NCBI GenBank assembly: GCA_045594425.1
Contig: JAZNYK010000007.1
Coordinates: forward strand, 151,765 to 215,764
Length of the DNA: 64,000 nt
Source of the DNA: Clostridia bacterium
Lineage (GTDB): Bacteria > Bacillota > Clostridia > Christensenellales > UBA1242
Reading direction: 5' to 3'
The position numbers and the translations under genes are program-made. Positions 1 through 64,000 of the stretch are shown here, in pieces; positions within the stretch are counted from its first letter, which is position 1, and each line of letters starts with the position of its first letter. A model generated the notes under the pieces. That model did no database searches. It was given only the letters and a program-made list of their open reading frames with translations, and had not been told where the DNA came from.

Positions 1-114
1 CTGTGTTCTAAGCCCATCATTTAAACCTTCAACCAAACTGTTGATTGCTTCAGGTTGGTCGCCTGTAGGCTTAAATTTTGACACTAATTCAAACCTTTTT
101 TCTTCTTTTGCCAT
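1..114 (-). CDS. uvrB: excinuclease ABC subunit B, first 38 codons only (gene runs off the left edge)
   Basis: Not in the ORF track because it is truncated. Reverse-strand ATG at 112-114. Translation [38 protein letters not shown] matches the conserved UvrB N-terminus (F.L.S.(F/Y).PTGDQP.AI..L..G). Confidence 0.8.
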
Positions 115-168
115 GATTAATTTTATTATTCTCCAAATTACATAATACAATCACAATTAGATTAAAAA

Positions 169-795
169 CTATCCATTTTGATTATCACTATAACAAGTGT
201 ATCCCAAAAGCAAAGTGCGAAGTTTGTCAACCCCTTGCTCTTTTTTGTCAAAATTAAATCCGTATGAATTAAGTTCATCTAACAAAGCATCTTTTTGTCT
301 TTCTGGTGTAAAGTCATAATATTCAGGATTATCATAATACAAAACCAATCCAATTCGGTCAATTTCTTGAAATTGAATTGCACTTTGCATATCACCAATT
401 TTGTATTGATAATCAACTTTAAATGTATCAAATATCAAATACCAGCCGTCACCTTCCATTTTTTCTTGAATTTTTTTAAACTCATCCATAGAACATTTAA
501 AGTTATCTTCTTTAGATTTATCATAAATTTTAAAATTTTGGAAACTTAACCCCACTGAAAAATCGCCACCAAAGCAAGTTCCACCAAAACCATTACACAT
601 TCTAAACCTAACACAAGACATCTTTATTTGATTTTCCGTCATTTTGGAAAGTTCATCATGTGACTTATTTGTCCAATATAAATCATGGGTTTCACAATTA
701 AACACATTTGTTCCGCCCGCCTTGGTCATGATGTCATTGTAATATTCAATATCTTTATCAAGTAGCATCCCTACTTCTACAATTGTCTTTTCCAT
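169..795 (-). CDS. hypothetical protein, possibly a degenerate CYTH-like fold
   Basis: 208-aa ORF with ATG at 793-795 preceded by GGAG (taggagatttttATG). Weak CYTH-like pattern (THDLYW, VRFR, KVDYQYKI, EIDRIGLVLYYD), but the EXEXK motif is replaced by VEVGM. Lies directly upstream of uvrB on the same strand. Confidence 0.7.
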   Translation of the reverse strand: MEKTIVEVGMLLDKDIEYYNDIMTKAGGTNVFNCETHDLYWTNKSHDELSKMTENQIKMSCVRFRMCNGFGGTCFGGDFSVGLSFQNFKIYDKSKEDNFKCSMDEFKKIQEKMEGDGWYLIFDTFKVDYQYKIGDMQSAIQFQEIDRIGLVLYYDNPEYYDFTPERQKDALLDELNSYGFNFDKKEQGVDKLRTLLLGYTCYSDNQNG

Positions 796-815
796 AAAAA
801 TCTCCTAACAAAGTT

Positions 816-844
816 ATTATAAAACAAAAATACCATCTTCGCAA
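816..844 (-). promoter_or_regulatory. sigma-A type promoter for the 169-795/uvrB unit
   Basis: Minus strand: TTGCGA (839-844), 17-nt spacer, TATAAT (816-821), about 20 nt upstream of the ATG at 795. Confidence 0.6.
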
Positions 845-872
845 TAAAAAAAGCATGGACTTAACCATGCTT
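845..872 (-). terminator. intrinsic terminator after the ABC exporter operon
   Basis: Stem AGCATGG (852-858) / CCATGCT (865-871), followed on the minus strand by a T-run (complement of the A-run at 846-851). It abuts the -35 of the next promoter. Confidence 0.6.
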
Positions 873-1029
873 TGTTGTATTTTGTTTAAGTGATTTTTAT
901 TTGAAATGATAAACAACAGAAAAGGATTAAGATGCAAGGCACAAAAAAATCCCAAGCAGGAGTTTACTTAACGTAAATGACTGTTTGAGATTTTTGAAGT
1001 AACGCAGCATATTGCTTATTTTATGCCGT

Positions 1030-2733
1030 TTATTCTCTACGTAATGCATCGATTGGCTGCATATTGCTAGCCTTGATTGCTGGGAACATACCAAAAATCA
1101 AACCAATTGCTGTGCAGAAACCAACGCTCATGCCAATTACCCAAAGAGGCATACTAATTGTAATACCCATAAAGTGTCCGATGATAGCACAACCTATTGC
1201 AGAAATGCCAAGACCAATTGCACCACCAACAAGTGAAAGCATCAATGCTTCAACTAGGAATTGAACAAGAACTGATGATTTTTTAGCACCAATTGCTTTT
1301 CTTATACCTATTTCACGAGTTCTTTCGGTTACTGCAACAAGCATAATGTTCATAATACCAATACCACCAATAATAAGTGATACTATTGAAATTACTGTAA
1401 GCATAATTGTAAGAGTGTTCATAACACTATCAACAATTGATGCAACTGCACTCATTGAAATAATCATAAAGTCACTGCCATACATAAGTGCTTTTTGTGA
1501 CATAAACGCAGCGGTAACGTCATTTACCCTATCTTCCATAACATCTTCTGTTTTAAATCTCATATATGCAGATGTCATAGGAAGGTCTGCAAGTTCTTCA
1601 ATACCTTCTTCTTTAACACCAAGTGGTGTAAGGTTTGCTTCATCTAAAAGCATATAGCAAGAACCTTTTACTGAATTCATCAAAAGGTCAAAAATAGAAA
1701 AATCATCAGAATCTGAATTTGTTGACATTGTTGACATCATTGACGCATTATCTTCGCTTAAAACACCAACAATTTTATAAGTTTGTGCATTATCTCTGTT
1801 ATAGACTTCAGTGATTTCAATTGGGTCTTCTGGAACAAGTGCGGCTTTGTATGGAGGTGAAACCAAAACTTCACCTTGGTCATTTTTGATATCTTCAGTT
1901 AGTCTTTTAATAACAAACTCATCACTTGTTGTAAAATAATCCATATTAACAATCAAGTTATTTCCAGATGCTGTAATGCTGTGAATGCTGTCTTTATAAC
2001 CAATGTTTTCCATATACATTTGAACAGCCATCTTGATTTCATCGGTAACTGGAACTAAAAATTTGAATGTTAAATCAACATATGCTGTAACACCCAAAGA
2101 AACTGTTCTATTTAACGCTTCTTGATTGGTTACATTCTTTCCTAAATATGTTTCAATAAATGCTCTATCAACCAAAAGTTCATCTGCGTTTTGTGGGAAG
2201 TTACCTTCAAACTTCAAATCATAAACTTCTGCAAAGTTCTTGTTTACTGCCATAACAGAGGTTTTGCTTGGCGCTGGTTTTTCTAAATAAACTTTCATTC
2301 CATCGTAAATGGTTTTTTCTGAAGAGGTCATATTGTTATATGTTTCTTCACTTACAACCACTTTATTAAAAACCAAAAAGTCTTCAAGGTTTTCACTATC
2401 AGCAACACCAGTTAAATCACTTGAAACAACCGTATTGTCTGAATAAATAAGTGAGAATGTGTAATAATCTTCATCTTCTGGTTTATGTTGGTTGTTTTGC
2501 AAAACATCATAAACACTTTGATATTTCATATTTTTTGAAGTGCACATCACAATTGAAAGTGTGCTTTGAGTTCTTATTTGAGAAACAACCGCTGTTTGAA
2601 CGCCAGAAGCAACTGAAGTTAAAAGTGCAACGGTCATAACGCCAATGATGATTCCAAGCATTGTAAGAAAACTTCTTAACTTGTTTGTCCATAGTGATTT
2701 GCACGCCATTTTTATTGCTTGCCAAAGGTGCAT
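1030..2733 (-). CDS. ABC transporter permease, FtsX/MacB type with a large extracytoplasmic domain
   Basis: 567 aa. N-terminal TM (LRSFLTMLGIIIGVMTVALL), a roughly 380-aa loop, then the C-terminal FtsX-type 3-TM bundle (RTREIGIRKAIGAKKSSVLVQFLVEA). SD GGAGG upstream. Stop/start is adjacent to the ATPase gene. Confidence 0.9.
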   Translation of the reverse strand: MHLWQAIKMACKSLWTNKLRSFLTMLGIIIGVMTVALLTSVASGVQTAVVSQIRTQSTLSIVMCTSKNMKYQSVYDVLQNNQHKPEDEDYYTFSLIYSDNTVVSSDLTGVADSENLEDFLVFNKVVVSEETYNNMTSSEKTIYDGMKVYLEKPAPSKTSVMAVNKNFAEVYDLKFEGNFPQNADELLVDRAFIETYLGKNVTNQEALNRTVSLGVTAYVDLTFKFLVPVTDEIKMAVQMYMENIGYKDSIHSITASGNNLIVNMDYFTTSDEFVIKRLTEDIKNDQGEVLVSPPYKAALVPEDPIEITEVYNRDNAQTYKIVGVLSEDNASMMSTMSTNSDSDDFSIFDLLMNSVKGSCYMLLDEANLTPLGVKEEGIEELADLPMTSAYMRFKTEDVMEDRVNDVTAAFMSQKALMYGSDFMIISMSAVASIVDSVMNTLTIMLTVISIVSLIIGGIGIMNIMLVAVTERTREIGIRKAIGAKKSSVLVQFLVEALMLSLVGGAIGLGISAIGCAIIGHFMGITISMPLWVIGMSVGFCTAIGLIFGMFPAIKASNMQPIDALRRE

Positions 2734-2734
2734 A

Positions 2735-3505
2735 TTACTCCACCTCCTTTGCTGGTTTTGTTGATGTCTTTTTTGTTGTGCGTTTTTTAGGAAGTTCTCT
2801 TAAATTTACTTCGCCATAACTTTCAACGTTCTTTTTTATATCATCACCATCAATCTTTCCATCGTGAATGCGAACAACTCTTGGCGACATTGCAGCAATC
2901 TCATCATTATGAGTGATAATGATAACAGTTGTGCCTTGGCTGTTCAACTTCTTTAAAATTGCCATGATTTCGTCACCAGTTTTTGAATCAAGGTTTCCTG
3001 TTGGTTCATCCGCCAAAATACACATAGGTTTTGTTGCAAGAGCTCTTGCAATGGCAACTCTTTGTTGTTGACCACCAGAAAGTTCGCTTGGTCTGTGTTT
3101 CATACGTTCCTTCATGCCAACCATTTCAAGAGATTCAATAACCCTTTTATGTCTTTCAGCCTTTGAAATCCCTTGATAAATCATTGGAAGTTCAACATTT
3201 TCAAATGCATTAAGATTTTGAAGTAAGTTAAAGCCTTGAAAAATAAAGCCCATTTTTTTGTTTCTTAAAAACGCGAGTTGATTTTCTGAATAGTGTGAAA
3301 TTTCAACACCATCAACATAATATTCGCCTTCGGTTGCGACATCAAGACAACCAACAATATTCATCATTGTTGATTTTCCTGAACCTGATGGACCAATGAT
3401 TGTAACAAACTCGCCGTCTTCAATTTTTAAAGACACATCATCGAGCGCTTTTACAACATTATCACCCATCTTGTAATACTTTTTTATATTTTTTAATTCA
3501 ATCAA
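2735..3505 (-). CDS. ABC transporter ATP-binding protein (MacB/LolD-like)
   Basis: Walker A GPSGSGKST, signature LSGGQQQR, Walker B ILADEPTGNLD. TTG start at 3503-3505 with AAGGAG 8 nt upstream. Lys/Thr-rich C-terminal tail. Confidence 0.9.
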   Translation of the reverse strand: MIELKNIKKYYKMGDNVVKALDDVSLKIEDGEFVTIIGPSGSGKSTMMNIVGCLDVATEGEYYVDGVEISHYSENQLAFLRNKKMGFIFQGFNLLQNLNAFENVELPMIYQGISKAERHKRVIESLEMVGMKERMKHRPSELSGGQQQRVAIARALATKPMCILADEPTGNLDSKTGDEIMAILKKLNSQGTTVIIITHNDEIAAMSPRVVRIHDGKIDGDDIKKNVESYGEVNLRELPKKRTTKKTSTKPAKEVE

Positions 3506-3606
3506 TGTTGTTGCTCCTTAAAAATACTATATCGGTATTATAATCTAATCTAAAAGAAATAGTAACTATTTTTACAATATTTTTACCAAAAAATAATAAA
3601 TTGGAA

Positions 3607-3630
3607 ATATTCATGAATTATTATGAATAT
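3607..3630. promoter_or_regulatory. candidate operator: 8-bp perfect inverted repeat in the TetR/ABC divergent intergenic region
   Basis: ATATTCAT (3607-3614), N8, ATGAATAT (3623-3630). It is nested inside a longer inverted repeat, TTGGAAATA (3601-3609) ... TATTTCCAA (3657-3665). Confidence 0.3.
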
Positions 3631-3776
3631 GTGTTACAACAAAATAAATGTGTAACTATTTCCAAAGTGTGTTATTACCCGCATTTAGATAATAATTAAA
3701 ATTTGGTGTAACACGCAAAATTTAGTTGCTAATTTAAAAAGATTTAATTATTTTATCACCATAAGGAGATTATATT

Positions 3777-4307
3777 ATGAACGAAACACAAGAAAAAGAA
3801 AGTTTAACAAGAGATTATATTTTTCAAGCATTTCATCAACTTCTTCAAACAAATCATTATAACGACATCTCTGTTTGCAATATAACAGAAAAAGCAGGTG
3901 TTTCTAGAATGTCTTTTTACAGAAATTTTAAATCTAAAGACGACTTAACATTTAAAGCAATTGAAAAAATCTCTCTAAAGTTAAAAAAAGAATTTGATAA
4001 CAACTGCAATTTATACAATATAACAAAAACATTATTCCAAATGATGTCAGACAACAAAACAATTGTGAAGTCTTTTGAAAACTCTGAAATATCAAAAACC
4101 TTGATAGACACTGCCGTTGAAAACCTAAAAGACTCATTCCCTTATGACCACATAAACAAAACAAACAAATATTTACCATTATATTATTTTGGTGCACTTT
4201 CAAGAGTTGCTGTTGAATGGTTTAAAAACAATTGCGAAGAAACCCCTGAAGAAATGGCAAAATTTATAAGTGGACTTATTAATGAAGAACCTCATGACAA
4301 CGCATAA
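3777..4307 (+). CDS. TetR/AcrR family transcriptional regulator
   Basis: 176 aa. N-terminal HTH typical of TetR (ISVCNITEKAGVSRMSFYRNFKSKDDL). Divergent from the ABC exporter. SD AAGGAG. Confidence 0.9.
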   Translation: MNETQEKESLTRDYIFQAFHQLLQTNHYNDISVCNITEKAGVSRMSFYRNFKSKDDLTFKAIEKISLKLKKEFDNNCNLYNITKTLFQMMSDNKTIVKSFENSEISKTLIDTAVENLKDSFPYDHINKTNKYLPLYYFGALSRVAVEWFKNNCEETPEEMAKFISGLINEEPHDNA

Positions 4308-4322
4308 AACCTGAATTTTTCA

Positions 4323-4344
4323 CTATTATGTTAAACATAACACC
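4323..4344 (+). repeat. degenerate copy of the GGTGTTATG-N5-CATAACACC hairpin (plus-strand orientation)
   Basis: ctATTATG-TTAAA-CATAACACC, 16 nt after the TetR stop. The right arm is exact and the left arm has 5 pairing bases. The loop TTAAA reads the same, relative to the upstream gene, as in the minus-strand copies. Confidence 0.6.
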
Positions 4345-4394
4345 GCAAACTTACCCGTTATTTTTGCAAAAACAAATTCATTTTTAACGAATGG

Positions 4395-4423
4395 TTGACA
4401 AATAAAAATTTTGAGGTTATAAT
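4395..4423 (+). promoter_or_regulatory. consensus sigma-A promoter of the glyQS T-box leader
   Basis: TTGACA (4395-4400), 17-nt spacer, TATAAT (4418-4423). Confidence 0.8.
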
Positions 4424-4429
4424 AACGCC

Positions 4430-4672
4430 ATACAATTGCGATGAAAAAGAATAGTAAACTTGAAGGTTACTTTTAGCGAGTTTCAGATGGTGCAAGTGAA
4501 ACAGCAAACACAAGTTGAAGGCGCTTTGGAGCGATTTTTTAAAAAAGTGAGTATTCCCTTTGGGAATGCTAATAAGGGTGGAACCACGGGTCTAATCTCT
4601 CGCCCCTTGCAAATTGAATAAACTATTTATTCTTTTTGCCAGCGGAATGCGAAAAGATTAGGCCTTTTGTTT
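4430..4672 (+). promoter_or_regulatory. T-box riboswitch leader, glycine specifier (GGC)
   Basis: Stem I motifs (AGCGAG..GATGGTG.AAG). Specifier loop GAAGGCGC with GGC at 4520-4522. Conserved T-box AATAAGGGTGGAACCACGGG at 4571-4590. Terminator alternative: CTAATCTCTCGC pairs with GCGAAAAGATTAG and is followed by a U-rich tract. Lies upstream of the glycyl-tRNA synthetase gene. Confidence 0.85.
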
Positions 4673-4710
4673 TGGCTTAAAAACAAAATAAATTTTTAGG
4701 AGAAACAAAT

Positions 4711-6084
4711 ATGAAAAACTTAACAATGGACAAACTCGTTTCACATTGCAAGAACACAGGTATTGTTTATCCTGGTTCAGACATCTATGATGGTCTTGCA
4801 AACACTTGGGATTACGGCCCAGTTGGTGTGGAACTCAAAAACAACATCAAAAGAGTTTGGTGGAAAAGATTCGTTCAAGAATCTGAAAACAGTTATGGTG
4901 TTGACGCTGCAATCCTTATGAACCCTAGAGTTTGGGAGGCTTCTGGACACGTTGCATCATTCACCGACCCAAAGATGGACTGCAAATCTTGTAAAGCAAG
5001 AATGAGGGCAGATAACCTTATCGACACATATTCAAAAGGCACTGTTAACCCAGATGCAATGACAAATGAAGAAATGGAAGCATACATTAACGAACATCAT
5101 GTTAACTGCCCTGTTTGTGGAAACTTTAACTGGACACCTATTCGTCAATTCCATTTGATGTTCCAAACTTCACGTGACATCACTGGTGGCGCAGATGACG
5201 TTATTTATCTTCGTCCAGAAACTGCTCAGGGTGAATTTGTTAACTTTATGAACGTTCAAAGAACAACCAGAGCAAAAGTTCCATTTGGTATCGGACAAAT
5301 CGGAAAAGCATTCAGAAATGAAATCACACCAGGAAACTTTACATTTAGAACCATTGAATTTGAACAAATGGAACACCAACTTTTCTGTAAAAACGAAGAA
5401 TCTGGTTTTGATTTCTACGCAAAATACAAAAAAGATGCCTATGATTTCCTTATTGACCTTGGATTTAACAAAGAAAGTTTGAACTATAAAGACCATGAAA
5501 AACTTGCACACTATGCAAAAGCCGCTTGTGATATTATCTTTAAATATCCATTTGGATGGAATGAACTTAATGGTATTCACTATAGAACAGACTATGATTT
5601 GTCTCGTCATCAAGAATATTCTGGAAAAAATATGCTTTATATTGACCCAGTAACAAATGAAAAATATGTTCCACACGTTGTTGAATATTCAATTGGTGCC
5701 GACAGACTTACACTTGCTGTTCTTTGTGAATTTTATGATGAAGAACAACTTGAAGGTGGCGACACAAGAATCGTTTATAGATTCCACCCTGCCATTGCAC
5801 CATACAAGGTTGCTGTTCTTCCTCTTCAAAAGAACTTATCTGAAAAAGCAAGAGAAATCTACAAAAAACTTTCAAAACACTTCATGTGCACATATGATGA
5901 ATCTGGTTCTATCGGAAAAAGATATCGCCGTCAAGACCAAATTGGAACACCTTTCTGCGTAACTATTGATTTTGACACACTTGAAAATGGAACTGTTACA
6001 GTTCGTGACAGAGATTCTATGGAACAAATCAGACTTTCAGTTGATGAACTCATCAAACACGTTGAAGACAAAATTATGTTTTAA
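4711..6084 (+). CDS. glyQS: glycine--tRNA ligase (homodimeric class II type)
   Basis: 457 aa. Begins MKNLTMDKLVSHCKNTGIVYPGSDIYDGLANTWDYGPVGVELKNNIK. Class II motifs (YLRPETAQG, GKAFRNEITP, GADR). SD AGGAGA. Confidence 0.95.
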   Translation: MKNLTMDKLVSHCKNTGIVYPGSDIYDGLANTWDYGPVGVELKNNIKRVWWKRFVQESENSYGVDAAILMNPRVWEASGHVASFTDPKMDCKSCKARMRADNLIDTYSKGTVNPDAMTNEEMEAYINEHHVNCPVCGNFNWTPIRQFHLMFQTSRDITGGADDVIYLRPETAQGEFVNFMNVQRTTRAKVPFGIGQIGKAFRNEITPGNFTFRTIEFEQMEHQLFCKNEESGFDFYAKYKKDAYDFLIDLGFNKESLNYKDHEKLAHYAKAACDIIFKYPFGWNELNGIHYRTDYDLSRHQEYSGKNMLYIDPVTNEKYVPHVVEYSIGADRLTLAVLCEFYDEEQLEGGDTRIVYRFHPAIAPYKVAVLPLQKNLSEKAREIYKKLSKHFMCTYDESGSIGKRYRRQDQIGTPFCVTIDFDTLENGTVTVRDRDSMEQIRLSVDELIKHVEDKIMF

Positions 6085-6092
6085 AACTAAAT

Positions 6093-6121
6093 AAAAACAC
6101 CGCTAAACAGCGGTGTTTTTT
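6093..6121. terminator. bidirectional intrinsic terminator between convergent glyQS and the 6126-6686 gene
   Basis: AAAAACACCGCT - AAAC - AGCGGTGTTTTT: a perfect 12-bp stem including the A/T runs. Confidence 0.85.
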
Positions 6122-6125
6122 ATTT

Positions 6126-6686
6126 TTATTGCATTTGTTGTGCAGCAGCAACTTTTTCAGAAGCAGGACTTGTTGCACCTCTTTTTAATCCAGATGGCTT
6201 TGCTTTTAATGCAAACTCATCTTCTAATTGTTTAACTCTCGCTTGCAAACTTTCAATGTGGTCTTCAAGCAATCTTGAGCGTCCAACTGGACCACCAGCA
6301 AGCATTCTATAAAGAGTATCAAACTTTTGTTTTAAATCAACATAATCAGATAGTTCAGAAAATCTAACTTCACCATCTTTTAATGTTCGCTTGTCACTTA
6401 TTTTGCCACCACGTGCAAAATATCTATCTTTTTTGAGTCTAGCAATAATTTTTGCTTTCTTTTCTGGCCATCTTTCCATAAAATCACTATTTCTTTGAGC
6501 AAGGTCTGCACTGTATGTGTAAACCTCCTCCTTAATTTCAGGATATTCTTCATTTATGTAACTTTTTATGCAGTAATGTTTCTTATTTAACCAAACGTAT
6601 TTATTGTAATCTGAAATAACAGCACGAAGTTCAATATATTCTGGACTTTGACTAGATAATTGTTCTTTTTGTTGTTCTGTTAACAT
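6126..6686 (-). CDS. hypothetical protein
   Basis: 186-aa ORF, ATG at 6684-6686, no recognisable motif. C-terminal heptad-like segment (LLEDHIESLQARVKQLEDEF). Confidence 0.65.
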   Translation of the reverse strand: MLTEQQKEQLSSQSPEYIELRAVISDYNKYVWLNKKHYCIKSYINEEYPEIKEEVYTYSADLAQRNSDFMERWPEKKAKIIARLKKDRYFARGGKISDKRTLKDGEVRFSELSDYVDLKQKFDTLYRMLAGGPVGRSRLLEDHIESLQARVKQLEDEFALKAKPSGLKRGATSPASEKVAAAQQMQ

Positions 6687-6786
6687 TGTTTTACTCCCTT
6701 TCTTTGATTGTATCTATTATACCATATTTTAACTGATTTGTAAATAGCAAATTGATATTATAACCCTCGTAACTCCTGAAATTATC

Positions 6787-6809
6787 GATGTTATGTTTAA
6801 CATAACACC
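6787..6809 (-). repeat. GGTGTTATG-N5-CATAACACC hairpin copy
   Basis: Plus strand GATGTTATG-TTTAA-CATAACACC. Starts 1 nt after the stop (6810-6812) of the upstream minus-strand gene. The flank CCTCGTAACT is shared with the 21787 copy. Confidence 0.8.
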
Positions 6810-7685
6810 CTATTTTTCAAGCAAGTTGTTATATGATTCAAGTGCACTAGAATATTCAAGTTCCAATGCTCTTAATACACTGCTTGATTCACCAACCAAT
6901 TCAGAATATTTATACCAACCTTTATAAAAATCAACTAATCTCTTTCTCAAAATTACTTCTTGAACAACGTCTTTTGTTTCTACTTCATAGATAATAGAAG
7001 AAATTAATTTTCTTTTTCTTTCTTCTAAAAGTGTTTGTGTTGAATTTGTATCTTCAGAAGATGTCATGTTTTTCAAAACTTCAAAGGTTTCTTTTCTTTG
7101 AGCATCAGTTAATGTGGCATCATTCAAAACCAATGAAACATAGGTTGCAAACGAATATTCATAAACACTGCCACCGCTCAATTGATTTCTTACAAAAGAA
7201 ACAATTGCGTGTGAGCGATTTTCATACGAGCCTTCTAAATTTAATGAATACATACATCTAACCTTTCTATTAATTAAATATGAATCGGTATTACCCACAT
7301 ATGCATACATATTCTTTGAAACATTATTTATGCTAGAATCATTTAATCTTTTGCAAAAATCATTGTAATCTTCACGAGCCATTAAAACATTTATATAATA
7401 AAGTTCTTTTTCATACTCACCAATCTCTTGTTCAAACAAAATCAAGTTGTAAAGGTCAGCAGCAGAACCACTTTTTTCATATGCTTGCAAATAACATGAC
7501 TCTTGTGCTTTTTTTAATCCAAAAAAGCCAAATATTTTGGCGTCAAATTTTGGCGCTAAAAAGAACATTGTTGAAATTACGTAAAAGAATGCAACAATAA
7601 CCACCAAAACAATTTTTGCCGATATTTTTAACGAATTTAGCCACATTTGTTTGTTTAATATTTTTTCTTTTGTAACATCCGTCAT
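6810..7685 (-). CDS. hypothetical membrane-anchored protein
   Basis: 291 aa with a single N-terminal TM (ISAKIVLVVIVAFFYVISTMFFLA). Its ATG overlaps the rpiB stop (TAATG at 7683-7687). Confidence 0.7.
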   Translation of the reverse strand: MTDVTKEKILNKQMWLNSLKISAKIVLVVIVAFFYVISTMFFLAPKFDAKIFGFFGLKKAQESCYLQAYEKSGSAADLYNLILFEQEIGEYEKELYYINVLMAREDYNDFCKRLNDSSINNVSKNMYAYVGNTDSYLINRKVRCMYSLNLEGSYENRSHAIVSFVRNQLSGGSVYEYSFATYVSLVLNDATLTDAQRKETFEVLKNMTSSEDTNSTQTLLEERKRKLISSIIYEVETKDVVQEVILRKRLVDFYKGWYKYSELVGESSSVLRALELEYSSALESYNNLLEK

Positions 7686-8167
7686 TAAATCTTTCCGCCT
7701 TTTTCAATTGTTGCTATTTGAGCAATTCGCCTAGCGTGACGTTCTTCACCCAAAAATTCAGTGTTAATGAAAACATCAAGCATTCTAATCATTTTGCGTT
7801 TGCAAAGTTTCACTTCATAGTTTTCATCTGATTTTCCTGCTGCAAAAACAATACAATTTGCATCTTCATCACGTCTTGCAAAATATGCAGAACCTTCTTC
7901 ACTTGGAAGAACCGAACGAATGCCCGCACACTTATTTGCAACAACATTCATGCCAACACCTGTTCCACAAAGCAAAATCATACCACTTGCGTTTTTATCA
8001 AGATAAATTTGATAGGCTTTTCTGGCTAAAATTGGATAATCATTACCTTCTGAATCATCTTCAACAACATCATATTCAATGTCTTTTTCCGCCAAATATG
8101 CCTTGATTCTTTCAATATATTTCAAATCAACTCTATGGTCATAAGCCACAACAAATTTTTTAAACAT
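7685..8167 (-). CDS. rpiB: ribose-5-phosphate isomerase B (RpiB/LacA/LacB family)
   Basis: MFKKFVVAYDHRV..., active-site region LLCGTGVGMNVVANK. Start moved to the ATG at 8165-8167, which has AAGGAG upstream. The ORF-track extension to 8230 has no RBS. Confidence 0.85.
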   Translation of the reverse strand: MFKKFVVAYDHRVDLKYIERIKAYLAEKDIEYDVVEDDSEGNDYPILARKAYQIYLDKNASGMILLCGTGVGMNVVANKCAGIRSVLPSEEGSAYFARRDEDANCIVFAAGKSDENYEVKLCKRKMIRMLDVFINTEFLGEERHARRIAQIATIEKGGKI

Positions 8168-8242
8168 AAACGCTCCTTTATCACAATTAGTGTATAATTT
8201 TTTAATATCAATGTCAAACAAACAAAACAAAAAGAAGTATTG

Positions 8243-8428
8243 CTACTTCTTTTTTGCTTTAGAGTAATTTAATTGTTTTTTCAAAGAAATAATCTCACGT
8301 TTAAGTGATTCCATATCCCTGCGTGCAACAGATAGCAACCTGTCTTTTTCTTCAAGAAGGTCATCAACATAATCTCTGTCATAACCACGAAAAGACATTT
8401 TCATTTCACTTTCATCAAAATCTCTCAT
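8243..8428 (-). CDS. short DivIVA-domain protein
   Basis: 61 aa. FRGYDRDYVDDLLEE matches the DivIVA N-terminal signature (FRGYD..EVD.FLD) and is followed by a coiled coil. SD GGAG. Confidence 0.75.
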   Translation of the reverse strand: MRDFDESEMKMSFRGYDRDYVDDLLEEKDRLLSVARRDMESLKREIISLKKQLNYSKAKKK

Positions 8429-8477
8429 AAACCACTCCTAAACATAGTTTATGCAAATTTCGACAAATTATTCAAAA

Positions 8478-9068
8478 TTACATATTATTTGGGTCATTAT
8501 CTGGAAGTTTGATATTAAACCCTTCTGGTGTGAGCAAGAAAATATTGTTCTCAACACGGCGAATATTTCCATTTAAGGCATAAATTGCACCACTTGCACA
8601 GTCTAAAAGCCTTTGTGAATCAATTTCATTCATATTGTTAAGGTTTAAAACAATTGATTCACCTTCCTTTAAATAATTGATAATGGTTTGAACATCCTCA
8701 AATCTGCTTGGATACATAAACTGAACATTCTTTGTTCCATATCCTCCAACATTTGAACTCATGCCATAATTATTCACAGGCGCAGAATAAGAACGTGAAG
8801 TGTTGTATTGGTCTGGATTGTCAGCAAAAGAAGTTGTCGTGCTTTGTGGACGTGTTGGAACATCTTTTTCTTGTCTTAAAGCATACTTTCTTGCGGCTTT
8901 GTCGGCTTTTTCTTGAGCCTTTCTTGCCTTATACTCCTCTTTTTGACGTCTTCTAGCATTTTGTTGTGCTTCTCTTTCTTCACGCTTTTTTTGTTTTTCA
9001 ATCGAATCGTCATAGACTTCTTCATTTTCAAAGCCTACGCCTTTCATTAACCAGTTCATAAATCCCAT
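8478..9068 (-). CDS. sepF: cell division protein SepF
   Basis: C-terminal SepF core (YPSRFEDVQTIINYLKEGESIVLNLNNMNEIDSQRLLDCASGAIYALNGNIRRVENNIFLLTPEG). K/E/R/Q-rich linker. Start taken at MGFMNWLMKG (ATG 9066-9068) with GGAGA upstream. Confidence 0.85.
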   Translation of the reverse strand: MGFMNWLMKGVGFENEEVYDDSIEKQKKREEREAQQNARRRQKEEYKARKAQEKADKAARKYALRQEKDVPTRPQSTTTSFADNPDQYNTSRSYSAPVNNYGMSSNVGGYGTKNVQFMYPSRFEDVQTIINYLKEGESIVLNLNNMNEIDSQRLLDCASGAIYALNGNIRRVENNIFLLTPEGFNIKLPDNDPNNM

Positions 9069-9149
9069 AGTAATGATTCTCCTAACTAGCCTAATAATAG
9101 CATTATTTTGTGCAAAATTCAAATTATTTTTTCATAATTTTGCTCTATT

Positions 9150-9893
9150 CTACAAATTATCAAACAAATCAACTTTGGTTAAAGCAAAATTTACACACAA
9201 ACCACACACTAACGACTGTTTTTTTGTTGATTGATAAAACTCATTAAAAAAATTATCAAAATGAATCAAGAACATATTTGCATAGGTCTTTATATTTTCA
9301 AACAACTCCTCTTTTTGTGGATTTTCAAACTCACTCACAATAGTTTCAAGTTCAAGTTTTTTTGAAATTAATTCAGATATCAACTTTCCTTGCGTTATTT
9401 CACCAGATAAATATTTCATGTTTAACTCTTCAAACTCTTGAATAATCGTTTGCAAATATTTAAAAAATTTATAATAACTCAAGTTATCTTTAATTATATT
9501 TTGAGTTTTTCTTGCAATTGCCTGTGCTTCAAGAGTTAAAACATCTGCATTTTCAAAATTTTCAAGCATTCCATTTTTTATTTCTTTAGCATCATCGCTT
9601 GAATGATAAACATTTGCAATTAGCAAATAATTTTCTTTATGAAAAAAATACACCCCCGCACCACCTAAATTTTTGACCAAATCCTGCTCATCTTTATTTG
9701 TTTCTTTGCGATATTTTTGAACATAAACAAAATAATATGAGGTCTTGTCAAAACACTTATTTTTCTTTCTGCTTACACCCAAACACACTAAAATTGACAC
9801 AGTTAGCACAAAAAATAAAATTCCTGCAATTGCTGAATTTATTTGAATCCATGAGCGTTTTTTCGTTTTTTTATATGGCACATAATATTGCAT
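9150..9893 (-). CDS. hypothetical membrane-anchored protein
   Basis: Single TM (AIAGILFFVLTVSILVCLGV). Start taken at ATG 9891-9893 (MQYYVPYKK), 6 nt after GGAGAG. Confidence 0.65.
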   Translation of the reverse strand: MQYYVPYKKTKKRSWIQINSAIAGILFFVLTVSILVCLGVSRKKNKCFDKTSYYFVYVQKYRKETNKDEQDLVKNLGGAGVYFFHKENYLLIANVYHSSDDAKEIKNGMLENFENADVLTLEAQAIARKTQNIIKDNLSYYKFFKYLQTIIQEFEELNMKYLSGEITQGKLISELISKKLELETIVSEFENPQKEELFENIKTYANMFLIHFDNFFNEFYQSTKKQSLVCGLCVNFALTKVDLFDNL

Positions 9894-10048
9894 TTTTAAC
9901 TCTCCACATTTTATCATTAAACTATACGCTTAATTATTTTTAAACTATATGCCGATTCTATTTTAAAATTAACCAACGCAACAAAACCATAGTTATAAAC
10001 GTTTAAAAAATACATATAATTAAGTGAAAATAATTTAAGGAGAACCAA

Positions 10049-11934
<1,886 letters not shown>

Positions 11935-11936
<2 letters not shown>

Positions 11937-11963
11937 AAAAAGCCCTTTATCAGGGCTTTTTTG
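11935..11963. terminator. bidirectional intrinsic terminator after groEL
   Basis: A-run, AGCCCT (11941-11946), loop TTATC, AGGGCT (11952-11957), T-run. Confidence 0.8.
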
Positions 11964-12962
11964 TTATTTTGTTTCTTTAACTATATTTTGAATAGACAAA
12001 AATCTTTTATCGAATGTTGGTTTTTTCTTAATAGGGTCAATTGTTCTATGTTCAACTGTTTTTGATTTTGGTTTCATTACTGGAGTTCTTATAAAACCAG
12101 ACTCCAAAAGTTCGATTTTTGATTGTTTTTGAGCATTTTCAAGTTCTTTATGCTGTGCACTTTCACCATATTTTACAGTTTCTTCATCATCTTTTTCGGT
12201 CATAAGGTCTGCCATGATGTCTTTGAGTGAAATATTTGGATTTAGTGCTTCATTAAAGTCAAACAAACTATCATCCGTTTGAGGAATCGCAGAAACAGCC
12301 GTTTTTTCAGTTGGCGCAGTATAAAATAACTTGTTAATTTTGTTTTCAACTTTAACGTTTTCATCAACAGTCTTTTCAACCTTTTTGCCAAGTCCAATAT
12401 CTGCAACAATGCTTTGTTCACTCTTTTTAGGTCTACCAGGTTTTCTGTTTACACTAGAACCAATCTTTTGAGCAAATTCTTGTTTTAATCTATCAAACCT
12501 AGAGTTAGGGTCAGTTGACACATTTTCATCTTTTATTGGTTTGTTTGAAATAAATGCTCTATCCTTTTTTGTAATCATTGCATTTGCTTCGATTTTGTTG
12601 CAAACCTCATACAAACTCTCTTCAAAAAGAGTTAATGTGTCGTTATAAGCAATCAAATCATCACGAAGAACACTGCTTCTAACTTTTTCAAACTTTTCTT
12701 CAAATTGGTCTTTATTTATGTTTATACTTTTGCAAATTTTTAAAATATCTTCAAGCAAAACTTCTTTTAAATACTTTATTTTTCTTTCATAAAGAACTAA
12801 CGCACGAGCAGTTGCCTTTTCACGCTCTTTATACTCTGCAATAATCTTTTTGTCACGAAGTTTTTCTTTTTCAAGTTTTGCAAGTCTGTCACTAGCATCA
12901 ACTGCAGACAACTCTTTTTTCATGATATCTTCAACTGTGTCTTTCTTTACTTTTTTATTCAT
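11964..12962 (-). CDS. hypothetical K/E-rich protein
   Basis: About 332 aa. Start taken at ATG 12960-12962 (MNKKVKKD), 6 nt after AAAGGTG; it overlaps the lgt stop. Charged, helical N-terminal half. Confidence 0.65.
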   Translation of the reverse strand: MNKKVKKDTVEDIMKKELSAVDASDRLAKLEKEKLRDKKIIAEYKEREKATARALVLYERKIKYLKEVLLEDILKICKSININKDQFEEKFEKVRSSVLRDDLIAYNDTLTLFEESLYEVCNKIEANAMITKKDRAFISNKPIKDENVSTDPNSRFDRLKQEFAQKIGSSVNRKPGRPKKSEQSIVADIGLGKKVEKTVDENVKVENKINKLFYTAPTEKTAVSAIPQTDDSLFDFNEALNPNISLKDIMADLMTEKDDEETVKYGESAQHKELENAQKQSKIELLESGFIRTPVMKPKSKTVEHRTIDPIKKKPTFDKRFLSIQNIVKETK

Positions 12963-13746
12963 TGTTTGCACCTTTACGTTTTTTGTGTTTTATGTTTAAT
13001 ACAATCAAAATAACAACACCCACAGCAATCATTGCAATGCTGCAGATTTTTGAAATTGGAAGTCCAGCAACTTCTAAAATAAACTCTGGTTGCCTTAATG
13101 ATTCAAGACAAGTTCTAACAATTCCATAATAAACAAGATATGTTCCTGTTGTGAAACCATTGTTTTTTGATATCATGAAAACAATGTAAAGAACAGCAAA
13201 ACCTATCAAATTTAAAACAAATTCATAAAAGAACAATGCTTGATAAAGCACCCCATTAACTCTTACAACAAATGGAAAAAATGCATATGCAGAATTTGGG
13301 TCAACAACTTGACCATATACTTCACCGTTGAAATAATTTCCCCATCTGCCAATTGCTTGGGCTAAAATCAAAACAACAACAAGCACATCAAAATATCTAA
13401 AAATGTTTTTCTCTTTTCTAATCAAACAAAATGCAAGAAGACCAAGTCCACCACCAACAACAGCACCAATAATGCTCATTCCACCTGTTCTAAAATTAAA
13501 AAAGTCTGACAAATCAAGTGACGCATCAAATAAAACAGAAAATAATCTTGCTGTTAAAATACCCGTTGGCAAAATAACAAGTGCAATATTTAATGGCATA
13601 TCGGTGTTATAGCCTTTCTTTTTACAAAAAAGTGTTGCAACCAACACAGCAACAACAATTGCTGCACAAATAATAAGACCATACCAATAAATATCATAAC
13701 CTTTGATAGAAAACGCTACTCTATCAACTTCTAAAAATTTATCCAT
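12955..13746 (-). CDS. lgt: prolipoprotein diacylglyceryl transferase
   Basis: 263 aa polytopic protein. Motifs YGLIICAAIV and GRWGNYFNGEVYG are typical of Lgt. Confidence 0.9.
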   Translation of the reverse strand: MDKFLEVDRVAFSIKGYDIYWYGLIICAAIVVAVLVATLFCKKKGYNTDMPLNIALVILPTGILTARLFSVLFDASLDLSDFFNFRTGGMSIIGAVVGGGLGLLAFCLIRKEKNIFRYFDVLVVVLILAQAIGRWGNYFNGEVYGQVVDPNSAYAFFPFVVRVNGVLYQALFFYEFVLNLIGFAVLYIVFMISKNNGFTTGTYLVYYGIVRTCLESLRQPEFILEVAGLPISKICSIAMIAVGVVILIVLNIKHKKRKGANNE

Positions 13747-13752
13747 ATAATT

Positions 13753-13781
13753 ATTATATTGCCAGTCAAAAATATTGTCAA
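13753..13781 (-). promoter_or_regulatory. consensus promoter placed for a leaderless lgt mRNA
   Basis: Minus strand TTGACA (13776-13781), 17-nt spacer, TATAAT (13753-13758), then only 6 nt (AATTAT) before the lgt ATG at 13746. No SD. Confidence 0.65.
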
Positions 13782-13800
13782 GAATCTTAAATTAAACATA

Positions 13801-13837
13801 AAAAAAACCTATGGGATTCCCCATAGGCTTTTGTTTT
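13801..13837 (-). terminator. intrinsic terminator after the coiled-coil protein gene
   Basis: CCTATGGG (13808-13815), loop ATTC, CCCATAGG (13820-13827). T-run on the minus strand (complement of 13801-13807). Confidence 0.8.
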
Positions 13838-13842
13838 AGTTA

Positions 13843-16416
13843 TTAGCCACCATAAGATGGATGGTCGTTTTCATTGCCGCTTGTGTTTTCTGAGTAGTTA
13901 AGTCCAAGCATAAATGCAATGTATTCACGAATTTCAGCATCTGTCATTGTTCCTGAAGATGTGTATGTTAATGCTGCATAGAGGTCATCTAAGAATTTTC
14001 CGTTTGCAGCACCTTCTTGAATTGCTTGTGCAAGTGCTGATTCTGAAACAGCAAGGTCTGAAAGTGCTTTTGCAAGAGAACCTTCAAGTTCAGTAATTTT
14101 TGCTTTAAGAGCATCAACTTCTGATTGAGGAACCATTCCTTGAGATGCTTGAACAAGAGCATCATATTTAGCCTTCAAATCATTGTATTGTGATTGGAGT
14201 GCTGCAAAATCTGCTTTTGCTTGGTCAAGTTGAGTCATGTAACTTGCAACTTGGTTAGCAAGTTGAGTGTTCTTGTTTTTCAAATCTTCAACTTGTGCTT
14301 TAAGACTTGCTGAGTCTGTTGTAAGTGAATTAACTTGTGATTGAAGTGCCGCAACATCTTGTTTAAGTTGAGCATTTTCTGCTTTCAAGTCTGCATTTTC
14401 TTGTTTAAGACCAGCGTTTTCACTTTGAAGTGCAGTAACTTGTGATTTTGCTGCAGCAAGTTCATCCTTAACTGACTTAAGTTGTGCTTGCAAATCTTTA
14501 ATAACTGCATCATTACCTGAACCGTTTGCGAGCAATGCTTCAAGTTCAGCAATTCTTGCTTCTTTGTCAGCAATTGTTGCTTGCAAACCTGCAATTGTTG
14601 CAGCGTCTTTCTTTTGTTGTTCTGTTAATTTACTGATTTGTCCGTTAAGATTGTTAACTTCAATTGAAAGTGCATTAATTTGTCCGTTTGCTTTTGAAAG
14701 ATTGAATTCTGCGTTAGCCAAAGCAGTCATTGCAGGTGTTGAAGCATAGCCATATGAAGCAACGTCATTTGCAGCATATACACCAGTAATTTTCTTAGCC
14801 ATATCGTCAAATTCTGCTTGTGTGATTGTTCCATCTGCTTTTGCTTTTTCTAAATCTTTCAAGAATTGCATATAGTCATTGCCTTCTTGGAAACCATAGT
14901 CTGCTCTAGCCTTTTGTTCTGCATAATCTGCAGGTGCACCACCTTGGTTTACTGCCAAGTTCAAGATTTCTTGCATAGATGCTTTCAAACCAGCATCTGA
15001 TTCAGCATTTACAATTGTTTGTAATTCAGAAAGTTCAGTTCCTGTTAAACCATCTGGTGTTCTTGCTTTATATTCATTCATGAATGAAGCAAATCTTGCT
15101 TGTTTTGCAGCATCTGCAAGGATATCAGCATAGTTGCTTGGTTTTAAATCTGCATCAGTGTGTGATTCACGAGCCTTAGCCGCCTCAATCATTGTGTCCA
15201 TAATTGATGTTGAACTGTATTGTCCGCTAACGTCAGTTTTTACATAACCATCACGAGCAGCAATAAGTTGTGCAAGTTCTGCAGCATCAACTCTTCCGTC
15301 AGCAATAAGTTTTCCATATGTTTTATGGAAAGCATCAAGTTCACCAAGTTCTCTTGAATAAGCAGCGTTTGCAGCCAAAAGTTCTGGGTCACTACTATCA
15401 GCCTTATCGAAATATAAGCCAAATGTGGTAGCAAACAAAATTGCTGCTGCTGCACCACCAGCGATAAGTCCAACTGTCAATTTTTTGTTGATGTGGCTTA
15501 ACATTTTATTTTGAGCAGCGTGTTCTCTTTTTCTTGCTCTGCCATTTGTGATGATTGCACCCATAACAGTGTCAAGTCTAGCATCCATTTTGCCTTCCAT
15601 GCTTTTAATTGCTTCAAGTGCTTTTGTTGAACTAGCACCAAGAGCAGCAATAATTGCAACTTGAGCAGCAGTAATCTTTGCACCAGTGTCGCCTGATTCT
15701 TGAAGTTTCTTTTTAAGTTCTGCATTCAACTTTTCAAGACGAAGATTCTTTGCTTTTTCTCTAGAAACTGCTGTGTCAGCATACATATATTTCAAAACAA
15801 CATCTGTATAAGATTCTTGTTTATTTCTACCAACTGCAAATGGAAGTCCTCTAACAATTGCGAGTGCTGATGGGTCACTGTTAACAGCATAAGTAACATC
15901 AGAAATGGTTTGAGCATCCATGTATGTTTCTAAATAGTCTTTAATTCTATCATCATATGGATTTTCTTTAATATCTTCATAAGTTGATATTTGCTTTCTA
16001 GTTGCTTTGCCTTTGTTTTTCATATGTCTAGCATAATCAGCCTCTTTTTCCTTGAAATAGTTATCCCAAGTTCTCATAGACTCCTTTTTGCCTGAGCCTG
16101 CATTGCGAACAACAATAGCATTTTCCAAACTATCAACGAATGATTCATAAGCATACAAAACACCAACATCTCTAGGAAGTGTTGCTGCACCTTTCAAATG
16201 TTCATTGCCTCTCATAACTTCTCTAACATGACTGTCAGCAAGAAGTTTCTTTGCTCTGAAGTAAATTGTCATTACGTCAATTGCTTCTTTTGATGTGATT
16301 TGTTTTGGAGCATCACCCTTGCCTTCCAAAAGTTCAAGAATTTCTCCATGAGAAAATCCCAACAATTTCAATTGGTCATATGCATTTTGAAGTCTTGTTA
16401 ATTCATCTTTTTTCAT
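13843..16416 (-). CDS. large single-pass membrane protein with a long Ala/Gln-rich coiled coil
   Basis: About 857 aa. Start taken at ATG 16414-16416, 9 nt after GGGAG; the ORF-track start at 16425 is a TTG with no spacer. TM LTVGLIAGGAAAAILFATTFGLYF at nt 15412-15477. Heptad-rich region at nt 14011-14712 (ALQSENAGLKQENADLKAENAQLKQDVAALQSQVNSL). No N-terminal signal peptide. Confidence 0.8.
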   Translation of the reverse strand: MKKDELTRLQNAYDQLKLLGFSHGEILELLEGKGDAPKQITSKEAIDVMTIYFRAKKLLADSHVREVMRGNEHLKGAATLPRDVGVLYAYESFVDSLENAIVVRNAGSGKKESMRTWDNYFKEKEADYARHMKNKGKATRKQISTYEDIKENPYDDRIKDYLETYMDAQTISDVTYAVNSDPSALAIVRGLPFAVGRNKQESYTDVVLKYMYADTAVSREKAKNLRLEKLNAELKKKLQESGDTGAKITAAQVAIIAALGASSTKALEAIKSMEGKMDARLDTVMGAIITNGRARKREHAAQNKMLSHINKKLTVGLIAGGAAAAILFATTFGLYFDKADSSDPELLAANAAYSRELGELDAFHKTYGKLIADGRVDAAELAQLIAARDGYVKTDVSGQYSSTSIMDTMIEAAKARESHTDADLKPSNYADILADAAKQARFASFMNEYKARTPDGLTGTELSELQTIVNAESDAGLKASMQEILNLAVNQGGAPADYAEQKARADYGFQEGNDYMQFLKDLEKAKADGTITQAEFDDMAKKITGVYAANDVASYGYASTPAMTALANAEFNLSKANGQINALSIEVNNLNGQISKLTEQQKKDAATIAGLQATIADKEARIAELEALLANGSGNDAVIKDLQAQLKSVKDELAAAKSQVTALQSENAGLKQENADLKAENAQLKQDVAALQSQVNSLTTDSASLKAQVEDLKNKNTQLANQVASYMTQLDQAKADFAALQSQYNDLKAKYDALVQASQGMVPQSEVDALKAKITELEGSLAKALSDLAVSESALAQAIQEGAANGKFLDDLYAALTYTSSGTMTDAEIREYIAFMLGLNYSENTSGNENDHPSYGG

Positions 16417-16459
16417 TTTATACAACTCCCTTTAATATAGATTTCGAGTCAACATAAAA

Positions 16460-16488
16460 ATTTTAGCACGAGTAATCTCAAAAATCAA
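16460..16488 (-). promoter_or_regulatory. candidate promoter of the coiled-coil protein gene
   Basis: Minus strand TTGATT (16483-16488), 17-nt spacer, TAAAAT (16460-16465). Confidence 0.5.
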
Positions 16489-16651
16489 TACCCATAATAA
16501 AATTTATGCAAATGCTCGTAAAAAATTTCTACCCTGCCACAAACTTAATTGTTGACACAACCATATTTCTATGGTTGCAGGTATAATACCATTTTTTGCA
16601 TAAAAAGTCAATACCTATTTCAAAAAAAATGTAATAAAATTATAACTTATT

Positions 16652-17293
16652 TTAATCAAAATCTTCAATATCTTCTATATCTAAACTTTTTAAAACTTCA
16701 TTTATTGCTTTTTTTACATTTTCAAATGAAAAACCTTTTCTAATAAGTGACGCATACATCTTTTGCACGGCATTCTCCTTTGAAAGGTCTTTTGATTTTG
16801 CATATTTTTCAGCAAGTTTCTTGCAAAGAGCAAACTCATCGCCGTCATCACGAATTTCAGTGGTTTTGCTAACGATTTCGCTTGTCACACCCTTTTGCTT
16901 TAGTTTGTTTTCAATCATACGCTTTGAATAGTTTGAGTTTTGCATCAAAAATTGTTTAGCAAAAAGACTATCATCAACATAATGATATTCCTCAAGTTTT
17001 TCAATGGCTCTTGAAATAACATCTTTTTCATAGCCTTTCTTTAATAGTTTATCAAAAAGTTCTTTTTTTGTGTGCATTCTTATGCCTAAATATTCAGACG
17101 CTTTATCAAAAGCCATTTTAACTTCACTTTCAAAAATGGCTTCCGTTAATTTGTTTTCATCAACGGTGTTACCCACTTTTAGTCTAAAAACAACTGCTGT
17201 CTCTTTGCAAAGCCCACAAAAAAAAGCATCATCAACAAAAATGTTGACACGCTTTTTGTTTTTTTGTTCTTCAATTTTTGTTATAACTGCCAC
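16652..17293 (-). CDS. recX: recombination regulator RecX
   Basis: Three-repeat helical RecX pattern (ASEYLGIRMHTKKELFDKLLKKGYEKDVISRAIEKLEEYHYVDDSLFAKQF). Start taken at GTG 17291-17293, 7 nt after GGAG. The alternative ATG at 17308 lacks an SD. Confidence 0.8.
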   Translation of the reverse strand: MAVITKIEEQKNKKRVNIFVDDAFFCGLCKETAVVFRLKVGNTVDENKLTEAIFESEVKMAFDKASEYLGIRMHTKKELFDKLLKKGYEKDVISRAIEKLEEYHYVDDSLFAKQFLMQNSNYSKRMIENKLKQKGVTSEIVSKTTEIRDDGDEFALCKKLAEKYAKSKDLSKENAVQKMYASLIRKGFSFENVKKAINEVLKSLDIEDIEDFD

Positions 17294-17294
17294 A

Positions 17295-18008
17295 TTAAAT
17301 CTCCGCATCAGAGTTTTTGTATGGGAACTTATAGAAACCTGTTCCATACTTGTTTATTGCACCAGCACCACGAGTTTTTGCTCTTATGCTTGCAATAAGT
17401 TTTTCAGACGCTTTCACAGGAACCGCTATCTTCATAACTGGCATTGATTCGTCATTCTTTTGTTCAATGATATAAACACTATCTTCTGTAAAAAGTTTGC
17501 TTACTGCACCATAGTTTTGATATGACACTTTAATTTCAACTTCGTTACAGAACACCATCTTAAATTTCTTTGCTTCAGTGAGCGCACCTGCTGCAACTGC
17601 ATTATAAACACGAGTAAGCCTGCTCTTTCCAAGTTCAACACCACCAAAATAACGAACAACCGCAACAAGAGTGTTTGTTACGTGCATTTTTTTGATTGCT
17701 TCAAAAATTGGTGCACCTGCAGAGCCTGCTGGTTCGCCGTCATCATTGTTTTTTGCAACGTTATATGTTTCACCAAGCACATAAGCATAGCACACGTGTT
17801 TTGCATTTTTATTGCTCTTTTTTAAGTTTCCGATAATTTGATGAACATCATCATCAGATTCAACATGAAAAGCCATGGCGATAAATCTTGATTTTTTCAT
17901 CACCATTTCAACAACAGACATTTCTTCAACCGATATATAGTCATTTTTTATCTCTTGCTTTTCTTTTCCTTCTTCTTCATAAATCGTGTCAACGTTTACA
18001 TAACCCAT
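17295..18008 (-). CDS. IMPACT/YigZ family protein (UPF0029)
   Basis: SRFIAMAFHVES...HVCYAYVLG...DDGEPAGSAGAPIFEAI is the IMPACT N-domain signature. 237 aa. SD GGAGAG. Confidence 0.85.
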   Translation of the reverse strand: MGYVNVDTIYEEEGKEKQEIKNDYISVEEMSVVEMVMKKSRFIAMAFHVESDDDVHQIIGNLKKSNKNAKHVCYAYVLGETYNVAKNNDDGEPAGSAGAPIFEAIKKMHVTNTLVAVVRYFGGVELGKSRLTRVYNAVAAGALTEAKKFKMVFCNEVEIKVSYQNYGAVSKLFTEDSVYIIEQKNDESMPVMKIAVPVKASEKLIASIRAKTRGAGAINKYGTGFYKFPYKNSDAEI

Positions 18009-18181
18009 TAGATGCTCTCCAATTTAACATGATACTAATTTTACACATCAAATATAACACAAAATTTTTAAAATTCAAAACATATATGGTGATTTTGCCC
18101 AAATTAAATTCTTGCGTTTTGATTTTGCAGTGTGATATACTTTCTTTGTGCTTATTAAAAGCAAATTTTATGAGGTGAATT

Positions 18182-18874
18182 ATGAATATTTCAAAACACG
18201 TAGAAAATATGTGCCCCGTAGCAAAGGGTGCAAATCACAAATCCGCCCCAATTCCAGAAGAGGGTCAATGGATTACAGCGAAAGAAATCAAAGATATTTC
18301 TGGTCTTACCCATGGTGTGGGAAGATGTGCTCCACAACAAGGTGCTTGCAAACTCACTCTCAATGTTAAAAATGGTATCATTGAAGAAGCGCTTGTTGAA
18401 ACAATTGGATGCTCTGGCATGACACACTCTGCAGCAATGGCTTCAGAAATCTTGCCAGGAAAAACTATCCTTGAAGCACTCAATACCGACCTTGTTTGTG
18501 ACGCTATCAACGTTGCAATGCGTGAACTTTTCCTTCAAATTGTTTACGGAAGAACACAATCAGCATTCTCTGATGATGGTCTTGAAATCGGTGCTGGCAT
18601 GGATGACCTTGGAAAAGGCCTTTGCTCACAAGTTGGAACAAGTTATTCAACAAGACTTAAAGGTTCTAGATACCTTCAAATGGCTGAAGGATACATCACA
18701 AAACTCGCTCTTGATAAAAACAATGAAATCATTGGTTACGAATTTGTTAACATGGGCAAAATGATGGAAGCAATCAAAAACGGCGTTGATGCTAATGAAG
18801 CCCTTAAAGCAAACCTTAAAACATATGGAAGATATGCTGAAGCCGTTAAGTATATCGACCCAAGAAAGGAGTAA
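18182..18874 (+). CDS. NifU/IscU-like domain protein with a C-terminal extension
   Basis: 230 aa. Cys pattern GRCAPQQGACK, IGCSGMTHSAAMASE, LVCDAIN resembles the IscU scaffold N-domain. SD GAGGTG. The stop lies 3 nt before the next gene. Confidence 0.7.
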   Translation: MNISKHVENMCPVAKGANHKSAPIPEEGQWITAKEIKDISGLTHGVGRCAPQQGACKLTLNVKNGIIEEALVETIGCSGMTHSAAMASEILPGKTILEALNTDLVCDAINVAMRELFLQIVYGRTQSAFSDDGLEIGAGMDDLGKGLCSQVGTSYSTRLKGSRYLQMAEGYITKLALDKNNEIIGYEFVNMGKMMEAIKNGVDANEALKANLKTYGRYAEAVKYIDPRKE

Positions 18875-18877
18875 GTT

Positions 18878-19873
18878 ATGGTAAATTTCGAAGGTAAAGA
18901 AAAAAGAGAGGCATCTATCAACGCTTGCCTCAAAGAATATGGTATTAAAAATTTAGAAGAAGCAAGAGAAATTTGTCTTGCTGCTGGCATTGACGTTGAA
19001 GCAACTGTAAAAGGTATTCAACCAATCTGCTTCGAAAACGCTGTTTGGGCATACACACTTGGCACTGCCCTTGCAATCAAAAATGATTGTCATTCTGCTG
19101 AAGAAGCCGGCAAATGGATTGGTATTGGACTTCAAGCATTCTGTGTTCCTGGTTCTGTTGCTGACCACAGAAAAGTTGGTCTTGGACACGGCAACCTTGC
19201 TTCAATGCTTTTAAATGAAAAAACAAAATGTTTCTGTTTCCTTGCAGGACATGAAAGTTTTGCCGCTGCTGAAGGTGCTATTGGTATTGCCTTAACTGCA
19301 AACAAAGTTAGAAAAGAACCACTCCAAGTTATCCTTAATGGTCTTGGAAAAGACGCTGCTTACATCATTTCAAGAATTAACGGTTTCACATATGTTAAAA
19401 CTGAATATGATTATGCAAATGCAAAACTTAACGTTGTTAGCCAAACAGCATTCTCTGATGGCGACAGAAGCAAAGTTAGATGCTATGGTGCAGACGATGT
19501 TAGCGAAGGTGTTGCAATCATGCAACATGAAAGCGTTGACGTTTCAATCACTGGTAACTCAACCAACCCAACACGTTTCCAACATCCAGTTGCAGGAACC
19601 TATAAAAAGGTTTGCACAGAAACAGGAAAAGCATACTTCTCTGTTGCTTCTGGTGGTGGCACAGGTAGAACACTCCACCCAGACAACATGGCTGCAGGTC
19701 CTGCTTCTTATGGTATGACAGACACCATGGGAAGAATGCACTCAGACGCTCAATTTGCAGGTTCTTCATCAGTTCCAGCACACGTTGACATGATGGGTCT
19801 TATTGGTATGGGCAACAACCCAATGGTTGGTGCATCTGTTGCACTTGCTGTTGCAATTGGCTCAAGAAAATAA
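18878..19873 (+). CDS. GGGtGRT family protein (function unknown)
   Basis: 331 aa containing the literal family motif SGGGTGRTLHPDNMAAGPASYGMTD. SD GGAG. Confidence 0.8.
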   Translation: MVNFEGKEKREASINACLKEYGIKNLEEAREICLAAGIDVEATVKGIQPICFENAVWAYTLGTALAIKNDCHSAEEAGKWIGIGLQAFCVPGSVADHRKVGLGHGNLASMLLNEKTKCFCFLAGHESFAAAEGAIGIALTANKVRKEPLQVILNGLGKDAAYIISRINGFTYVKTEYDYANAKLNVVSQTAFSDGDRSKVRCYGADDVSEGVAIMQHESVDVSITGNSTNPTRFQHPVAGTYKKVCTETGKAYFSVASGGGTGRTLHPDNMAAGPASYGMTDTMGRMHSDAQFAGSSSVPAHVDMMGLIGMGNNPMVGASVALAVAIGSRK

Positions 19874-19884
19874 TTTATACAAAT

Positions 19885-19916
19885 AAAAAAAGACTTCACA
19901 CCTGTGAAGTCTTTTA
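19885..19916. terminator. bidirectional intrinsic terminator
   Basis: A-run, AGACTTCAC (19891-19899), loop ACCT, GTGAAGTCT (19904-19912), T-run. Lies between convergent genes. Confidence 0.85.
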
Positions 19917-21680
19917 ATTTTGCCCATTTTGTCTATTTTGAAGATTCCATACTTCTTCAGCAGCAATTCTGAAAGCGTTGCTAGATTTTGCATCAAACCA
20001 ATCACTCGCCCTCTTTACGGTTGGCTCAACCTTTTCGTTAACATATCCAATAATTTTGCTTTCAGGATAACCTTGTGCCTGCAAAATTCTTGCATAGGCT
20101 TGATAATAATCTTCTAGTTTCACAATCGGCGAATTTAGTCTTATGTCTTGAATCATATTTGCAATGTTTTTTCTTTTAGTAAAACAATATAACATTCTTG
20201 GAATGTATGAATCATCAGCAACAGTTTTGTAGCAATTAAACAATTCTTCAATGCCAAGTGGTTCAACTTCTGAAACATCATTGCCATATTTGTTTGCAAT
20301 ATAGTTGTTGTGTTCTAACCTTTTTGCAATCTCATAATCTTTGTCAAATCCAGAAATTTCCGCTAAAATTGCAGGTTTTCTAGAAACAATATACTTTTCT
20401 ATCTTGTTCTCTGGAATGTGGTTAAATTTCAAAATAACGGTTTGCATATAAAGTTTGATTAACTCGTTGCTATAATAGACTAAATTGCAATCATCTAAAG
20501 ACAAATCTGCTTTTTCAACTGCACTTGCAACCTTTATATCACCAAACACTTTCATAAATTTTGATGTTGCATAGTCTGCACACTCATTTGTTAAATAAGC
20601 AAATTCTTTGCCAGTTAAAAACTTTTCATAAGAAAGTTCATCTTTATACTGCGGATATGCCTTCATAAAAAATTCTAAATAACCAGCCATAAATTCATCA
20701 TCAAAGGCATCAAAAATTTGTTTATAGTTATCACCAACAAGTGCTTCCGTGTTTTGATAAAGAAACTGCAAAAAGTTTTCTTCGTCAAATGTAAACGACT
20801 TTTTCATATCCTTAACATCATCAACATTAACGGCCGAAAGCAACATTGTGTTTCTGCTTTGTGAATGATATAAAACATCACCCTTTTTTGTGGTTGTTTT
20901 ATGCAATTCATCAGAATCATTGCATGGGTCGCAAAACACAATTCCATCAAACCCATACTTGGGGTCTTTTAAATAAACCATAACATTGTTATGAAGTTCA
21001 TCTTTTCTATGACCTTTTGTTCCAATGTTAATATAAAGCCATTGAATTTCGGAATCAATCCCCAGGCCAGCAAGCAACCCACACAACACTTTTGCATGAG
21101 CAGCACAAACAAAATATTCATCGGTTAGTGAAGATGTTAAAAGCCTTGATTGATACCAGTTTTTTTGATGTGTGTCATTTTTGTCGTTATACCAAAACTG
21201 TGACGCAACATCGTATGCCATCAAATACTCTTCAAATGGTGATAAGCCTAGTGATTTGATGTATTGAACTTGTGTGTTGATTAATTCATTTGCTTGAATA
21301 GAATCAGATAATGAAAAATCATGAAATTTCGCATGATATTTTTCAGAAACCACCAATTTTGCTGACTGTGGAAGCGTGTATTCAAGGTCAATCAATCTTT
21401 CAAGTTCATCAGTAGAAAGAACTCTGGTTGCCGATTTTAAAAAAGGTTGAGATGAATCAGGATTAAGTGTAACCAAAGAAAAAGTATAATCGTCTATTCC
21501 CGCTTGTTTTAGAATTTGCATACACTCATGTGCATAAGAAACAAACTCTTCATCAACATAAGGAATTTCAAATCTAAAACAAACACCAGAATCATTTGCT
21601 GTTAGACTAGATATTCGATTATAAGTTTTTTGGTCTGCAAGGTCCCAAACATTAATATTCCTGACTTTTCTTTTATTCAT
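19914..21680 (-). CDS. hypothetical protein with a transglutaminase-like Cys-His-Asp core
   Basis: About 588 aa. Start at ATG 21678-21680, 5 nt after AGGTGA. YFVCAAHAKVLCGLLAGLGI ... ELHNNVMVYL ... VFCDPCND resembles the papain-like transglutaminase core (C ... H ... D). No signal peptide. Confidence 0.55.
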   Translation of the reverse strand: MNKRKVRNINVWDLADQKTYNRISSLTANDSGVCFRFEIPYVDEEFVSYAHECMQILKQAGIDDYTFSLVTLNPDSSQPFLKSATRVLSTDELERLIDLEYTLPQSAKLVVSEKYHAKFHDFSLSDSIQANELINTQVQYIKSLGLSPFEEYLMAYDVASQFWYNDKNDTHQKNWYQSRLLTSSLTDEYFVCAAHAKVLCGLLAGLGIDSEIQWLYINIGTKGHRKDELHNNVMVYLKDPKYGFDGIVFCDPCNDSDELHKTTTKKGDVLYHSQSRNTMLLSAVNVDDVKDMKKSFTFDEENFLQFLYQNTEALVGDNYKQIFDAFDDEFMAGYLEFFMKAYPQYKDELSYEKFLTGKEFAYLTNECADYATSKFMKVFGDIKVASAVEKADLSLDDCNLVYYSNELIKLYMQTVILKFNHIPENKIEKYIVSRKPAILAEISGFDKDYEIAKRLEHNNYIANKYGNDVSEVEPLGIEELFNCYKTVADDSYIPRMLYCFTKRKNIANMIQDIRLNSPIVKLEDYYQAYARILQAQGYPESKIIGYVNEKVEPTVKRASDWFDAKSSNAFRIAAEEVWNLQNRQNGQN

Positions 21681-21786
21681 AAATCTCACCTAATAACTCT
21701 ATAAAAAGTATATCATAAGAAATATATACAATTCAAGACCATCTTAAAAATGTATACCAAAAACCTCGTAACTTCAAATAAAATAA

Positions 21787-21809
21787 GGTGTTATGTTTCG
21801 CATAACACC
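21787..21809 (-). repeat. GGTGTTATG-N5-CATAACACC hairpin copy (perfect arms)
   Basis: Plus strand GGTGTTATG-TTTCG-CATAACACC, 10 nt after the stop of the Rsm22-like gene. On the minus strand it is followed by TTATTTTATTTGAAGTTACGAGG. Confidence 0.85.
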
Positions 21810-21819
21810 CTATTATTTG

Positions 21820-22755
21820 CTAAATCAAATCATTGATTCTAGACTTTTTTGCTTTTTTAAATTCTTCTTTATTCTTTTTTGTATAAGCACATTTATTCAC
21901 TCCTTGTGGCGTGCATAAAACAAGTTCAACATTGTTCTCTTTTATTATTGGTCTTCTTATTATTCTTTGATAAGTGTTATCAAAACTATTTTTTTGTATT
22001 AATAAGTAAAAATATTTTTCATCTTCATATGACAAACTTCCAGACTTTGCAAGTTTGTGAAGTGAAGACCTTTCCACCCTAGCATAAAACTGACAATAGT
22101 CATTAACTAGCCCACACTTTTTGCTCATGCAAGGAGCAACAACATGATAACCTTTATTTTCAATATGTTTTTTTACCTTCATCATATTTTCATAGGTTCT
22201 TGGTGTTCCAGTATCAATAATAAGCAAACTATCGTTTGTTAAACTCAAAAGTTTATCAACAGCACAAATGCGGTCAGATTCAGTCATTTCAGAAAGCACA
22301 TAACTTGTTAAAACCAAATCAAACTTTTCGTTAGACACAAATTTTAAACAATCTTCTTTTGTCACATCAACACTATTTTCAGTTAGCATTTTAAAAACAT
22401 CAATCATGTTCTTTTCACGTTCAACAAGTGTAATATCAAGAGTGCTATCAATATCTTTTAATGCAAAATATCCTGCGCCAGTTCCACTGCCCATATCAAT
22501 CACTGTTTGCACATTATTTAGATATCCTTGTTTTACCAGAGAAGACACCAATGTGTAAACAACGGAGTATGTTGCAGGCATTCTTGATATTGCATATAAC
22601 ACACCATCTTCTCTTTTTTCAACAAGCGACTTACTTTGACCAGTTTGATTTTTATATTTATCAGTCATTTGCTTTTGCGTTTCAGTTAGTGTTTTTTTGT
22701 TTAAACTAGAATAAAGTGCATTTATTTTTTCTTGTAAATTTTGAGGCAAAATCAT
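21820..22755 (-). CDS. Rsm22-like class I SAM-dependent methyltransferase
   Basis: 311 aa. RMPATYSVVYTLV and SAM motif VIDMGSGTGAGYFAL, plus a C-terminal Cys cluster (APCMSKKCGLVNDYCQF), as in the Rsm22/small-subunit methyltransferase family. Confidence 0.7.
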   Translation of the reverse strand: MILPQNLQEKINALYSSLNKKTLTETQKQMTDKYKNQTGQSKSLVEKREDGVLYAISRMPATYSVVYTLVSSLVKQGYLNNVQTVIDMGSGTGAGYFALKDIDSTLDITLVEREKNMIDVFKMLTENSVDVTKEDCLKFVSNEKFDLVLTSYVLSEMTESDRICAVDKLLSLTNDSLLIIDTGTPRTYENMMKVKKHIENKGYHVVAPCMSKKCGLVNDYCQFYARVERSSLHKLAKSGSLSYEDEKYFYLLIQKNSFDNTYQRIIRRPIIKENNVELVLCTPQGVNKCAYTKKNKEEFKKAKKSRINDLI

Positions 22756-22765
22756 ATATTCTCCA

Positions 22766-22788
22766 TGTGTTATGTTTCACATAACACC
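22766..22788 (-). repeat. GGTGTTATG-N5-CATAACACC hairpin copy abutting an SD
   Basis: Plus strand TGTGTTATG-TTTCA-CATAACACC. On the minus strand the 3' arm ends 1 nt before the GGAG (22761-22764) of the Rsm22-like gene. No T-tract follows. Confidence 0.8.
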
Positions 22789-22851
22789 CCAAATTTTCTA
22801 GATTTACATTAAATAAAAGGGGTTAATTTCAAAATCAACCCCTCACATTAA

Positions 22852-23562
22852 TTAGTCATTCATGTTTGTTTTTAATGTTAAATGTTTTTCAATATTAAAC
22901 TCTTTCCAAGCATCCATTGTTTCAGGTGGATACACTCTATAAATCATCTTTTGTTTTGAAATAGGATGATAGAATGAAAGTTCAGTTGCAAACAAGTTAA
23001 GCATAACTTTTGGCATATTTTCTCCACCATACTTTTGGTCGCCATAAATAGGACATTTGATGCTCTTTAATTGAACTCTGATTTGATGTCCTCTGCCTGA
23101 ATATATTTTAACCTTAACAAGAGCGTGATTTGTTTCTGGATTGAACTCTAATGTTTCATAATCAAGTTCGGCTCTCTTTGCACCATTTTCAGACTGTGGA
23201 ACAATTTTTACCATGTTTGTTTTTTCATCTTTTTTCAAATAACTTACAATCTTGCCCTTTGCTTCTCTTGGCTTGCCACAAACAACAGCATAATAAGTTT
23301 TGTCAAACTCACCTGCTCTCATTTGTTCTGAAAGTCTTGAAGCGGCTTTGCTTGTTTTGGCAAAAACCATAGCACCACCAGTTGGTCTGTCAAGTCTATG
23401 AACAAGACCAACAAATGCTTCACCTGGCTTATTGTATTTTTCTTTAATATATTCCTTAACCCAAGTAAGCATATCTTTGTCACCGCTTTCATCTGGTTGA
23501 CTTGGAACTCCTTGTGGTTTGCTAACAACAATTACATGATTATCTTCATATAAAATTTCCAT
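22852..23562 (-). CDS. RluA family pseudouridine synthase
   Basis: MEILYEDNHVIVVSKPQGV..., catalytic motif HRLDRPTGG. Start at ATG 23560-23562 overlapping the upstream stop (TAATG). SD GGAGAGG. Confidence 0.9.
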   Translation of the reverse strand: MEILYEDNHVIVVSKPQGVPSQPDESGDKDMLTWVKEYIKEKYNKPGEAFVGLVHRLDRPTGGAMVFAKTSKAASRLSEQMRAGEFDKTYYAVVCGKPREAKGKIVSYLKKDEKTNMVKIVPQSENGAKRAELDYETLEFNPETNHALVKVKIYSGRGHQIRVQLKSIKCPIYGDQKYGGENMPKVMLNLFATELSFYHPISKQKMIYRVYPPETMDAWKEFNIEKHLTLKTNMND

Positions 23563-24425
23563 TATTTTCCTCTCCATAAACCGCTTGTGCCACATGGAAG
23601 AAGAACACCATCTTCTTCTGTTGGAAGACAAAGTTCATAAGCCTCTGAACTGCCTTTTTTGTCCTGCAAAGCAATATTTAATATATTTTCAAGAACAGTT
23701 GCGCCAAGCCCGGTTGTGTAACTGTTTATAAGAACGAAAAGTGGCTCATCTGACAAAACTTCTGTGCAAAGTTTAACAAAATCAAACAAGTTATCTTCAA
23801 GTTTCCAAACTTCACCATTTGAGCCTCTGCCATAACTTGGTGGGTCCATTATGATTGCATCATATTTATGACCACGCTTAATTTCTCGAGTGACAAATTT
23901 TGTGCAGTCATCAACAATATATCTTACATGAGCATTTTCTAAACCAGATAATCTAATATTTTCCTTGCAACGCTCAACCATGTTTTTTGCAGCGTCAACA
24001 TGACAAACACTTGCACCAGCAGATGCACAAGCAACTGTTGCACCACCAGTATAACCAAACAAGTTGAGAACACTTATTGGTCTGTTTGCTTTTTTGATTA
24101 AATCAATCATAACATCCCAGTTATGTGCTTGTTCAGGAAATAAACCTGTATGCTTAAATCCCATTGGTTTCAATGAGAATTTTAAGTTTTTATACGAAAT
24201 AGTCCATTCATTTGGTGTTTTCTTTAAATATTGCCATGCACCACCACCAGACTCACTTCTATGATACCAAGCGTGTAAGTTTTTATCTTTAGAAAGTGGT
24301 CTTTTTGAATGCCAAATAACTTGTGGGTCTGGGCGCAATAAAACAATGCCATTCCAACTCTCAAGTTTTTCGCCATCACCAGTAGCAATAACTTTATATT
24401 CTTTCCAATCTTTTGCGAGTTTCAT
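23562..24425 (-). CDS. class I SAM-dependent RNA methyltransferase (RlmI/RlmK-like)
   Basis: 287 aa. LNLFGYTGGATVACA (SAM motif I) and IIMDPPSYGRG (motif IV) are typical of the PF10672-type rRNA methyltransferases. Confidence 0.75.
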   Translation of the reverse strand: MKLAKDWKEYKVIATGDGEKLESWNGIVLLRPDPQVIWHSKRPLSKDKNLHAWYHRSESGGGAWQYLKKTPNEWTISYKNLKFSLKPMGFKHTGLFPEQAHNWDVMIDLIKKANRPISVLNLFGYTGGATVACASAGASVCHVDAAKNMVERCKENIRLSGLENAHVRYIVDDCTKFVTREIKRGHKYDAIIMDPPSYGRGSNGEVWKLEDNLFDFVKLCTEVLSDEPLFVLINSYTTGLGATVLENILNIALQDKKGSSEAYELCLPTEEDGVLLPCGTSGLWRGK

Positions 24426-24435
24426 AAAACCTTCT

Positions 24436-25155
24436 TTAATAATTATCTAATATTGTGTTTAAATCAATAAGGTCAGCACTAACAATAACAACCTTTGCTG
24501 GTTCTGTGTAATTGCCATTTTCAGTCAAAATTACACAAGAAAGTTTTCTGTTTTGTTGGAACATATACATAAGGTTTTCAATTGTAAGGCTTGCTGGAGC
24601 AACTTCATAGTGATTTGTTTCATTAAAAATATCCAAACACTTTGAAACTGGCTCGTTTATTGAATCATCTATATCTTTTTGTTGTTCAACAAATTTTCCA
24701 ATGCCGTCAACAACCATTTTTCTGTGAATAACACCAACAAGTGTGCCAGAAATATACACTGGAACAACTGAATATCCAGACCTTGACATTTGCAAAACAA
24801 CCTCTTTCAATGTTGTGTCACCATCAACGGTATAAACTTTTCTTGGTCTTAAACATTCAATAACTCTTGGTGGTGTTGTGATTAATCTTGTGATTTTTTC
24901 AATTTTTTCAACAACATCAACATTTGGTTCAGCAATAATATCATCATTGCTTTTGTGAACAATTGCATTACGAAGCCTTGCGTAATCAATAAGTTCTTCC
25001 TCAAATTTTGAAACAACCGTGTTCACATTTGCAACCTTTCGAATCATATCTGAAAAAGTAAGTGACCTTTTTATTGAATAAATATCACGAAGACCTTGGT
25101 CAAGTCTGTTATATGCCGAAATAAATCGTTTTGCATTAGCGTTCTTTTCTTCCAT
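24436..25155 (-). CDS. CBS-pair protein with an N-terminal helical domain carrying a HEPN-like RNxxxH motif
   Basis: About 239 aa from ATG 25153-25155 (AAGGAG upstream). The N-terminal roughly 100 aa include ELIDYARLRNAIVHKS (R at 24970-24972, H at 24955-24957). The C-terminal part has two CBS-like repeats (KVYTVDGDTTLKEVVLQMSRSGYSVVPVY..., HYEVAPASLTIENLMYMFQQNRKLSCVILT). Confidence 0.7.
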   Translation of the reverse strand: MEEKNANAKRFISAYNRLDQGLRDIYSIKRSLTFSDMIRKVANVNTVVSKFEEELIDYARLRNAIVHKSNDDIIAEPNVDVVEKIEKITRLITTPPRVIECLRPRKVYTVDGDTTLKEVVLQMSRSGYSVVPVYISGTLVGVIHRKMVVDGIGKFVEQQKDIDDSINEPVSKCLDIFNETNHYEVAPASLTIENLMYMFQQNRKLSCVILTENGNYTEPAKVVIVSADLIDLNTILDNY

Positions 25156-25241
25156 AAATTGCTCCTTTTGTCTACACAAACATAATAACAAAATTTTTAT
25201 GTTTAGTCAAAGTGATTTATGCTATATCAAAACAAACTTAA

Positions 25242-26168
25242 CTATCTATCCATTTGATTAGGATTTGCTTTTTGATGGGCTTTTATGATATCAATTGCTT
25301 GGTATAGCCCTTCAACAAAACCTCTTGTGTTTGGGTTTGTTAACAAAACATGGTCACCACCATGGTAATTTTCAAGCATTACCCTTTCGCTTTCTGGAAG
25401 ATATTTAATGTTGTCATTATCAAAAACACGAACTGGTTTGCCTTTTGAGGTTTTAACTTGACTAAATTCAACGCCCATAGCACCACAAAATTCTTGCATA
25501 ATTGAAGGTTTCATTTTTTGAACCTTTCCTGGTCTAATGAAAATTTTACAAGTTCCCTCTGGAGTTTTTATCAATTTCATTGGATAATCATCTTTAATTG
25601 AATCACCTGCAAAAATACAGTGTTTAATTTTTGATCTATCTGGGCACATCATTGAAGCAATTCTTTCAACACTTTCTAATTTTTTGTGTGATGAAGCCAT
25701 TCTGATTGCACGTTGTTCTTCACTGAATGCCTGTGGAACAAACACATCACTTAAACTATTTCCAAGTGGATTAATTTCAAAATAATAGTCATTTTCTTTA
25801 TAAACTAGATATCTAAAATATTTTTCACAAGTGTTTTCATAAACCATTTTTGCCCTTTCAGGCGAATCGTTTGAATGGTCAAAAAATGTCATACGCATAT
25901 CTTGATGAATACCAGGAGCATCATTTGCATCAATTGTTGCAAGTGAGGCATTTGTAACAACACAAATAACAGGTGTTAAACCTGTTTCTCTTTCAAAATC
26001 TTTAAGTGCCCTTGTTACACGTGCTTTAATTGCGGGAACTTCATTCATTTTATTTTCAGTATACATACAAGAGCAACTGTTATATTCACCAGAAAATGGC
26101 ACAATTGTTTCATTAAAATCAGTAAAAATTAAAATTTCATTGTCTTTTAATTGTTGATTTTTTCTCAT
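25242..26168 (-). CDS. hypothetical protein, HAD-superfamily-like
   Basis: 308 aa. Motif I-like ILIFTDFNETI (D-x-N-x-T), motif II-like ICVVTNAS, motif IV-like FAGDSIKDD. SD GAGGGG. Confidence 0.5.
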   Translation of the reverse strand: MRKNQQLKDNEILIFTDFNETIVPFSGEYNSCSCMYTENKMNEVPAIKARVTRALKDFERETGLTPVICVVTNASLATIDANDAPGIHQDMRMTFFDHSNDSPERAKMVYENTCEKYFRYLVYKENDYYFEINPLGNSLSDVFVPQAFSEEQRAIRMASSHKKLESVERIASMMCPDRSKIKHCIFAGDSIKDDYPMKLIKTPEGTCKIFIRPGKVQKMKPSIMQEFCGAMGVEFSQVKTSKGKPVRVFDNDNIKYLPESERVMLENYHGGDHVLLTNPNTRGFVEGLYQAIDIIKAHQKANPNQMDR

Positions 26169-26241
26169 AAAAATCCCCTCTAATACTTATTATATCATAC
26201 ATTTTAGTGTTTTTAAATACTTTTTTATATAAAAAATTCAC

Positions 26242-26269
26242 TTGCTTTTTGCGTGCAATGTGGTATAAT
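26242..26269 (+). promoter_or_regulatory. promoter of the SRP RNA gene (extended -10)
   Basis: TTGCTT (26242-26247), 16-nt spacer, TGgTATAAT (26261-26269). Confidence 0.7.
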
Positions 26270-26275
26270 ACATTT

Positions 26276-26546
26276 GTGCTAGGCTAAATGGGGAGCCAGT
26301 AGTGCCCTGTAACCTGAGATCTACTATAGCAGGATTGACCGCACTTTTAGGGATATGGTATGGAAGGTTGCGTTAAGCAAGCGATGTTGATAACAAGGTC
26401 TTAAGCAACAAAACTTTGTGAACCGTGTCAGAGCCTGACCGCAGCAGCACTAAGCAAATCATTTTGTGTGCCTTGAGGTTGCTTTGAAGTAGTTGGCTAC
26501 TTAATTTCCACTTCGGTGCTGTATAACAACAAGTGTGCCTAGCACT
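26276..26546 (+). ncRNA. ffs: signal recognition particle RNA, long Bacillus type with Alu domain
   Basis: 5' GTGCTAGGC pairs with 3' GCCTAGCAC (26537-26545), followed by a T9 run. GGGGAGCCAGTAGTGCCCTGTAACC...CTATAGCAGG and GAACCGTGTCAGAGCCTGACCGCAGCAGCACTAAG parallel the B. subtilis scRNA Alu and domain IV segments. Confidence 0.85.
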
Positions 26547-26590
26547 TTTTTTTTCGCAAATTATTTTGCAAAATCGATTTCTAACAAATC

Positions 26591-26625
26591 AAAAAAGATA
26601 TATGGAAATTCCATATATCTTTTTT
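26591..26625. terminator. bidirectional intrinsic terminator
   Basis: A-run, AGATATATGG (26596-26605), loop AATT, CCATATATCT (26610-26619... 26620), T-run. Lies immediately 3' of the protease gene stop at 26627. Confidence 0.8.
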
Positions 26626-26626
26626 A

Positions 26627-29600
26627 TTAACTAAAATCTTCTTCTTTTGGCTTTTTTCTTCTTGCAAAAATCAACAAGCCAGAAATTAATACAATTCCAA
26701 TCAATCCATAAATAACATAAGTTGGTATTGATTTAAAGAAGTTTGCTGGTTTCTCCTCAATTACAAGTTCACCATCAATAAAATTAACTGAATAGTTTTT
26801 GTTGTCCCATTCACCTTCCAAAATATAGGTTGAGCCTGGCATTAATTCAACAACATTATCAGGTGTTTTGATTTTAATTTTTAAATCATCAATATCATAT
26901 AAAATACCCGAAGTTATCACATATGCATTTTGGTCAATCAGCATATTTTCAGAATACTCAAGCGTTTGATTTAAAATCTTTATAACAATTTCTCTTTTGT
27001 TTACCGTGTAAACACCACTTGTTATTGTGCAATTATAGTTCTTATTATCAGAAGTTGCGGTGATTTCATATTCCCCAACCCCACTAAATTCTTGAGCATT
27101 TGTTGAGAGTGTAAGTTTTAAGTCATCGCCATCTAACAACATTCCACTTGTAATAACATAATCGGTTGAACTTAAAACAATTGCCCCGCCATAAATTGAA
27201 TGTTGATTATCAAGTTTTATTGAAATATTTCTTGCGTCAATAGTAAGCACACTTGTAATAAAACTTGCATCATAGTTAGCATTTGAATAAACCGCAAAAA
27301 GTTCATATTCACCAACATTTGACCTTTGACCAATACTTGAGTGAAGAGTTATGTTTAAGTCATCACCATTAACGATTTCACCTTTTGTAACTTCATACTC
27401 ATTCTGAACTCGCGAATATGTTCCACCATAAACCATTCTCTGGTTTTCTAGTTTTATTGTCACCTGTCGCTTTTGAATTTCTAACTTTCCTGCATAGTAT
27501 GAAACATCATAGTTTTTATTGCCATAATTCAAATAAATATAATAAGTTCCAACTTCGCTAAAGTTTGTTGCAACTGTATAAAGTTCAATGTTTAAATCGT
27601 CACCATTAACAATTTCGCCAGAATACACGCTAAACTTGTCACCATCGATAACAACGTCACCATATATTGCTGTTTGGTCATCAATCTCAAATGAAATTGG
27701 TCTTGCAAAAATTGTATAATAACCACCAATAACATCAATATCATAGTTATCGTTTCCAACTGAAACCACATCAATTTCATAAGAGCCAATATCTGATGTT
27801 TCTGTTGCCGATGTTTGAAGCGTGATGTTTAAATTATCACCATTAACAAGATTCCCTTTTGAAATTGAATATAATTGGTCAACTTCAACATCATCGCCAT
27901 AAACACCTGTTTGATTTTCTACCAAAATAGTTATGCTTCTTTGAATGATAACATAATCTGCATTAACAAACGTGATGTTATATCCACCAGAGTTTAACAC
28001 AGTTCCAACAAGTGCATAAGTGCCAACATCAGATTCATGCGATGCTTCAGTGGAAATATCGATTGCCACATTTGACATATCAACATGAATGTTAACCGAA
28101 TATAACGAATCATCCACAGAAACTTTATTTCCATAAATGCTAGATTGATTTTCAAGTGTTATAACAATATCTGTTGCATCCGAGTTATCTTCTTTAATTG
28201 TAAGAAGTGCGGAACCATATGCATCATAATAACCATCTGCCGAAATTTTGAAATAAACTGGTGTTTCTGAAGAAATATCAACAAAATCTCCAATTCCAGC
28301 AACATCTGTTATGTCATACACACCAACAGTTAAACCATAAGAAATTGAATAGTTTGCCACACTATCATCAACGTCAATATAAATATTATGTGCTTCACCA
28401 TCATAAACATGAACGCTGTCCATCGCATTATATTCAATAAAATCTACACCTGCTCGATTTTGTGTTGAATATACATAATAATTATTATTTGCTAAACCAT
28501 AATTCACATAAGAACTGATTGTAAAACCATCGAAGGCAGATTTTACAAACAAATCTGGCGAATAAATAAATGCATAAGTGTTCAAAAATGTTGAAACGTA
28601 TGTGCTTGTTGCAGATGTTGAAAAGTCATAATAAACATTGTCAAGGTCATAGCAATAAAATGCACCTGATTCATATGTCGTGTTTGTTGATTCAATATGC
28701 AAATTGTTGACATACGCTCCTTGAAATAATCTTTCTGGAATTTTTTTGCTGCTCGTAGAAATCATTAAATTTTGAATATATGTTCCACCAAAAGGCAAAG
28801 CAATTCCAAAAGAACCATCTTCATATTCAACAATATAACTGCTGCTAGAAACCGATTTTGCTCTATAATCTAAAGTTCCAATTGAAGATTCATAAACAGC
28901 ATTTCCACCAATGCTAGAAATTGTTAAAGGAATAACAAGTTCAGCAAGATTAAGATTCATCATTGAACATGGTTCAATGGTTACAATATTTGAAAGAGTT
29001 CCGTTTAGCCTAATTGAACTTAAAACAGAATAAGTTCCCCCATCTCTGCTATAAAGATAAACTAAAGAATTTGAACTATAAAGCGCTGTGCCATCAGCAT
29101 AGAATGATGTGTTTGATGAATGCACTTTTAAATCAATGCTATCAGCAACACCATAAAAAGCAAGTTCACCAATTGATTCAACCTTTTCGCCAATTGTAAA
29201 ACTTTGTAAACTTGAACATTGATAGAAGCAAGCCGAAGAGAGTGTTGTGATGTTCATAATTTGACAAGTTGAAAGTGCACTGCAACCATAGAATAAAGCA
29301 TCACCAATAGTTGTTAAGCCATCAAGTCTAACAGATTTTAACGCCGTGTTTGCCGAAAACGCATATGCCAATGCTTCTTGAAGTTTTGGAAGATAAATTC
29401 CTTTTTCGCCGTCATTTAATGTAGAACTTGAAACTATTTCAATGTTTGGACAATGTCTAAACGCTGAAATATAAATTTTTTCAACCCCAGGTGCAAGCAC
29501 TTTTTCAAGGCTCAAACAATCTTGGAAAACATAACCTCCAAGTGTTGTGCAAGAACTTGGAATTTCCACTGAAACAAGTTCAGAGCCTTTAAACAAAGAT

Positions 29601-31561
29601 GGTGTTATAGACTTAACTTCAATACCGTCTATCGTATCTGGAATAACAAGGTCTGTGAAATGACCGTTATAAGAAGTTATTTCACCATATTCATCAATCT
29701 CAAAATAATCTTCAATTGGTTGATTTGCTGAAAATAATGTAACTTCAAAAACTTCAGTAATTTTTGTAAGCACACCATCTGTTAGCATATACCCCACTGC
29801 TTTAACTGTTGTTGATTCTAAAATTCCAATAGAACCTGTGTATGTTTGTGACGCTTGATATGAAGGAATAGTTCCATCGGTTGTGTAACAAATTGAAAGC
29901 GATGGGTCTTCACATTCTATTTCCAAAAGCATTGAATCTTCAAAACTATAATAACTCAAACTCAAATCAATTAATGTGCCACTATCATAAAACGATAATT
30001 TTGAATCAACCTTTTCAACGGAATAGTTTGAAAGACTTGCCATTCCATGACCATAAAAAATATCAAATCCAGAACTGCCAAGGTCAACAGCATTTTCATA
30101 AAGCAAAGATTCTATGTTGTTTGCGGTGTATGTTGGCAATGTTGTTTGATAATAAGAAGAATCAGAACACAAAAGTGCAACAACACCACTCACATGAGGT
30201 GTTGCCATTGATGTTCCTGAAAGTGTTGCATATGTGTTTGCATAAACACCATTTGAAGAACCAATGTATGCTGATAAAATTCTTGTTCCTGGAGCACTAA
30301 CATCAACATGACTACCAAAATTTGAGTAAGAATCATCAAATAAAACAGTAGTTCCACTTTGTTTTAAAGAAGACACAACCACAGCATTTTCACACGCTGC
30401 TGGAAGATAGTTACTTGTGTTATCACTTTCATTTCCTGCTGCAACAATCGGAAGAATGTTTTTATCTGTTCTTAAATTAGAAAAAATAGATTTAAATTCT
30501 GTGTATCCATAAGAATAATATCCACAGCCTAAACTCATGTTTATGCAAGCAATATTATAATTTGGAGCATAAACTTCATAAATTTTTTCTAACGCAGAAA
30601 AAATTGCAAGAGTTGAGCCATGACCAGTTGAGTCAAAAACCTTTATAGGTAAAATTTTTACATTGTTTGGAGTGAGGTCACAAATAATCCCAGAAACGTG
30701 AGTTCCATGACCATCATCATCTTCAAAAGCATATCCGCTATAAGTGTAGTTTGTTGTGTAATAAGATGTGCCTACATAGTTTGAATTGCCATCAGTAACA
30801 ATTCTTCCAGAAAACATTGAATGTGAGGTGTTAATTCCTGAATCTACAACAGCAACAACAACATCCCTGTCTGTTCCATTAACATCCAAATAATCTCTAT
30901 ATGGTCCTATCTCAATTGCTTCTGCGCCCCATGTGCGGTCGTTTGAATAATCATAAGAACCTTCTGTTTCTGCTTGAGCAACAATCACGCTGTCAACATA
31001 AACCTCTGTGCCTTCAGCAATCAAGTTGTTATATGCATTTTTAGTATCAAACTCGTTTTCATAGCACAATACGTTATAGTTTTTGTAACCAGAAACAACT
31101 TTTGTTGCTCCATAAGTTTCATCAATATCACCAAAAACAATAAGTCTTTTTAACACATACTTTGAAAAGATTTCATAACCATCAAATGTTTCAAAAGCAA
31201 CATACCCAAGTTTATTACAAATATCTCTAAATATTTCCCCATCCAAAGATGAGTTTAAACTTGACTCGAATGTTTGATAATTTTCACCGGTAGTGTTATT
31301 TTTTATAGAAACCCCTTCATCTGACTCAATTGGTGTTAAACCAAGAGAACTAACCATGCTTTCTAATGTCGCATTTTCACTTGAAAGTTTTATACCTTGC
31401 ATTTTGTCATCAGATAAAAGACTGGCAACATTGCTTTCAAAAACATAAAATTCCTTAACACTTCCACCATCACCTTTGTGCAAAGATTTCACGCCCACAA
31501 AACTTGTAAGTGCAAGCAAAATACACACAAAAATAACAGAAAACTTTTTTAAATTCTTCAT
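26627..31561 (-). CDS. giant secreted, C-terminally membrane-anchored subtilisin-family (S8) protease with LRR and MBG-type repeat domains
   Basis: 1644 aa. Signal peptide MKNLKKFSVIFVCILLALTSFVG. S8 triad motifs VVAVVDSGI (D240), DDDGHGTHVSG (H285), LSGTSMATPHVSG (S451), at nt about 30032-30934. CHB_HEX_C-like segment (ICYTTDGTIPS). BspA-type LRR region at nt about 28682-29689. Six repeats of about 78 aa. TM at nt 26663-26731 followed by RRKKPKEE. Confidence 0.85.
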   Translation of the reverse strand: MKNLKKFSVIFVCILLALTSFVGVKSLHKGDGGSVKEFYVFESNVASLLSDDKMQGIKLSSENATLESMVSSLGLTPIESDEGVSIKNNTTGENYQTFESSLNSSLDGEIFRDICNKLGYVAFETFDGYEIFSKYVLKRLIVFGDIDETYGATKVVSGYKNYNVLCYENEFDTKNAYNNLIAEGTEVYVDSVIVAQAETEGSYDYSNDRTWGAEAIEIGPYRDYLDVNGTDRDVVVAVVDSGINTSHSMFSGRIVTDGNSNYVGTSYYTTNYTYSGYAFEDDDGHGTHVSGIICDLTPNNVKILPIKVFDSTGHGSTLAIFSALEKIYEVYAPNYNIACINMSLGCGYYSYGYTEFKSIFSNLRTDKNILPIVAAGNESDNTSNYLPAACENAVVVSSLKQSGTTVLFDDSYSNFGSHVDVSAPGTRILSAYIGSSNGVYANTYATLSGTSMATPHVSGVVALLCSDSSYYQTTLPTYTANNIESLLYENAVDLGSSGFDIFYGHGMASLSNYSVEKVDSKLSFYDSGTLIDLSLSYYSFEDSMLLEIECEDPSLSICYTTDGTIPSYQASQTYTGSIGILESTTVKAVGYMLTDGVLTKITEVFEVTLFSANQPIEDYFEIDEYGEITSYNGHFTDLVIPDTIDGIEVKSITPSLFKGSELVSVEIPSSCTTLGGYVFQDCLSLEKVLAPGVEKIYISAFRHCPNIEIVSSSTLNDGEKGIYLPKLQEALAYAFSANTALKSVRLDGLTTIGDALFYGCSALSTCQIMNITTLSSACFYQCSSLQSFTIGEKVESIGELAFYGVADSIDLKVHSSNTSFYADGTALYSSNSLVYLYSRDGGTYSVLSSIRLNGTLSNIVTIEPCSMMNLNLAELVIPLTISSIGGNAVYESSIGTLDYRAKSVSSSSYIVEYEDGSFGIALPFGGTYIQNLMISTSSKKIPERLFQGAYVNNLHIESTNTTYESGAFYCYDLDNVYYDFSTSATSTYVSTFLNTYAFIYSPDLFVKSAFDGFTISSYVNYGLANNNYYVYSTQNRAGVDFIEYNAMDSVHVYDGEAHNIYIDVDDSVANYSISYGLTVGVYDITDVAGIGDFVDISSETPVYFKISADGYYDAYGSALLTIKEDNSDATDIVITLENQSSIYGNKVSVDDSLYSVNIHVDMSNVAIDISTEASHESDVGTYALVGTVLNSGGYNITFVNADYVIIQRSITILVENQTGVYGDDVEVDQLYSISKGNLVNGDNLNITLQTSATETSDIGSYEIDVVSVGNDNYDIDVIGGYYTIFARPISFEIDDQTAIYGDVVIDGDKFSVYSGEIVNGDDLNIELYTVATNFSEVGTYYIYLNYGNKNYDVSYYAGKLEIQKRQVTIKLENQRMVYGGTYSRVQNEYEVTKGEIVNGDDLNITLHSSIGQRSNVGEYELFAVYSNANYDASFITSVLTIDARNISIKLDNQHSIYGGAIVLSSTDYVITSGMLLDGDDLKLTLSTNAQEFSGVGEYEITATSDNKNYNCTITSGVYTVNKREIVIKILNQTLEYSENMLIDQNAYVITSGILYDIDDLKIKIKTPDNVVELMPGSTYILEGEWDNKNYSVNFIDGELVIEEKPANFFKSIPTYVIYGLIGIVLISGLLIFARRKKPKEEDFS
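26750..28168 (-). repeat. six tandem ~78-aa protein repeats (MBG/YGX-like) within the protease gene
   Basis: Each unit reads I.I..NQ..(I/V)YG......Y.(I/V).(S/K)G.(I/L)VNGD.LNI.L......S.VG.Y.I.......NY. It recurs 6 times (protein positions 1132-1604). The repeats are diverged at the DNA level. Confidence 0.75.
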
Positions 31562-31630
31562 TTGAACCCCTAATAAAATATAAAAATTTTATTCTAGCAA
31601 ATCTCATTTACATAATAACAAAAAACACAT

Positions 31631-31659
31631 AAAAAAAGCCACCCTTTTAGGGTGGCTTT
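31631..31659 (-). terminator. intrinsic terminator after adhE
   Basis: AAGCCACCC (31636-31644), loop TTTTA, GGGTGGCTT (31650-31658). Minus-strand T-run from the A-run at 31631-31637. Confidence 0.85.
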
Positions 31660-31675
31660 AACAAATTTCATAAAA

Positions 31676-34291
31676 TTATTTAATATCTTTTCCAAATGTG
31701 CCATAGAAAGCATTCATATAAATTTGCTTAAGTTCTGAAACAAGTGGATATCTTGGGTTTGCACCTGTGCATTGGTCATCAAAAGCATTCAAGCACATAT
31801 CATCAAGAGTTGCAAGGAAATTTTCTTCAGTAACATTATATTCAGCAATAGTTTTCTTGATTCCAACTTTTTCTTTAAGTTCGTCAATAGCCTTGATAAG
31901 TCTTTCCATTTTGTCTTCATCAGTTTTTCCGCCAAGACCAAGTGCATCAGCGATTTCAGCATATTTATGGAGTGTCTTTGGATGGTCATATTGTGGGAAT
32001 GTTCCCATTTTTGTTGGTTGTTCGCTAGAGTTAAATCTGATTACATCATCAATAACAAGAGCGTTTGCAATACCATGAGGAATGTGATGGAATGCACCAA
32101 GTTTGTGTGCCAAACTGTGACATACACCAAGGAATGCATTTGCAAATGCAATACCAGCCATTGTTGCAGCATTTGCCATTTTTTCACGAGCAACAAAATC
32201 TGTTTGACCATTTTCATAACATTTTGGAAGGTTTTCAAAAATAATCTTGATTGCTTGAAGTGCCAAACCGTCTGTGTAGTCAGAAGCCATAACAGAAACA
32301 TAAGCCTCTAAACTGTGAATAAGTGCGTCAATACCAGAAGCGGCAGTCAAGCCCTTTGGAGCACTCATCATCATATCTGTTTCAACAATTGCCATGTTTG
32401 GAAGCAATTGATAGTCAGCAAGTGGATATTTAACGCCAGTTTTGTCATCAGTGATAACTGCAAATGGTGTAACTTCACTGCCAGTTCCTGAACTTGTTGG
32501 AATTGCAATAAAGTATGCTTTTTCACCCATCTTTGGGAATTCATAAACTCTTTTTCTGATATCACAGAAACGCATAGCCATATCTTTAAATTCAACTTCT
32601 GGATGTTCATAAAGAACCCACATAATTTTTCCTGCGTCCATAGCAGAACCACCACCAACTGCAATAATGCAATCTGGGTTAAACGCTCTCATCATTTCAG
32701 CACCTTTAACAGCACATGAAAGTGTTGGGTCTGGTGGAACGTCAAAGAATGTTTGATATTGAATGTTCATTTCATTAAGAGCCTTTTCAACTGGACGAAC
32801 ATATCCGTTGTTGTAAAGGAATGAGTCAGTAACAATGAACACTTTTTTCTTGTTAAGAACTGTTTTAAGTTCTTGAAGTGCCACTGGAAGGCAGCCTTTT
32901 TTAAAGTAAACTTTTTCTGGAAGTCTGAGCCACAACATATTTTCTCTCCTTATTGCAACAGTTTTGATGTTTAAAAGGTGTTTTACACCAACGTTTTCTG
33001 AAACAGAGTTACCACCCCATGTTCCACAACCAAGTGTGAGTGATGGAGCAAGTTTAAAGTTGTAGATATCACCAATTCCACCAAAAGCCGATGGCGAGTT
33101 AATAAGAACACGACAAGTTCTCATTTTATCTTCATACAAATAAAGTTTTTCTGGTTCTGTTTCTGTGTTGATATAAAGTGATGAAGTGTGACCATAACCA
33201 CCATCTTTAACAAGTCTTTTTGCATTGATAACTGCTTCTTCAAAGTTCTCAAACTTATAGCAAGCCAAAACTGGTGAAAGTTTTTCACGAGCAAGTTTTT
33301 CATTTGCCATGTTGTAGTCTGTAAGTTCTGTAATTAAAATCTTTGTGTTTTCAGGAACTTTAAATCCAGCCATTTCAGCAATTGTGTATGCTGACTTACC
33401 TACAATGTTTGCGTTAAGCGCACCTTCATTAAACATGGTTGCTGAAAGCATTGCTTTTTCTTCTTCGTTTGTGAAGTAGCAACCACGCAAAATAAATTCT
33501 TTTTTAACTTCATCGTAAATATCATCGTCAACCAAAACTGCTTGTTCTGACGCACAAATCATACCATTATCAAATGTTTTTGAATGAATGATTGAACTTA
33601 CAGCAAGTTTGATGTCTGCAGATTTGTGAATAATTGCAGGAGTGTTTCCAGGACCAACACCAATTGCTGGCTTTCCTGATGAATAAGCAGCCTTAACCAT
33701 TGCAGGACCACCTGTTGCAAGAATAATGTTACAACTCTTCATAACAACACCAGAAAGTGGAACGCTTGGTTCGTCAATCCAACCAATGATATCTTCTGGA
33801 GCACCTGCTTCAACAGCAGCCTTAAGCAAAAGTTTTGCAGTTTCAATTGTGCACTTTTTTGCTCTTGGATGTGGGCTGATTATGATGCCGTTTCTTGTTT
33901 TTAGAGCCAAAAGAACTTTAAAAATAACTGTTGATGTTGGGTTTGTTGTTGGAACAATTGCAGCAATAATACCAATTGGGTCAGCAACTCTTGCATAACC
34001 ATAGGCTTTATCTTCTTCAATAATGCCAACAGACTTTGTGTCTTTGTATGAATTATAAATGTATTCAGAAGCAAAGTGATTTTTGATAACCTTGTCTTCC
34101 ATAACGCCCATACCAGTTTCTTCATAAGCCATTTTTGCTAACTGAATTCTGTTTTCATTTGCACAAGTAGCAACCGCTTTAAAAATCTTGTCAACTTGTT
34201 CTTGTGTGTAGGTTGAATACTTCTTTTGAGCGGCTTTAATTTGTTTGATATTTTGAAGTAATGTTTCTTCGCTATTTACGTAAATCTCCAT
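31676..34291 (-). CDS. adhE: bifunctional acetaldehyde-CoA/alcohol dehydrogenase
   Basis: 871 aa. N-terminal aldehyde dehydrogenase domain (GPGNTPAII, ICASEQ) and C-terminal iron-type alcohol dehydrogenase domain (GGGSAMDAGK, HSLAHKLG). SD AAGGAG. Confidence 0.95.
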   Translation of the reverse strand: MEIYVNSEETLLQNIKQIKAAQKKYSTYTQEQVDKIFKAVATCANENRIQLAKMAYEETGMGVMEDKVIKNHFASEYIYNSYKDTKSVGIIEEDKAYGYARVADPIGIIAAIVPTTNPTSTVIFKVLLALKTRNGIIISPHPRAKKCTIETAKLLLKAAVEAGAPEDIIGWIDEPSVPLSGVVMKSCNIILATGGPAMVKAAYSSGKPAIGVGPGNTPAIIHKSADIKLAVSSIIHSKTFDNGMICASEQAVLVDDDIYDEVKKEFILRGCYFTNEEEKAMLSATMFNEGALNANIVGKSAYTIAEMAGFKVPENTKILITELTDYNMANEKLAREKLSPVLACYKFENFEEAVINAKRLVKDGGYGHTSSLYINTETEPEKLYLYEDKMRTCRVLINSPSAFGGIGDIYNFKLAPSLTLGCGTWGGNSVSENVGVKHLLNIKTVAIRRENMLWLRLPEKVYFKKGCLPVALQELKTVLNKKKVFIVTDSFLYNNGYVRPVEKALNEMNIQYQTFFDVPPDPTLSCAVKGAEMMRAFNPDCIIAVGGGSAMDAGKIMWVLYEHPEVEFKDMAMRFCDIRKRVYEFPKMGEKAYFIAIPTSSGTGSEVTPFAVITDDKTGVKYPLADYQLLPNMAIVETDMMMSAPKGLTAASGIDALIHSLEAYVSVMASDYTDGLALQAIKIIFENLPKCYENGQTDFVAREKMANAATMAGIAFANAFLGVCHSLAHKLGAFHHIPHGIANALVIDDVIRFNSSEQPTKMGTFPQYDHPKTLHKYAEIADALGLGGKTDEDKMERLIKAIDELKEKVGIKKTIAEYNVTEENFLATLDDMCLNAFDDQCTGANPRYPLVSELKQIYMNAFYGTFGKDIK

Positions 34292-34347
34292 TAAAGTAAT
34301 GTCTCCTTTTATTTATCATTGTTTATTCTAATCAAAATTAAAAAAAA

Positions 34348-34390
34348 GTCTAACAAAAAAACAAAAAAGAGTGTTTTTTTCCACTCTTTT
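34348..34390 (-). terminator. intrinsic terminator after spo0A
   Basis: AAAGAGTG (34366-34373) / CACTCTTT (34382-34389). Followed on the minus strand by TTTTTGTTTTTTT. Confidence 0.7.
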
Positions 34391-34409
34391 ATAACATTTC
34401 AACAAAAAT

Positions 34410-35168
34410 TTAAACATCAAGAAGCATTTTATCTGCCACAAGTGCAATAAATTCACCATTTGTAGGCTTTTCGTTATTAGAATAAACAGTGAGTCCAAAA
34501 ATGCTGTTAATGTTCTCAATCTTCCCCCTGTTCCAAGCAACCTCAATGGCGTGCCTTATTGCTCTTTCAACTTTTGATGCAGAGGTTGAAAAACGTTCTG
34601 CAATTGATGGATAAAGTCTTTTTGTTATTGAATTAATAATATCTGGGTTTTCCATGGCAAGTTTTATTGCTTCTCTCAAAAATTGATATCCTTTGATGTG
34701 TGCAGGAATACCCACTGTGATAAAAATGTTTGTGATTTTTTCTTCAATTTCTTTTTCAGTATCTGCTTTTGAAATAAACAAATTATTTTGGGCTTCATTT
34801 TCAAATAAATTGTCAACCCTTTTTACTAAAATATCGAAATTTACTGGCTTTAACATATAATAATCAACACCTAACGCCATTGTTTTTTTGATAAAAGTGT
34901 CACTTGAAAGTGCTGAAAGAACCACAATTTTAATATTTTTGTTAATTTGTTTTGCTTTTTCAATAACTTCAAATCCATCAATTTCAGGAAGCACTAAATC
35001 AACCACAAGCAAGTCATAATTGTTTTTTTCAAGATTGTTTATTGCGTCTGCCCCATTAGAAACTTTATCTATTGTGCTTAAAAATTTTTCATTGGTAAGT
35101 TTTTCAGAAATCTGTGCCATCTCTTCGGCGTTTTCATTTGCAAGTAAAATTGAAACTTTCCTTTCCAT
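34410..35168 (-). CDS. spo0A: sporulation master regulator Spo0A-type response regulator
   Basis: Receiver domain (VVDLVLPEIDG, VVLSALS, YYMLKP) plus the diagnostic Spo0A C-domain (GIPAHIKGYQFLREAI...SKVERAIRHAIEVAWNRG). Start at ATG 35166-35168, 4 nt after AAGGAAG. Confidence 0.9.
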   Translation of the reverse strand: MERKVSILLANENAEEMAQISEKLTNEKFLSTIDKVSNGADAINNLEKNNYDLLVVDLVLPEIDGFEVIEKAKQINKNIKIVVLSALSSDTFIKKTMALGVDYYMLKPVNFDILVKRVDNLFENEAQNNLFISKADTEKEIEEKITNIFITVGIPAHIKGYQFLREAIKLAMENPDIINSITKRLYPSIAERFSTSASKVERAIRHAIEVAWNRGKIENINSIFGLTVYSNNEKPTNGEFIALVADKMLLDV

Positions 35169-35281
35169 AAAAACTTCCTTATTTGTTTTTCTGCAACTAA
35201 TGCAATACAAAAAGTTTAGCACAACAACCTTTCATTAATAAAAAAACTACGTGTAGAAAATAAATTAATTTCCGTAGTTAT

Positions 35282-35288
35282 TGTCGAA
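35282..35288 (+). promoter_or_regulatory. consensus 0A box (TGTCGAA) upstream of spo0A
   Basis: Exact TGTCGAA on the plus strand, about 115 nt upstream of the spo0A start. Consistent with Spo0A autoregulation as known in Bacillus and Clostridium. Confidence 0.45.
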
Positions 35289-35368
35289 TTGTGTCTAGTA
35301 AAACAAAAAACGACATGCTGTTTATGCGAAAATTAAAAATAAAATGTGTTTTAACAAATTTTAAACGC

Positions 35369-35396
35369 AAAAAAAGTGGCAAATTGCCACTTTTTA
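35369..35396 (-). terminator. intrinsic terminator after the zinc-ribbon gene
   Basis: AGTGGCA (35375-35381), loop AAT, TGCCACT (35385-35391). Minus-strand T-run from the A-run at 35369-35374. Confidence 0.75.
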
Positions 35397-35789
35397 TTTA
35401 TGAAAATTGTTTATTGTTTTAATAGACTTTCTACAGTCCTTGCACATTGCAGGTCTAAAAAATCCTTTTTCTTTAAAAAACTTTTGTTCAGATGCTGTCC
35501 AAACCCAATCTTTTCCACATTTTTTGCAATTTAAAGTTTTGTCTTCAAATGTGTTTGCACGTCTTTCTTTTTCTGCTTCCCACTCAAGTCTTTTCTTTTC
35601 TTTCATTTCAAGGTATTCTTGATGTTTTCTTTCTTTTTGTTCTAGCCATTCTTGATGCTTCTTTTCTTTTTCAATTCTCAATTTCTCTTGATACTCAATT
35701 CTTTCTTGTTCTATGCGTTTTGCTTCTTCGGCAAGTCTGGCATCTTCTTCAGCAAGAAGTTCTGCCATTGTATATTTTTTTTCTTCCAT
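35394..35789 (-). CDS. E/K-rich protein with a C-terminal zinc-ribbon (zf-trcl-like)
   Basis: 131 aa. CKKCGKDWVWTASEQKFFKEKGFFRPAMCKDCR matches the CxxCG...EQ.F...KG...P..C..CR zinc-ribbon family. N-terminal half is a charged coiled coil. SD GGAG. Confidence 0.75.
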   Translation of the reverse strand: MEEKKYTMAELLAEEDARLAEEAKRIEQERIEYQEKLRIEKEKKHQEWLEQKERKHQEYLEMKEKKRLEWEAEKERRANTFEDKTLNCKKCGKDWVWTASEQKFFKEKGFFRPAMCKDCRKSIKTINNFHK

Positions 35790-35856
35790 AAAAATCTCCT
35801 AATAACAAAATGATAACACAAAAAACACATATTGCAAACACAAAGTTGCACAAACA

Positions 35857-35887
35857 TTAAAAAAGTGTGAGACATAGCCCACACTTG
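35857..35887 (-). terminator. intrinsic terminator after valS
   Basis: AAGTGTG (35863-35869) / CACACTT (35880-35886) with a 10-nt loop. Minus-strand T-run. Confidence 0.6.
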
Positions 35888-35938
35888 AAAAATTTAATGT
35901 AAATGCAGTAATTTCAAGGTATTATGTGTCACACAATA

Positions 35939-38548
35939 CTATGAAATTGCATCCAATTTTGTTTTTAATGAAGCAAGTAACTCTTCATTTTTTGCAAGTT
36001 TTTCTTTTTCAGATGCAACAAGTGCTTCTGGTGCTTTTGCAACAAAGTTTGGATTGTTTAACATCTTGTTGCTTCTTTCAATTTCAAAACTTACCTTTTC
36101 GATATCCTTAACAAGGATTGCTTTTTGTGTTTCAACGTCAACAACTTCTTCAACCAAAACAAATTCACCAACACCAGTAACCAATGTTTTGCCTTCAACA
36201 GTTTCAAATTTCAAATTGATATTTGCCATTTTTTCAATAACTGCCTTATGGGTTTTTGCAAACACAGTTTCTTTTGTGGCAAAGTCAACTTTATCAGAAG
36301 ACTTCTTTCCTGCATCAAGTTTAAACTTTCTGATTGCAACAATCAAATTAACAAGTTCTTCAGTTTCTGATGCATCCTTTTCATACTTTTTGAATTTTGA
36401 AGTGTCATCAATTTGTGAAATCATGATATCTTCATCTTTTGAAACAAAGTCCATTCTTTCATAGATATAACTTGTAACATATGGAATAAATGGATGTAGC
36501 AACTTAAGCACTCCACTAAATGCATAAGCCAAAACGCTAACCATTTTTTGTTTGCTTTCACCACCTTCAAAAATTGCAGGTTTAGAAAGTTCAATAGCCC
36601 AGTCGCAGAACACATCAAGTGTAAACGAAACAATATTTGTAAGCGCAACACCAACATCAAACTTGTCAAGATTTTTTGTTACAGCATTTGTGATTTCATT
36701 AAGTTTAAACAAAATCCATTTTTGCACGCCGTCAAGTTCAATTTTGTTAATATCAAGCATTTCAATGCCTTCTTGGTGCATTGAAATAAATTTGCTAGCG
36801 TTCCAAACCTTGTTAATAAAAGTTCTTGCGTCATCAACCTTGTTTTGGCTGAATCTTGTATCCATGCCCATAGACATATCTTTAACAAGCGCAACACGAA
36901 GAGTGTCAGCACCATATTCTTTAACAATATCTAGAGGGTCAATACCATTTCCAAGGCTCTTGCTCATTTTTCTGCCTTGAGCGTCACGAACCAAACCATG
37001 AATCAAACAGTTTGTAAATGGAACATTTCCATTAGATTCAATGCCCATATAAACCATTTTTGTAACCCATTGAGTCAAAATATCAAATCCAGTAACAAGA
37101 ACTGTTGTTGGATAGAAATAGTCAATATCTGGGTTCTTTTCTGGCCAACCAAGAGTTGTTACTGGCCAAAGCGCTGATGAGAACCAAGTGTCTAATACAT
37201 CTGGGTCTTGCCAAACTTTGTGTGAGCCACATTTGTCACAAACTTCAACTTTTGTTTTTGAAGCCATAACATTTTTACATTCATCACAATAATAAATTGG
37301 AATTCTGTGACCTGTCCAAATTTGACGAGAGATGCACCAATCACGAATATTTCTAAGCCAATGGAAATAGTTCTTTTCAAATCTCTTTGGATGAATCTTT
37401 AAAGTTCCGTCTTCCACACATTTGATTGCTGGTTTAACAAGTTCTGTCATAGCAACAAACCATTGTTCTGTAATCATAGGTTCGATTGCTGTGTGACATC
37501 TTTCACAATGTCCAACAGAGTGTGTGTATGGTTCAACTTTTTCTAAATCACCATTCTTTTTAAGTTCTTCAACCAACTTTGCTCTAGCATCCAAAATGCT
37601 CAAACCTTTGAAATTATCACCTGTTAAATCTGTCATAACGCCATCTTTTGAGATAACTTCAAGAATGTCAAGATTGTGTCTTTTTCCCACTTGATAGTCA
37701 TTAGGGTCATGTGCTGGAGTGATTTTAACCATACCAGTTCCGAACTCTTTTTCAACATAACTATCTGCAATAATTGGAATTTCTCTGTTAGCCACAGGAA
37801 TGATTACCTTTTTGCCAACAATGTTTGTATATCTTTCATCTTCTGGATTAACAGCAACTGCTGTATCACCAAATAATGTTTCTGGTCTTGTTGTTGCAAC
37901 AGTAATATGTCCGCTGCCATCAGCAAACTTATACTTAATGTGCCACATTGAACCTGCATCATCTGAATAAACAACTTCATCATCAGAGATAACCGATTTG
38001 CAATGAACACACCAGTTTGTTTCTCTGCTTCCACGATAAATATAACCTTTTTTATAAAGACGAATAAACGCTTCTAAAACTGCGTTTGTGCTCTTTTCGT
38101 CCATAGTAAAACGATATCTATCCCAATCAGCAGAAAAGCCCATTTTTTTGAACTGATTAATAATTGCGTTTCCGTATTGGTCATACCAAGCCCACGCCTC
38201 TTTATCAAACTCTTCTCTGCCAATTGATTCTTTTGTTTTGCCTTCACTAGCAAGTTTTTCAACAATTTTATGTTCCGTTGCAAGAGCAGCATGGTCTGTT
38301 CCTGGAAGCCAAAGGGCTTCAAAACCTTTCATTCTTTTGTATCTAATCAAAATATCTTGCAATGTCATATCAAGACCATGTCCGATATGAGCCTTGCTTG
38401 TAACGTTTGGTGGAGGCATAACAATTGTAAATGGTTTTTTGTCTTTATTTACTTTTGCTTTAAAATAGCCTTTTTCTTCCCAAATCTTATATATTTTTTC
38501 TTCAAAACTCTGAGGTGCAAATGCTCCCTCGTTTTTCATCATAGTCAT
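35939..38548 (-). CDS. valS: valine--tRNA ligase
   Basis: 869 aa. Class I motifs (PPPNVTSKAHIGH = HIGH, KMSKSLGN = KMSKS) and a C-terminal coiled coil. SD AGGAGA. No T-box in the 73-nt upstream gap. Confidence 0.95.
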   Translation of the reverse strand: MTMMKNEGAFAPQSFEEKIYKIWEEKGYFKAKVNKDKKPFTIVMPPPNVTSKAHIGHGLDMTLQDILIRYKRMKGFEALWLPGTDHAALATEHKIVEKLASEGKTKESIGREEFDKEAWAWYDQYGNAIINQFKKMGFSADWDRYRFTMDEKSTNAVLEAFIRLYKKGYIYRGSRETNWCVHCKSVISDDEVVYSDDAGSMWHIKYKFADGSGHITVATTRPETLFGDTAVAVNPEDERYTNIVGKKVIIPVANREIPIIADSYVEKEFGTGMVKITPAHDPNDYQVGKRHNLDILEVISKDGVMTDLTGDNFKGLSILDARAKLVEELKKNGDLEKVEPYTHSVGHCERCHTAIEPMITEQWFVAMTELVKPAIKCVEDGTLKIHPKRFEKNYFHWLRNIRDWCISRQIWTGHRIPIYYCDECKNVMASKTKVEVCDKCGSHKVWQDPDVLDTWFSSALWPVTTLGWPEKNPDIDYFYPTTVLVTGFDILTQWVTKMVYMGIESNGNVPFTNCLIHGLVRDAQGRKMSKSLGNGIDPLDIVKEYGADTLRVALVKDMSMGMDTRFSQNKVDDARTFINKVWNASKFISMHQEGIEMLDINKIELDGVQKWILFKLNEITNAVTKNLDKFDVGVALTNIVSFTLDVFCDWAIELSKPAIFEGGESKQKMVSVLAYAFSGVLKLLHPFIPYVTSYIYERMDFVSKDEDIMISQIDDTSKFKKYEKDASETEELVNLIVAIRKFKLDAGKKSSDKVDFATKETVFAKTHKAVIEKMANINLKFETVEGKTLVTGVGEFVLVEEVVDVETQKAILVKDIEKVSFEIERSNKMLNNPNFVAKAPEALVASEKEKLAKNEELLASLKTKLDAIS

Positions 38549-38621
38549 TGTTTTCTCCTATAGCCAAGAATCCCCTGTATAATACACCGAGAAAATCACT
38601 TTTTCAAGTCCTAGCCTGTTT

Positions 38622-39629
38622 TTATTTATTTTTTCTTTGATATTCATAACTAGACTTGCACATTTCTTCAAGTCCACGTTCTGCCTTGAAGCCAAGTTCT
38701 TCTTCTGCTTTTTTTGGTGAAGCATAACACTCATCAATATCACCTGGTCTTCTTGCAGCAATTTCATACTTAACAAGGTCACCATTGACTCGGTTGAATG
38801 TGTTAACTATATCAAGCACTGAATAGCCCACACCTGTTCCAAGGTTGTAAATTCCAAGACCTGGATTGCCATCTTTTATAATTTTTTCAAGTGCCTTAAC
38901 GTGTCCAATAGCAAGGTCTACAACGTGAATATAGTCACGAACACCTGTGCCATCTTTGGTTTTATAGTCATTGCCAAAAACGTTTAAGTGGTCAAGTTCA
39001 CCAACTGCAACCTTGCAAATATATGGCATCAAGTTGTTTGGAATTCCGTTTGGGTCTTCTCCCAAAAGCCCGCTTTCATGTGCACCAATTGGATTGAAAT
39101 AACGAAGCAATGTGATATTAAATTCTGGATTAGCCTTTTGATAGTCAATCAAGAAATGTTCATTAAATAATTTTGTTCTGCCATAAGGATTGCTTGCAGA
39201 TAGCGGGAATGTTTCATCAAGTGGCATAATTTCAGAAACAGCATAAACTGTTGCAGAAGAACTGAAGATGATGTTTTTGCAACCATACTTATTCATAACT
39301 TCAATCAAATTAAAGGTTGAAATCATGTTGTTTTGATAATACTTAAGTGGTTCTTTGCAAGATTCACCAACTGCTTTATATCCTGCAAAATGAATAACAG
39401 CATAAATATCGTTATTTTCTTCAAAAACTTTATCAAGAGCATCTTTGTCACAAACATCAACTTGATAAAACTTAATATCCTTTCCTGTAATTGCTTTAAT
39501 CTTGTCTAAAACACCTATTTTTGAATTGCTTAAATTATCCACGATAACAACATCGTGTCCTGCATTCAAAACTTCTACGGCTGTGTGTGAACCAATATAG
39601 CCAAGTCCACCTGTAAATAAAATCTTCAT
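38622..39629 (-). CDS. galE: UDP-glucose 4-epimerase
   Basis: 335 aa. GGLGYIGSH Rossmann motif, catalytic YGRTK, typical GalE length. SD AAGGAG. Confidence 0.9.
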   Translation of the reverse strand: MKILFTGGLGYIGSHTAVEVLNAGHDVVIVDNLSNSKIGVLDKIKAITGKDIKFYQVDVCDKDALDKVFEENNDIYAVIHFAGYKAVGESCKEPLKYYQNNMISTFNLIEVMNKYGCKNIIFSSSATVYAVSEIMPLDETFPLSASNPYGRTKLFNEHFLIDYQKANPEFNITLLRYFNPIGAHESGLLGEDPNGIPNNLMPYICKVAVGELDHLNVFGNDYKTKDGTGVRDYIHVVDLAIGHVKALEKIIKDGNPGLGIYNLGTGVGYSVLDIVNTFNRVNGDLVKYEIAARRPGDIDECYASPKKAEEELGFKAERGLEEMCKSSYEYQRKNK

Positions 39630-39654
39630 ATTAATTTCTCCTTTATATTAATTT

Positions 39655-39843
39655 TTATTTAGTTACTACGCATATAAACAACAAAATCATCATAGCCAAA
39701 AATAAAATCATCCTTACTCTAACGATAAGTTTTATTCTTTGGGTATTATTTGGATATTTTTTTTCATTAAATATTTTTGGAATAATCATAACTGCAACCG
39801 CACACACGGCAAATATAATTAAGCATATTAATTTAAAAGTCAT
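39655..39843 (-). CDS. small hypothetical membrane protein
   Basis: 62 aa with two hydrophobic helices. Its ATG overlaps the upstream stop (TAATG at 39841-39845). SD GGAG. Confidence 0.6.
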   Translation of the reverse strand: MTFKLICLIIFAVCAVAVMIIPKIFNEKKYPNNTQRIKLIVRVRMILFLAMMILLFICVVTK

Positions 39844-40448
39844 TATTCAATATCTCCTTCGCTTTCACCTGCTGAATGTATTCTTTTTGCAAGCGTGTTT
39901 TCATGAGTTTCTTCTTTTGATTTTACAACGGTTGTATCACGATTTAAAACAAGCCTTAACACAAAAATAATAAGTTCAAACACAAATGCCACAATTGCAA
40001 AATATAAATCAGAAACATTAAACAAATATGTCAAAATGCAAATCATTGAACAGAGTTTTAAAACATCAACAACAAAATTTTGATTTGGTGATATGTTTTT
40101 ATTTTTAATTAAAAACATATCAATAACCATCATTAAAACTTCAATCACAATAAGCAATATCAGGAACATATTAAGCACAAATGTGTGTTTTGTGTATTCA
40201 TAATAAATTATTGCAATCACAGCAATAAGATTCACAAGGTCAAACAAAAAGAATGTTAATCTATAGTTTGTTAAAAGTGAACCATACTTTTTATCCAAAA
40301 CAACAAAAACAGCCGAAATTATGAGTGCAACAAAATAAACCCCACCCACAATTTTCACGCTGAAAAACATACCAATCAAAATTATTAGCGAAACCGCTAA
40401 TTGCATACAAATAAAAAATTTAGGAAATTTCGAATTAGATTCAAACAT
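39843..40448 (-). CDS. hypothetical polytopic membrane protein
   Basis: 201 aa with about 5-6 hydrophobic helices and an acidic C-terminal tail. SD GGAG. Confidence 0.65.
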   Translation of the reverse strand: MFESNSKFPKFFICMQLAVSLIILIGMFFSVKIVGGVYFVALIISAVFVVLDKKYGSLLTNYRLTFFLFDLVNLIAVIAIIYYEYTKHTFVLNMFLILLIVIEVLMMVIDMFLIKNKNISPNQNFVVDVLKLCSMICILTYLFNVSDLYFAIVAFVFELIIFVLRLVLNRDTTVVKSKEETHENTLAKRIHSAGESEGDIE

Positions 40449-40597
40449 AATTACTCCAATACGAACTCATTATATCAAATAAACAAAAAAAAGTAAAAGG
40501 CTTTTACGCAAATAACTCAATCACAAAAACAAAAATTCCACATAAAATACGTTATAAGGGAACATTTTTGTTTCCTTATATCAAAAAAGGAGGAATA

Positions 40598-41593
40598 ATG
40601 AAGAAAATATTAACTTTCGTTTGCGCTTGTCTTTTGTGTTTGACATCTTGTATATGCTTTGTTGGTTGCAAAGATAAGTCCGAACCTGGAGTGATTCGAC
40701 TTAACGAAGTTACACATAGTGTGTTCTATGCCCCACTCTATCTTGCTATTAATCTCGGATATATGGAAGAACAAGGCATTACTATTGAACTGACTAATGG
40801 TGGCGGAAGTGATGCCAGCATGACCGCTTTGCTTTCGGGGAATGCCGATATGGCTCTTATGGGTCCTGAAACTGTTGTTTATGTTGAAGCCGCAGGAAGC
40901 ACAAATCACCCAGTGGTTTTTGGTCAACTTACAAAAAAAGATGGTTGCTTTTTGATTTCAAAAACACCGATTGACAACTTTGACTTTGCGACTCATTTAC
41001 TTGGAAAAACCGCCATTATAGGTCGTCAAGGTGGCATGCCAGCAATGACTTTTGAATGGATTTGCAACAACTCTGGTGTGTATAACGGAACAAATGTAAC
41101 CCTTGATAAAAGCACCGCCTTCAACATGATGGCATCCGTATATGATTCAACAGATGTTGAATTCTGCACAATGTTTGAACCAACCGCATCTGAATATGTT
41201 GCTGCAGGCAAAGGATATTACGTTGCCTCTGTTGGTGAGTATTCTGGTGAAATTCCATACACCTGTTTTATGGCTTATCCATCATATATTCAAAACAATC
41301 GTGAACAAGTTGTAGGCTTTTTAACTGCAATCAAAAAAGCATATCTATACTTAACAACACAACCATCAAGTGAAGTTGCAAAAGCATTAAAGCCATCATT
41401 TGATGGAACAAGTGAAGCAAGTTTGGCGGCTGCGGTTGAAAAATATATTGAAATTGACGCATGGTCAAGTTCACCAGCAATGTCAAAAGATTCATACACA
41501 AGACTTTTGTCTGTTTTGAAAAATGCAGGAACACTTTCAACAGATGTTGAATTTTCAAAGGTTGTAGACAATTCAATTGCAAATGAAATCTAG
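40598..41593 (+). CDS. ABC transporter substrate-binding lipoprotein (NMT1/ThiY, NitT/TauT family)
   Basis: Start at ATG 40598 after GGAGGA. Lipobox-like CFVGC. VFYAPLYLAINLGYMEEQGI is typical of NMT1/SsuA-like binding proteins. Confidence 0.8.
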   Translation: MKKILTFVCACLLCLTSCICFVGCKDKSEPGVIRLNEVTHSVFYAPLYLAINLGYMEEQGITIELTNGGGSDASMTALLSGNADMALMGPETVVYVEAAGSTNHPVVFGQLTKKDGCFLISKTPIDNFDFATHLLGKTAIIGRQGGMPAMTFEWICNNSGVYNGTNVTLDKSTAFNMMASVYDSTDVEFCTMFEPTASEYVAAGKGYYVASVGEYSGEIPYTCFMAYPSYIQNNREQVVGFLTAIKKAYLYLTTQPSSEVAKALKPSFDGTSEASLAAAVEKYIEIDAWSSSPAMSKDSYTRLLSVLKNAGTLSTDVEFSKVVDNSIANEI

Positions 41594-41631
41594 GTTTTGC
41601 TTTTGCCCTATTCTCCGAAGGAGGAATTCTT

Positions 41632-42387
41632 TTGAGCGTTTTACTTGAACTAAATAACATAAACTTAACGTATCAGACATTAGAATCAGAAACTCAAGCA
41701 ATTTTAGACACATCGTTCAAAATTAATCAAGGTGAATTTGTTAGTATTGTTGGTCCAAGCGGATGCGGAAAAACAACCATCCTTTCAATGATTTCGGGAC
41801 TTTTAAAACCTAGCAGTGGCGAAATTATTTTAGACGGCGAGCAAGTTAACAAAGTTTCGACAAATGTTGGATATATGCTTCAGCGTGACAACCTTTTTGA
41901 ATGGTTAACAGTTCATCAAAACATAATGCTGGGTCCAAAAATCAACCATAAAAAAGATTGTCTTTCCAAAGACAAACTTGCAATGCTTATTTCAAAATAT
42001 GGACTTGCCGGTTTCGAAAAATCAAGACCAAATGAACTCTCTGGAGGTATGCGACAAAGGGTGTCACTTATTCGAACTCTTGCACTAAACCCCAAATTAT
42101 TGCTTTTAGACGAACCCTTTTCCGCTCTTGATTATCAAACCAGACTGTCTGTTCAAAACGATATATATTCAATCATAAAGTCAGAAAACAAAACTGCTAT
42201 ACTTGTTACCCATGACATTTCAGAAGCCATCACAATGAGTGATAAAATTATAGTTTTAACAAAACGACCAGGAACAATCAAAAAAATTATAACACTTGAA
42301 TTTGACAAATCATTAACACCACTTGAAAAACGTGAAACATCCCTTTTTAACCAATACTTTAAATCTCTATGGGAAGAACTGCAATGA
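41632..42387 (+). CDS. ABC transporter ATP-binding protein (NitT/TauT family)
   Basis: TTG start after GGAGGA. Walker A GPSGCGKTT, signature LSGGMRQR, Walker B LLLDEPFSALD. Confidence 0.9.
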   Translation: MSVLLELNNINLTYQTLESETQAILDTSFKINQGEFVSIVGPSGCGKTTILSMISGLLKPSSGEIILDGEQVNKVSTNVGYMLQRDNLFEWLTVHQNIMLGPKINHKKDCLSKDKLAMLISKYGLAGFEKSRPNELSGGMRQRVSLIRTLALNPKLLLLDEPFSALDYQTRLSVQNDIYSIIKSENKTAILVTHDISEAITMSDKIIVLTKRPGTIKKIITLEFDKSLTPLEKRETSLFNQYFKSLWEELQ

Positions 42388-43208
42388 AAAGAATTGTCAT
42401 AAAAAAATTAAAAAATCAAGGGTCTATTGAACACAAGAAGTTCATTAGAAAAGAAAAAACCAAAACTTTTTTTGTTCACTTTTTTCAAGTATTAATTTTA
42501 TTTGCACTTGTTGGTTTATGGGAACTGGTTGCCTATAAAAATTGGGTTGACCCATTTATAATATCCTCACCATCTAGAGTTGTTAAACAAATCATTGACT
42601 TATATGAAAACAACACATTGTTTACACACATTTTAACAACATTAAATGAAACTGTGCTGGCGTTTATTTTAAGCACAATTATTGGTTTTGCAATTGCTGT
42701 GCTGTTTTATTTGATAACACCATTAAGACGAGTGTTTGAACCGTATCTTGTGGTTTTGAACAGTTTGCCAAAAATTGCTTTGGGCCCATTAATCATTATT
42801 TGGGTTGGAATTGGAACAAAAGCAATTGTAACTATGGGAATTTTGATTTGTGTAGTAATCACAACAATCAACCTACTCAATGGATATTTAGGAGTATCAG
42901 ATGAAAAAATAATGCTGCTAAAATCTATGGGTGCTAACAAATTTCAAATCATGACCAAACTTGTTTTCCCTGCGACACTTCCAAATTTTGTTGCGACTTT
43001 AAAAATTAATTTAGGTATGGCTTGGGTTGGCGTTATCATGGGAGAATATCTTTCAAGTAAGGCTGGTTTAGGATATCTTTTAGTGTATGGCGGACAGGTT
43101 TTTAAACTTGACCTTGTTATGGCTGCAATCGTTATACTCTGTATTTTATCGGGTGTTATGTATGGCATAATATCTATTTTTGAACGAATAATCATAAAAA
43201 AAAGATGA
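42384..43208 (+). CDS. ABC transporter permease (NitT/TauT family)
   Basis: ATG 42384 overlaps the upstream TGA (ATGA). Six hydrophobic segments and an EAA-like loop (SMGANKFQIMTKLVFPATLP). Confidence 0.85.
   Translation: MKRIVIKKLKNQGSIEHKKFIRKEKTKTFFVHFFQVLILFALVGLWELVAYKNWVDPFIISSPSRVVKQIIDLYENNTLFTHILTTLNETVLAFILSTIIGFAIAVLFYLITPLRRVFEPYLVVLNSLPKIALGPLIIIWVGIGTKAIVTMGILICVVITTINLLNGYLGVSDEKIMLLKSMGANKFQIMTKLVFPATLPNFVATLKINLGMAWVGVIMGEYLSSKAGLGYLLVYGGQVFKLDLVMAAIVILCILSGVMYGIISIFERIIIKKR
43151..43173 (+). repeat. partial in-CDS copy of the hairpin word
   Basis: GGTGTTATG-TATGG-CATAATATC inside the permease gene, 35 nt before its stop. The left arm is exact and the right arm matches 7 of 9. 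Confidence 0.4.
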
Positions 43209-43226
43209 CAAGTTATTGTCATCTTT
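43201..43226. terminator. bidirectional intrinsic terminator between convergent genes
   Basis: AAGATGACA (43202-43210), loop AGTTAT, TGTCATCTT (43217-43225), flanked by A and T runs. Confidence 0.8.
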
Positions 43227-43232
43227 TTACTT

Positions 43233-44063
43233 TTATTTCTCTTCTATTTTTTCTGTTTCTGCAGTTACTTTTTCAGATTCATTCGACTCATCACTTTCAC
43301 CTGCTGTGTCATCAATTTGGCTAATAACTTCTTTTTCAGATTTTTCTTCTGATGAAGTTTCTTCAACAACAGTGCTTTCAACAATTTCTTCAGCAGGTTC
43401 ATTTGATGCACCTGCAAGCGCTTTCTTTTTATTAATTTTCTTTTCGATTAATGTTTTGATAACTTCGTATAATACAAACACAACAACCAATGCTAAAAAC
43501 GCAAGAAGAACAATCATTGTGTCATCTGCAAAAAAGTAAGAAACCAATGTCATAATTAATCCAGCACAAAGATTTCCAGGAATAACCGCCGCCATTGTTT
43601 GAAGTTTTGTTAAACCTAAAAACAATCCAAGGCAAGTGCCTGTCCAAACACCAGTTAATGGCAATGGAATTGCAACAAACAACACAACACCCCAAAACTT
43701 AAGCCAGAATATCTTTTTTGCGCTTTTTTCTGCTTTTGCTTTATCTTGAATGTTTTGTGAGTTTTTGTTAAGTTTTCTTTCAATAAAATCAGCAAGTTTT
43801 TTAAACCATTTAGTTTTTTTAAGCCAATTAAAGATTGGCCAGAATAAAAAGGTTAAAATAACACATACCAAAGTGCTTCCAAGAACCGAAACACCAAATG
43901 ATGCCCATAAACTTAATGCATTTTCACCCCAAAACGCAGTTGCACTTCCAAAAGGTATTGCCCCACGAAGTTCAACAATAGGTATCATCGAAATTAAAAG
44001 TGTCGCAATTTCACTATGCGAACCAAATATAGTTACAAATAACTCTTTAATCCATTCAGACAT
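43233..44063 (-). CDS. small multidrug export-like membrane protein (COG2426 type) with an acidic C-terminal tail
   Basis: LISMIPIVELRGAIPFG is the family signature. 276 aa. The last ~60 aa are E/S-rich. SD AAGGAA. Confidence 0.7.
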   Translation of the reverse strand: MSEWIKELFVTIFGSHSEIATLLISMIPIVELRGAIPFGSATAFWGENALSLWASFGVSVLGSTLVCVILTFLFWPIFNWLKKTKWFKKLADFIERKLNKNSQNIQDKAKAEKSAKKIFWLKFWGVVLFVAIPLPLTGVWTGTCLGLFLGLTKLQTMAAVIPGNLCAGLIMTLVSYFFADDTMIVLLAFLALVVVFVLYEVIKTLIEKKINKKKALAGASNEPAEEIVESTVVEETSSEEKSEKEVISQIDDTAGESDESNESEKVTAETEKIEEK

Positions 44064-44076
44064 AATATCATTCCTT

Positions 44077-44808
44077 TTAACTCAAAAATTCAAGGACTTG
44101 GCCATCTTGAAGATAGTTTAATCCATTTTTCTCTGCAAATTCTTGTGCAGCATCAGATGTGTGCACAGGATAGATTTTTGTATCTTTATGCTCATTTACA
44201 AGTTCAACAAATTCATTTGTGCAAATATGAGCATGATGAGGTTGAACTGCAGCCATTTCAACAAAAGCAAATTTTGACTTGTTTAAAATGTTATGCAAAT
44301 TATCACACACTCTTGTATCTGCAGAAAAACCAATAGTCATGCCATTTGAATCAGTAAACGTAAAACCATAAGTTTCTGGCAAGCCATGTTCCATTTTATA
44401 TGCTGTAACAGTATATTCTCCTACTTTAAATGTCATACCATCTTCAAGGTAAACAAAGTCTACAAAACCTTCATATTTGCTAGGGTCACACTCATCTTTT
44501 CCGCTATAAAACATTTTGTTCATTTCAATCAATCTTTCAAGTGTTCCCTTTGGACAATAAACTTTTAATGCTTCTGTTCTGCCATGATTTTCACGAATAT
44601 GTCTTGTTGTAACAACATGCAAGTTTAAACAATGGTCGGAATGCAAGTGAGAAATTAAAACCGCCTTTGTTTTAAAAATATCAATCAATTTGATAATATC
44701 CTTATAAGAGCCTTCTGGCATATCAAAAATAATATCATCATCAATAACAAAACTTGTATTTTTTCTTTTGAACCAAGTGCAACTTGTTCCAACAACTGTA
44801 ACCTTCAT
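44077..44808 (-). CDS. MBL-fold metallo-hydrolase
   Basis: HLHSDH metal-binding motif. Start at ATG 44806-44808 (MKVTVVGT) after AAGGAAG. Confidence 0.8.
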   Translation of the reverse strand: MKVTVVGTSCTWFKRKNTSFVIDDDIIFDMPEGSYKDIIKLIDIFKTKAVLISHLHSDHCLNLHVVTTRHIRENHGRTEALKVYCPKGTLERLIEMNKMFYSGKDECDPSKYEGFVDFVYLEDGMTFKVGEYTVTAYKMEHGLPETYGFTFTDSNGMTIGFSADTRVCDNLHNILNKSKFAFVEMAAVQPHHAHICTNEFVELVNEHKDTKIYPVHTSDAAQEFAEKNGLNYLQDGQVLEFLS

Positions 44809-44909
44809 TATTTCACTTCCTTTACTAGACAATAGTATATCATATCAATTTGTATTAAACAAATAAAATTTACATTGATAAAAATAATTAATTTTTGTTG
44901 CGAAATATA

Positions 44910-44932
44910 TGTGCTATGTTTTGCATAACACC
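44910..44932 (-). repeat. GGTGTTATG-N5-CATAACACC hairpin copy (one arm diverged)
   Basis: Plus strand TGTGCTATG-TTTTG-CATAACACC. Lies downstream of the pfkA terminator and upstream of the MBL gene. Confidence 0.65.
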
Positions 44933-44976
44933 TTTCAAATTCAGCATCTACGTCAAAATTTTAAAAAATTTACACA

Positions 44977-45002
44977 TAAAAAAGAGTGCTGTTAGCACTC
45001 TC
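44977..45002 (-). terminator. intrinsic terminator after pfkA
   Basis: AGAGTGCT (44983-44990), loop GTT, AGCACTCT (44994-45001). Minus-strand T-run. Confidence 0.8.
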
Positions 45003-45010
45003 ATTTTTTA

Positions 45011-45967
45011 TTAGAAACTTAATCTTTGAGCCAAAACATAGAGGTCCATATTAAACTTTCTTGTTCCATGCAAAGCATCTTCAATTGAAACAAAAATAAT
45101 TTTTCCACTTCTATAACCAACTGCCCCACAAGCACCTTGCATAAGCATATCAACAGCCTTTGCACCACAACGTGTTGCAAGGTTTCTATCAAATGCTGAT
45201 GGGTCACCACCTCTTTGAACATGTCCTAAAATAACTGACCTGCATTCAATGCCACTTTTAACTTGAATCATTTTTGCAAGGTCGTTAGGGTCACACACGT
45301 GTTCAGACAAAACAATAATGCTACATTCTTTTTTGTGTTTCTTTGCTTCATTAAGTTTGTGACAAACATCATCAATGCTCCACTTTACTTCAGGAACCAA
45401 AATAACATCGGCACCTGCAGCAAGACCAGCATTTAATGCAACATCACCGCATCCTGCACCCATAACTTCAACAATAGTAACTCTATCATGAGATACAGAT
45501 GTGTCACGAACGTTGTTAACCAAATCAATAACAGTGTTTACTGCTGTATCAAAACCAAGAGTATAGTCTGTATAATACAAGTTATTATCGATTGTTCCCG
45601 GAACACAAGCAATGGCAATTCCATGTTTAGAAAGTTCTCTTGCACCTCTAAACGAACCATCGCCACCAATAACAACCAAACCTTCAATACCTCTCTTTTT
45701 TAGGTTTTCTGCGGCTTTTGCAACGCCTTCAGCAGTCATAAATTCTTTGCATCTAGCAGTTTTTAAAACAGTTCCACCAACTTGAATAATGTTACCAACG
45801 CTTCTTTCGGTCATAAGTTTAATTTCATCTTCAATTAAACCAGAATAACCACGCATAACACCATAAACTTTCAAACCTTGTGAAATTCCATATCTAACAA
45901 CTGAACGAATACAAGCATTCATGCCTGGGCAATCGCCACCACTAGTTAAAACAGCAATACTTTTCAT
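45011..45967 (-). CDS. pfkA: ATP-dependent 6-phosphofructokinase
   Basis: MKSIAVLTSGGDCPGMNA..., GGDGS, TIDND-like PGTIDNN, 318 aa. SD AAGGAG. Confidence 0.95.
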   Translation of the reverse strand: MKSIAVLTSGGDCPGMNACIRSVVRYGISQGLKVYGVMRGYSGLIEDEIKLMTERSVGNIIQVGGTVLKTARCKEFMTAEGVAKAAENLKKRGIEGLVVIGGDGSFRGARELSKHGIAIACVPGTIDNNLYYTDYTLGFDTAVNTVIDLVNNVRDTSVSHDRVTIVEVMGAGCGDVALNAGLAAGADVILVPEVKWSIDDVCHKLNEAKKHKKECSIIVLSEHVCDPNDLAKMIQVKSGIECRSVILGHVQRGGDPSAFDRNLATRCGAKAVDMLMQGACGAVGYRSGKIIFVSIEDALHGTRKFNMDLYVLAQRLSF

Positions 45968-46041
45968 AAATTATCTCCTTACAAAGTAATGATATTCTTT
46001 TAATTTTAAAAAATCAACCAAATTAAATTTAAAGCCTCAAA

Positions 46042-49000
46042 TTAAATAATTTTTATATTTTCTGCACCAATTATTCCACCAAGTTCGGCTTTTAAGCCAT
46101 TGCAAGGCTGTGCAAACGCTTCAAGATTATAAAGTTTTCTATCATGTTGAACAAAAACCGGACTGTTTCCTGGATAACATGAAATAATTGAACCAATTTC
46201 AGAAACCAAAGCAGCATCAGTAATATTAAACTTTAAATATATCTTTTGAACAACTTCTTCTTTTTTTGTTTCACCAAACACAACCTTATCTTCTGATGGT
46301 TGTTGCAATGAATCATCTTTTTTGGTGTCTAAATAGTCAATCTTTTCAATCAATATGATTGGTTTGTCACCTACTCTGATTGAAACTTTTCCATAAATTT
46401 TAACAATGCGGTCAGTTGAAAGTGTTTCGCCCTCTGTTTCATATAGTTTATTAAACATCATGCAGTCAAATTCACCATAAAGGTCTTCAATTGTAATAAT
46501 TGCCATAGGTTTATTTGTTGCTTTTGTCATAATTTTTTTAACAACAGAAATAACACCACCACATTCAACCTGCATTCCATCTTTAAGGTCACTCACAAAG
46601 TCGTCATGATTGTCACTTTCATCAACAACTTCACCTTCAATATCTTCTGCTTGAATCATTGAAGAGTTAAATGAGAAATCTTTCATTTTATCAATATAAT
46701 CATCTAATGGGTTGCCCGAAATGTAAATACCACAAACTTCTTTTTCTTTTTTGAGTTTTTCCATAAGGTCATATTCTGCTAGGTTTGGATAAACAATCTT
46801 GATTGCATCATCGGCATCCATGATATCACCAAACATTGAAAATTGACCAGAAAGTTTGGATTTTGCATCTTTTGCAGCACAAGCCATCGCATTTTCATAA
46901 ACACTAATAAGTTGGCTTCTTGTTTTTCCAAAACAATCAAACGCACCAGCATAAATAAAGCCTTCAATAAGTCTTTTATTCAACCCAAATTCAACCGTTC
47001 TAGACAAAAAGTTTTCAAGTGATGTAAAGTTTCCACCCTCTTCTCTACACTTAATAATTTGGTCACAAATTGCACCACCAATACCTTTGATAGCAGACAA
47101 GCCAAACCTAATTGTTTCCCCCTTAACAGAGAAAAGTGTTTTTGATTCATTAATATCTGGTGGCAAAAGTTCAATTCCTTCACTTTTTGCATAAGCCAAA
47201 TATTTTTTAAGGTCATCAGACTTTGAAATACGGTTGTTTAAGATAGCGGTTAAAAATTCCGGTTCATAATAATATTTCAAATACGCAGTTTGATATGTGA
47301 CATAAGAATAAGCCGCAGCGTGCGATTTGTTGAACGCATAGGAACCAAACTTTTCCATTTTATCCCAAAGAGCGTTAGCAACTTCAGCAGGAACACCATT
47401 TTTAACACAACCATCAACGGCTGGCTTACCCAAAATGCTTGGACATCCATTAACAAAAACATCTCTTTCTTTTTGAAGGTCCTTAAGTTTCTTTTTACCC
47501 ATCATTTTACGCACGGCATCCGCACGAGCAAGTGTATAGCCTGCGAGAACTTGAACGATTTTCATAACCTGCTCTTGATAAACAATAACGCCATAGGTAT
47601 AGTTCAACACAGGCTCTAATCTTGGGTCTACATAAGTAGTGTCTTCTGGATGATGCTTGTTATGAACAAAGTCTGGAATTGTATCCATCGGACCAGGTCT
47701 GTAAAGCGACACTCCCGCAACGATGTCTTCAAGACAGGTTGGCTTGAGGTCTTTCATGAATTTTTGGAAACCGCCACTTTCAATTTGGAACACCGCTGTT
47801 GTGTTTCCAGATGCAATCATTTTAAATACATCAGGGTCATCATAAGTGTTCTTTTCAAATGAAACATCAATTCCTCGATTCTCTTTGATATATTGAATTG
47901 CAAATTTAATATCGGATAAGTTGCAAAGCCCCAAAAAGTCCATCTTAAGGTGACCCAAATGTTCCATTTGTCCACCATTGTATTGTGTTGTAATTTCATC
48001 ACCAGAGCGTGACAAAGGAACAAAATTATCAAGTGCTTCTTTTCCAATAATAACACCACAAGGATGCACAGAAGTCTGCCTTGGCATATCCTCTAATTTT
48101 ATAGCAATATCAACAACCTGCTTAAGTTGTGGGCTGTTTTTATAAAGTTCCACGAGTTCAGGAACAATATATTCATGTTCTTTGCCAAAATCTTTTGCAC
48201 CAGACTTTGGATGATAAAAACCAAAAACCTTCTTCAAAATAAATGGTCTTCCAACAGAGTTTGGAATGGCTTTTGTAATTTTATCAGTTTCAGCATAAGG
48301 AACTTTCAAAACACGACCAACGTCTTTGATTGCGTTTTTTGCAGCCATCATACCAAGTGAAATAATTTTTATTGTTCTATCTGAACCATATTTTTCACGA
48401 ACATATCCAATAACGTCTTGCCTTCTACAATCTTCAAAGTCAACGTCAAAGTCAGGTGCAGAAACACGGTCTGGGTTTAAGAACCTTTCAAAGAACAAGC
48501 CAAATCTAAGCGGGTCAAGTTGTGTGATATCAAGCAAATATGCAATAACAGAACCTGCACCAGAACCACGTCCTGGACCAACCGAAATGCCCATTTTTCT
48601 TGCTGCATGGATATAATCCCACACAATCAAATAATATTCAATGAAACCCATTCTTGAGATAACGCCAAGTTCATACTCAATTCTTTCATGAAGTTCTGGA
48701 AATATTTCACCATACTTTCTTTTAACGCCGTCATCAATAAGTTTTCTGATGAATGTCATTGGGTCATCACCTGTTTCAGGCACATATCTTGGGAATAAGT
48801 AATGACCATACTCAAAGTTATAGTTACACTTATCCATAATTTCAAGTGAGTTTGCCAAACTTTCTTCTTCAAAAAGTTTTTGCATTTCTTCATAGGTTTT
48901 TAAATAAAACTCATCGGTGTCAAATTTCATTCTATCTGGGTCATCAATGGTTTTTCTCATGTTTACACACATCAAAATATCTTGCGACACAGAATCTTCT

Positions 49001-49812
49001 TTTTCCAAATAATGCACGTCATTTGTTGCAACGGTTTTAACACCAATCTTTTTTGCAAGAGCATAAAGTTTTGGAAGAACATATTTTTCTTCTTTTAAAC
49101 CATGGTCTTGAACTTCTATATAAAAATCTCCAGGTGCAAACATATCACGAAGACAAATTGCATCTTTTTCTGCTTCATCATCTTGATTGTTAAGCAAGTA
49201 TTGCGGAACAGTTCCTGCAATACAAGCGGATAAACAAACCAATCCTTCACTATACTGTGCAAGCGTTTTATAATCTATTCTTGGCTTAAAATAGAAACCA
49301 TCTCTAAACGAAATCGCATTAAGTTTTGAAATGTTTTTATATCCTTGCTCATTTTTAACGAGCAAAACCAAGTGATTTAGTTTTTCTCTACCCTCTTTTT
49401 TAGTAAGGTCTTTACAAACATAAAACTCACAACCAAGAATAGGTTTTACAATTGGCTTTCCGTGACGAACATAATATTCTTCATCAAGAGAAACACAGGC
49501 ATCAAAGAATGTTACTGCACCATACATATTTCCATGGTCGGTGACGGCAACGGCACGCATTCCAAGTTCTTTTGCCTTTTTTACCAAACTATCAATTCTT
49601 GTGGCACCATCAAGAAGCGAATATTCAGAGTGCACGTGCAAATGAATAAAATTCTTTTCATCAACAAATGTTCTCATTTCTTTCTTTGGTCTGTTTATGA
49701 CTTTTTTATGCTTGATAACAGGAACAAGTTTTATTTTCTTGCCTTCTTTAATGTCTTCAAACCTTGTTCCTTTTTGCCACGAATAAAGCAATGGTGATAA
49801 TTTATTTGCCAT
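46042..49812 (-). CDS. dnaE: DNA polymerase III alpha subunit (DnaE type) with PHP domain
   Basis: 1256 aa. PHP motif FIHLHVHSEYSLLDG, palm/fingers motifs (PDFDVDF). ATG 49810-49812 after GGAGAA overlaps the whiA stop by 11 nt. The alternative ATG at 49674 would remove a 46-aa basic N-terminal extension. Confidence 0.9.
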   Translation of the reverse strand: MANKLSPLLYSWQKGTRFEDIKEGKKIKLVPVIKHKKVINRPKKEMRTFVDEKNFIHLHVHSEYSLLDGATRIDSLVKKAKELGMRAVAVTDHGNMYGAVTFFDACVSLDEEYYVRHGKPIVKPILGCEFYVCKDLTKKEGREKLNHLVLLVKNEQGYKNISKLNAISFRDGFYFKPRIDYKTLAQYSEGLVCLSACIAGTVPQYLLNNQDDEAEKDAICLRDMFAPGDFYIEVQDHGLKEEKYVLPKLYALAKKIGVKTVATNDVHYLEKEDSVSQDILMCVNMRKTIDDPDRMKFDTDEFYLKTYEEMQKLFEEESLANSLEIMDKCNYNFEYGHYLFPRYVPETGDDPMTFIRKLIDDGVKRKYGEIFPELHERIEYELGVISRMGFIEYYLIVWDYIHAARKMGISVGPGRGSGAGSVIAYLLDITQLDPLRFGLFFERFLNPDRVSAPDFDVDFEDCRRQDVIGYVREKYGSDRTIKIISLGMMAAKNAIKDVGRVLKVPYAETDKITKAIPNSVGRPFILKKVFGFYHPKSGAKDFGKEHEYIVPELVELYKNSPQLKQVVDIAIKLEDMPRQTSVHPCGVIIGKEALDNFVPLSRSGDEITTQYNGGQMEHLGHLKMDFLGLCNLSDIKFAIQYIKENRGIDVSFEKNTYDDPDVFKMIASGNTTAVFQIESGGFQKFMKDLKPTCLEDIVAGVSLYRPGPMDTIPDFVHNKHHPEDTTYVDPRLEPVLNYTYGVIVYQEQVMKIVQVLAGYTLARADAVRKMMGKKKLKDLQKERDVFVNGCPSILGKPAVDGCVKNGVPAEVANALWDKMEKFGSYAFNKSHAAAYSYVTYQTAYLKYYYEPEFLTAILNNRISKSDDLKKYLAYAKSEGIELLPPDINESKTLFSVKGETIRFGLSAIKGIGGAICDQIIKCREEGGNFTSLENFLSRTVEFGLNKRLIEGFIYAGAFDCFGKTRSQLISVYENAMACAAKDAKSKLSGQFSMFGDIMDADDAIKIVYPNLAEYDLMEKLKKEKEVCGIYISGNPLDDYIDKMKDFSFNSSMIQAEDIEGEVVDESDNHDDFVSDLKDGMQVECGGVISVVKKIMTKATNKPMAIITIEDLYGEFDCMMFNKLYETEGETLSTDRIVKIYGKVSIRVGDKPIILIEKIDYLDTKKDDSLQQPSEDKVVFGETKKEEVVQKIYLKFNITDAALVSEIGSIISCYPGNSPVFVQHDRKLYNLEAFAQPCNGLKAELGGIIGAENIKII

Positions 49813-50773
49813 CGTTTTCTCCTAATTCTTCTGCTAGTTTTATAATCTTGTCAAAGCGTTGAGCAAGAGCCCCCTTGCTTATTTTTGTTTCCATAATAGA
49901 AATCAAATCTTTTAAAGACGCCTCTGGATTAGAAAGCCTTAAAAGTGCCGCTTCATTAAGAGAATCAGGCAAATTTTCAAGACCTATTGTGTTTTGAATG
50001 ATTTCTATTGCCTTCATTTGCTTAAGTGAAGCATTTACGGTTTTATCAATATTAGCGTTGATGCAATTAATCTGTCTGTTTGTAACATTATTCATATCAC
50101 GACTAACTCTTTGATTCATTAAATCTAAAATTGTTTTGCTTGCACCAAACAAACCCAACGCATCACAAATAGTATCGCTGTTTTTTAGGTATATTACATA
50201 CATTTCATTTCTTTCAACAATCTTTGGGAAAATATCAAAGTTAGAAAAGATTTCAGCAATTAAATTTGCTTGGTCTTTAGACACCACATCAATTTCAAAA
50301 TGATAGCCATATCTACGTTTTTCAGCAGTTTCTTGAGGCACACTTATTGTTCCAGTTCCCAAAAACACACCCGTTAAAAACGCAAGCATTTTGTCATTAG
50401 ATTTCAAGAAACTTTTATCACAAACATCTGATATTTGTGTTTCACCTAATTCATCAACTGAAATTATGCCAAGTTCTTTTAAAATTTTGTCATTAAAATC
50501 TTCACCGACCGAAAGGTCAAATCTTTCTTTGTTTTTAAAATTCTTTACAATCTTTGCAATTTGAACATCTACATCACCAAAAACATCAAAAAGTTTTTGT
50601 TTTAAATAATTTGTCACCTCTTCACTATCTGTAGACACAACAAAAGACAACTTGCCGTTTGAAATAATCAAACTGCCAGCCGACAAAAACAACCCTTGCA
50701 AAATAGAAAGGGGCTCTTTTTTATACAAATTTTTTCTAATGATTTCGTCTTTTACTGTTTTTGAAAATGACAT
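49802..50773 (-). CDS. whiA: DNA-binding protein WhiA
   Basis: Starts MSFSKTVKDEI (ATG 50771-50773 after GAAGGAG). Degenerate LAGLIDADG-like repeats and a C-terminal HTH (ISKGALAQRFDKII). The ORF-track extension to 50890 crosses the promoter and terminator. Confidence 0.85.
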   Translation of the reverse strand: MSFSKTVKDEIIRKNLYKKEPLSILQGLFLSAGSLIISNGKLSFVVSTDSEEVTNYLKQKLFDVFGDVDVQIAKIVKNFKNKERFDLSVGEDFNDKILKELGIISVDELGETQISDVCDKSFLKSNDKMLAFLTGVFLGTGTISVPQETAEKRRYGYHFEIDVVSKDQANLIAEIFSNFDIFPKIVERNEMYVIYLKNSDTICDALGLFGASKTILDLMNQRVSRDMNNVTNRQINCINANIDKTVNASLKQMKAIEIIQNTIGLENLPDSLNEAALLRLSNPEASLKDLISIMETKISKGALAQRFDKIIKLAEELGENDGK

Positions 50774-50792
50774 AGATACTCCTTCAAATAAC

Positions 50793-50821
50793 ATTATACC
50801 GAAATAAACTTTTTTCTTCAA
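50793..50821 (-). promoter_or_regulatory. promoter of whiA-dnaE
   Basis: Minus strand TTGAAG (50816-50821), 17-nt spacer, TATAAT (50793-50798). Confidence 0.7.
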
Positions 50822-50822
50822 T

Positions 50823-50851
50823 AAAAAAATGTCAAAAACTTTGACATTTTT
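50823..50851. terminator. intrinsic terminator after the PHP gene
   Basis: AATGTCAAA (50828-50836), loop AAC, TTTGACATT (50840-50848), flanked by A and T runs. It abuts the whiA -35. Confidence 0.75.
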
Positions 50852-50918
50852 CCATTGAATTATTAATGTTTTTAATAAAACATAATGCATTATAAATGTG
50901 GTTTATTTCGCAGAATGT

Positions 50919-52427
50919 TTATTTTTTTGAATCACCCACAATATTTGAGATGTTATTCATAAAACCACCACGTGCTTTTGATGTTTTTCTTTGCACAGGT
51001 TTTGCGTCAGAATTATTCACAGAAACGGTTTTTGCTGCACTTCTTGTTGCAACAGGTTTTGATTCTTGAACCGTCTTTTTTGTTTTTACTGCAAAGTTTA
51101 AAATTTCAGGGGTTTCTGGTTGTTTTTCAGGTTCTTGAACATTAGCAGAAACTGGTTCAACTTTAGTAGCAACAGGCTCTTTTACCTCCACATCTTGTGA
51201 AACTTCGATGGCTGGTTCAACAACATTCACTTCTTCTGGTTTTGACTCTTCTATAACAACTGAATTTTCCTTTGGTTCATCGGCTGTTAAAGAGGCTGTG
51301 TTAACGAAGTTTTTAGGGAGTTCTGCAAATGTTTCACCTGAAACATTTTGTGCATTTTGCACAACTTTTTCATCCCCCTCAATTTCCTTCAAATCAACCA
51401 ATTTTTCATTTTGGTTTTCAAACTCTTTAAGTTTGTTTTCACTAATATAATTTTGCGCTTGCTTAATTAACGCAATTTCTGCCATGGTTTCAGCAAACAA
51501 ATCCTCTTCTGTTTCTTGAACTTCCTCTCTTTTTACATAAGAAAGACCTTGTTCTTGTGCAATTTCTTGAAGAGCCTTTTCCATTTCAGGCGACAATGAT
51601 TCAGTAAACTCATAACGCTTTTTTTCTTCTTTGGCGTCTTCTTTTAGTTGTCTTTCTTCAAGTTTTTTCTTATACATTCCATAGAACATATCAAGTTCGA
51701 TGTCTGTTTCGGTTTTTTCTTCTAAAGTAAATTCAACGTTTGCAACGTTTTCTGTTGGAATTTCATACTTTTTAATGATATCAAAAGCATTATCAACTTC
51801 ACCAATCTTTTCTCTTGAATGAGCATCAGAAGAAACAACAAACAGACAATCACTTGCAATAAGTTCATCAACTTGTTCTTTGTTCCATTTGGTGTGTCTG
51901 TTGTTAATTTCAACTAAAACACCCTTCTCTTTGCAAGCATGACCTATTTGATAAAGGTCAGTTTTTAAAATGGAATCAAGATGTGAAATTATTGTAATTG
52001 GATATCTTTCAATAGCGTTCAAAAAAGCATTTGTGCATCTTTGAACGTCTGCTTGAGTTCCACCAGTTTTTCCAAAAAAGTTTGCAAAGTCTGTTTTTAT
52101 GAGTTTGTGATAACCAACAATCAAAATATCAAGCATAGCGAGGGTTTCATTGTCAACGTCAATTGTTCCATCTTCTGAAATAATATCTGCTTCAATACCA
52201 AGCAAAACCTTTGTTGTAGACCATTCATTGATTTCATCAATAATTTCTCTTGCTTTGCGCATTTTCGCTTTGTTAGTTCTGCACATATGCTTAAAACCAT
52301 GGTCTGTGATTGCAATTTCTTTCAAACCAATAGCGTTAGCAGTGCGCACCAATTCTTCTATTGTGTTTTTTCCATGAAAAAATCTACTAAAATTAGAATG
52401 AACATGGTAATCTGCCAATAATCTCAT
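50919..52427 (-). CDS. PHP-domain phosphoesterase with a long low-complexity C-terminal tail
   Basis: PHP motifs DYHVHSNFS, ITDHG, GIEADI, SHLD, SSDAHS in the first ~215 aa, then ~285 aa rich in E/K/V/P. Start taken at ATG 52425-52427 (5 nt after GGTGA). It overlaps the murB 3' end by 35 nt. Confidence 0.8.
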   Translation of the reverse strand: MRLLADYHVHSNFSRFFHGKNTIEELVRTANAIGLKEIAITDHGFKHMCRTNKAKMRKAREIIDEINEWSTTKVLLGIEADIISEDGTIDVDNETLAMLDILIVGYHKLIKTDFANFFGKTGGTQADVQRCTNAFLNAIERYPITIISHLDSILKTDLYQIGHACKEKGVLVEINNRHTKWNKEQVDELIASDCLFVVSSDAHSREKIGEVDNAFDIIKKYEIPTENVANVEFTLEEKTETDIELDMFYGMYKKKLEERQLKEDAKEEKKRYEFTESLSPEMEKALQEIAQEQGLSYVKREEVQETEEDLFAETMAEIALIKQAQNYISENKLKEFENQNEKLVDLKEIEGDEKVVQNAQNVSGETFAELPKNFVNTASLTADEPKENSVVIEESKPEEVNVVEPAIEVSQDVEVKEPVATKVEPVSANVQEPEKQPETPEILNFAVKTKKTVQESKPVATRSAAKTVSVNNSDAKPVQRKTSKARGGFMNNISNIVGDSKK

Positions 52428-53313
52428 CTTTGTCACCCACTTTTTCTATTTCGGGAACAAGTTTTACACCAAATTGCGATTCAACAGTGGCTTCAACTAA
52501 CGCAGAAAGCCTTAAAAAATCAAGCGCTGTGCCAAATTTGTCATTAATAAAAAAATTTGAATGTTTGTTAGACACAACCACACCACCAATTCTGGTTCCC
52601 TTAAGTCCTGCTCTTTCAATAAAAAAACCTGCTGACTTACCATTTGCCTTGGAATATACCGACCCCAAAGACAAACCATTTGGCTGATTTTTGTTTCGCA
52701 AATATGTAAACTCATTACACAAATTAATTATATCATACTCATTTTTATTTTCAAACAAAAATGTAGCAGTCAACACAACAAATCCAGATAAATTTGAAAA
52801 GTGATATCCAAACTTAATTTCGTTTTTATAAACATCAAAAATTTTACCCTTTTCAAACACAGAAATTTTCACCAAATGGTCAGATATTGAGTAACCAAAC
52901 GCCCCTGCATTATTATATATTGCCCCACCAACAGTTGCTGGAATTCCAATCAACCCTTCATACCCAGACAAATTATTCTTTTTTAAAACATCACAAAACC
53001 TTGAAAGCAATATGCCAGCAGACACAGTAACCCAATTATTTTTAATTTCTATCTCATCCGTCATTTTGTTTGTAAACACAATTGGATAATTCACATTTCC
53101 GGCAACAAGCACATTACTAGCATTTCCTAAAACCTTAAAATATATTTTTAATGAATTTAAAAACACTAATACCTTTTCAAACTCATTCACCTTTTTTGGA
53201 AAAATTGCGATTTTAATCTTCTCACCAAGTTTAATTGACGACACTAATGAAACATCAAAATTTTCAATAAACTCAATATTGTTTTTTGTTAAAAATTCTT
53301 TTATTTTTATCAC
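52393..53313 (-). CDS. murB: UDP-N-acetylenolpyruvoylglucosamine reductase
   Basis: FAD-binding and MurB motifs (GNASNVLV, PATVGGAIYNNAGAFG, LGSVYS.. / GGVVVSNKHSNFFIN). Start taken at GTG 53311-53313, 7 nt after AGGAG. Confidence 0.85.
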   Translation of the reverse strand: MIKIKEFLTKNNIEFIENFDVSLVSSIKLGEKIKIAIFPKKVNEFEKVLVFLNSLKIYFKVLGNASNVLVAGNVNYPIVFTNKMTDEIEIKNNWVTVSAGILLSRFCDVLKKNNLSGYEGLIGIPATVGGAIYNNAGAFGYSISDHLVKISVFEKGKIFDVYKNEIKFGYHFSNLSGFVVLTATFLFENKNEYDIINLCNEFTYLRNKNQPNGLSLGSVYSKANGKSAGFFIERAGLKGTRIGGVVVSNKHSNFFINDKFGTALDFLRLSALVEATVESQFGVKLVPEIEKVGDKDEIIGRLPCSF

Positions 53314-53326
53314 AAACAAACTCCTG

Positions 53327-54475
53327 TTAACTATCAAAAACATCTCGAAGATTGTCAATTTCTGTTTTTGTTAAAAATACATTATTTACCTTGCAATTTG
53401 CGATATTTTCAGGTGTTATGTCTTGCATAACACCTTGTTTGATTGCAACATTTTCAATGTTTTTAACCGAAAACAAACCCACATCAACCACTTTTTTTTG
53501 CATATAATCAGATGTTAAAAATTTTGCAAATTCTTGTTTATAAAAATTTTTTACATCACTTTCACCTTTTGCCATAAACATAAACTGCACTAAATCAGTG
53601 TATTTTGTAAGCGGTTGATATATAACATCAGAAACTTTTCCATTAACTTCTCTATTTTTCATTCTAAAAACATCTCTTTGCGTTCCTAAAAGCATAACAC
53701 TTTCACTAGCAACAAATCTGCAATATGCTGAATAACTGGAACTCTTTATATTTTGAGCGTTAAATGATTTTTCTGAAACCGACAACTTCTTATTTTCATT
53801 ATATGATGCAATTGCCATTTGAGGCACCAAGTATTTCCCCATACCAAAATCTAAAGAATATACTGTTTTCGTTTTCTTTTTGCTTTCAACTTCATATCCA
53901 TGCTCAAGCGCACTTTCAAGTAAGTTTATTTCATCACCAACAACTTTTGCCTTTTGTAAGTTTAATTTTGTTGAAATCAAATAATAAAAACCCGCACACC
54001 ATGAAACACCCAATTGCTCACCCTCTTGGTTTTTTCCTGCATCTAAAAAGTTTTTATAGATATCAAAAGCATTCTCATCAAAGCCCAAAAGGGTTTCTTT
54101 TATCGACACAGCCACACCATAAGAACAAGAAAACATATCTGGCAATTGCCCATCGTTTATCATATTCAAACATTCATTTTCAGTCACATTTCTAACAAGC
54201 ACATAAAGCCCCTTGTTCTTTTCTTGGAATTTTTTAGCAGCAACATTAAGCAAATTAGTTTTTGAAACAGTCCCACTTTCAAACGTATCAATGTTCCACA
54301 CCTCAATAATCCCTTGATATTTGCTTTTTGCACCCACAAAAACATTATAAATAAGTTCAGCATTCCCATCTGAACCCATACCAACAAAAGGCAAAAACAC
54401 AAGTAAAACAATCGCTAACAAACCTGATATAATGCGTTTAAAAACAAAACTTAACTTGAACCTAAATTTTTTCAT
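53327..54475 (-). CDS. hypothetical secreted/anchored protein resembling family-1 extracellular solute-binding proteins (orphan)
   Basis: 382 aa. N-terminal hydrophobic anchor. IIEVWNIDTFE ... MINDGQLPDMFSCSYG resembles the SBP_bac_1 pattern (I.VW ... G..PD.F). No adjacent permease or ATPase. Confidence 0.55.
   Translation of the reverse strand: MKKFRFKLSFVFKRIISGLLAIVLLVFLPFVGMGSDGNAELIYNVFVGAKSKYQGIIEVWNIDTFESGTVSKTNLLNVAAKKFQEKNKGLYVLVRNVTENECLNMINDGQLPDMFSCSYGVAVSIKETLLGFDENAFDIYKNFLDAGKNQEGEQLGVSWCAGFYYLISTKLNLQKAKVVGDEINLLESALEHGYEVESKKKTKTVYSLDFGMGKYLVPQMAIASYNENKKLSVSEKSFNAQNIKSSSYSAYCRFVASESVMLLGTQRDVFRMKNREVNGKVSDVIYQPLTKYTDLVQFMFMAKGESDVKNFYKQEFAKFLTSDYMQKKVVDVGLFSVKNIENVAIKQGVMQDITPENIANCKVNNVFLTKTEIDNLRDVFDS
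53412..53434 (-). repeat. perfect-arm copy of the hairpin inside a coding region
   Basis: GGTGTTATG-TCTTG-CATAACACC. On the coding strand it encodes GVMQDITP, 85 nt before the stop of the 53327-54475 gene. Confidence 0.7.
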
Positions 54476-54524
54476 ATCACAATTTATGAGAAATTTTCAA
54501 ACATTATGAAAAATTAACCAAACA

Positions 54525-54548
54525 AAAACACGCTAAACAGCGTGTTTT
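54525..54548. terminator. intrinsic terminator after uvrC
   Basis: AAAACACGCT - AAAC - AGCGTGTTTT. Overlaps the uvrC stop codon. Near-twin of the glyQS terminator. Confidence 0.8.
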
Positions 54549-56382
54549 ATTTCACAACATCTTTATGATAATAATCAAATATAATCTTTGCCAAACTTTC
54601 ACCAATACCCTCAACCTTTGAAAGTTCTTTTTCACTCGCTTTGGCTATATTTTCAACAGACTTAAAATGTTTTAATAAAGACTTAACTTTCTTTTCACCA
54701 ATTCCTTCAATTTCCGAAAGTGAACTTTTTAAAGACTTTCCACGAAGTTCTCTGTGAAATGTTATTGCAAATCTATGCGATTCATCACGCACACGCTGCA
54801 AGAGCCTTAAAACATAATCTGATTTTTTAAGTTTTATTGACTCATTGCTTTTTGTTGTGCAAATTTCTTCATCACGCTCTGCTAGTGAAATAATTGGTAT
54901 ATCAAGCCCCAAATCAGTCATAACTTGCTCAACCGCATGAAGTTGACCAAAACCGCCATCAATCAAAATCAAATCAGGTTTTTTGCTAAAATTTTCCTTC
55001 TGCTCAATATAATCAGTCAACCTTCTAGTTAAAACTTCTCGCATTGACGCAAAATCATCAGGACCAACAACAGTCTTTATTTTAAACTTGCGATATTCTT
55101 TGTATGCAGGTTCGCCATTTTCAAATACAACCATAGATGCAACACTAAATTCACCGCTAATATTTGAAATATCAAAACCTTCAATTCTTTTAAGCCTTTT
55201 CAAACCAAGCATTTCTTTTAAAGATTCTTCTGCTTGAATTGTCATTTTGTATTTCTTTTCAATACGGTCTTTTGAATGAGTTAAATACTCAATAGCATTC
55301 TTCTCACAATTTTTTAAGAACTCTGTTTTAACACCAATCTTTGGAACAGTTACCTTAACTGCTCTATTTAGGTTTGAAAGCAAATAACCTTGAAGCATCT
55401 CACATTTTTCGGCGTCAAAATCAGCCACAACAACCTCTTTTGGAAGCATTGCAACGTCTGAATAATAATTTGAAATAAATGACAACAACAGGTCATTTTT
55501 CTCTCCAACAACTTCATATATTGGATAGTTTACCTGACCCACATTTTTACCTTTTCTAATCATCATCACGTTAATATCAAAAGTTTCGTCAAGTTCAGCA
55601 ATTGCAAAAACATCAATATCATGCTCGCTGTTTAAACTTGTTATTAATTCTTTATCAATATTTTCAACAGATTTAAGTTGATTTCTAACAACAAGTGCTT
55701 CTTCAAATCGAAGTTCTTCAGCAAACTTATTCATTTTTGCTTTTAATTGTTTTTTTATATCACCTGTTTTTCCATTCAAAAAATCTATAACTTTTTGAAG
55801 CATTTGCATATATTCTTGTTCACGCTCATCTGAAACACATGGAGCCAAACAATTTCCAATATCACCATGCAAACAAGGTCTTTCTAATCTTTTTTTATTG
55901 TTAAAATTTATATTGCACCAACGCACAGGATAAGCCGATTTTATTAAACTTAAAAGTTCGGTAATTCTAGTCCCCGTAACATAAGGACCAAACAGTAAAA
56001 CATGAGGTTCATTTTTTGGACGTCTTGCAATTTGAACTCTTGGATAAACCTCTTTCATATCAATTTTTAAATACGGAAAAGTCTTGTCATCTTTTAGCAA
56101 AATATTGTATTTTGGCTTGTATTTTTTAATTAAATTATTTTCCAATGAAAAAGCATCTAACTCTGAATTAGTTAGAATATATTCAAAATGGTCAATATTA
56201 GAAACAAGAGCATAAGTTTTTTGAGTTTTTGGTGTTGCATCAAAATAACTTTTAACCCTACGTTTTAAAGCCTTTGCCTTTCCAACATAAACAACCTCAT
56301 CCCCCGCATTTTTCATAATATAAACACCTGGAGAATCTGGAAGTTCAGTTTTCACCTTACTTAACAATTCTTCTCTATTCAT
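54547..56382 (-). CDS. uvrC: excinuclease ABC subunit C
   Basis: 611 aa. GIY-YIG (GVYIMKNAGDEVVYVGKAKALKRRV), UvrBC domain, C-terminal (HhH)2 (IEGIGEKKVKSLLKHF). Confidence 0.95.
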   Translation of the reverse strand: MNREELLSKVKTELPDSPGVYIMKNAGDEVVYVGKAKALKRRVKSYFDATPKTQKTYALVSNIDHFEYILTNSELDAFSLENNLIKKYKPKYNILLKDDKTFPYLKIDMKEVYPRVQIARRPKNEPHVLLFGPYVTGTRITELLSLIKSAYPVRWCNINFNNKKRLERPCLHGDIGNCLAPCVSDEREQEYMQMLQKVIDFLNGKTGDIKKQLKAKMNKFAEELRFEEALVVRNQLKSVENIDKELITSLNSEHDIDVFAIAELDETFDINVMMIRKGKNVGQVNYPIYEVVGEKNDLLLSFISNYYSDVAMLPKEVVVADFDAEKCEMLQGYLLSNLNRAVKVTVPKIGVKTEFLKNCEKNAIEYLTHSKDRIEKKYKMTIQAEESLKEMLGLKRLKRIEGFDISNISGEFSVASMVVFENGEPAYKEYRKFKIKTVVGPDDFASMREVLTRRLTDYIEQKENFSKKPDLILIDGGFGQLHAVEQVMTDLGLDIPIISLAERDEEICTTKSNESIKLKKSDYVLRLLQRVRDESHRFAITFHRELRGKSLKSSLSEIEGIGEKKVKSLLKHFKSVENIAKASEKELSKVEGIGESLAKIIFDYYHKDVVK

Positions 56383-56388
56383 AATAAA

Positions 56389-56397
56389 ATTATATCA
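56389..56397 (-). promoter_or_regulatory. extended -10 element placed for a leaderless uvrC mRNA
   Basis: Minus strand TGaTATAAT (56389-56397), followed by 6 nt (TTTATT) and the uvrC ATG at 56382. No SD. Confidence 0.55.
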
Positions 56398-56444
56398 CAA
56401 CTAAAACAAAATAAAAAGAAAAGTAACACAAATTACCTTCCTTT

Positions 56445-57449
56445 TTATTCCAGCACTTTCATAATTTTTTGAGCCTGTTCATCATTTACAACTCTTCTTA
56501 AACCTTTACCCATGATTGCTTCGTAATAATCAACATCAAAAACATCACCCATAACTCTTTTCATGGCTCTAAAAAGTTTTTCAATAGCAGCCGCACAAAA
56601 TGTTCGGTTAATTTCTTCAAATTCAGCAAATTCAGACTTAACACCAAGTTCCTTTGCTCTTTTTCCAAGATTGCCAAATGAAGCATTGTTCTTAAACAAA
56701 ATCATTAATCTTGTTATAACAAAACGCTCAACTTCAACGCCTGAAAAATAAGGGCTATCACCACGTCTGCTCATATGATTATCAATAATCATCAAATGAT
56801 TTAAATCTGAAATAACGTTTTTAGCATGAATATCTGGAGTGCTAACTCTGCCTTCCAAAAACATATTTTGCAAACTTAAAACAAAGTTTTCCAAAACACT
56901 ATCAGGCATAGCCTCGATAGAAATATTCACATTCATAAAATCACGAATATATTCTCTTGCAATTTCTTTAAAATCCCCCATGTGTTTTTGCGGTGTTTTT
57001 AATGCATGAGAAAATTGTTTTAATGTAAAACGGTCTTGAACCAAAGTATAAATGTCTTCTAAGTGTGTATAAAACAATTCCCTGCCTTGTGCACGCTCTT
57101 CCAAAACGTAATAATCACAGTCATAATAGTATGAACTTGAATGTTTTGATTCAAATGGTTTATGAACCCTAGGAACAGAAAGCCAAGAATATATTTTTGG
57201 TGTGCAATAACCCTTTTGTGCAAACTGGGCATTTTCATCACAATAAGCATCAAATATATCGGATAGAACATCCCATTTTTTTTCGTTATTATATTTTTTT
57301 ACAACATATTTGTCATCAATAAAATAAGCGGTTCCTTCGCAACCACTTACACTTTTGCAATTTTTTAAATGCGGAATTAATCCAAGCAAAACTCTATCGC
57401 ATTCATCTCTAGACAACTCATCGAGATTAGCAACATTCAAATTTTTCAT
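56445..57449 (-). CDS. hypothetical protein-kinase-like fold protein (paralog P1)
   Basis: 334 aa. G-loop-like SGCEGTAYF, VVKKY (Lys), hinge YYVLEERAQGRELF, catalytic-loop-like PDIHAKNV (D..H.. N at +5), IDN. Clearly paralogous to the 58003-58950 gene. SD AGAGGTG. Confidence 0.6.
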   Translation of the reverse strand: MKNLNVANLDELSRDECDRVLLGLIPHLKNCKSVSGCEGTAYFIDDKYVVKKYNNEKKWDVLSDIFDAYCDENAQFAQKGYCTPKIYSWLSVPRVHKPFESKHSSSYYYDCDYYVLEERAQGRELFYTHLEDIYTLVQDRFTLKQFSHALKTPQKHMGDFKEIAREYIRDFMNVNISIEAMPDSVLENFVLSLQNMFLEGRVSTPDIHAKNVISDLNHLMIIDNHMSRRGDSPYFSGVEVERFVITRLMILFKNNASFGNLGKRAKELGVKSEFAEFEEINRTFCAAAIEKLFRAMKRVMGDVFDVDYYEAIMGKGLRRVVNDEQAQKIMKVLE

Positions 57450-57513
57450 ATCGCCACACCTCTTGTTTAGCGTTATTACTACAACCCAAATTCAATATCA
57501 TTAGAAGGCTGAT

Positions 57514-57834
57514 TTACCCTTTCCGATATTTTTGTTGGCTTATTTGAAACAACTTTTTTTGTGAATCTTTTGTTTTTGTTAGGTCGTCAATCATTTCTTT
57601 TGTTGGTATTTGAACTTTTTGAACTGACTTTTTTTCTTTAGGTTTAAACAAGTTAGCAATACCACTTGAAGCAAAACCAACCACACCAAGCCCCACAAGT
57701 GAAAACATTGATGCAACATTCAAAACTGAAAATGGGTCTACAACCCCAACAACTGCACCCAAGGCAAAAAAACCAACAGAAAGAGCCATCATAACTTTTG
57801 CAAACTTACTTGTTTTTGAAGAGGTTTCCTTCAT
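57514..57834 (-). CDS. small hypothetical 2-TM membrane protein
   Basis: 106 aa. Strong SD AGGAGG. Two hydrophobic helices and a basic C-terminal tail. Confidence 0.7.
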   Translation of the reverse strand: MKETSSKTSKFAKVMMALSVGFFALGAVVGVVDPFSVLNVASMFSLVGLGVVGFASSGIANLFKPKEKKSVQKVQIPTKEMIDDLTKTKDSQKKLFQISQQKYRKG

Positions 57835-57957
57835 TGATTTTACCTCCTAATTTTGATTGATTTTTACAACCTAAACTTATTATAACATAACCTAGCACCA
57901 AAGTAAACACCAACAAGTAATATTTATTAAAAATTTGCGTAAATTCAAATAAAATAA

Positions 57958-57980
57958 GGTGTTATGTTTCACATAACACC
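57958..57980 (-). repeat. GGTGTTATG-N5-CATAACACC hairpin copy (perfect arms)
   Basis: Plus strand GGTGTTATG-TTTCA-CATAACACC, 22 nt after the stop of kinase-like P2. On the minus strand it is followed by TTATTTTATTTGAATTTACGC. Confidence 0.85.
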
Positions 57981-58002
57981 CCCATTATTATCACCAATAT
58001 AA

Positions 58003-58950
58003 TTATTGCATTTCAATCTCTTTGCAAATTTCTTCCGAACGTTTTTTGCCAAACACATCAGTGGATATTTTTTCACAAACACCAAAATCAAACTCACCCA
58101 ATTTATTTGAGCCAAGCAAACCAGTTGCAGTTTTAACATATCTTTTCATCGCTTCAAAACAAACATCTTCGTTTTGTTTTTTCAATCTATCCAAAACATC
58201 ATAGTTAGCGCAACAAATTCTAGAATGTTTTTTAACTCTCTCATTATCAATAAACATTAAAAACATATCTCTAATAACCATTGCCCTAACAGATTCAGGA
58301 TTATCATAATTCTCTTTTTTAAAACCCAAAAAAGCATTATCAATAGCAGTGAGTTTTTTTCCATCAAACATAATGTTTGCAGATTGAACATCCGGTGAAC
58401 TATAAAGTGATTCAACGCCCATGTTATAATCAGTCATAACAAATCTTTCAAGTTCAGAATCAGACAATGAAAGCAATGCTTGATTGGTTTCTAAATATGC
58501 TTTAATATATTCACCCACAATCATTCCAAACAAATCGGCATTCTTTGCTTTATATTTTATTGCTTTAGAAAAATCCGCTTTATCACAAAAACTTTGACAT
58601 CTTGAATATATTTTTGAAAGGTCACTTTCAAACAACATACTCCCCTTAATACGTTCTTGCAACACATAAAAATTAAATAGTTTTTTATTCCTTGATGGAA
58701 TTGCCGTCCAAGAATAAACCTTTGGAACTGCATAACCCATATCACCAAAATTTTTTATTTCTTCACAAAACCTGAAAAACATTTCAGCATCTTCATCACG
58801 AGCAAAATATTGTTTTACAACATAATCATCATCAACAAAATATACTCTTCCTTCAGTTCCAGAAAGCCAACTAAACTTTCCTAAATTTGGAACAAATGAC
58901 GCCAAAATTTTATCATTCATACTTTCACCTAAAACTAAACCTTTATCCAT
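58003..58950 (-). CDS. hypothetical protein-kinase-like fold protein (paralog P2)
   Basis: 315 aa. SGTEGRVYF, VVKQY, FYVLQERIKGSMLF, PDVQSANIMF, AIDN align with P1. The start is ambiguous: ATG 58950 (leaderless geometry) or ATG 58920 (AGGTGA 4 nt upstream). Confidence 0.6.
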   Translation of the reverse strand: MDKGLVLGESMNDKILASFVPNLGKFSWLSGTEGRVYFVDDDYVVKQYFARDEDAEMFFRFCEEIKNFGDMGYAVPKVYSWTAIPSRNKKLFNFYVLQERIKGSMLFESDLSKIYSRCQSFCDKADFSKAIKYKAKNADLFGMIVGEYIKAYLETNQALLSLSDSELERFVMTDYNMGVESLYSSPDVQSANIMFDGKKLTAIDNAFLGFKKENYDNPESVRAMVIRDMFLMFIDNERVKKHSRICCANYDVLDRLKKQNEDVCFEAMKRYVKTATGLLGSNKLGEFDFGVCEKISTDVFGKKRSEEICKEIEMQ

Positions 58951-58958
58951 ATATAGTT

Positions 58959-58988
58959 ATTATATCATATATATTATATATGTGTAAA
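58959..58988 (-). promoter_or_regulatory. candidate promoter of kinase-like P2
   Basis: Minus strand TTTACA (58983-58988), 18-nt spacer, TATAAT (58959-58964), 8 nt before the ATG at 58950. Confidence 0.5.
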
Positions 58989-59037
58989 TACAAAATCAAA
59001 ATTTAATATAAATTTAACGTAAATGCGGAAAATAAAA

Positions 59038-59060
59038 GGTGTTATGTTTAACATAACACC
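59038..59060 (-). repeat. GGTGTTATG-N5-CATAACACC hairpin copy (perfect arms)
   Basis: Plus strand GGTGTTATG-TTTAA-CATAACACC, 7 nt after the prfA stop. On the minus strand it is followed by TTTTATTTTCCGCATTTACG. Confidence 0.85.
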
Positions 59061-59067
59061 CTGAAAT

Positions 59068-60147
59068 TTAATTATTTTCACCTTCAATATTTGCAAGTCT
59101 TGCTTGTTGGTCTGCAACGGTTAATGCTTTAACCATATCACCAATATCACCATTCATAAAGTTTTCAAGAGAATAGATTGTCATATTGATTCTGTGGTCT
59201 GTTACCCTGCTTTGTGGGTAGTTGTATGTTCTAATCTTTTCACTTCTATCACCACTTCCAACTTGCAACTTTCTTTTTTCAGCATAAGCAGAATCTTCTT
59301 GCGATTGATAATAATCATAAAGTTTTGACTTAAGCCAGTTCATTGCTTTTTCTCTATTTTTACCTTGGCTTCTTTCATCTTGACAAGCAACAATAATACC
59401 TGTTGGAATATGTGTGATACGAATTGCAGATTCGGTTTTGTTTACGTGTTGTCCACCAGCACCTCCCGCTCTGTAATAATCAATTTGCAAATCTTTTTCA
59501 TTAATATCAATTTGAACGTTCTTTGCTTCAGGTAAAACAGCAACAGTTGCAGCCGATGTGTGGATTCTTCCAGAACTTTCAGTTACAGGAACTCTTTGAA
59601 CTCTATGAACACCACTTTCAAACTTGAATTTAGCATAAGCACCTTTTCCAGTAACCATGAAGTTAACTTGTTTTATAACGCCACCTTCAGCACCTTCTTC
59701 ATCAAGAACTTCAACCTTGAAACGATTTCTGTCAGCAAACATTGTATACATTCTAAATAGGTCACCAGCAAAAATGCCTGCTTCATCACCACCAACACCC
59801 GCTCTGATTTCAACAATAACGTTACCTTCATCGTTTTCATCTTTTGGAAGAAGCAAAATCTTAAGTTCCTCTTCAATTTCCTTAAGTCTTTCTTTTCCAC
59901 CATAGAATTCGTCATTAAGCATAGAAAGCATTTCAGGGTCTGTTTCAACCTTCATCATTTCTTCAGCATCTTTCATATCGTTTTCAACTTTAACGTATTC
60001 ATCATATTTTTCAACGATTGGTGCTAAATCTGATTGTTCTTTAGATTTTTTTTGCCAAACAGACATATCAGCCAAAATATTTGGGTCAATCAAATCTTTT
60101 GTAAGTTCATCAAATCTTTCTTTAATCTTTTTTAATCTTTCAATCAT
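59068..60147 (-). CDS. prfA: peptide chain release factor 1
   Basis: 359 aa. GGQHVNKTESAIRITHIPTG (GGQ), RTYNYPQSRVTDHRI. SD GGGAGA. Confidence 0.95.
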   Translation of the reverse strand: MIERLKKIKERFDELTKDLIDPNILADMSVWQKKSKEQSDLAPIVEKYDEYVKVENDMKDAEEMMKVETDPEMLSMLNDEFYGGKERLKEIEEELKILLLPKDENDEGNVIVEIRAGVGGDEAGIFAGDLFRMYTMFADRNRFKVEVLDEEGAEGGVIKQVNFMVTGKGAYAKFKFESGVHRVQRVPVTESSGRIHTSAATVAVLPEAKNVQIDINEKDLQIDYYRAGGAGGQHVNKTESAIRITHIPTGIIVACQDERSQGKNREKAMNWLKSKLYDYYQSQEDSAYAEKRKLQVGSGDRSEKIRTYNYPQSRVTDHRINMTIYSLENFMNGDIGDMVKALTVADQQARLANIEGENN

Positions 60148-60980
60148 ATAATTTCTCCCACAACAACCCTGTTGTTGTTTCCATAATCTTTAAACACTTG
60201 AATGTTTTTGAAACTCTTTTGCATAAGTGCAGAAACAGTTTCTGCTTGATTGTAACCAATCTCAAAATACAACTTGCCGTTTTTATTCAAATATTTTGGT
60301 GCATCATTAACAATCTTTCGATAATAATCAAGCCCATCAACACCACCATCTAACGCCAAAATTGGCTCATTTTCAACAACTTCTTTATCCAAGCCTTTAA
60401 CAACATCGGTTTCAATATAAGGCGGATTGCTAACCACAAAATCAAACTTGCCATCAACATTTTCAAACAAGTCAGACAAAATAAAATCTACATCAGCATT
60501 ATTCTTTTTTGCATTGCGTTTTGCAATATCAAGTGCTTTTTGGCTAACATCAACCGCTGTAACTTTTGCACCCGTTTCTTTTTGAACAACAATAGCAATT
60601 GCACCAGAACCCGTGCCAATATCTAAAACAGAAGGTTTTCCTGCCTTTAAATTAACATCCTCAACAAGTTTTTCCACCAAAACCTCTGTGTCTAGCCTTG
60701 GAATTAACACATTCTTGTCAACATCAAAATCATATCCAAAAAAAGATGTTTTTCCAAAAATGTATGCAAGCGGAATATGTTTCAACCTTTTTTCAACTGC
60801 ATCCATAATTTTTTTTGTTTCTTCAGTTGAAAATTTTCCATGAAACGGAAGCATACTTCTTTGCTTTCCCGTAACTTCCACCATAATCCAATCAATATCA
60901 GCAAACTCATCAATGCCCGCTTCTGTAAACATTTTTTCAAGGTTTTTCTTTAGTTCATGATAATCTAACAAAACTTTCAT
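60144..60980 (-). CDS. prmC: release factor glutamine N5-methyltransferase
   Basis: LDIGTGSGAIAI SAM motif and VSNPPYI (NPPY). Start at ATG 60978-60980 after GGAGG. Overlaps the prfA start by 4 nt. Confidence 0.9.
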   Translation of the reverse strand: MKVLLDYHELKKNLEKMFTEAGIDEFADIDWIMVEVTGKQRSMLPFHGKFSTEETKKIMDAVEKRLKHIPLAYIFGKTSFFGYDFDVDKNVLIPRLDTEVLVEKLVEDVNLKAGKPSVLDIGTGSGAIAIVVQKETGAKVTAVDVSQKALDIAKRNAKKNNADVDFILSDLFENVDGKFDFVVSNPPYIETDVVKGLDKEVVENEPILALDGGVDGLDYYRKIVNDAPKYLNKNGKLYFEIGYNQAETVSALMQKSFKNIQVFKDYGNNNRVVVGEII

Positions 60981-61025
60981 AAAACCTCCAAAAAAAATGT
61001 GCGTAAACAAAAAATTTTACACACA

Positions 61026-61056
61026 TTAAAAAGTGCAGACAAAAAGTGCCTGCACA
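61026..61056 (-). terminator. probable intrinsic terminator after rpmE
   Basis: GTGCAG (61033-61038) / CTGCAC (61050-61055) with an 11-nt loop. Minus-strand T-run. Confidence 0.5.
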
Positions 61057-61067
61057 AAATATCACAG

Positions 61068-61277
61068 TTATTTCTTGATTCCGTATCTTTTGTTGAATCT
61101 TTCAACTCTACCACCAGCATCAACGATTTTTTGAGTTCCTGTGAAGAATGGATGACATTTGTTGCAAATATCAATCTTAATCACATCACCATCTTTTGTT
61201 GAACCAGTTTCAAAAGTGTTTCCGCAAGCGCAAACAACTTTAACGGTGTGATAATTTGGATGAACGTTTTCTTTCAT
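61068..61277 (-). CDS. rpmE: 50S ribosomal protein L31 (Zn-ribbon type)
   Basis: [27 protein letters not shown]...[11 protein letters not shown]. Start at ATG 61275-61277 after AAGGAG. The ORF-track extension to 61322 runs into the promoter. Confidence 0.95.
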
Positions 61278-61310
61278 TTTAGTAATCTCCTTAATAACAT
61301 AAGCATTGAA

Positions 61311-61339
61311 ATTATATAACACAAAACCTTTATTGTCAA
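61311..61339 (-). promoter_or_regulatory. consensus promoter of rpmE
   Basis: Minus strand TTGACA (61334-61339), 17-nt spacer, TATAAT (61311-61316). Confidence 0.8.
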
Positions 61340-61419
61340 GTATTTTTATTTTTTTGTTTTAATTTGGAATAAAATTTTTAATATTGAAAAACACTAACAA
61401 AAATAAAGGAGAAAATCTT

Positions 61420-61521
61420 ATGACAAAACAATACTTTCCTATTGGTGACGGCATTGCTGAAGCCCTTGAAACACATTCTGAAAACGCTTATATTTTCTGT
61501 GCCCCAGAAACTATTGAATAA
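61420..61521 (+). CDS. unannotated 33-codon small ORF
   Basis: AAAGGAGAAAATCTT-ATG. Translation MTKQYFPIGDGIAEALETHSENAYIFCAPETIE. The TAA stop (61519-61521) directly abuts the stop of the convergent 61522-62934 gene. Below the ORF-track length cut-off. Confidence 0.3.
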   Translation: MTKQYFPIGDGIAEALETHSENAYIFCAPETIE

Positions 61522-62934
61522 TTAAACAAAAACCTCATCATCAAAAGAATAATCTCTTATAAATTTAAGATATCTTTTTGCAACCCCAACAGACACCGGT
61601 GCAAAATTATGATATGACACACAAACATTAAAACCGAATCTTTTAACAGGTGCAAGATTGTGAACATGACCAAACAAACTCAAACAATCTTTTGCATGAG
61701 TGAGCGGTCTGTGAGTTAAAAACACTTTTTCACCAAGCACACTCTCATCTAAATAGATTCCCTCTTTATACACTTCTTGAAACCCAAGTTCAAGAAGTTT
61801 TTTTCTAAAGGTTTCAAAATCATCTTTATAGTCCGCTTCTTCATAGTTTCCACAAATCAAAACAACTTTTCCATTAAGTTCCTTGATTTTTTCATAATTT
61901 CCAAAATCACCCAAATGATAAACTGTATCATTTTTTGAAACAACTTGATTCCAACGCCTGATAAGTTCTTTATCTGATTCTTCCACAGTTTTAAATGGAA
62001 CTTGTTTTAGTTTAACCTTTCTAATTTGCGAAAAATGAGTGTCTGAAACAAAAAATGTTTTTTCAGCAAATGGATTTGCATCTATTTTATTAATTGAAAT
62101 AATAAAATCTTTCCATAACCTTGAATTTGGTAAAATATCAAAAACATAATGTATTTTATGTGACTGTTTTAACTTCTTTTGTTCTTTCAAAATTTCATTT
62201 ACATCAATATCTTTCACTTTAAAATAATCTTTATGCAAAACATATCCCACTGGAACTATGTCAAAAATTGTTTTTAACCCCATATCATGATTGATTTTAT
62301 CGTAGGTTTTTACACAATCAATTAAATACTTTCCAATCAAACTTTCTGAAATATGATGTTCCATCTCATAAACACTAGAAACAACTTGTCTTGCAATATA
62401 GTTTGGAATCACCGTAAACTCAACACCGCTTTTTGCAACAATTTCAAATGCAAGTTTATCACTTTTATAATTAAAATCTTCAAACTCATCCATCATCAAA
62501 TTGCCAGTTCCAAGCCATACAATATGCAATTTTTCTTTTACACTTTTATAATGTTTTAAAAGAACCGCTATATTTGTTAATGGACCGGTTGCAATAACAA
62601 CCAATTTATCCACAAGTTTTGCTTCTTTAGCAATCTTTTTCACTGCTGGAGAAACTTCATCATAACCAAGCGAAACATAACTAGTGCTTCCTTCAAAAAT
62701 AAAATCTTCCGAAAAAACACCCATAAGTGAGAGCAATCTTCTTGCTTCAAACTTACTGTCAAGTTGCATTTCTTCAATTGTTTCCCCATTTCTTTTTGAC
62801 TTAAATGGCTCAATTGTTATTGCTTTTATATCAAGCATTTCCATATTTGCAAAAGCATAAACAATTGCAAACCTATCATCAACATTGTTTGTTATATCTG
62901 AATCTAAAATAACATTAATCTTTTCTTTTTTCAT
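61522..62934 (-). CDS. fusion protein: N-terminal inosine/uridine-preferring nucleoside hydrolase-like domain + C-terminal calcineurin-like metallophosphoesterase domain
   Basis: N-terminus: INVILDSDITNNVDDRFAIVYA (the D.D...DD nucleoside hydrolase signature). C-terminus: FFVSDTHFS, HLGDFGN, CGNYEE, GHVHN (metallophosphoesterase motifs). Start taken at ATG 62932-62934, 6 nt after TATAAT. The alternative TTG at 62967 has no SD. Confidence 0.7.
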   Translation of the reverse strand: MKKEKINVILDSDITNNVDDRFAIVYAFANMEMLDIKAITIEPFKSKRNGETIEEMQLDSKFEARRLLSLMGVFSEDFIFEGSTSYVSLGYDEVSPAVKKIAKEAKLVDKLVVIATGPLTNIAVLLKHYKSVKEKLHIVWLGTGNLMMDEFEDFNYKSDKLAFEIVAKSGVEFTVIPNYIARQVVSSVYEMEHHISESLIGKYLIDCVKTYDKINHDMGLKTIFDIVPVGYVLHKDYFKVKDIDVNEILKEQKKLKQSHKIHYVFDILPNSRLWKDFIISINKIDANPFAEKTFFVSDTHFSQIRKVKLKQVPFKTVEESDKELIRRWNQVVSKNDTVYHLGDFGNYEKIKELNGKVVLICGNYEEADYKDDFETFRKKLLELGFQEVYKEGIYLDESVLGEKVFLTHRPLTHAKDCLSLFGHVHNLAPVKRFGFNVCVSYHNFAPVSVGVAKRYLKFIRDYSFDDEVFV

Positions 62935-62969
62935 AGACTTATTATACAATTTTTTCTTTATAAACAAAA

Positions 62970-62996
62970 TAAAAATAGGCGTTAAGCCTATTTTTA
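62970..62996 (-). terminator. intrinsic terminator after ileS
   Basis: AAAATAGGC (62972-62980), loop GTTAA, GCCTATTTT (62986-62994). Minus-strand T-run. Confidence 0.8.
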
Positions 62997-64000
62997 TTAT
63001 TTTCTAACAAGCAACAATGAAACATCTTCACCGTTTAAATCAAGTTTTTGTGCGCCTTCTTTAACAACAACTTCAAGTTTATCCGCTAAAGTATCATCAC
63101 AAATTGATTTTGAATATTTTTCAACAACTGCATTAATTTCATTTGTTGATGAAATATAAATTTCAATATGGTCTGTAACTTCAAACCCATTTTCTTTTCT
63201 TGCTTGTTGAACCTTGCTAATAACTTCACGAACAATTCCAAGTTCAATAAGTTCTGGTGTAAGTTCTGTTGAAAGAACAACTGTAACTTTTCCATCACTT
63301 TCAGATGTGAATCCTTCTTTTGAAATTGGAGAAATTAAAAGGTCTTCTTTTGCAAGTTCAACTTCAGTTCCTTGAGCATCAAACTTAACTGTTTCGCCTT
63401 TGTTAACAGTGTCTACAACTGCACAGGCATCACAAGAAGCAAGCCAATTTCTAATTGCACCAATCTTTGAGCCATATTTTGGACCAAGAACCTTAAGTTG
63501 TGGTTTGAGTTCATAATTCAAATATTCTTTTGCATCATGCTTAAATTCAACAGTTTGAACATTAAGTTCATCTGAAATAAGAGCCTTAAGTTCATCTGAA
63601 AGTTCAACCTTTTCAGCAGTTGCAACAATAAGTTTTGAAAGCGGTTGTCTATTTTTGATATTGCTAGCGTTTCTTGTGCTTCTGCCAAGAACAACAATAT
63701 CCAAAACAGTTTGCATACCTTCGTTCAACTTTTCATCAATCAAAGTTTCATCAGCAACTGGATAATCACACAAATGAACAGATATTGGAGCATTTTTATC
63801 AACACTTCTAACAATGTTTTGATAAATTTGTTCTGTGATTGATGGAACAAATGGAGCACAAAGTTTACATAATCCAACAAGCACATAATTTAATGTCGTG
63901 AATGCAGCAGTTTTATCTTCAGTTTCCCCACTCGCCCAGAATCTTTCACGACTTCTTCTAACATACCAGTTTGAAAGACTATCAACAAATGTGTTTATAA
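62997..64000 (-). CDS. ileS: isoleucine--tRNA ligase, C-terminal part (gene continues beyond the right edge)
   Basis: The frame is open to position 64000. CKLCAPFVPSITEQIYQNIV...VHLCDYP and the anticodon-binding/C-terminal region are typical of type 2 IleRS. Confidence 0.85.
   Translation of the reverse strand, partial: INTFVDSLSNWYVRRSRERFWASGETEDKTAAFTTLNYVLVGLCKLCAPFVPSITEQIYQNIVRSVDKNAPISVHLCDYPVADETLIDEKLNEGMQTVLDIVVLGRSTRNASNIKNRQPLSKLIVATAEKVELSDELKALISDELNVQTVEFKHDAKEYLNYELKPQLKVLGPKYGSKIGAIRNWLASCDACAVVDTVNKGETVKFDAQGTEVELAKEDLLISPISKEGFTSESDGKVTVVLSTELTPELIELGIVREVISKVQQARKENGFEVTDHIEIYISSTNEINAVVEKYSKSICDDTLADKLEVVVKEGAQKLDLNGEDVSLLLVRK

Follow-up and report, generated by a model that had tools for sequence, protein, structure and literature searches.

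A family of short palindromic repeats placed behind stop codons in uncultured Clostridia and perhaps recruited as transcription terminators

The window analysed here, a 64,000-nt stretch of a Clostridia contig, has nearly all of its genes on one strand and contains dispersed copies of a repeat of about 45 nt without coding capacity. The repeat unit consists of an A-rich stretch, a hairpin GGTGTTATG-N5-CATAACACC, a spacer of 8 nt (TTATTTTT or CCAWAATT) and an asymmetric tail, TCAGCATTTAC, at a constant offset. The seven copies of the original prediction were all located as described there, but the element is larger than the 23-nt hairpin which that prediction had recognized. The copies, the matches of lesser quality and one associated promoter are the following, with scores from a covariance model:

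59015..59070, minus strand: complete element behind prfA; perfect hairpin at 59038-59060 with loop TTAAA, spacer TTTTATTT, tail TCCGCATTTAC at 59019-59029; 68.2 bits, listed by the terminator scan
58959..58988, minus strand: canonical promoter after the 59038 element (TTTACA, 18 nt, TG-extended TATAAT), from the promoter scan
57935..57990, minus strand: complete element behind a 315-aa gene, uncharacterised (58003..58950); perfect hairpin at 57958-57980 with loop TGAAA, spacer TTATTTTA, tail TTTGAATTTAC; 63.2 bits, terminator scan
53389..53444, minus strand: perfect hairpin in frame inside the ORF 53327..54475; 45 bits
45854..45862, minus strand: lone half-site GGTGTTATG in the phosphofructokinase gene, encoding GVM; no partner arm
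44900..44955, plus strand: element facing against transcription; hairpin 44910-44932 (2 mismatches), tail TCAGCATCTAC at 44941-44951; 47.3 bits
43152..43174, plus strand: doubtful 2-mismatch match in an ABC permease gene (peptide GVMYGII); ~22 bits, E 0.08-0.2
35895..35950, minus strand: copy of diverged sequence that overlaps the stop codon of valS; 37.2 bits, E 9e-5, terminator scan
22756..22811, plus strand: element facing against transcription; hairpin 22766-22788, spacer CCAAATTT, tail TCTAGATTTAC at 22797-22807; 51.5 bits
21764..21819, minus strand: complete element behind the gene of an Rsm22-like methyltransferase (21820..22755); perfect hairpin at 21787-21809 with loop CGAAA, tail TTTGAAGTTAC; 60.9 bits, terminator scan
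6765..6819, minus strand: element abutting the TAG stop of a 291-aa gene (6810..7685); hairpin 6787-6809 (1 mismatch), tail CAGGAGTTACG, weak T-run; 47.6 bits and fold
4300..4354, minus strand: decayed copy; 20.6 bits, E 0.19

The window contains 14 occurrences of the 9-mer arm GGTGTTATG or its complement (13 had been counted before), far above the 0.40 expected from dinucleotide shuffling (shuffle maximum 3), and the full pattern with up to 3 mismatches has 9 sites against 0 expected. Twelve of the 14 exact 9-mers sit in 9-N5-9 pairs whose partner arm is perfect or near-perfect; the others are one in the doubtful coding match and the lone half-site at 45854, which was rejected as a family member for want of a partner arm. 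Arm mismatches number 1-2 in the 6787, 22766 and 44910 copies and none in the 21787, 57958 and 59038 copies. The loop is 5 nt long in 98/98 copies, the innermost 4 bp of the stem show no variation, and the tail lies 8 nt from the hairpin in 57 aligned copies; for the 6787 element the distance is 7 nt. Of the flanking features suggested earlier, both the T-run and (G/T)TTACG are present, the latter being part of this 11-nt tail, and the stretch CCTCGTAACT is indeed common to the 6787 and 21787 copies. This enrichment, together with positions directly past stop codons, bears out the proposal of a non-random family placed at gene 3' ends.

Several of these copies have the surroundings of a transcription unit end. 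The prfA element begins 7 nt past the prfA stop codon, its RNA hairpin folds at -14.3 kcal/mol (z -4.0), and the site is filled in 13 related species. The 57958 and 21787 hairpins fold at -15.5 and -19.5 kcal/mol, respectively, RNA hairpins of the family generally giving -14 to -19 kcal/mol. Promoters similar to that after the 59038 element follow the 57958 (57879-57907) and 6787 (6716-6744) elements, all three scoring 10-11/12 matches with TG in the promoter scan. A promoter reading of the element itself was contradicted. The single mismatch of the 6787 copy is a G·U pair on the transcribed strand, and orthologous copies lie between glyS and the 291-aa gene in the related loci L012, L014, L026, L009 and L033. 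The hairpin at the valS end (35918-35940) shows 4 differences, among them pair 4 as a compensated A:T, and retains its tail; an ordinary terminator (35863-35886) follows downstream, and L093 holds the orthologous copy.

Other copies are placed differently. The 22766 element has on one side the ordinary terminator (22817-22844) of a pseudouridine synthase gene and on the other the ribosome-binding site that serves the Rsm22-like gene, with 10 nt from the hairpin end to the ATG and no T-run after the hairpin in the direction of transcription. At this site the element is found in the window, L087-L092, L042 and L007, is degenerating in L093 and L094, and is absent from L054. The 44910 element is similarly flanked by an ordinary terminator (44982-45002), that of the phosphofructokinase gene, and by a metallo-beta-lactamase-fold gene, with identical site and orientation in L013, L027, L034, L056, L058 and L002. 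Since the 22766 and 44910 copies stand behind ordinary terminators, termination cannot be the sole reason for their retention. The hairpin at 53412-53434 encodes GVMQDITP in the 3' part of its ORF, ~85 nt before the stop codon and just upstream of murB, and also has no T-run; it is kept by the orthologous genes in L028, L030 and L055, synonymous positions being conserved (GGT, GTT and ATA in 4/4). The 4322 copy faces against a TetR-family gene (3777..4307) and supplies its stop codon, a TAA within the tail; its hairpin (4322-4344, 3 mismatches) is non-folding (-3.6 kcal/mol, z -0.5). The site holds an intact copy in L033 and is empty in L026 and L009.

Among relatives, the element was found in about 35 uncultured Clostridia species represented by gut and rumen MAGs, often at orthologous spots. 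Orthologous positions are occupied in genomes whose PrfA proteins are 67-94% identical, and the element lies upstream of the Rsm22-like gene in 8/8 loci chosen without reference to the hairpin. The extrapolation to a very high copy number was not upheld, as related genomes hold 1-6 exact copies each. The check for an already described family gave no match to the element in Rfam.

The element shares its layout with ordinary intrinsic terminators, that is, a stem-loop followed by a T-run directly past stop codons, with the next promoter after it. A T-run (≥5 of 8) follows the hairpin in the direction of transcription in 55/59 copies, in either orientation of the tail; the hairpin lies a median of 7 nt from the stop codon in sense copies and 37 nt in antisense copies, and an independent terminator scan recovers 4 window copies. 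Family copies thus most likely end transcripts, as judged from these sequence features. However, ordinary terminators, both in the window (as had been claimed) and at orthologous sites, share no sequence and have no tail, and those in the same intergenic regions vary among species, whereas the arms of the family are much more conserved at the same loci; and some family copies lack the T-run.

The proposal of an RNA-level element was upheld only in part. The T-runs and the pairing favour a hairpin that forms in a single strand, the transcribed one. Where only one arm carries a transition, a G·U pair is preserved on the transcribed strand 12 times vs 2 (p=0.013), and stem pair 4 covaries (GC 86, GT 4, AC 5, AT 4; Fisher p=0.002), many of the sampled copies being orthologous and therefore not independent. 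For the outer A/T pairs of the stem, covariation does not exceed what composition would give. Strand-biased mutation could account for part of the wobble asymmetry, which also does not discriminate between RNA and single-stranded DNA of the lagging-strand template. The argument from the loop fails. Loops do read NNAAA in the gene direction in all window copies, but the window alone cannot separate transcription direction from other factors because nearly all of its genes lie on one strand, and the loops of relatives are A-rich in 28 and T-rich in 29 copies when read with transcription. At one and the same site, close relatives can carry loops that are exact reverse complements of each other; for example, the L088 ortholog of the 21787 copy carries TTTCG. 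Flip-flop inversion in the non-coding DNA of chloroplasts, which is a mutational process and not an element family, likewise replaces the loop of a hairpin by its exact reverse complement, recurrently between close relatives, and leaves stems and flanks unchanged; it is relevant here only in explaining why loop orientation is signal-free. The truly asymmetric feature is the tail, which has the direction of transcription in 21-23 copies and the opposite one in 21-28, and is conserved in both orientations.

Our assessment, held with slightly more confidence than doubt, is that the family consists of dispersed palindromes resembling SPRITE and REP elements that have been co-opted as intrinsic terminators. 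The original prediction had listed a REP- or MITE-like element among its options, and this one gives the best fit, given the empty and filled sites, the copy embedded in a coding region and the copy supplying a stop codon. The arms and fixed-offset tail shared by many unrelated sites argue for descent by copying from one source; the copies would now be old and vertically inherited, and they have kept their intergenic positions in many species of the clade. Most follow a stop codon immediately, where a transcription unit ends, and there the transcribed hairpin and U-tract most likely serve as intrinsic terminator and 3'-end hairpin, often bidirectionally, with the canonical promoter of the next gene after the 59038, 57958 and 6787 copies. 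Copies before a ribosome-binding site, inside an ORF or behind an ordinary terminator look like tolerated insertions. No transposase or nuclease genes were found in ~0.62 Mb of window and related loci, and neither a target-site duplication nor defined ends came to light, so that mobility would belong to the history of the family, as read from its sequences. The terminator role leaves the tail unexplained, and the conservation of the arms above that of ordinary terminators, the invariant inner 4 bp and 5-nt loop, and the orientation-independent tail suggest an additional sequence-specific partner or a homogenising process.

The nearest analogue is the pneumococcal SPRITE, also an AT-rich Firmicute repeat with a stem followed by a U-rich tract, flanking A-runs and T-runs, tens of copies per genome, enrichment near coding-sequence 3' ends, a lack of clear target-site duplications and a proposed co-option as terminator. 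Judged from its published description, however, SPRITE has no sequence similarity to the Clostridia element; it has an 18-bp duplex and a longer body as opposed to a 9-bp stem with a strict 5-nt loop and an asymmetric tail of 11 nt at a constant offset of 8 nt, and it occurs only in S. pneumoniae and S. mitis, whereas the Clostridia element occupies orthologous sites in ~35 species. REP/BIME/REPIN elements with their RAYT transposases (PMC2817692, PMC3116915, PMC3733652) come next: they are short extragenic palindromes just after genes, persist vertically over long times, may provide the stop codon of a flanking ORF or occasionally lie inside an ORF, and have proposed roles in termination and mRNA stability. 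They differ in host (Proteobacteria vs a low-GC Clostridia clade) and in having their conserved motif adjacent to the hairpin foot and not 8 nt away. The family thus resembles known repeats but has been retained across many species.

Whether such a system is still live, with terminator use secondary, is a different matter, and we regard it as unlikely. The single-stranded DNA hairpin with its tail 8 nt away would then be the substrate of a single-copy domesticated HUH nuclease, RAYT-like or other, encoded elsewhere in the genome, which would copy or homogenise the elements. A hairpin, a fixed spacer and a one-sided conserved motif do fit the layout of HUH substrates as known from relaxase, Rep and Y1 transposase sites. 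The conservation of the tail irrespective of transcription direction argues for recognition at the DNA level, and the invariant inner pairs and loop length exceed structural need; empty and filled sites without obvious scars, and the REP-like provision of stop codons and location in ORFs (PMC3733652), also agree. But tblastn found no Y1/RAYT homologue in the window, 61 hairpin loci and 145 kb of unbiased loci (a weak test, with approximate queries), the GTAG or CGTC tag is absent beside the hairpin, and copies are singletons and not the inverted doublets or clusters of REPINs and BIMEs. Orientation is also unbiased relative to gene direction, and so probably to replication, and copies are stable at orthologous sites across large distances. 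With a similarly low probability, a clade-specific RNA-binding factor or RNase could read the stem in transcripts, thereby promoting termination, protecting 3' ends or processing polycistronic RNA. The hairpin maintained on the transcribed strand, arms far more conserved than those of adjoining ordinary terminators, and the retention across species of T-run-less copies (before the ribosome-binding site and inside the ORF) are in line with this. It is in conflict with loops, the usual protein contact, that vary freely and flip, and with a tail conserved in both orientations although these give two different transcripts; neither an Rfam match nor a candidate protein was identified.

An operator for a dimeric dsDNA-binding regulator or nucleoid protein, with tens of sites upstream of promoters, is disfavoured and appears quite improbable. 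Conserved half-sites around a variable spacer of fixed length and orthologous intergenic conservation are the classic signature of a transcription factor site, exact copies are few per relative, and by coordinate arithmetic the sense copies of the window lie ~90-100 nt upstream of the expected transcription start of the next promoter. Position nevertheless follows the upstream stop codon and not the downstream promoter, T-runs are oriented with transcription, the strand-asymmetric wobble tolerance and pair 4 compensation are unexpected for a duplex site, adjoining genes are functionally unrelated, and L054 lost its site without intergenic rearrangement. The suggested uptake signal, with inverted pairs building up in terminators, is contradicted and very improbable. 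Inverted DUS pairs of Neisseria do form rho-independent terminators, and DUS/USS of Neisseria and Pasteurellaceae likewise place an identical arm sequence in many unrelated terminators (PMC2397512). Their unit, however, is a single 9-12-mer that is abundant alone, whereas nearly every 9-mer here is paired across a gap of exactly 5 nt, lone arms are essentially absent, and the fixed-offset tail has no counterpart among uptake signals.

Two copies had been overlooked previously, the perfect one at 53412-53434 within an ORF and the diverged one at 35918-35940, as had the doubtful match at 43152 and the half-site at 45854. The coding motif at 43152 is also present in L056 and L058, and the match is probably a coding coincidence conserved as protein.

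The hairpin arms recur in the window far beyond chance. In the 64 kb (33% GC), 14 occurrences of the 9-mer GGTGTTATG or its complement were counted, as compared with an expectation of 0.40 and a maximum of 3 in dinucleotide-preserving shuffles, and the full hairpin GGTGTTATG-N5-CATAACACC, with up to 3 mismatches allowed, has 9 sites in the window and none in the shuffles. The arm family of the original prediction is thus non-random, and all seven copies that it listed were found where it had placed them. A covariance model of the kind it had proposed (R1, built from the 57 copies of alignment A1, which combines the window and its relatives) recovers eight solid and two weak copies in the window and also finds copies in relatives. 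Almost every gene of the window, which encodes Spo0A, lies on the minus strand.

Copies of the element and partial matches in the window, named by their start
59038, solid copy, tail on the minus strand
57958, solid copy, tail on the minus strand
21787, solid copy, tail on the minus strand
6787, solid copy, tail on the minus strand
53412 (53412-53434), solid copy, tail on the minus strand; a perfect copy inside an open reading frame, missing from the original prediction
35918 (35918-35940), solid copy, tail on the minus strand; a diverged copy on the valS stop codon, also missing from it
22766, solid copy, tail on the plus strand
44910, solid copy, tail on the plus strand
4322, weak copy
43152, weak copy, a doubtful coding match; missing from it too
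45854, lone half-site, likewise missing from it

When copies from the window and relatives are aligned, the conserved unit proves to exceed 23 nt: an A-rich left side is followed by the 9-5-9 hairpin, a spacer of 8 nt (mostly TTATTTTT, at times CCAWAATT) and an 11-nt tail, TCAGCATTTAC, after which the next base is usually A or G. The tail stands at offset 8 in virtually all aligned copies and on one side only, thereby giving the palindrome a polarity. The flank (G/T)TTACG, originally placed 15-20 nt downstream, is real but is in fact part of this fixed-offset tail. The loop is exactly 5 nt long in 98 of 98 copies with at most 2 mismatches, most of these loci having been retrieved by the N5 pattern and being therefore not fully independent. 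Of the stem pairs, the innermost four (TATG/CATA) are unchanged in 98-99 of 99 copies, while pairs 1, 2, 4 and 5 vary. Lengthening of the stem by the outer A-run and T-run was rejected, because these runs pair no better than composition predicts. The same hairpin is found in a second clade (MAGs RGIG4790 and relatives; loci L045 at position 166, L052, L057, L059 and L021), where the offset is kept but the tail differs (CCATAAAA-CCTGGCGAAAAC); L045 has the tail on both sides, resulting in a palindrome of about 63 nt.

Intact copies fold as RNA with -14 to -19 kcal/mol (z of -3 to -5), and the decayed 4322 copy forms no stable stem-loop. In co-directional contexts, 55 of 59 copies have at least 5 T in the 8 nt that follow the hairpin in the direction of transcription, the exceptions being 22766, 6787 and copies in two related loci (L042 and L011). 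The tail points with transcription (sense) in 21-23 copies and against it (antisense) in 21-28, and its orientation is kept at each orthologous site. The median distance from stop codon to hairpin is 7 nt when the tail points downstream and 37 nt when it points upstream, the latter value being made up of a short gap behind the stop codon and about 20 nt for tail and spacer. An independent terminator scan of the window picks up 59038, 57958 and 21787, with a weaker call at 44910; of the about 17 convincing intergenic terminators, roughly 3-4 belong to the family. Copies 22766 and 44910 sit behind ordinary terminators and 35918 precedes one, so these three are not needed as terminators. As for the statement that ordinary terminators of the window share no sequence, none of them carries the family arms or tail, but one pair is nearly identical, at 6093-6120 and 54525-54548 (AAAACACCGCTGTTTAGCGGTGTTTT vs AAAACACGCTGTTTAGCGTGTTTT). 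Terminators of this type have no more copies in the window and only loose resemblances in related loci.

The sense copies 59038, 57958 and 6787 are each followed by a canonical promoter (TTTACA, 17-18 nt, TG-extended TATAAT), whose -35 box starts 23-30 nt past the tail. The TTTACA of the tail was itself considered as a sigma-70-type -35 box, and was rejected because no TATAAT-like hexamer is enriched at any spacing among the 57 copies. From such a box antisense copies would fire into the upstream gene, and the real promoters lie further on.

The original prediction considered it more likely that the hairpin acts at the RNA level, its main argument being the loop, which reads NNAAA in the gene direction in every copy of the window. 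Across relatives, however, loops read in the direction of transcription are A-rich in 28 cases and T-rich in 29. Behind the Rsm22-like gene the loop is CGAAA in the window (21787-21809) and TTTCG in L088, and in front of this gene it is TGAAA in the window (22766-22788) and TTTCA in L089 and L091 (all three being related loci), with arms and flanks unchanged. This exchange for the exact reverse complement at orthologous sites is a flip-flop inversion, a process known from hairpin loops of chloroplast non-coding DNA. Since loops flip between close relatives, loop asymmetry was rejected as a signal of the RNA strand and the main argument falls. What stands of the claim is that the transcript hairpin matters, and this comes from base pairing: in statistics that count orthologous copies and are hence non-independent, one-sided transitions in diverged copies leave a G·U on the transcribed strand 12 times and on the other strand only 2 times (binomial p=0.013), and stem pair 4 is GC in 86 copies, GT in 4, AC in 5 and AT in 4, with double changes in excess (Fisher p=0.002). 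In coding-region matches, 3 of 3 such one-sided changes go the same way (one in the p382 orthologue of L055; also the valS copy at 1973 of L028). The wobble asymmetry could come partly from strand-biased mutation or from hairpins in lagging-strand-template single-stranded DNA.

When one genome from each of 185,579 species was scanned for the exact pattern, 61 loci came up, almost all in about 35 uncultured Clostridia MAGs from the guts of humans, mice, rabbits and ruminants. Each of these MAGs has 1-6 exact copies, and a few matches are evident coding coincidences in unrelated bacteria. The scan of viral contigs gave 0 matches to the hairpin pattern, and plasmids and phages gave none to the element. 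The metagenome collection yielded 25 matches, of which about 10 are family-like and most are chance occurrences or unrelated repeats of high GC. Metagenome contigs of 50-70% GC (L084 at 1314-1393; L064 and L078; L065 and L067) carry the same 23-nt palindrome, in some as tandem arrays (57-nt period in L084) and in others among clusters of the words GTTATG/CATAAC; these are probably different systems that have the word in common by chance. The window's own proteins, looked up in order to obtain strain variants, have no database record. As a control for retrieval bias, eight loci that encode Rsm22-like homologues, with identities from 99% to 53%, were fetched and searched with R1. Away from the query gene, the density in these unbiased loci is about 1 copy per 23 kb vs 1 per 7 kb in the window, and a genome therefore probably holds tens to perhaps a hundred or so copies, not necessarily hundreds.

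Synteny with the window is seen in many of the 61 loci, where the element persists in matching intergenic spots:
downstream of prfA, in 13 species whose PrfA is 67-94% identical
between the phosphofructokinase and metallo-beta-lactamase-fold genes
between glyS and a convergent 291-aa gene
on either side of the Rsm22-like methyltransferase gene
at the valS stop codon

All eight unbiased loci have the copy that precedes the Rsm22-like gene, and it is degenerating only in the two most distant ones. In shared intergenic regions the upstream gene has an ordinary terminator that varies by species, whereas the adjacent family hairpin is nearly unchanged; the drifting terminator serves as an internal control and indicates constraint at the sequence level. 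Common arms and a common tail, at a fixed offset and at many unrelated sites, exclude convergence. Orthologous sites also differ by presence and absence of the element. Ahead of the Rsm22-like gene, the related locus L054 lacks the element and runs from the terminator to the ribosome-binding site, whereas eleven other genomes carry a 45-nt block there; the spacer between the TetR-family gene and glyS is filled in the window and L033 and empty in L026 and L009. The TetR-family gene (window 3777-4307) ends on a TAA within the tail in the window and L033, and ends differently in L026 and L009, which lack the element. As to a MITE, which has terminal inverted repeats like those of an insertion-sequence element and a target-site duplication, no such duplication is visible between filled and empty sites, whose sequences are much diverged, and no related insertion-sequence element was seen.

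The 53412 copy is translated as GVMQDITP, and its orthologues in L028, L030 and L055 keep GGT, GTT and ATA at synonymous positions. The peptide GVMxDITPENI together with the same post-hairpin DNA (TGAAAATATC) occurs both in the 382-aa ORF (window 53327-54475), which has no Pfam match, and in valS of two species (L002 near position 435 and L024 near position 2453; GVMTDITPENI). These valS copies may be a coding coincidence or an element patch copied into a second gene.

Rfam has no match to the element in the window at gathering thresholds, its only matches there being a T-box at 4432-4610 (plus strand), upstream of the glycyl-tRNA synthetase gene, and a large SRP RNA at 26279-26542 (plus strand). 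Permissive Rfam scans around four copies gave only chance-level matches, and a literature search by sequence returned primers only. Neither source thus links the element to a known repeat family, a link that would have spoken against the original prediction, and as far as these searches show the family is so far undescribed. Its nearest counterpart is SPRITE, a Firmicute repeat that resembles a rho-independent terminator with A and T ends, occurs in tens of copies near the 3' ends of coding sequences and has been suggested to be co-opted (PMC3049150). However, SPRITE is longer and is found only in S. pneumoniae and S. mitis (PMC3049150). Like REP sequences, the element is an extragenic palindrome, supplies stop codons and occasionally lies in ORFs (PMC3733652), but exact copies number just 1-6 per relative genome. 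REP palindromes carry a conserved GTAG or CGTC tetranucleotide at one end (PMC3733652), whereas the arms of the element start with GGTG, next to variable A- or T-rich bases, and lack either tag. Inverted doublets (REPIN) and clusters (BIME) are absent as well, all copies being single and paired ones occurring only as separate copies that flank a whole gene. RAYT genes of REP systems are typically flanked by the repeats. The RAYT/IS200-IS605 genes to which the original prediction had pointed did not turn up: a weak test, tblastn with hand-typed queries, detected no Y1, RAYT or IS200-like gene in the window and 69 related loci (about 0.62 Mb). A Y1 match in L062, a metagenome contig of 55% GC, is real but lies 3 kb from an unrelated chance hairpin. 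With tag and doublets absent and RAYT unseen, we do not class it among the REPs.

The reading with the best support is a dispersed palindrome of the SPRITE/REP kind that has been retained mostly as an intrinsic, often bidirectional terminator. The repeat would have spread in the ancestor of a clade of uncultured gut Clostridia, and its copies would have been kept mostly as intrinsic terminators at the ends of transcription units, often usable both ways; actual termination, the mode of dispersal and the reason for the sequence-level conservation are what we infer. A plain terminator does not account for the unchanging inner stem, the fixed loop length or the tail conserved in both directions, and these features leave room for a sequence-specific partner. 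Hairpin and tail might be the site of a clade-wide trans-acting factor, either a domesticated ssDNA nuclease or a terminator/RNA-processing protein, which would have preserved about 45 nt with hardly any change at tens of loci in dozens of species; the nuclease version would amount to the first REPIN-RAYT-like partnership in Clostridia, one with a novel site architecture. We put this forward tentatively, as a proposal that is rather unlikely to hold.

Taken singly, a live HUH/RAYT-like system acting at the DNA level is unlikely, as is a factor that binds or processes the RNA. A regulator of double-stranded DNA, with the palindrome as a transcription-factor operator, would fit the fixed spacer length and the conservation at orthologous sites, but stop-codon anchoring, oriented T-runs, wobble asymmetry and compensatory change speak against it, and we regard it as quite improbable. 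The suggestion of a DNA uptake signal fares worst: inverted DUS pairs are alike only in forming terminators with a common arm (PMC2397512), whereas here lone arms are essentially absent (just 1-2 of the 14 exact 9-mers in the window lack a partner) and the gap is fixed at 5 nt, making this reading extremely improbable. Other candidates were dropped for poor fit, namely XerCD/dif-like sites, integron attC, CRISPR repeats and parS/Noc/RTP sites, as well as Spo0A, WalR, NrdR, TnrA, Rex and CRP boxes and alternative-sigma promoters.

For uncultured gut and rumen Clostridia the element marks the ends of transcription units, which helps operon annotation in genomes available only from metagenomes. 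A repeat that stays near-constant across many species while terminators a few bases off drift freely is a clean contrast, and together with the direction-blind conserved tail it makes the question of whether a protein reads the repeats directly testable. If such a partner exists, REP/RAYT-type partnerships or protein-assisted termination would reach a new phylum-level setting; if not, the family is a tidy example of a co-opted terminator repeat.

Paralogous genes coding for 315-334 aa, without a Pfam match, lie at window 56445-57449 and 58003-58950, separated by a small gene, and also in L023, L028, L032 and L049. They are arranged in tandem behind prfA in several relatives, with three copies in L028. 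At the start of the 315-aa gene (window 58920-58950), the predicted promoter stops 9 nt short of the listed ATG (58950), so that translation probably begins at an ATG located 30 nt deeper in the gene, after GGAGA. In several cases each paralogue copy is preceded by one module of hairpin, tail, 27 nt and promoter, which suggests that the module was duplicated along with the gene.

What the first reader, a model, noticed from the sequence alone, without database searches (positions are those of the whole stretch)
18182..19873. NifU-like + GGGtGRT two-gene module of unknown function with highly-expressed-gene codon bias
Two plus-strand genes sit 3 nt apart. They have their own upstream region and end at a strong bidirectional terminator (19885-19916). 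The first (230 aa) has an IscU/NifU-like cysteine pattern plus a C-terminal extension of about 110 aa. The second (331 aa) carries the literal motif SGGGTGRTLHPDNMAAGPASYGMTD, which places it in the GGGtGRT protein family; I know of no assigned biochemical function for that family. Codon usage resembles adhE, glyQS and pfkA rather than the neighbouring genes. By hand count from 19199 to the stop: TTC 6 vs TTT 2, AAC 8 vs AAT 3, GAC 8 vs GAT 3, CTT 7 vs TTA 2. The TetR gene in this window, by contrast, has TTT 10 vs TTC 2 and TTA 7 vs CTT 4. This points to an abundant, probably metal- or Fe-S-dependent enzyme system that has not been characterised.
Basis: partly seen in the sequence, partly recalled or inferred. 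Interest (0 to 1): 0.6.

Follow-up and report, generated by a model that had tools for sequence, protein, structure and literature searches.

The report
Candidate iron-sulfur substitute for enolase
Two tightly linked genes with the codon bias of very highly expressed genes (an IscU-like iron-sulfur-type protein and a 'GGGtGRT' protein of unknown function) lie in a small anaerobe genome that has the glycolysis genes I checked on either side of enolase but no enolase; across three samples totalling about 770 genomes, enolase is missing almost only where this pair is present, which makes it a testable candidate for the 'missing enolase' of gut and rumen bacteria.

Summary
There are two + strand genes 3 nt apart (18182-18874 and 18878-19873) with a strong terminator. 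The second is a full GGGtGRT (PF14057) match; the first is a weak IscU/NifU match. Their codon bias ranks 5th and 13th of 1035 ORFs, beside tuf, fusA and PPDK. No function is published and no solved structure resembles GGGtGRT.

This scan has noted the pair before on other DNA (412 notes), and earlier agents proposed 'missing enolase'. I tested that idea independently.
- This genome is 98.8% complete. It has PGK, iPGM, PK and PPDK but no enolase, no mgsA and no Fe-S serine dehydratase.
- In 399 Clostridia genomes, 72 of the 80 without enolase carry the pair, spread over 25 families. The 8 exceptions are explainable.
- In the window's own family the two are exactly complementary (3 versus 7 genomes).
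- The association recurs in the window's order (144 of 148 enolase-less genomes) and, more weakly, in Treponematales (8 of 14).
- PGK is present in 149 of 150 genomes, and iPGM is kept in 69 of 71 enolase-less carriers.
- In two loci the pair occupies the eno slot of gap-pgk-tpi-gpmI.

Best reading (about 0.55): an Fe-S enzyme that performs the enolase step. Biochemistry is untested.

The parts
18172..18178 (+). Shine-Dalgarno sequence (GAGGTGA) of the first gene
   Evidence: Read from the sequence; it lies 3 nt before the ATG at 18182.
18182..18874 (+). Gene for the 230-aa atypical IscU/NifU-like protein: an IscU-like N-terminal domain plus a ~110-aa extension with no assigned family
   Evidence: ORF. 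Weak NifU_N, IscU and SufU matches. C49, C56, C106, H19, H44 and H82 are invariant and C77 is present in 34 of 35 sequences. Codon-bias rank 13 of 1035. This gene lies directly upstream of GGGtGRT in 78 of 78 and 40 of 40 testable loci.
18865..18871 (+). Shine-Dalgarno sequence (AAAGGAG) of the second gene, inside the end of the first gene; this geometry suggests translational coupling
   Evidence: Read from the sequence. The stop TAA is at 18872-18874 and the ATG at 18878.
18878..19873 (+). Gene for the 331-aa GGGtGRT protein (PF14057)
   Evidence: Pfam E 2e-190, full length. Single copy in the genome. Codon-bias rank 5 of 1035. AlphaFold2 pLDDT 86 and pTM 0.87, with no PDB fold or sequence relative.
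19888..19915 (.). Bidirectional intrinsic terminator hairpin shared with the convergent downstream gene
   Evidence: 12-bp stem flanked by an A-run and a T-run; -16.5 kcal/mol, z = -7.3.

Best explanation
The two genes form a self-contained operon for a two-subunit enzyme that is abundant and depends on an iron-sulfur cluster. In this organism it carries out the glycolytic step normally done by enolase, the dehydration of 2-phosphoglycerate to phosphoenolpyruvate.

Shown here: the operon structure, the family membership, the extreme codon bias, the extreme conservation, the strict pairing of the two genes, the absence of enolase in this genome, and the cross-genome complementarity with enolase.

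Inferred: the IscU-like subunit holds a permanent Fe-S cluster on its conserved Cys/His set rather than passing it on. The GGGtGRT subunit binds the phosphorylated substrate, using its Gly-rich GGGTGRT loop and many invariant Arg, Lys, His, Asp and Glu residues. Water is then eliminated as in other Fe-S hydro-lyases, with a cluster iron acting as the Lewis acid on the C3 hydroxyl. In genomes that keep both enzymes, the pair would be an iron-dependent isoenzyme of the Mg-dependent enolase.
For: (1) The own genome is 98.8% complete. It has no Enolase_C match even at E <= 10, and only a 10.8-bit noise hit to TIGR01060. It does have PGK, cofactor-independent PGM, pyruvate kinase and a PPDK-like ORF that ranks 3rd in codon bias. 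So 2-PG is made and PEP is used, with no known enzyme between them.

(2) The usual bypass entry enzymes were not found: no mgsA and no Fe-S L-serine dehydratase alpha subunit.

(3) Class sample of 399 genomes at >= 90% completeness: pair+eno+ 145, pair+eno- 72, pair-eno+ 174, pair-eno- 8. Fisher p = 4e-14, not corrected for phylogeny. The 72 lie in 25 families and 42 genera.

(4) The 8 genomes with neither are explainable. Four sit in genera whose other sampled members are pair+/eno- and are fragmented assemblies. Two sit in enolase-bearing genera. Two lack PGK as well.

(5) In the window's own family, the 3 genomes with the pair all lack enolase and the 7 without the pair all have it.

(6) Own-order sample of 251 genomes: 144-147 of the 148-151 genomes without enolase carry the pair, and 43 of 47 genomes without the pair have enolase.

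(7) Replicate in another phylum (Treponematales, 121 genomes): enolase is missing in 8 of 30 carriers against 6 of 91 non-carriers, p = 0.006.

(8) Specificity control: PGK was found in 149 of 150 genomes of a subset in which 31 lack enolase.

(9) 69 of 71 enolase-less carriers keep iPGM, whose product 2-PG has no other established sink in bacterial central metabolism. This favours replacement of the same step over an upstream bypass.

(10) Synteny: in L092 (genome G050, 100% complete, no enolase) and in L067 the order is gap-pgk-(ispH)-tpi-gpmI-[NifU-like-GGGtGRT] on one strand. That is the eno slot of the canonical Firmicutes operon. Pyruvate kinase lies within 4 kb in 4 further loci.

(11) Published genetics: a B. 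thetaiotaomicron transposon screen for loss of glucose-dependent Cur inhibition hit three loci: pfkA, an M16 peptidase locus and BT0173-4 (bioRxiv 10.64898/2026.04.10.717545).

(12) Iron dependence and abundance are reported in the literature. They fit an Fe-S enzyme with a glycolytic-scale load.

(13) The literature treats the enolase gap as open.
Against: - No biochemistry exists for the pair.
- Kelly et al. 2010 found 'only a very low level' of enolase activity in extracts of enolase-less B. proteoclasticus B316. I could not check whether B316 carries the pair or whether the assay excluded air.
- Two thirds of carriers in the class sample (145 of 217) also keep enolase, so the pair is not simply a replacement.
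- B. thetaiotaomicron insertion mutants grow normally on glucose and show only a 2-fold reporter effect. Redundancy would predict this, but it also fits a non-glycolytic role.
- Only 2 of 120 loci show the eno-slot synteny, and no other neighbour is conserved.
- Six Treponematales genomes have PGK but neither enolase nor the pair. Their completeness was not reported.
- Four conserved cysteines could ligate a cluster fully, leaving no open iron site.
- Nothing resembles a known hydro-lyase.
- The fluoride-riboswitch link reported by earlier notes was not seen: none in the window, and 0 of the 30 fetched RF01734 loci (one per riboswitch-bearing genome among 151 Clostridia genomes) adjoin the pair.
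- The statistics are not phylogeny-corrected.
- In this genome the NifU beside NifS has lost all ligand cysteines. A scaffold role for the IscU-like subunit therefore cannot be excluded.
Confidence: 0.55

Rival explanations
1. The pair belongs to a route around enolase rather than being an enolase analogue. It would catalyse a different reaction on a triose-phosphate-level intermediate, for example eliminating phosphate or water from 3-PG or 2-PG to give pyruvate, with PPDK then making PEP. Alternatively it would supply an essential redox or cofactor step of such a route.
For: The same complementarity data fit this reading. PPDK is among the three most codon-biased genes of the genome and could make PEP from pyruvate. 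Extracts of B316 showed very little enolase activity.
Against: iPGM is kept in 69 of 71 enolase-less carriers and sits directly upstream of the pair in L092 and L067. This points to 2-PG as the substrate. Pyruvate kinase is also kept. A route that skips PEP formation would forfeit the ATP of the last glycolytic step in organisms that live by fermentation (inference).
Confidence: 0.17
2. The pair is an Fe-S cluster assembly, storage or repair module, as database names suggest ('iron-sulfur cluster assembly scaffold protein'). The link with enolase loss would then be indirect.
For: The first protein has IscU-like fold and sequence signals. The pair is iron-regulated in B. thetaiotaomicron. In this genome the NifU next to NifS has none of the three ligand cysteines, and the only other desulfurase found by BLAST with the genome's NifS (ORFs of at least 100 aa) sits with thiI. 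The 230-aa protein may therefore be the only Cys-bearing IscU-type protein here. SUF was not checked.
Against: It does not explain why enolase is lost almost only in carriers, nor the eno-slot synteny. No cysteine desulfurase adjoins the pair in 120 loci. Scores are far below every IscU/NifU/SufU cut-off. Sister genomes of the same family do without the pair. EF-Tu-level codon bias is unusual for an assembly factor (the comparison is from general knowledge).
Confidence: 0.13
3. The association with enolase loss is a by-product of shared ancestry and niche (gut and rumen anaerobes with reduced genomes). The pair would then have an unrelated housekeeping or regulatory role.
For: Related genomes are not independent, and my Fisher tests are uncorrected. 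Most carriers keep enolase. Most loci show no glycolytic synteny.
Against: Complementarity holds inside a single family (3 versus 7 genomes). It recurs in 25 families and in a second phylum. The PGK control shows no general gene loss. The pair occupies the eno slot in two loci. A glucose-signalling screen hit it alongside pfkA.
Confidence: 0.1

Closest known systems
GGGtGRT protein family (Pfam PF14057) with its adjacent 'NifU' gene, for example Bacteroides thetaiotaomicron BT0173-BT0174 and C. pasteurianum F502_05012
   Same: Full-length family match. The same two-gene arrangement. The pair is reported as iron-responsive, abundant, and hit in a glucose-signalling screen.
   Different: None of these members has an assigned biochemical function. 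B. thetaiotaomicron also has enolase (control rows), whereas this genome does not.
IscU / NifU N-terminal domain Fe-S scaffolds (PF01592; TIGR01999, TIGR03419; PDB 4eb5, 2z7e)
   Same: Weak sequence and fold similarity over residues ~44-104. Cysteines lie at positions that, read against the IscU pattern, correspond to its three ligand positions (C49, C77, C106).
   Different: Scores fall below all curated cut-offs. There is an extra invariant C56 and a ~110-aa C-terminal extension with no known family. There is no adjacent cysteine desulfurase. Instead it is always coupled to GGGtGRT. This suggests a permanent cluster carrier rather than a transfer scaffold (inference).
Enolase (EC 4.2.1.11; PF00113/PF03952, TIGR01060), the Mg-dependent enzyme
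   Same: The proposed reaction (2-PG to PEP). Complementary phyletic pattern, the operon slot after gpmI in two loci, and glycolytic-level codon bias.
   Different: No sequence or fold similarity at all. Two subunits, and probably Fe-S- rather than Mg-dependent. This is a functional analogy only, not membership.
Fe-S hydro-lyases (aconitase, class I fumarase, Fe-S L-serine dehydratase, dihydroxy-acid dehydratase)
   Same: Chemistry of the proposed mechanism (a cluster iron activating a hydroxyl for elimination). Iron dependence, oxygen sensitivity as a possible reason for negative extract assays, and coexistence with a metal-only isoenzyme, as with fumarase A and C (established knowledge plus inference).
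   Different: No homology was detected to any of them. Cluster type and ligation are unknown.

Membership tests
GGGtGRT protein (Pfam PF14057) | Full-length HMM match above the gathering score | tested here: met
   632 bits against a cut-off of 27; profile positions 1-324 of 327.
GGGtGRT protein (Pfam PF14057) | Conserved GGGtGRT motif and a length near 330 aa | tested here: met
   SGGGTGRT at residues 258-265; 331 aa; the motif is invariant in 85 sequences.
GGGtGRT protein (Pfam PF14057) | NifU-like gene immediately upstream (a property of the pair, not a Pfam criterion) | tested here: met
   78 of 78 and 40 of 40 testable loci; gaps of -10 to 67 nt in the first set.
IscU/NifU Fe-S assembly scaffold (PF01592, TIGR01999, TIGR03419, TIGR01994) | HMM score above the curated cut-off | tested here: not met
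   Pfam 21.8 against 22. NCBIfam 27.5 against 187.9, 22.9 against 192.4, and 18.2 against 92.5.
IscU/NifU Fe-S assembly scaffold (PF01592, TIGR01999, TIGR03419, TIGR01994) | Three conserved cluster-ligand cysteines | tested here: inconclusive
   C49, C77 and C106 are conserved and fit the IscU pattern by eye. However, the HMM alignments cover only residues ~44-104, so the equivalence of C49 and C106 is inferred.
IscU/NifU Fe-S assembly scaffold (PF01592, TIGR01999, TIGR03419, TIGR01994) | Genomic partnership with a cysteine desulfurase (nifS/iscS/sufS) | tested here: not met
   No desulfurase cluster appears among the neighbours in 120 loci. In this genome nifS lies elsewhere, with a different NifU_N gene.
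IscU/NifU Fe-S assembly scaffold (PF01592, TIGR01999, TIGR03419, TIGR01994) | Transient cluster assembly and transfer to apo-proteins | not testable with these tools
   This needs biochemistry.
Enolase (PF00113/PF03952) | Sequence or fold homology to the enolase superfamily | tested here: not met
   No Pfam match other than PF14057 and NifU_N. No enolase appears among the Foldseek hits. Any relation is functional only.
Enolase (PF00113/PF03952) | Catalysis of 2-PG to PEP | not testable with these tools
   Support is indirect only: phyletic complementarity, synteny and iPGM retention.
Fe-S hydro-lyases (aconitase-type, fumarase A, SdaA) | Homology to a known hydro-lyase family | tested here: not met
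   No such family in Pfam or NCBIfam, and no such fold in the PDB search.
Fe-S hydro-lyases (aconitase-type, fumarase A, SdaA) | A [4Fe-4S] cluster with one iron free to bind substrate | not testable with these tools
   Four conserved Cys and three His are available. Cluster type and ligation are unknown.

The most novel reading that the evidence does not exclude
The NifU-like/GGGtGRT pair is a previously unrecognised glycolytic enzyme. It would be an iron-sulfur 2-phosphoglycerate dehydratase with no homology to enolase, built from an IscU-derived cluster-carrying subunit and a subunit with a new fold. It would be widespread in anaerobes of many phyla, and it would explain how many gut and rumen bacteria live without enolase.
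Probability: 0.5. Interest if true: 0.95.

Novelty: categorically new. Interest (0 to 1): 0.8.

Why it matters
Enolase is treated as universal. Its absence from Butyrivibrio and other rumen and gut bacteria has been an open puzzle since 2010. A 2018 survey of more than 30,000 genomes and a 2024 review both state that no substitute is known.

The data here name one specific, very conserved two-gene unit as the candidate. They also show that enolase-less genomes are far from rare in these samples: 20% of the Clostridia sample and 59% of the window's order.

If confirmed, this would add a new enzyme to the central pathway of sugar breakdown. It would correct metabolic reconstructions of gut and rumen microbiomes. 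It would explain the iron regulation and high abundance of an 'unknown' protein that keeps appearing in metaproteomes. It would also give an example of an Fe-S scaffold fold recruited as a catalytic subunit.

If refuted, the pair remains one of the most conserved and abundant uncharacterised protein pairs of anaerobes.

Tried and rejected
- Fold and remote-homology searches gave nothing useful. Foldseek of a good GGGtGRT model against the PDB had a best E of 7e-3 at TM 0.2-0.3, with generic Rossmann-like hits. A profile search of PDB sequences returned only noise.
- I built a read-through 'fusion' of the two genes from 35 in-frame loci to model the complex. It gave pLDDT 71 and pTM 0.76. No coordinates are returned, so the interface could not be inspected. 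Its fold search only recovered IscU/SufU for the first domain.
- Apparent natural fusions or long forms in the protein databases (P0241, P0121, P0123) are internal duplications typical of assembly artefacts.
- The fluoride-riboswitch link suggested by earlier notes was not found. There was none in the window. A pattern scan of 120 loci gave one unconvincing hit (L090) and no credible riboswitch. None of the 30 fetched RF01734 loci (one per riboswitch-bearing genome among 151 Clostridia genomes) adjoins the pair.
- Neighbourhood analysis found no conserved third gene. In 80 loci tyrS occurred 8 times, pduL 7 times and yigZ 6 times. In 40 family-diverse loci nothing recurred apart from generic ABC ATPases.
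- An intended Bacteroidota replicate failed. The MAG labelled 'Bacteroidaceae' (L062) lies in the window's own order.
- I rejected the idea that the nifS-linked NifU shows a normal scaffold exists elsewhere, because that protein has lost its ligand cysteines.
Full report
THE OBSERVATION

They are separated by the stop TAA and three bases. Each has a good Shine-Dalgarno sequence, GAGGTGA at 18172-18178 and AAAGGAG at 18865-18871. The second lies inside the end of the first gene, which suggests translational coupling (read).

A 12-bp hairpin at 19888-19915, flanked by an A-run and a T-run, closes the unit. It also serves the convergent downstream gene (-16.5 kcal/mol, z = -7.3). The upstream neighbour is divergent (a YigZ/IMPACT protein, then RecX), so the pair is a self-contained operon. 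The consensus scan found no strong + strand promoter. By eye there is only a weak TTGCGT-18-TATACT.

FAMILY ASSIGNMENT

The second protein matches Pfam PF14057 'GGGtGRT' over its whole length (E 2e-190) and is single-copy in the genome.

The first protein is only marginally an IscU/NifU relative. It scores 21.8 bits against a Pfam cut-off of 22, and 14-28 bits against NCBIfam cut-offs of 92-273. It gives weak hits to IscU/NifU/SufU chains in the PDB. Its last ~110 residues match no family.

Across 35 aligned pairs, C49, C56, C106, H19, H44 and H82 are invariant in the first protein, and C77 is present in 34 of 35. In the GGGtGRT protein, C89, C118, six histidines and many Arg, Lys, Asp and Glu residues are invariant.

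CODON BIAS

I ran a principal-component analysis of synonymous codon usage over 1035 ORFs of the whole 1.28-Mb genome. The first axis is led by EF-Tu, EF-G, a PPDK-like protein, an RNA polymerase subunit, PFL, DnaK, AdhE and ribosomal proteins. On that axis GGGtGRT ranks 5th and the NifU-like gene 13th. This supports the claim of very high expression.

CONSERVATION AND PAIRING

Both proteins are unusually conserved. The best 120 database clusters are 89-100% identical to GGGtGRT, and the 230-aa (full-length) clusters among the best 120 for its partner are 77-92% identical. Members from Treponema, Desulfobacteraceae, Planctomycetaceae, Elusimicrobiales and Eggerthellaceae are still 72-81% identical.

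A search of 1.8 billion representatives clustered at 50% identity returned almost only fragments. The most divergent clean full-length member seen was 53% identical. The family is therefore compact and has no visible distant relatives.

The NifU-like gene lies directly upstream in all 78 testable loci of 80, and in all 40 loci taken from about 38 Clostridia families. No third gene is conserved nearby.

STRUCTURE

AlphaFold2 gives a confident GGGtGRT model (pLDDT 86, pTM 0.87): an N-terminal helical bundle followed by an alpha/beta domain. The GGGTGRT loop (residues 260-277) has low confidence, as expected for a loop that orders only on binding something. Foldseek against the PDB finds nothing at E <= 1e-3, and a sequence profile finds nothing either.

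A read-through fusion of the two genes, with a paired alignment from 35 loci, gave pTM 0.76. It could not be inspected further. Its fold search recovered only IscU/SufU for the first domain.

WHAT IS PUBLISHED

Thirteen papers mention the name, and none assigns a function.
- BT0173-74 of B. thetaiotaomicron falls 11-13 fold in low iron.
- The C. pasteurianum protein is listed among the differentially abundant proteins in a study of varied iron availability.
- The protein is among the highly expressed proteins of diverse gut anaerobes in vivo, and appears in rumen metaproteomes.
- A 2026 preprint screened B. thetaiotaomicron transposon mutants for loss of glucose-dependent inhibition of the regulator Cur. 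It hit three loci: pfkA, an M16 peptidase locus and BT0173-4. The last gave a 2-fold effect and no growth defect.

LEAD FROM THE SCAN

This scan has noted the pair before on other DNA (412 notes in at least 357 genomes). Earlier agents proposed that it stands in for enolase. I treated that as a lead and tested it on this genome and on new samples.

TEST 1: THIS GENOME

The assembly is 98.8% complete. It has no Enolase_C match even at E <= 10. The only TIGR01060 hit is 10.8 bits of noise, lying inside the unrelated downstream ORF. The same searches found enolase in all 14 control genomes.

The genome does have PGK, cofactor-independent phosphoglycerate mutase and pyruvate kinase, plus a PPDK-like ORF with the third-highest codon bias. 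pgk-tpi is followed by a small SecG-like ORF (judged by eye) instead of gpmI-eno.

Neither methylglyoxal synthase nor the Fe-S serine dehydratase alpha subunit was found. These are the entry enzymes of the two bypasses usually invoked.

TEST 2: PHYLETIC PATTERN

In 399 Clostridia genomes at >= 90% completeness the counts are: pair+eno+ 145, pair+eno- 72, pair-eno+ 174, pair-eno- 8. So 90% of enolase-less genomes carry the pair, against 45% of enolase-bearing ones. Enolase is missing from 33% of carriers and from 4% of non-carriers.

The 72 lie in 25 families and 42 genera. The 8 exceptions break down as follows:
- four fragmented assemblies from genera whose other members are pair+/eno-;
- two from enolase-bearing genera;
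- two that lack PGK as well.

In the window's own family the pattern is exactly complementary: 3 genomes have the pair and no enolase, and 7 have enolase and no pair.

A sample of 251 genomes from the window's order gave 57-60 / 144-147 / 43 / 4. I reached this sample by accident, through a MAG mislabelled 'Bacteroidaceae'.

I then ran a prediction test in another phylum. I listed the 14 enolase-less genomes among 121 Treponematales first, and only then searched for the pair. Eight of the 14 carry it, against 22 of 107 enolase-bearing genomes (p = 0.006). The six with neither all have PGK. Their completeness was not reported, and their share (6.6% of non-carriers) is near the 4% background seen in Clostridia.

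These tests are not corrected for shared ancestry. The number of families involved and the within-family pattern carry the argument.

TEST 3: SPECIFICITY

PGK was found in 149 of 150 genomes of a subset in which 31 lack enolase. The enolase absences are therefore not general incompleteness.

TEST 4: SAME STEP OR BYPASS

Of 71 enolase-less carriers, 69 keep iPGM, as does this genome. The product of iPGM, 2-PG, has no other established sink in bacterial central metabolism (established knowledge). Something must therefore consume it.

TEST 5: SYNTENY

In L092 (genome G050, 100% complete, no enolase found) and in L067 the gene order is gap-pgk-(ispH in L067)-tpi-gpmI-[NifU-like-GGGtGRT] on one strand. 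That is the canonical gap-pgk-tpi-gpmI-eno operon with the pair in the place of eno.

The genome of L067 has an enolase match on another contig that is interrupted by an in-frame TAA. This may be a decaying gene or a sequencing error.

Pyruvate kinase lies within 4 kb of the pair in four more loci. Two of those loci belong to genomes scored enolase-less in the class sample (G127, G361), and a third belongs to a genome with no enolase match.

MECHANISM

The most economical reading is a two-subunit Fe-S hydro-lyase for 2-PG to PEP. The following points are inferred, not shown.
- The IscU-derived subunit keeps a cluster permanently on its Cys/His set.
- The GGGtGRT subunit supplies a phosphate-binding glycine loop and acid/base residues.
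- A cluster iron activates the C3 hydroxyl, as in aconitase-type enzymes.

This reading fits several observations: the iron regulation; the coexistence with Mg-enolase in most carriers, as with the Fe-S and metal-only fumarases; the extreme expression signal; the extreme conservation. It also offers a possible reason why aerobic extract assays saw almost no activity.

POINTS AGAINST

- There is no biochemistry at all.
- The B316 extract result stands against the idea unless the assay was aerobic and B316 carries the pair. I could check neither.
- Most carriers keep enolase.
- Eno-slot synteny is rare (2 of 120 loci).
- The four conserved cysteines could saturate the cluster.
- The fluoride-riboswitch association claimed in earlier notes did not appear in my samples.

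One further finding keeps the Fe-S assembly reading alive. In this genome the NifU_N protein encoded beside NifS has lost all three ligand cysteines. The only other desulfurase I found (by BLAST with the genome's NifS among ORFs of at least 100 aa) is the thiI partner. I did not check for SUF.

That rival still cannot explain the enolase pattern or the synteny. Sister genomes in the same family also live without the pair.

VERDICT

The pair is a member of a catalogued but uncharacterised family with no characterised or structural relative.

My confidence values:
- about 0.55 that it performs the enolase step;
- about 0.17 that it is the key part of a route around it;
- about 0.13 for an Fe-S assembly role;
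- about 0.10 for an unrelated role with a coincidental association.

The question is directly testable with standard anaerobic enzymology and with complementation in laboratory strains.

Noticed in passing
own genome, contig C16:125018-126566 (locus L157:1501-3046, minus strand): The NifU_N protein encoded next to the NifS cysteine desulfurase (121 aa, PF01592 E 8e-26) has lost all three cluster-ligand cysteines and keeps a single, non-equivalent Cys. The only other desulfurase-like gene found sits with thiI. Which scaffold this reduced genome uses for Fe-S assembly is unclear.
   Followed up: partly
L067 and its genome G776 (contig C70:2423-3268): In the genome where the pair sits in the eno slot after gpmI, an enolase match elsewhere carries an in-frame TAA. 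This may be an enolase gene in decay, like the truncated forms reported in Butyrivibrio, or a sequencing error.
   Followed up: no
L062 (record titled 'uncultured Bacteroidaceae bacterium') = genome G401: The order-level sample drawn around this MAG shares genomes with the window's own Clostridia family (identical contig coordinates for enolase hits). The record's taxonomic label therefore appears to be wrong.
   Followed up: partly
proteins P0241, P0121, P0123 (database clusters): Over-long 'GGGtGRT' and 'NifU-like' entries contain exact internal duplications of 60-170 residues. They look like assembly artefacts, not natural fusions.
   Followed up: yes
loci L007-L086, for example L023:10775-11704: A PduL-type phosphotransacylase (PF06130) lies within 8 kb of the pair in 7 of 80 loci, and tyrS in 8 of 80. 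Neither recurs in the 40 family-diverse loci.
   Followed up: partly
window 19914-21689 (minus strand): The convergent 591-aa ORF that shares the terminator has no Pfam or NCBIfam match at all. The only 'enolase' hit in the genome (10.8 bits, E 0.06) is noise inside this ORF.
   Followed up: partly
own genome, contig C7:234493-237141: pgk and tpi are followed by a small SecG-like ORF (judged by eye from its sequence), with no gpmI or eno at that site. gpmI lies alone on contig C13. The canonical glycolytic operon has been dismantled here.
   Followed up: partly
loci L015, L020, L045, L054, L070 versus the window: GGGtGRT proteins from Elusimicrobiales, Eggerthellaceae, Treponema, Desulfobacteraceae and Planctomycetaceae are 72-81% identical to this Clostridia protein. 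That is unusually high across phyla and points to extreme constraint, horizontal transfer, or both.
   Followed up: no
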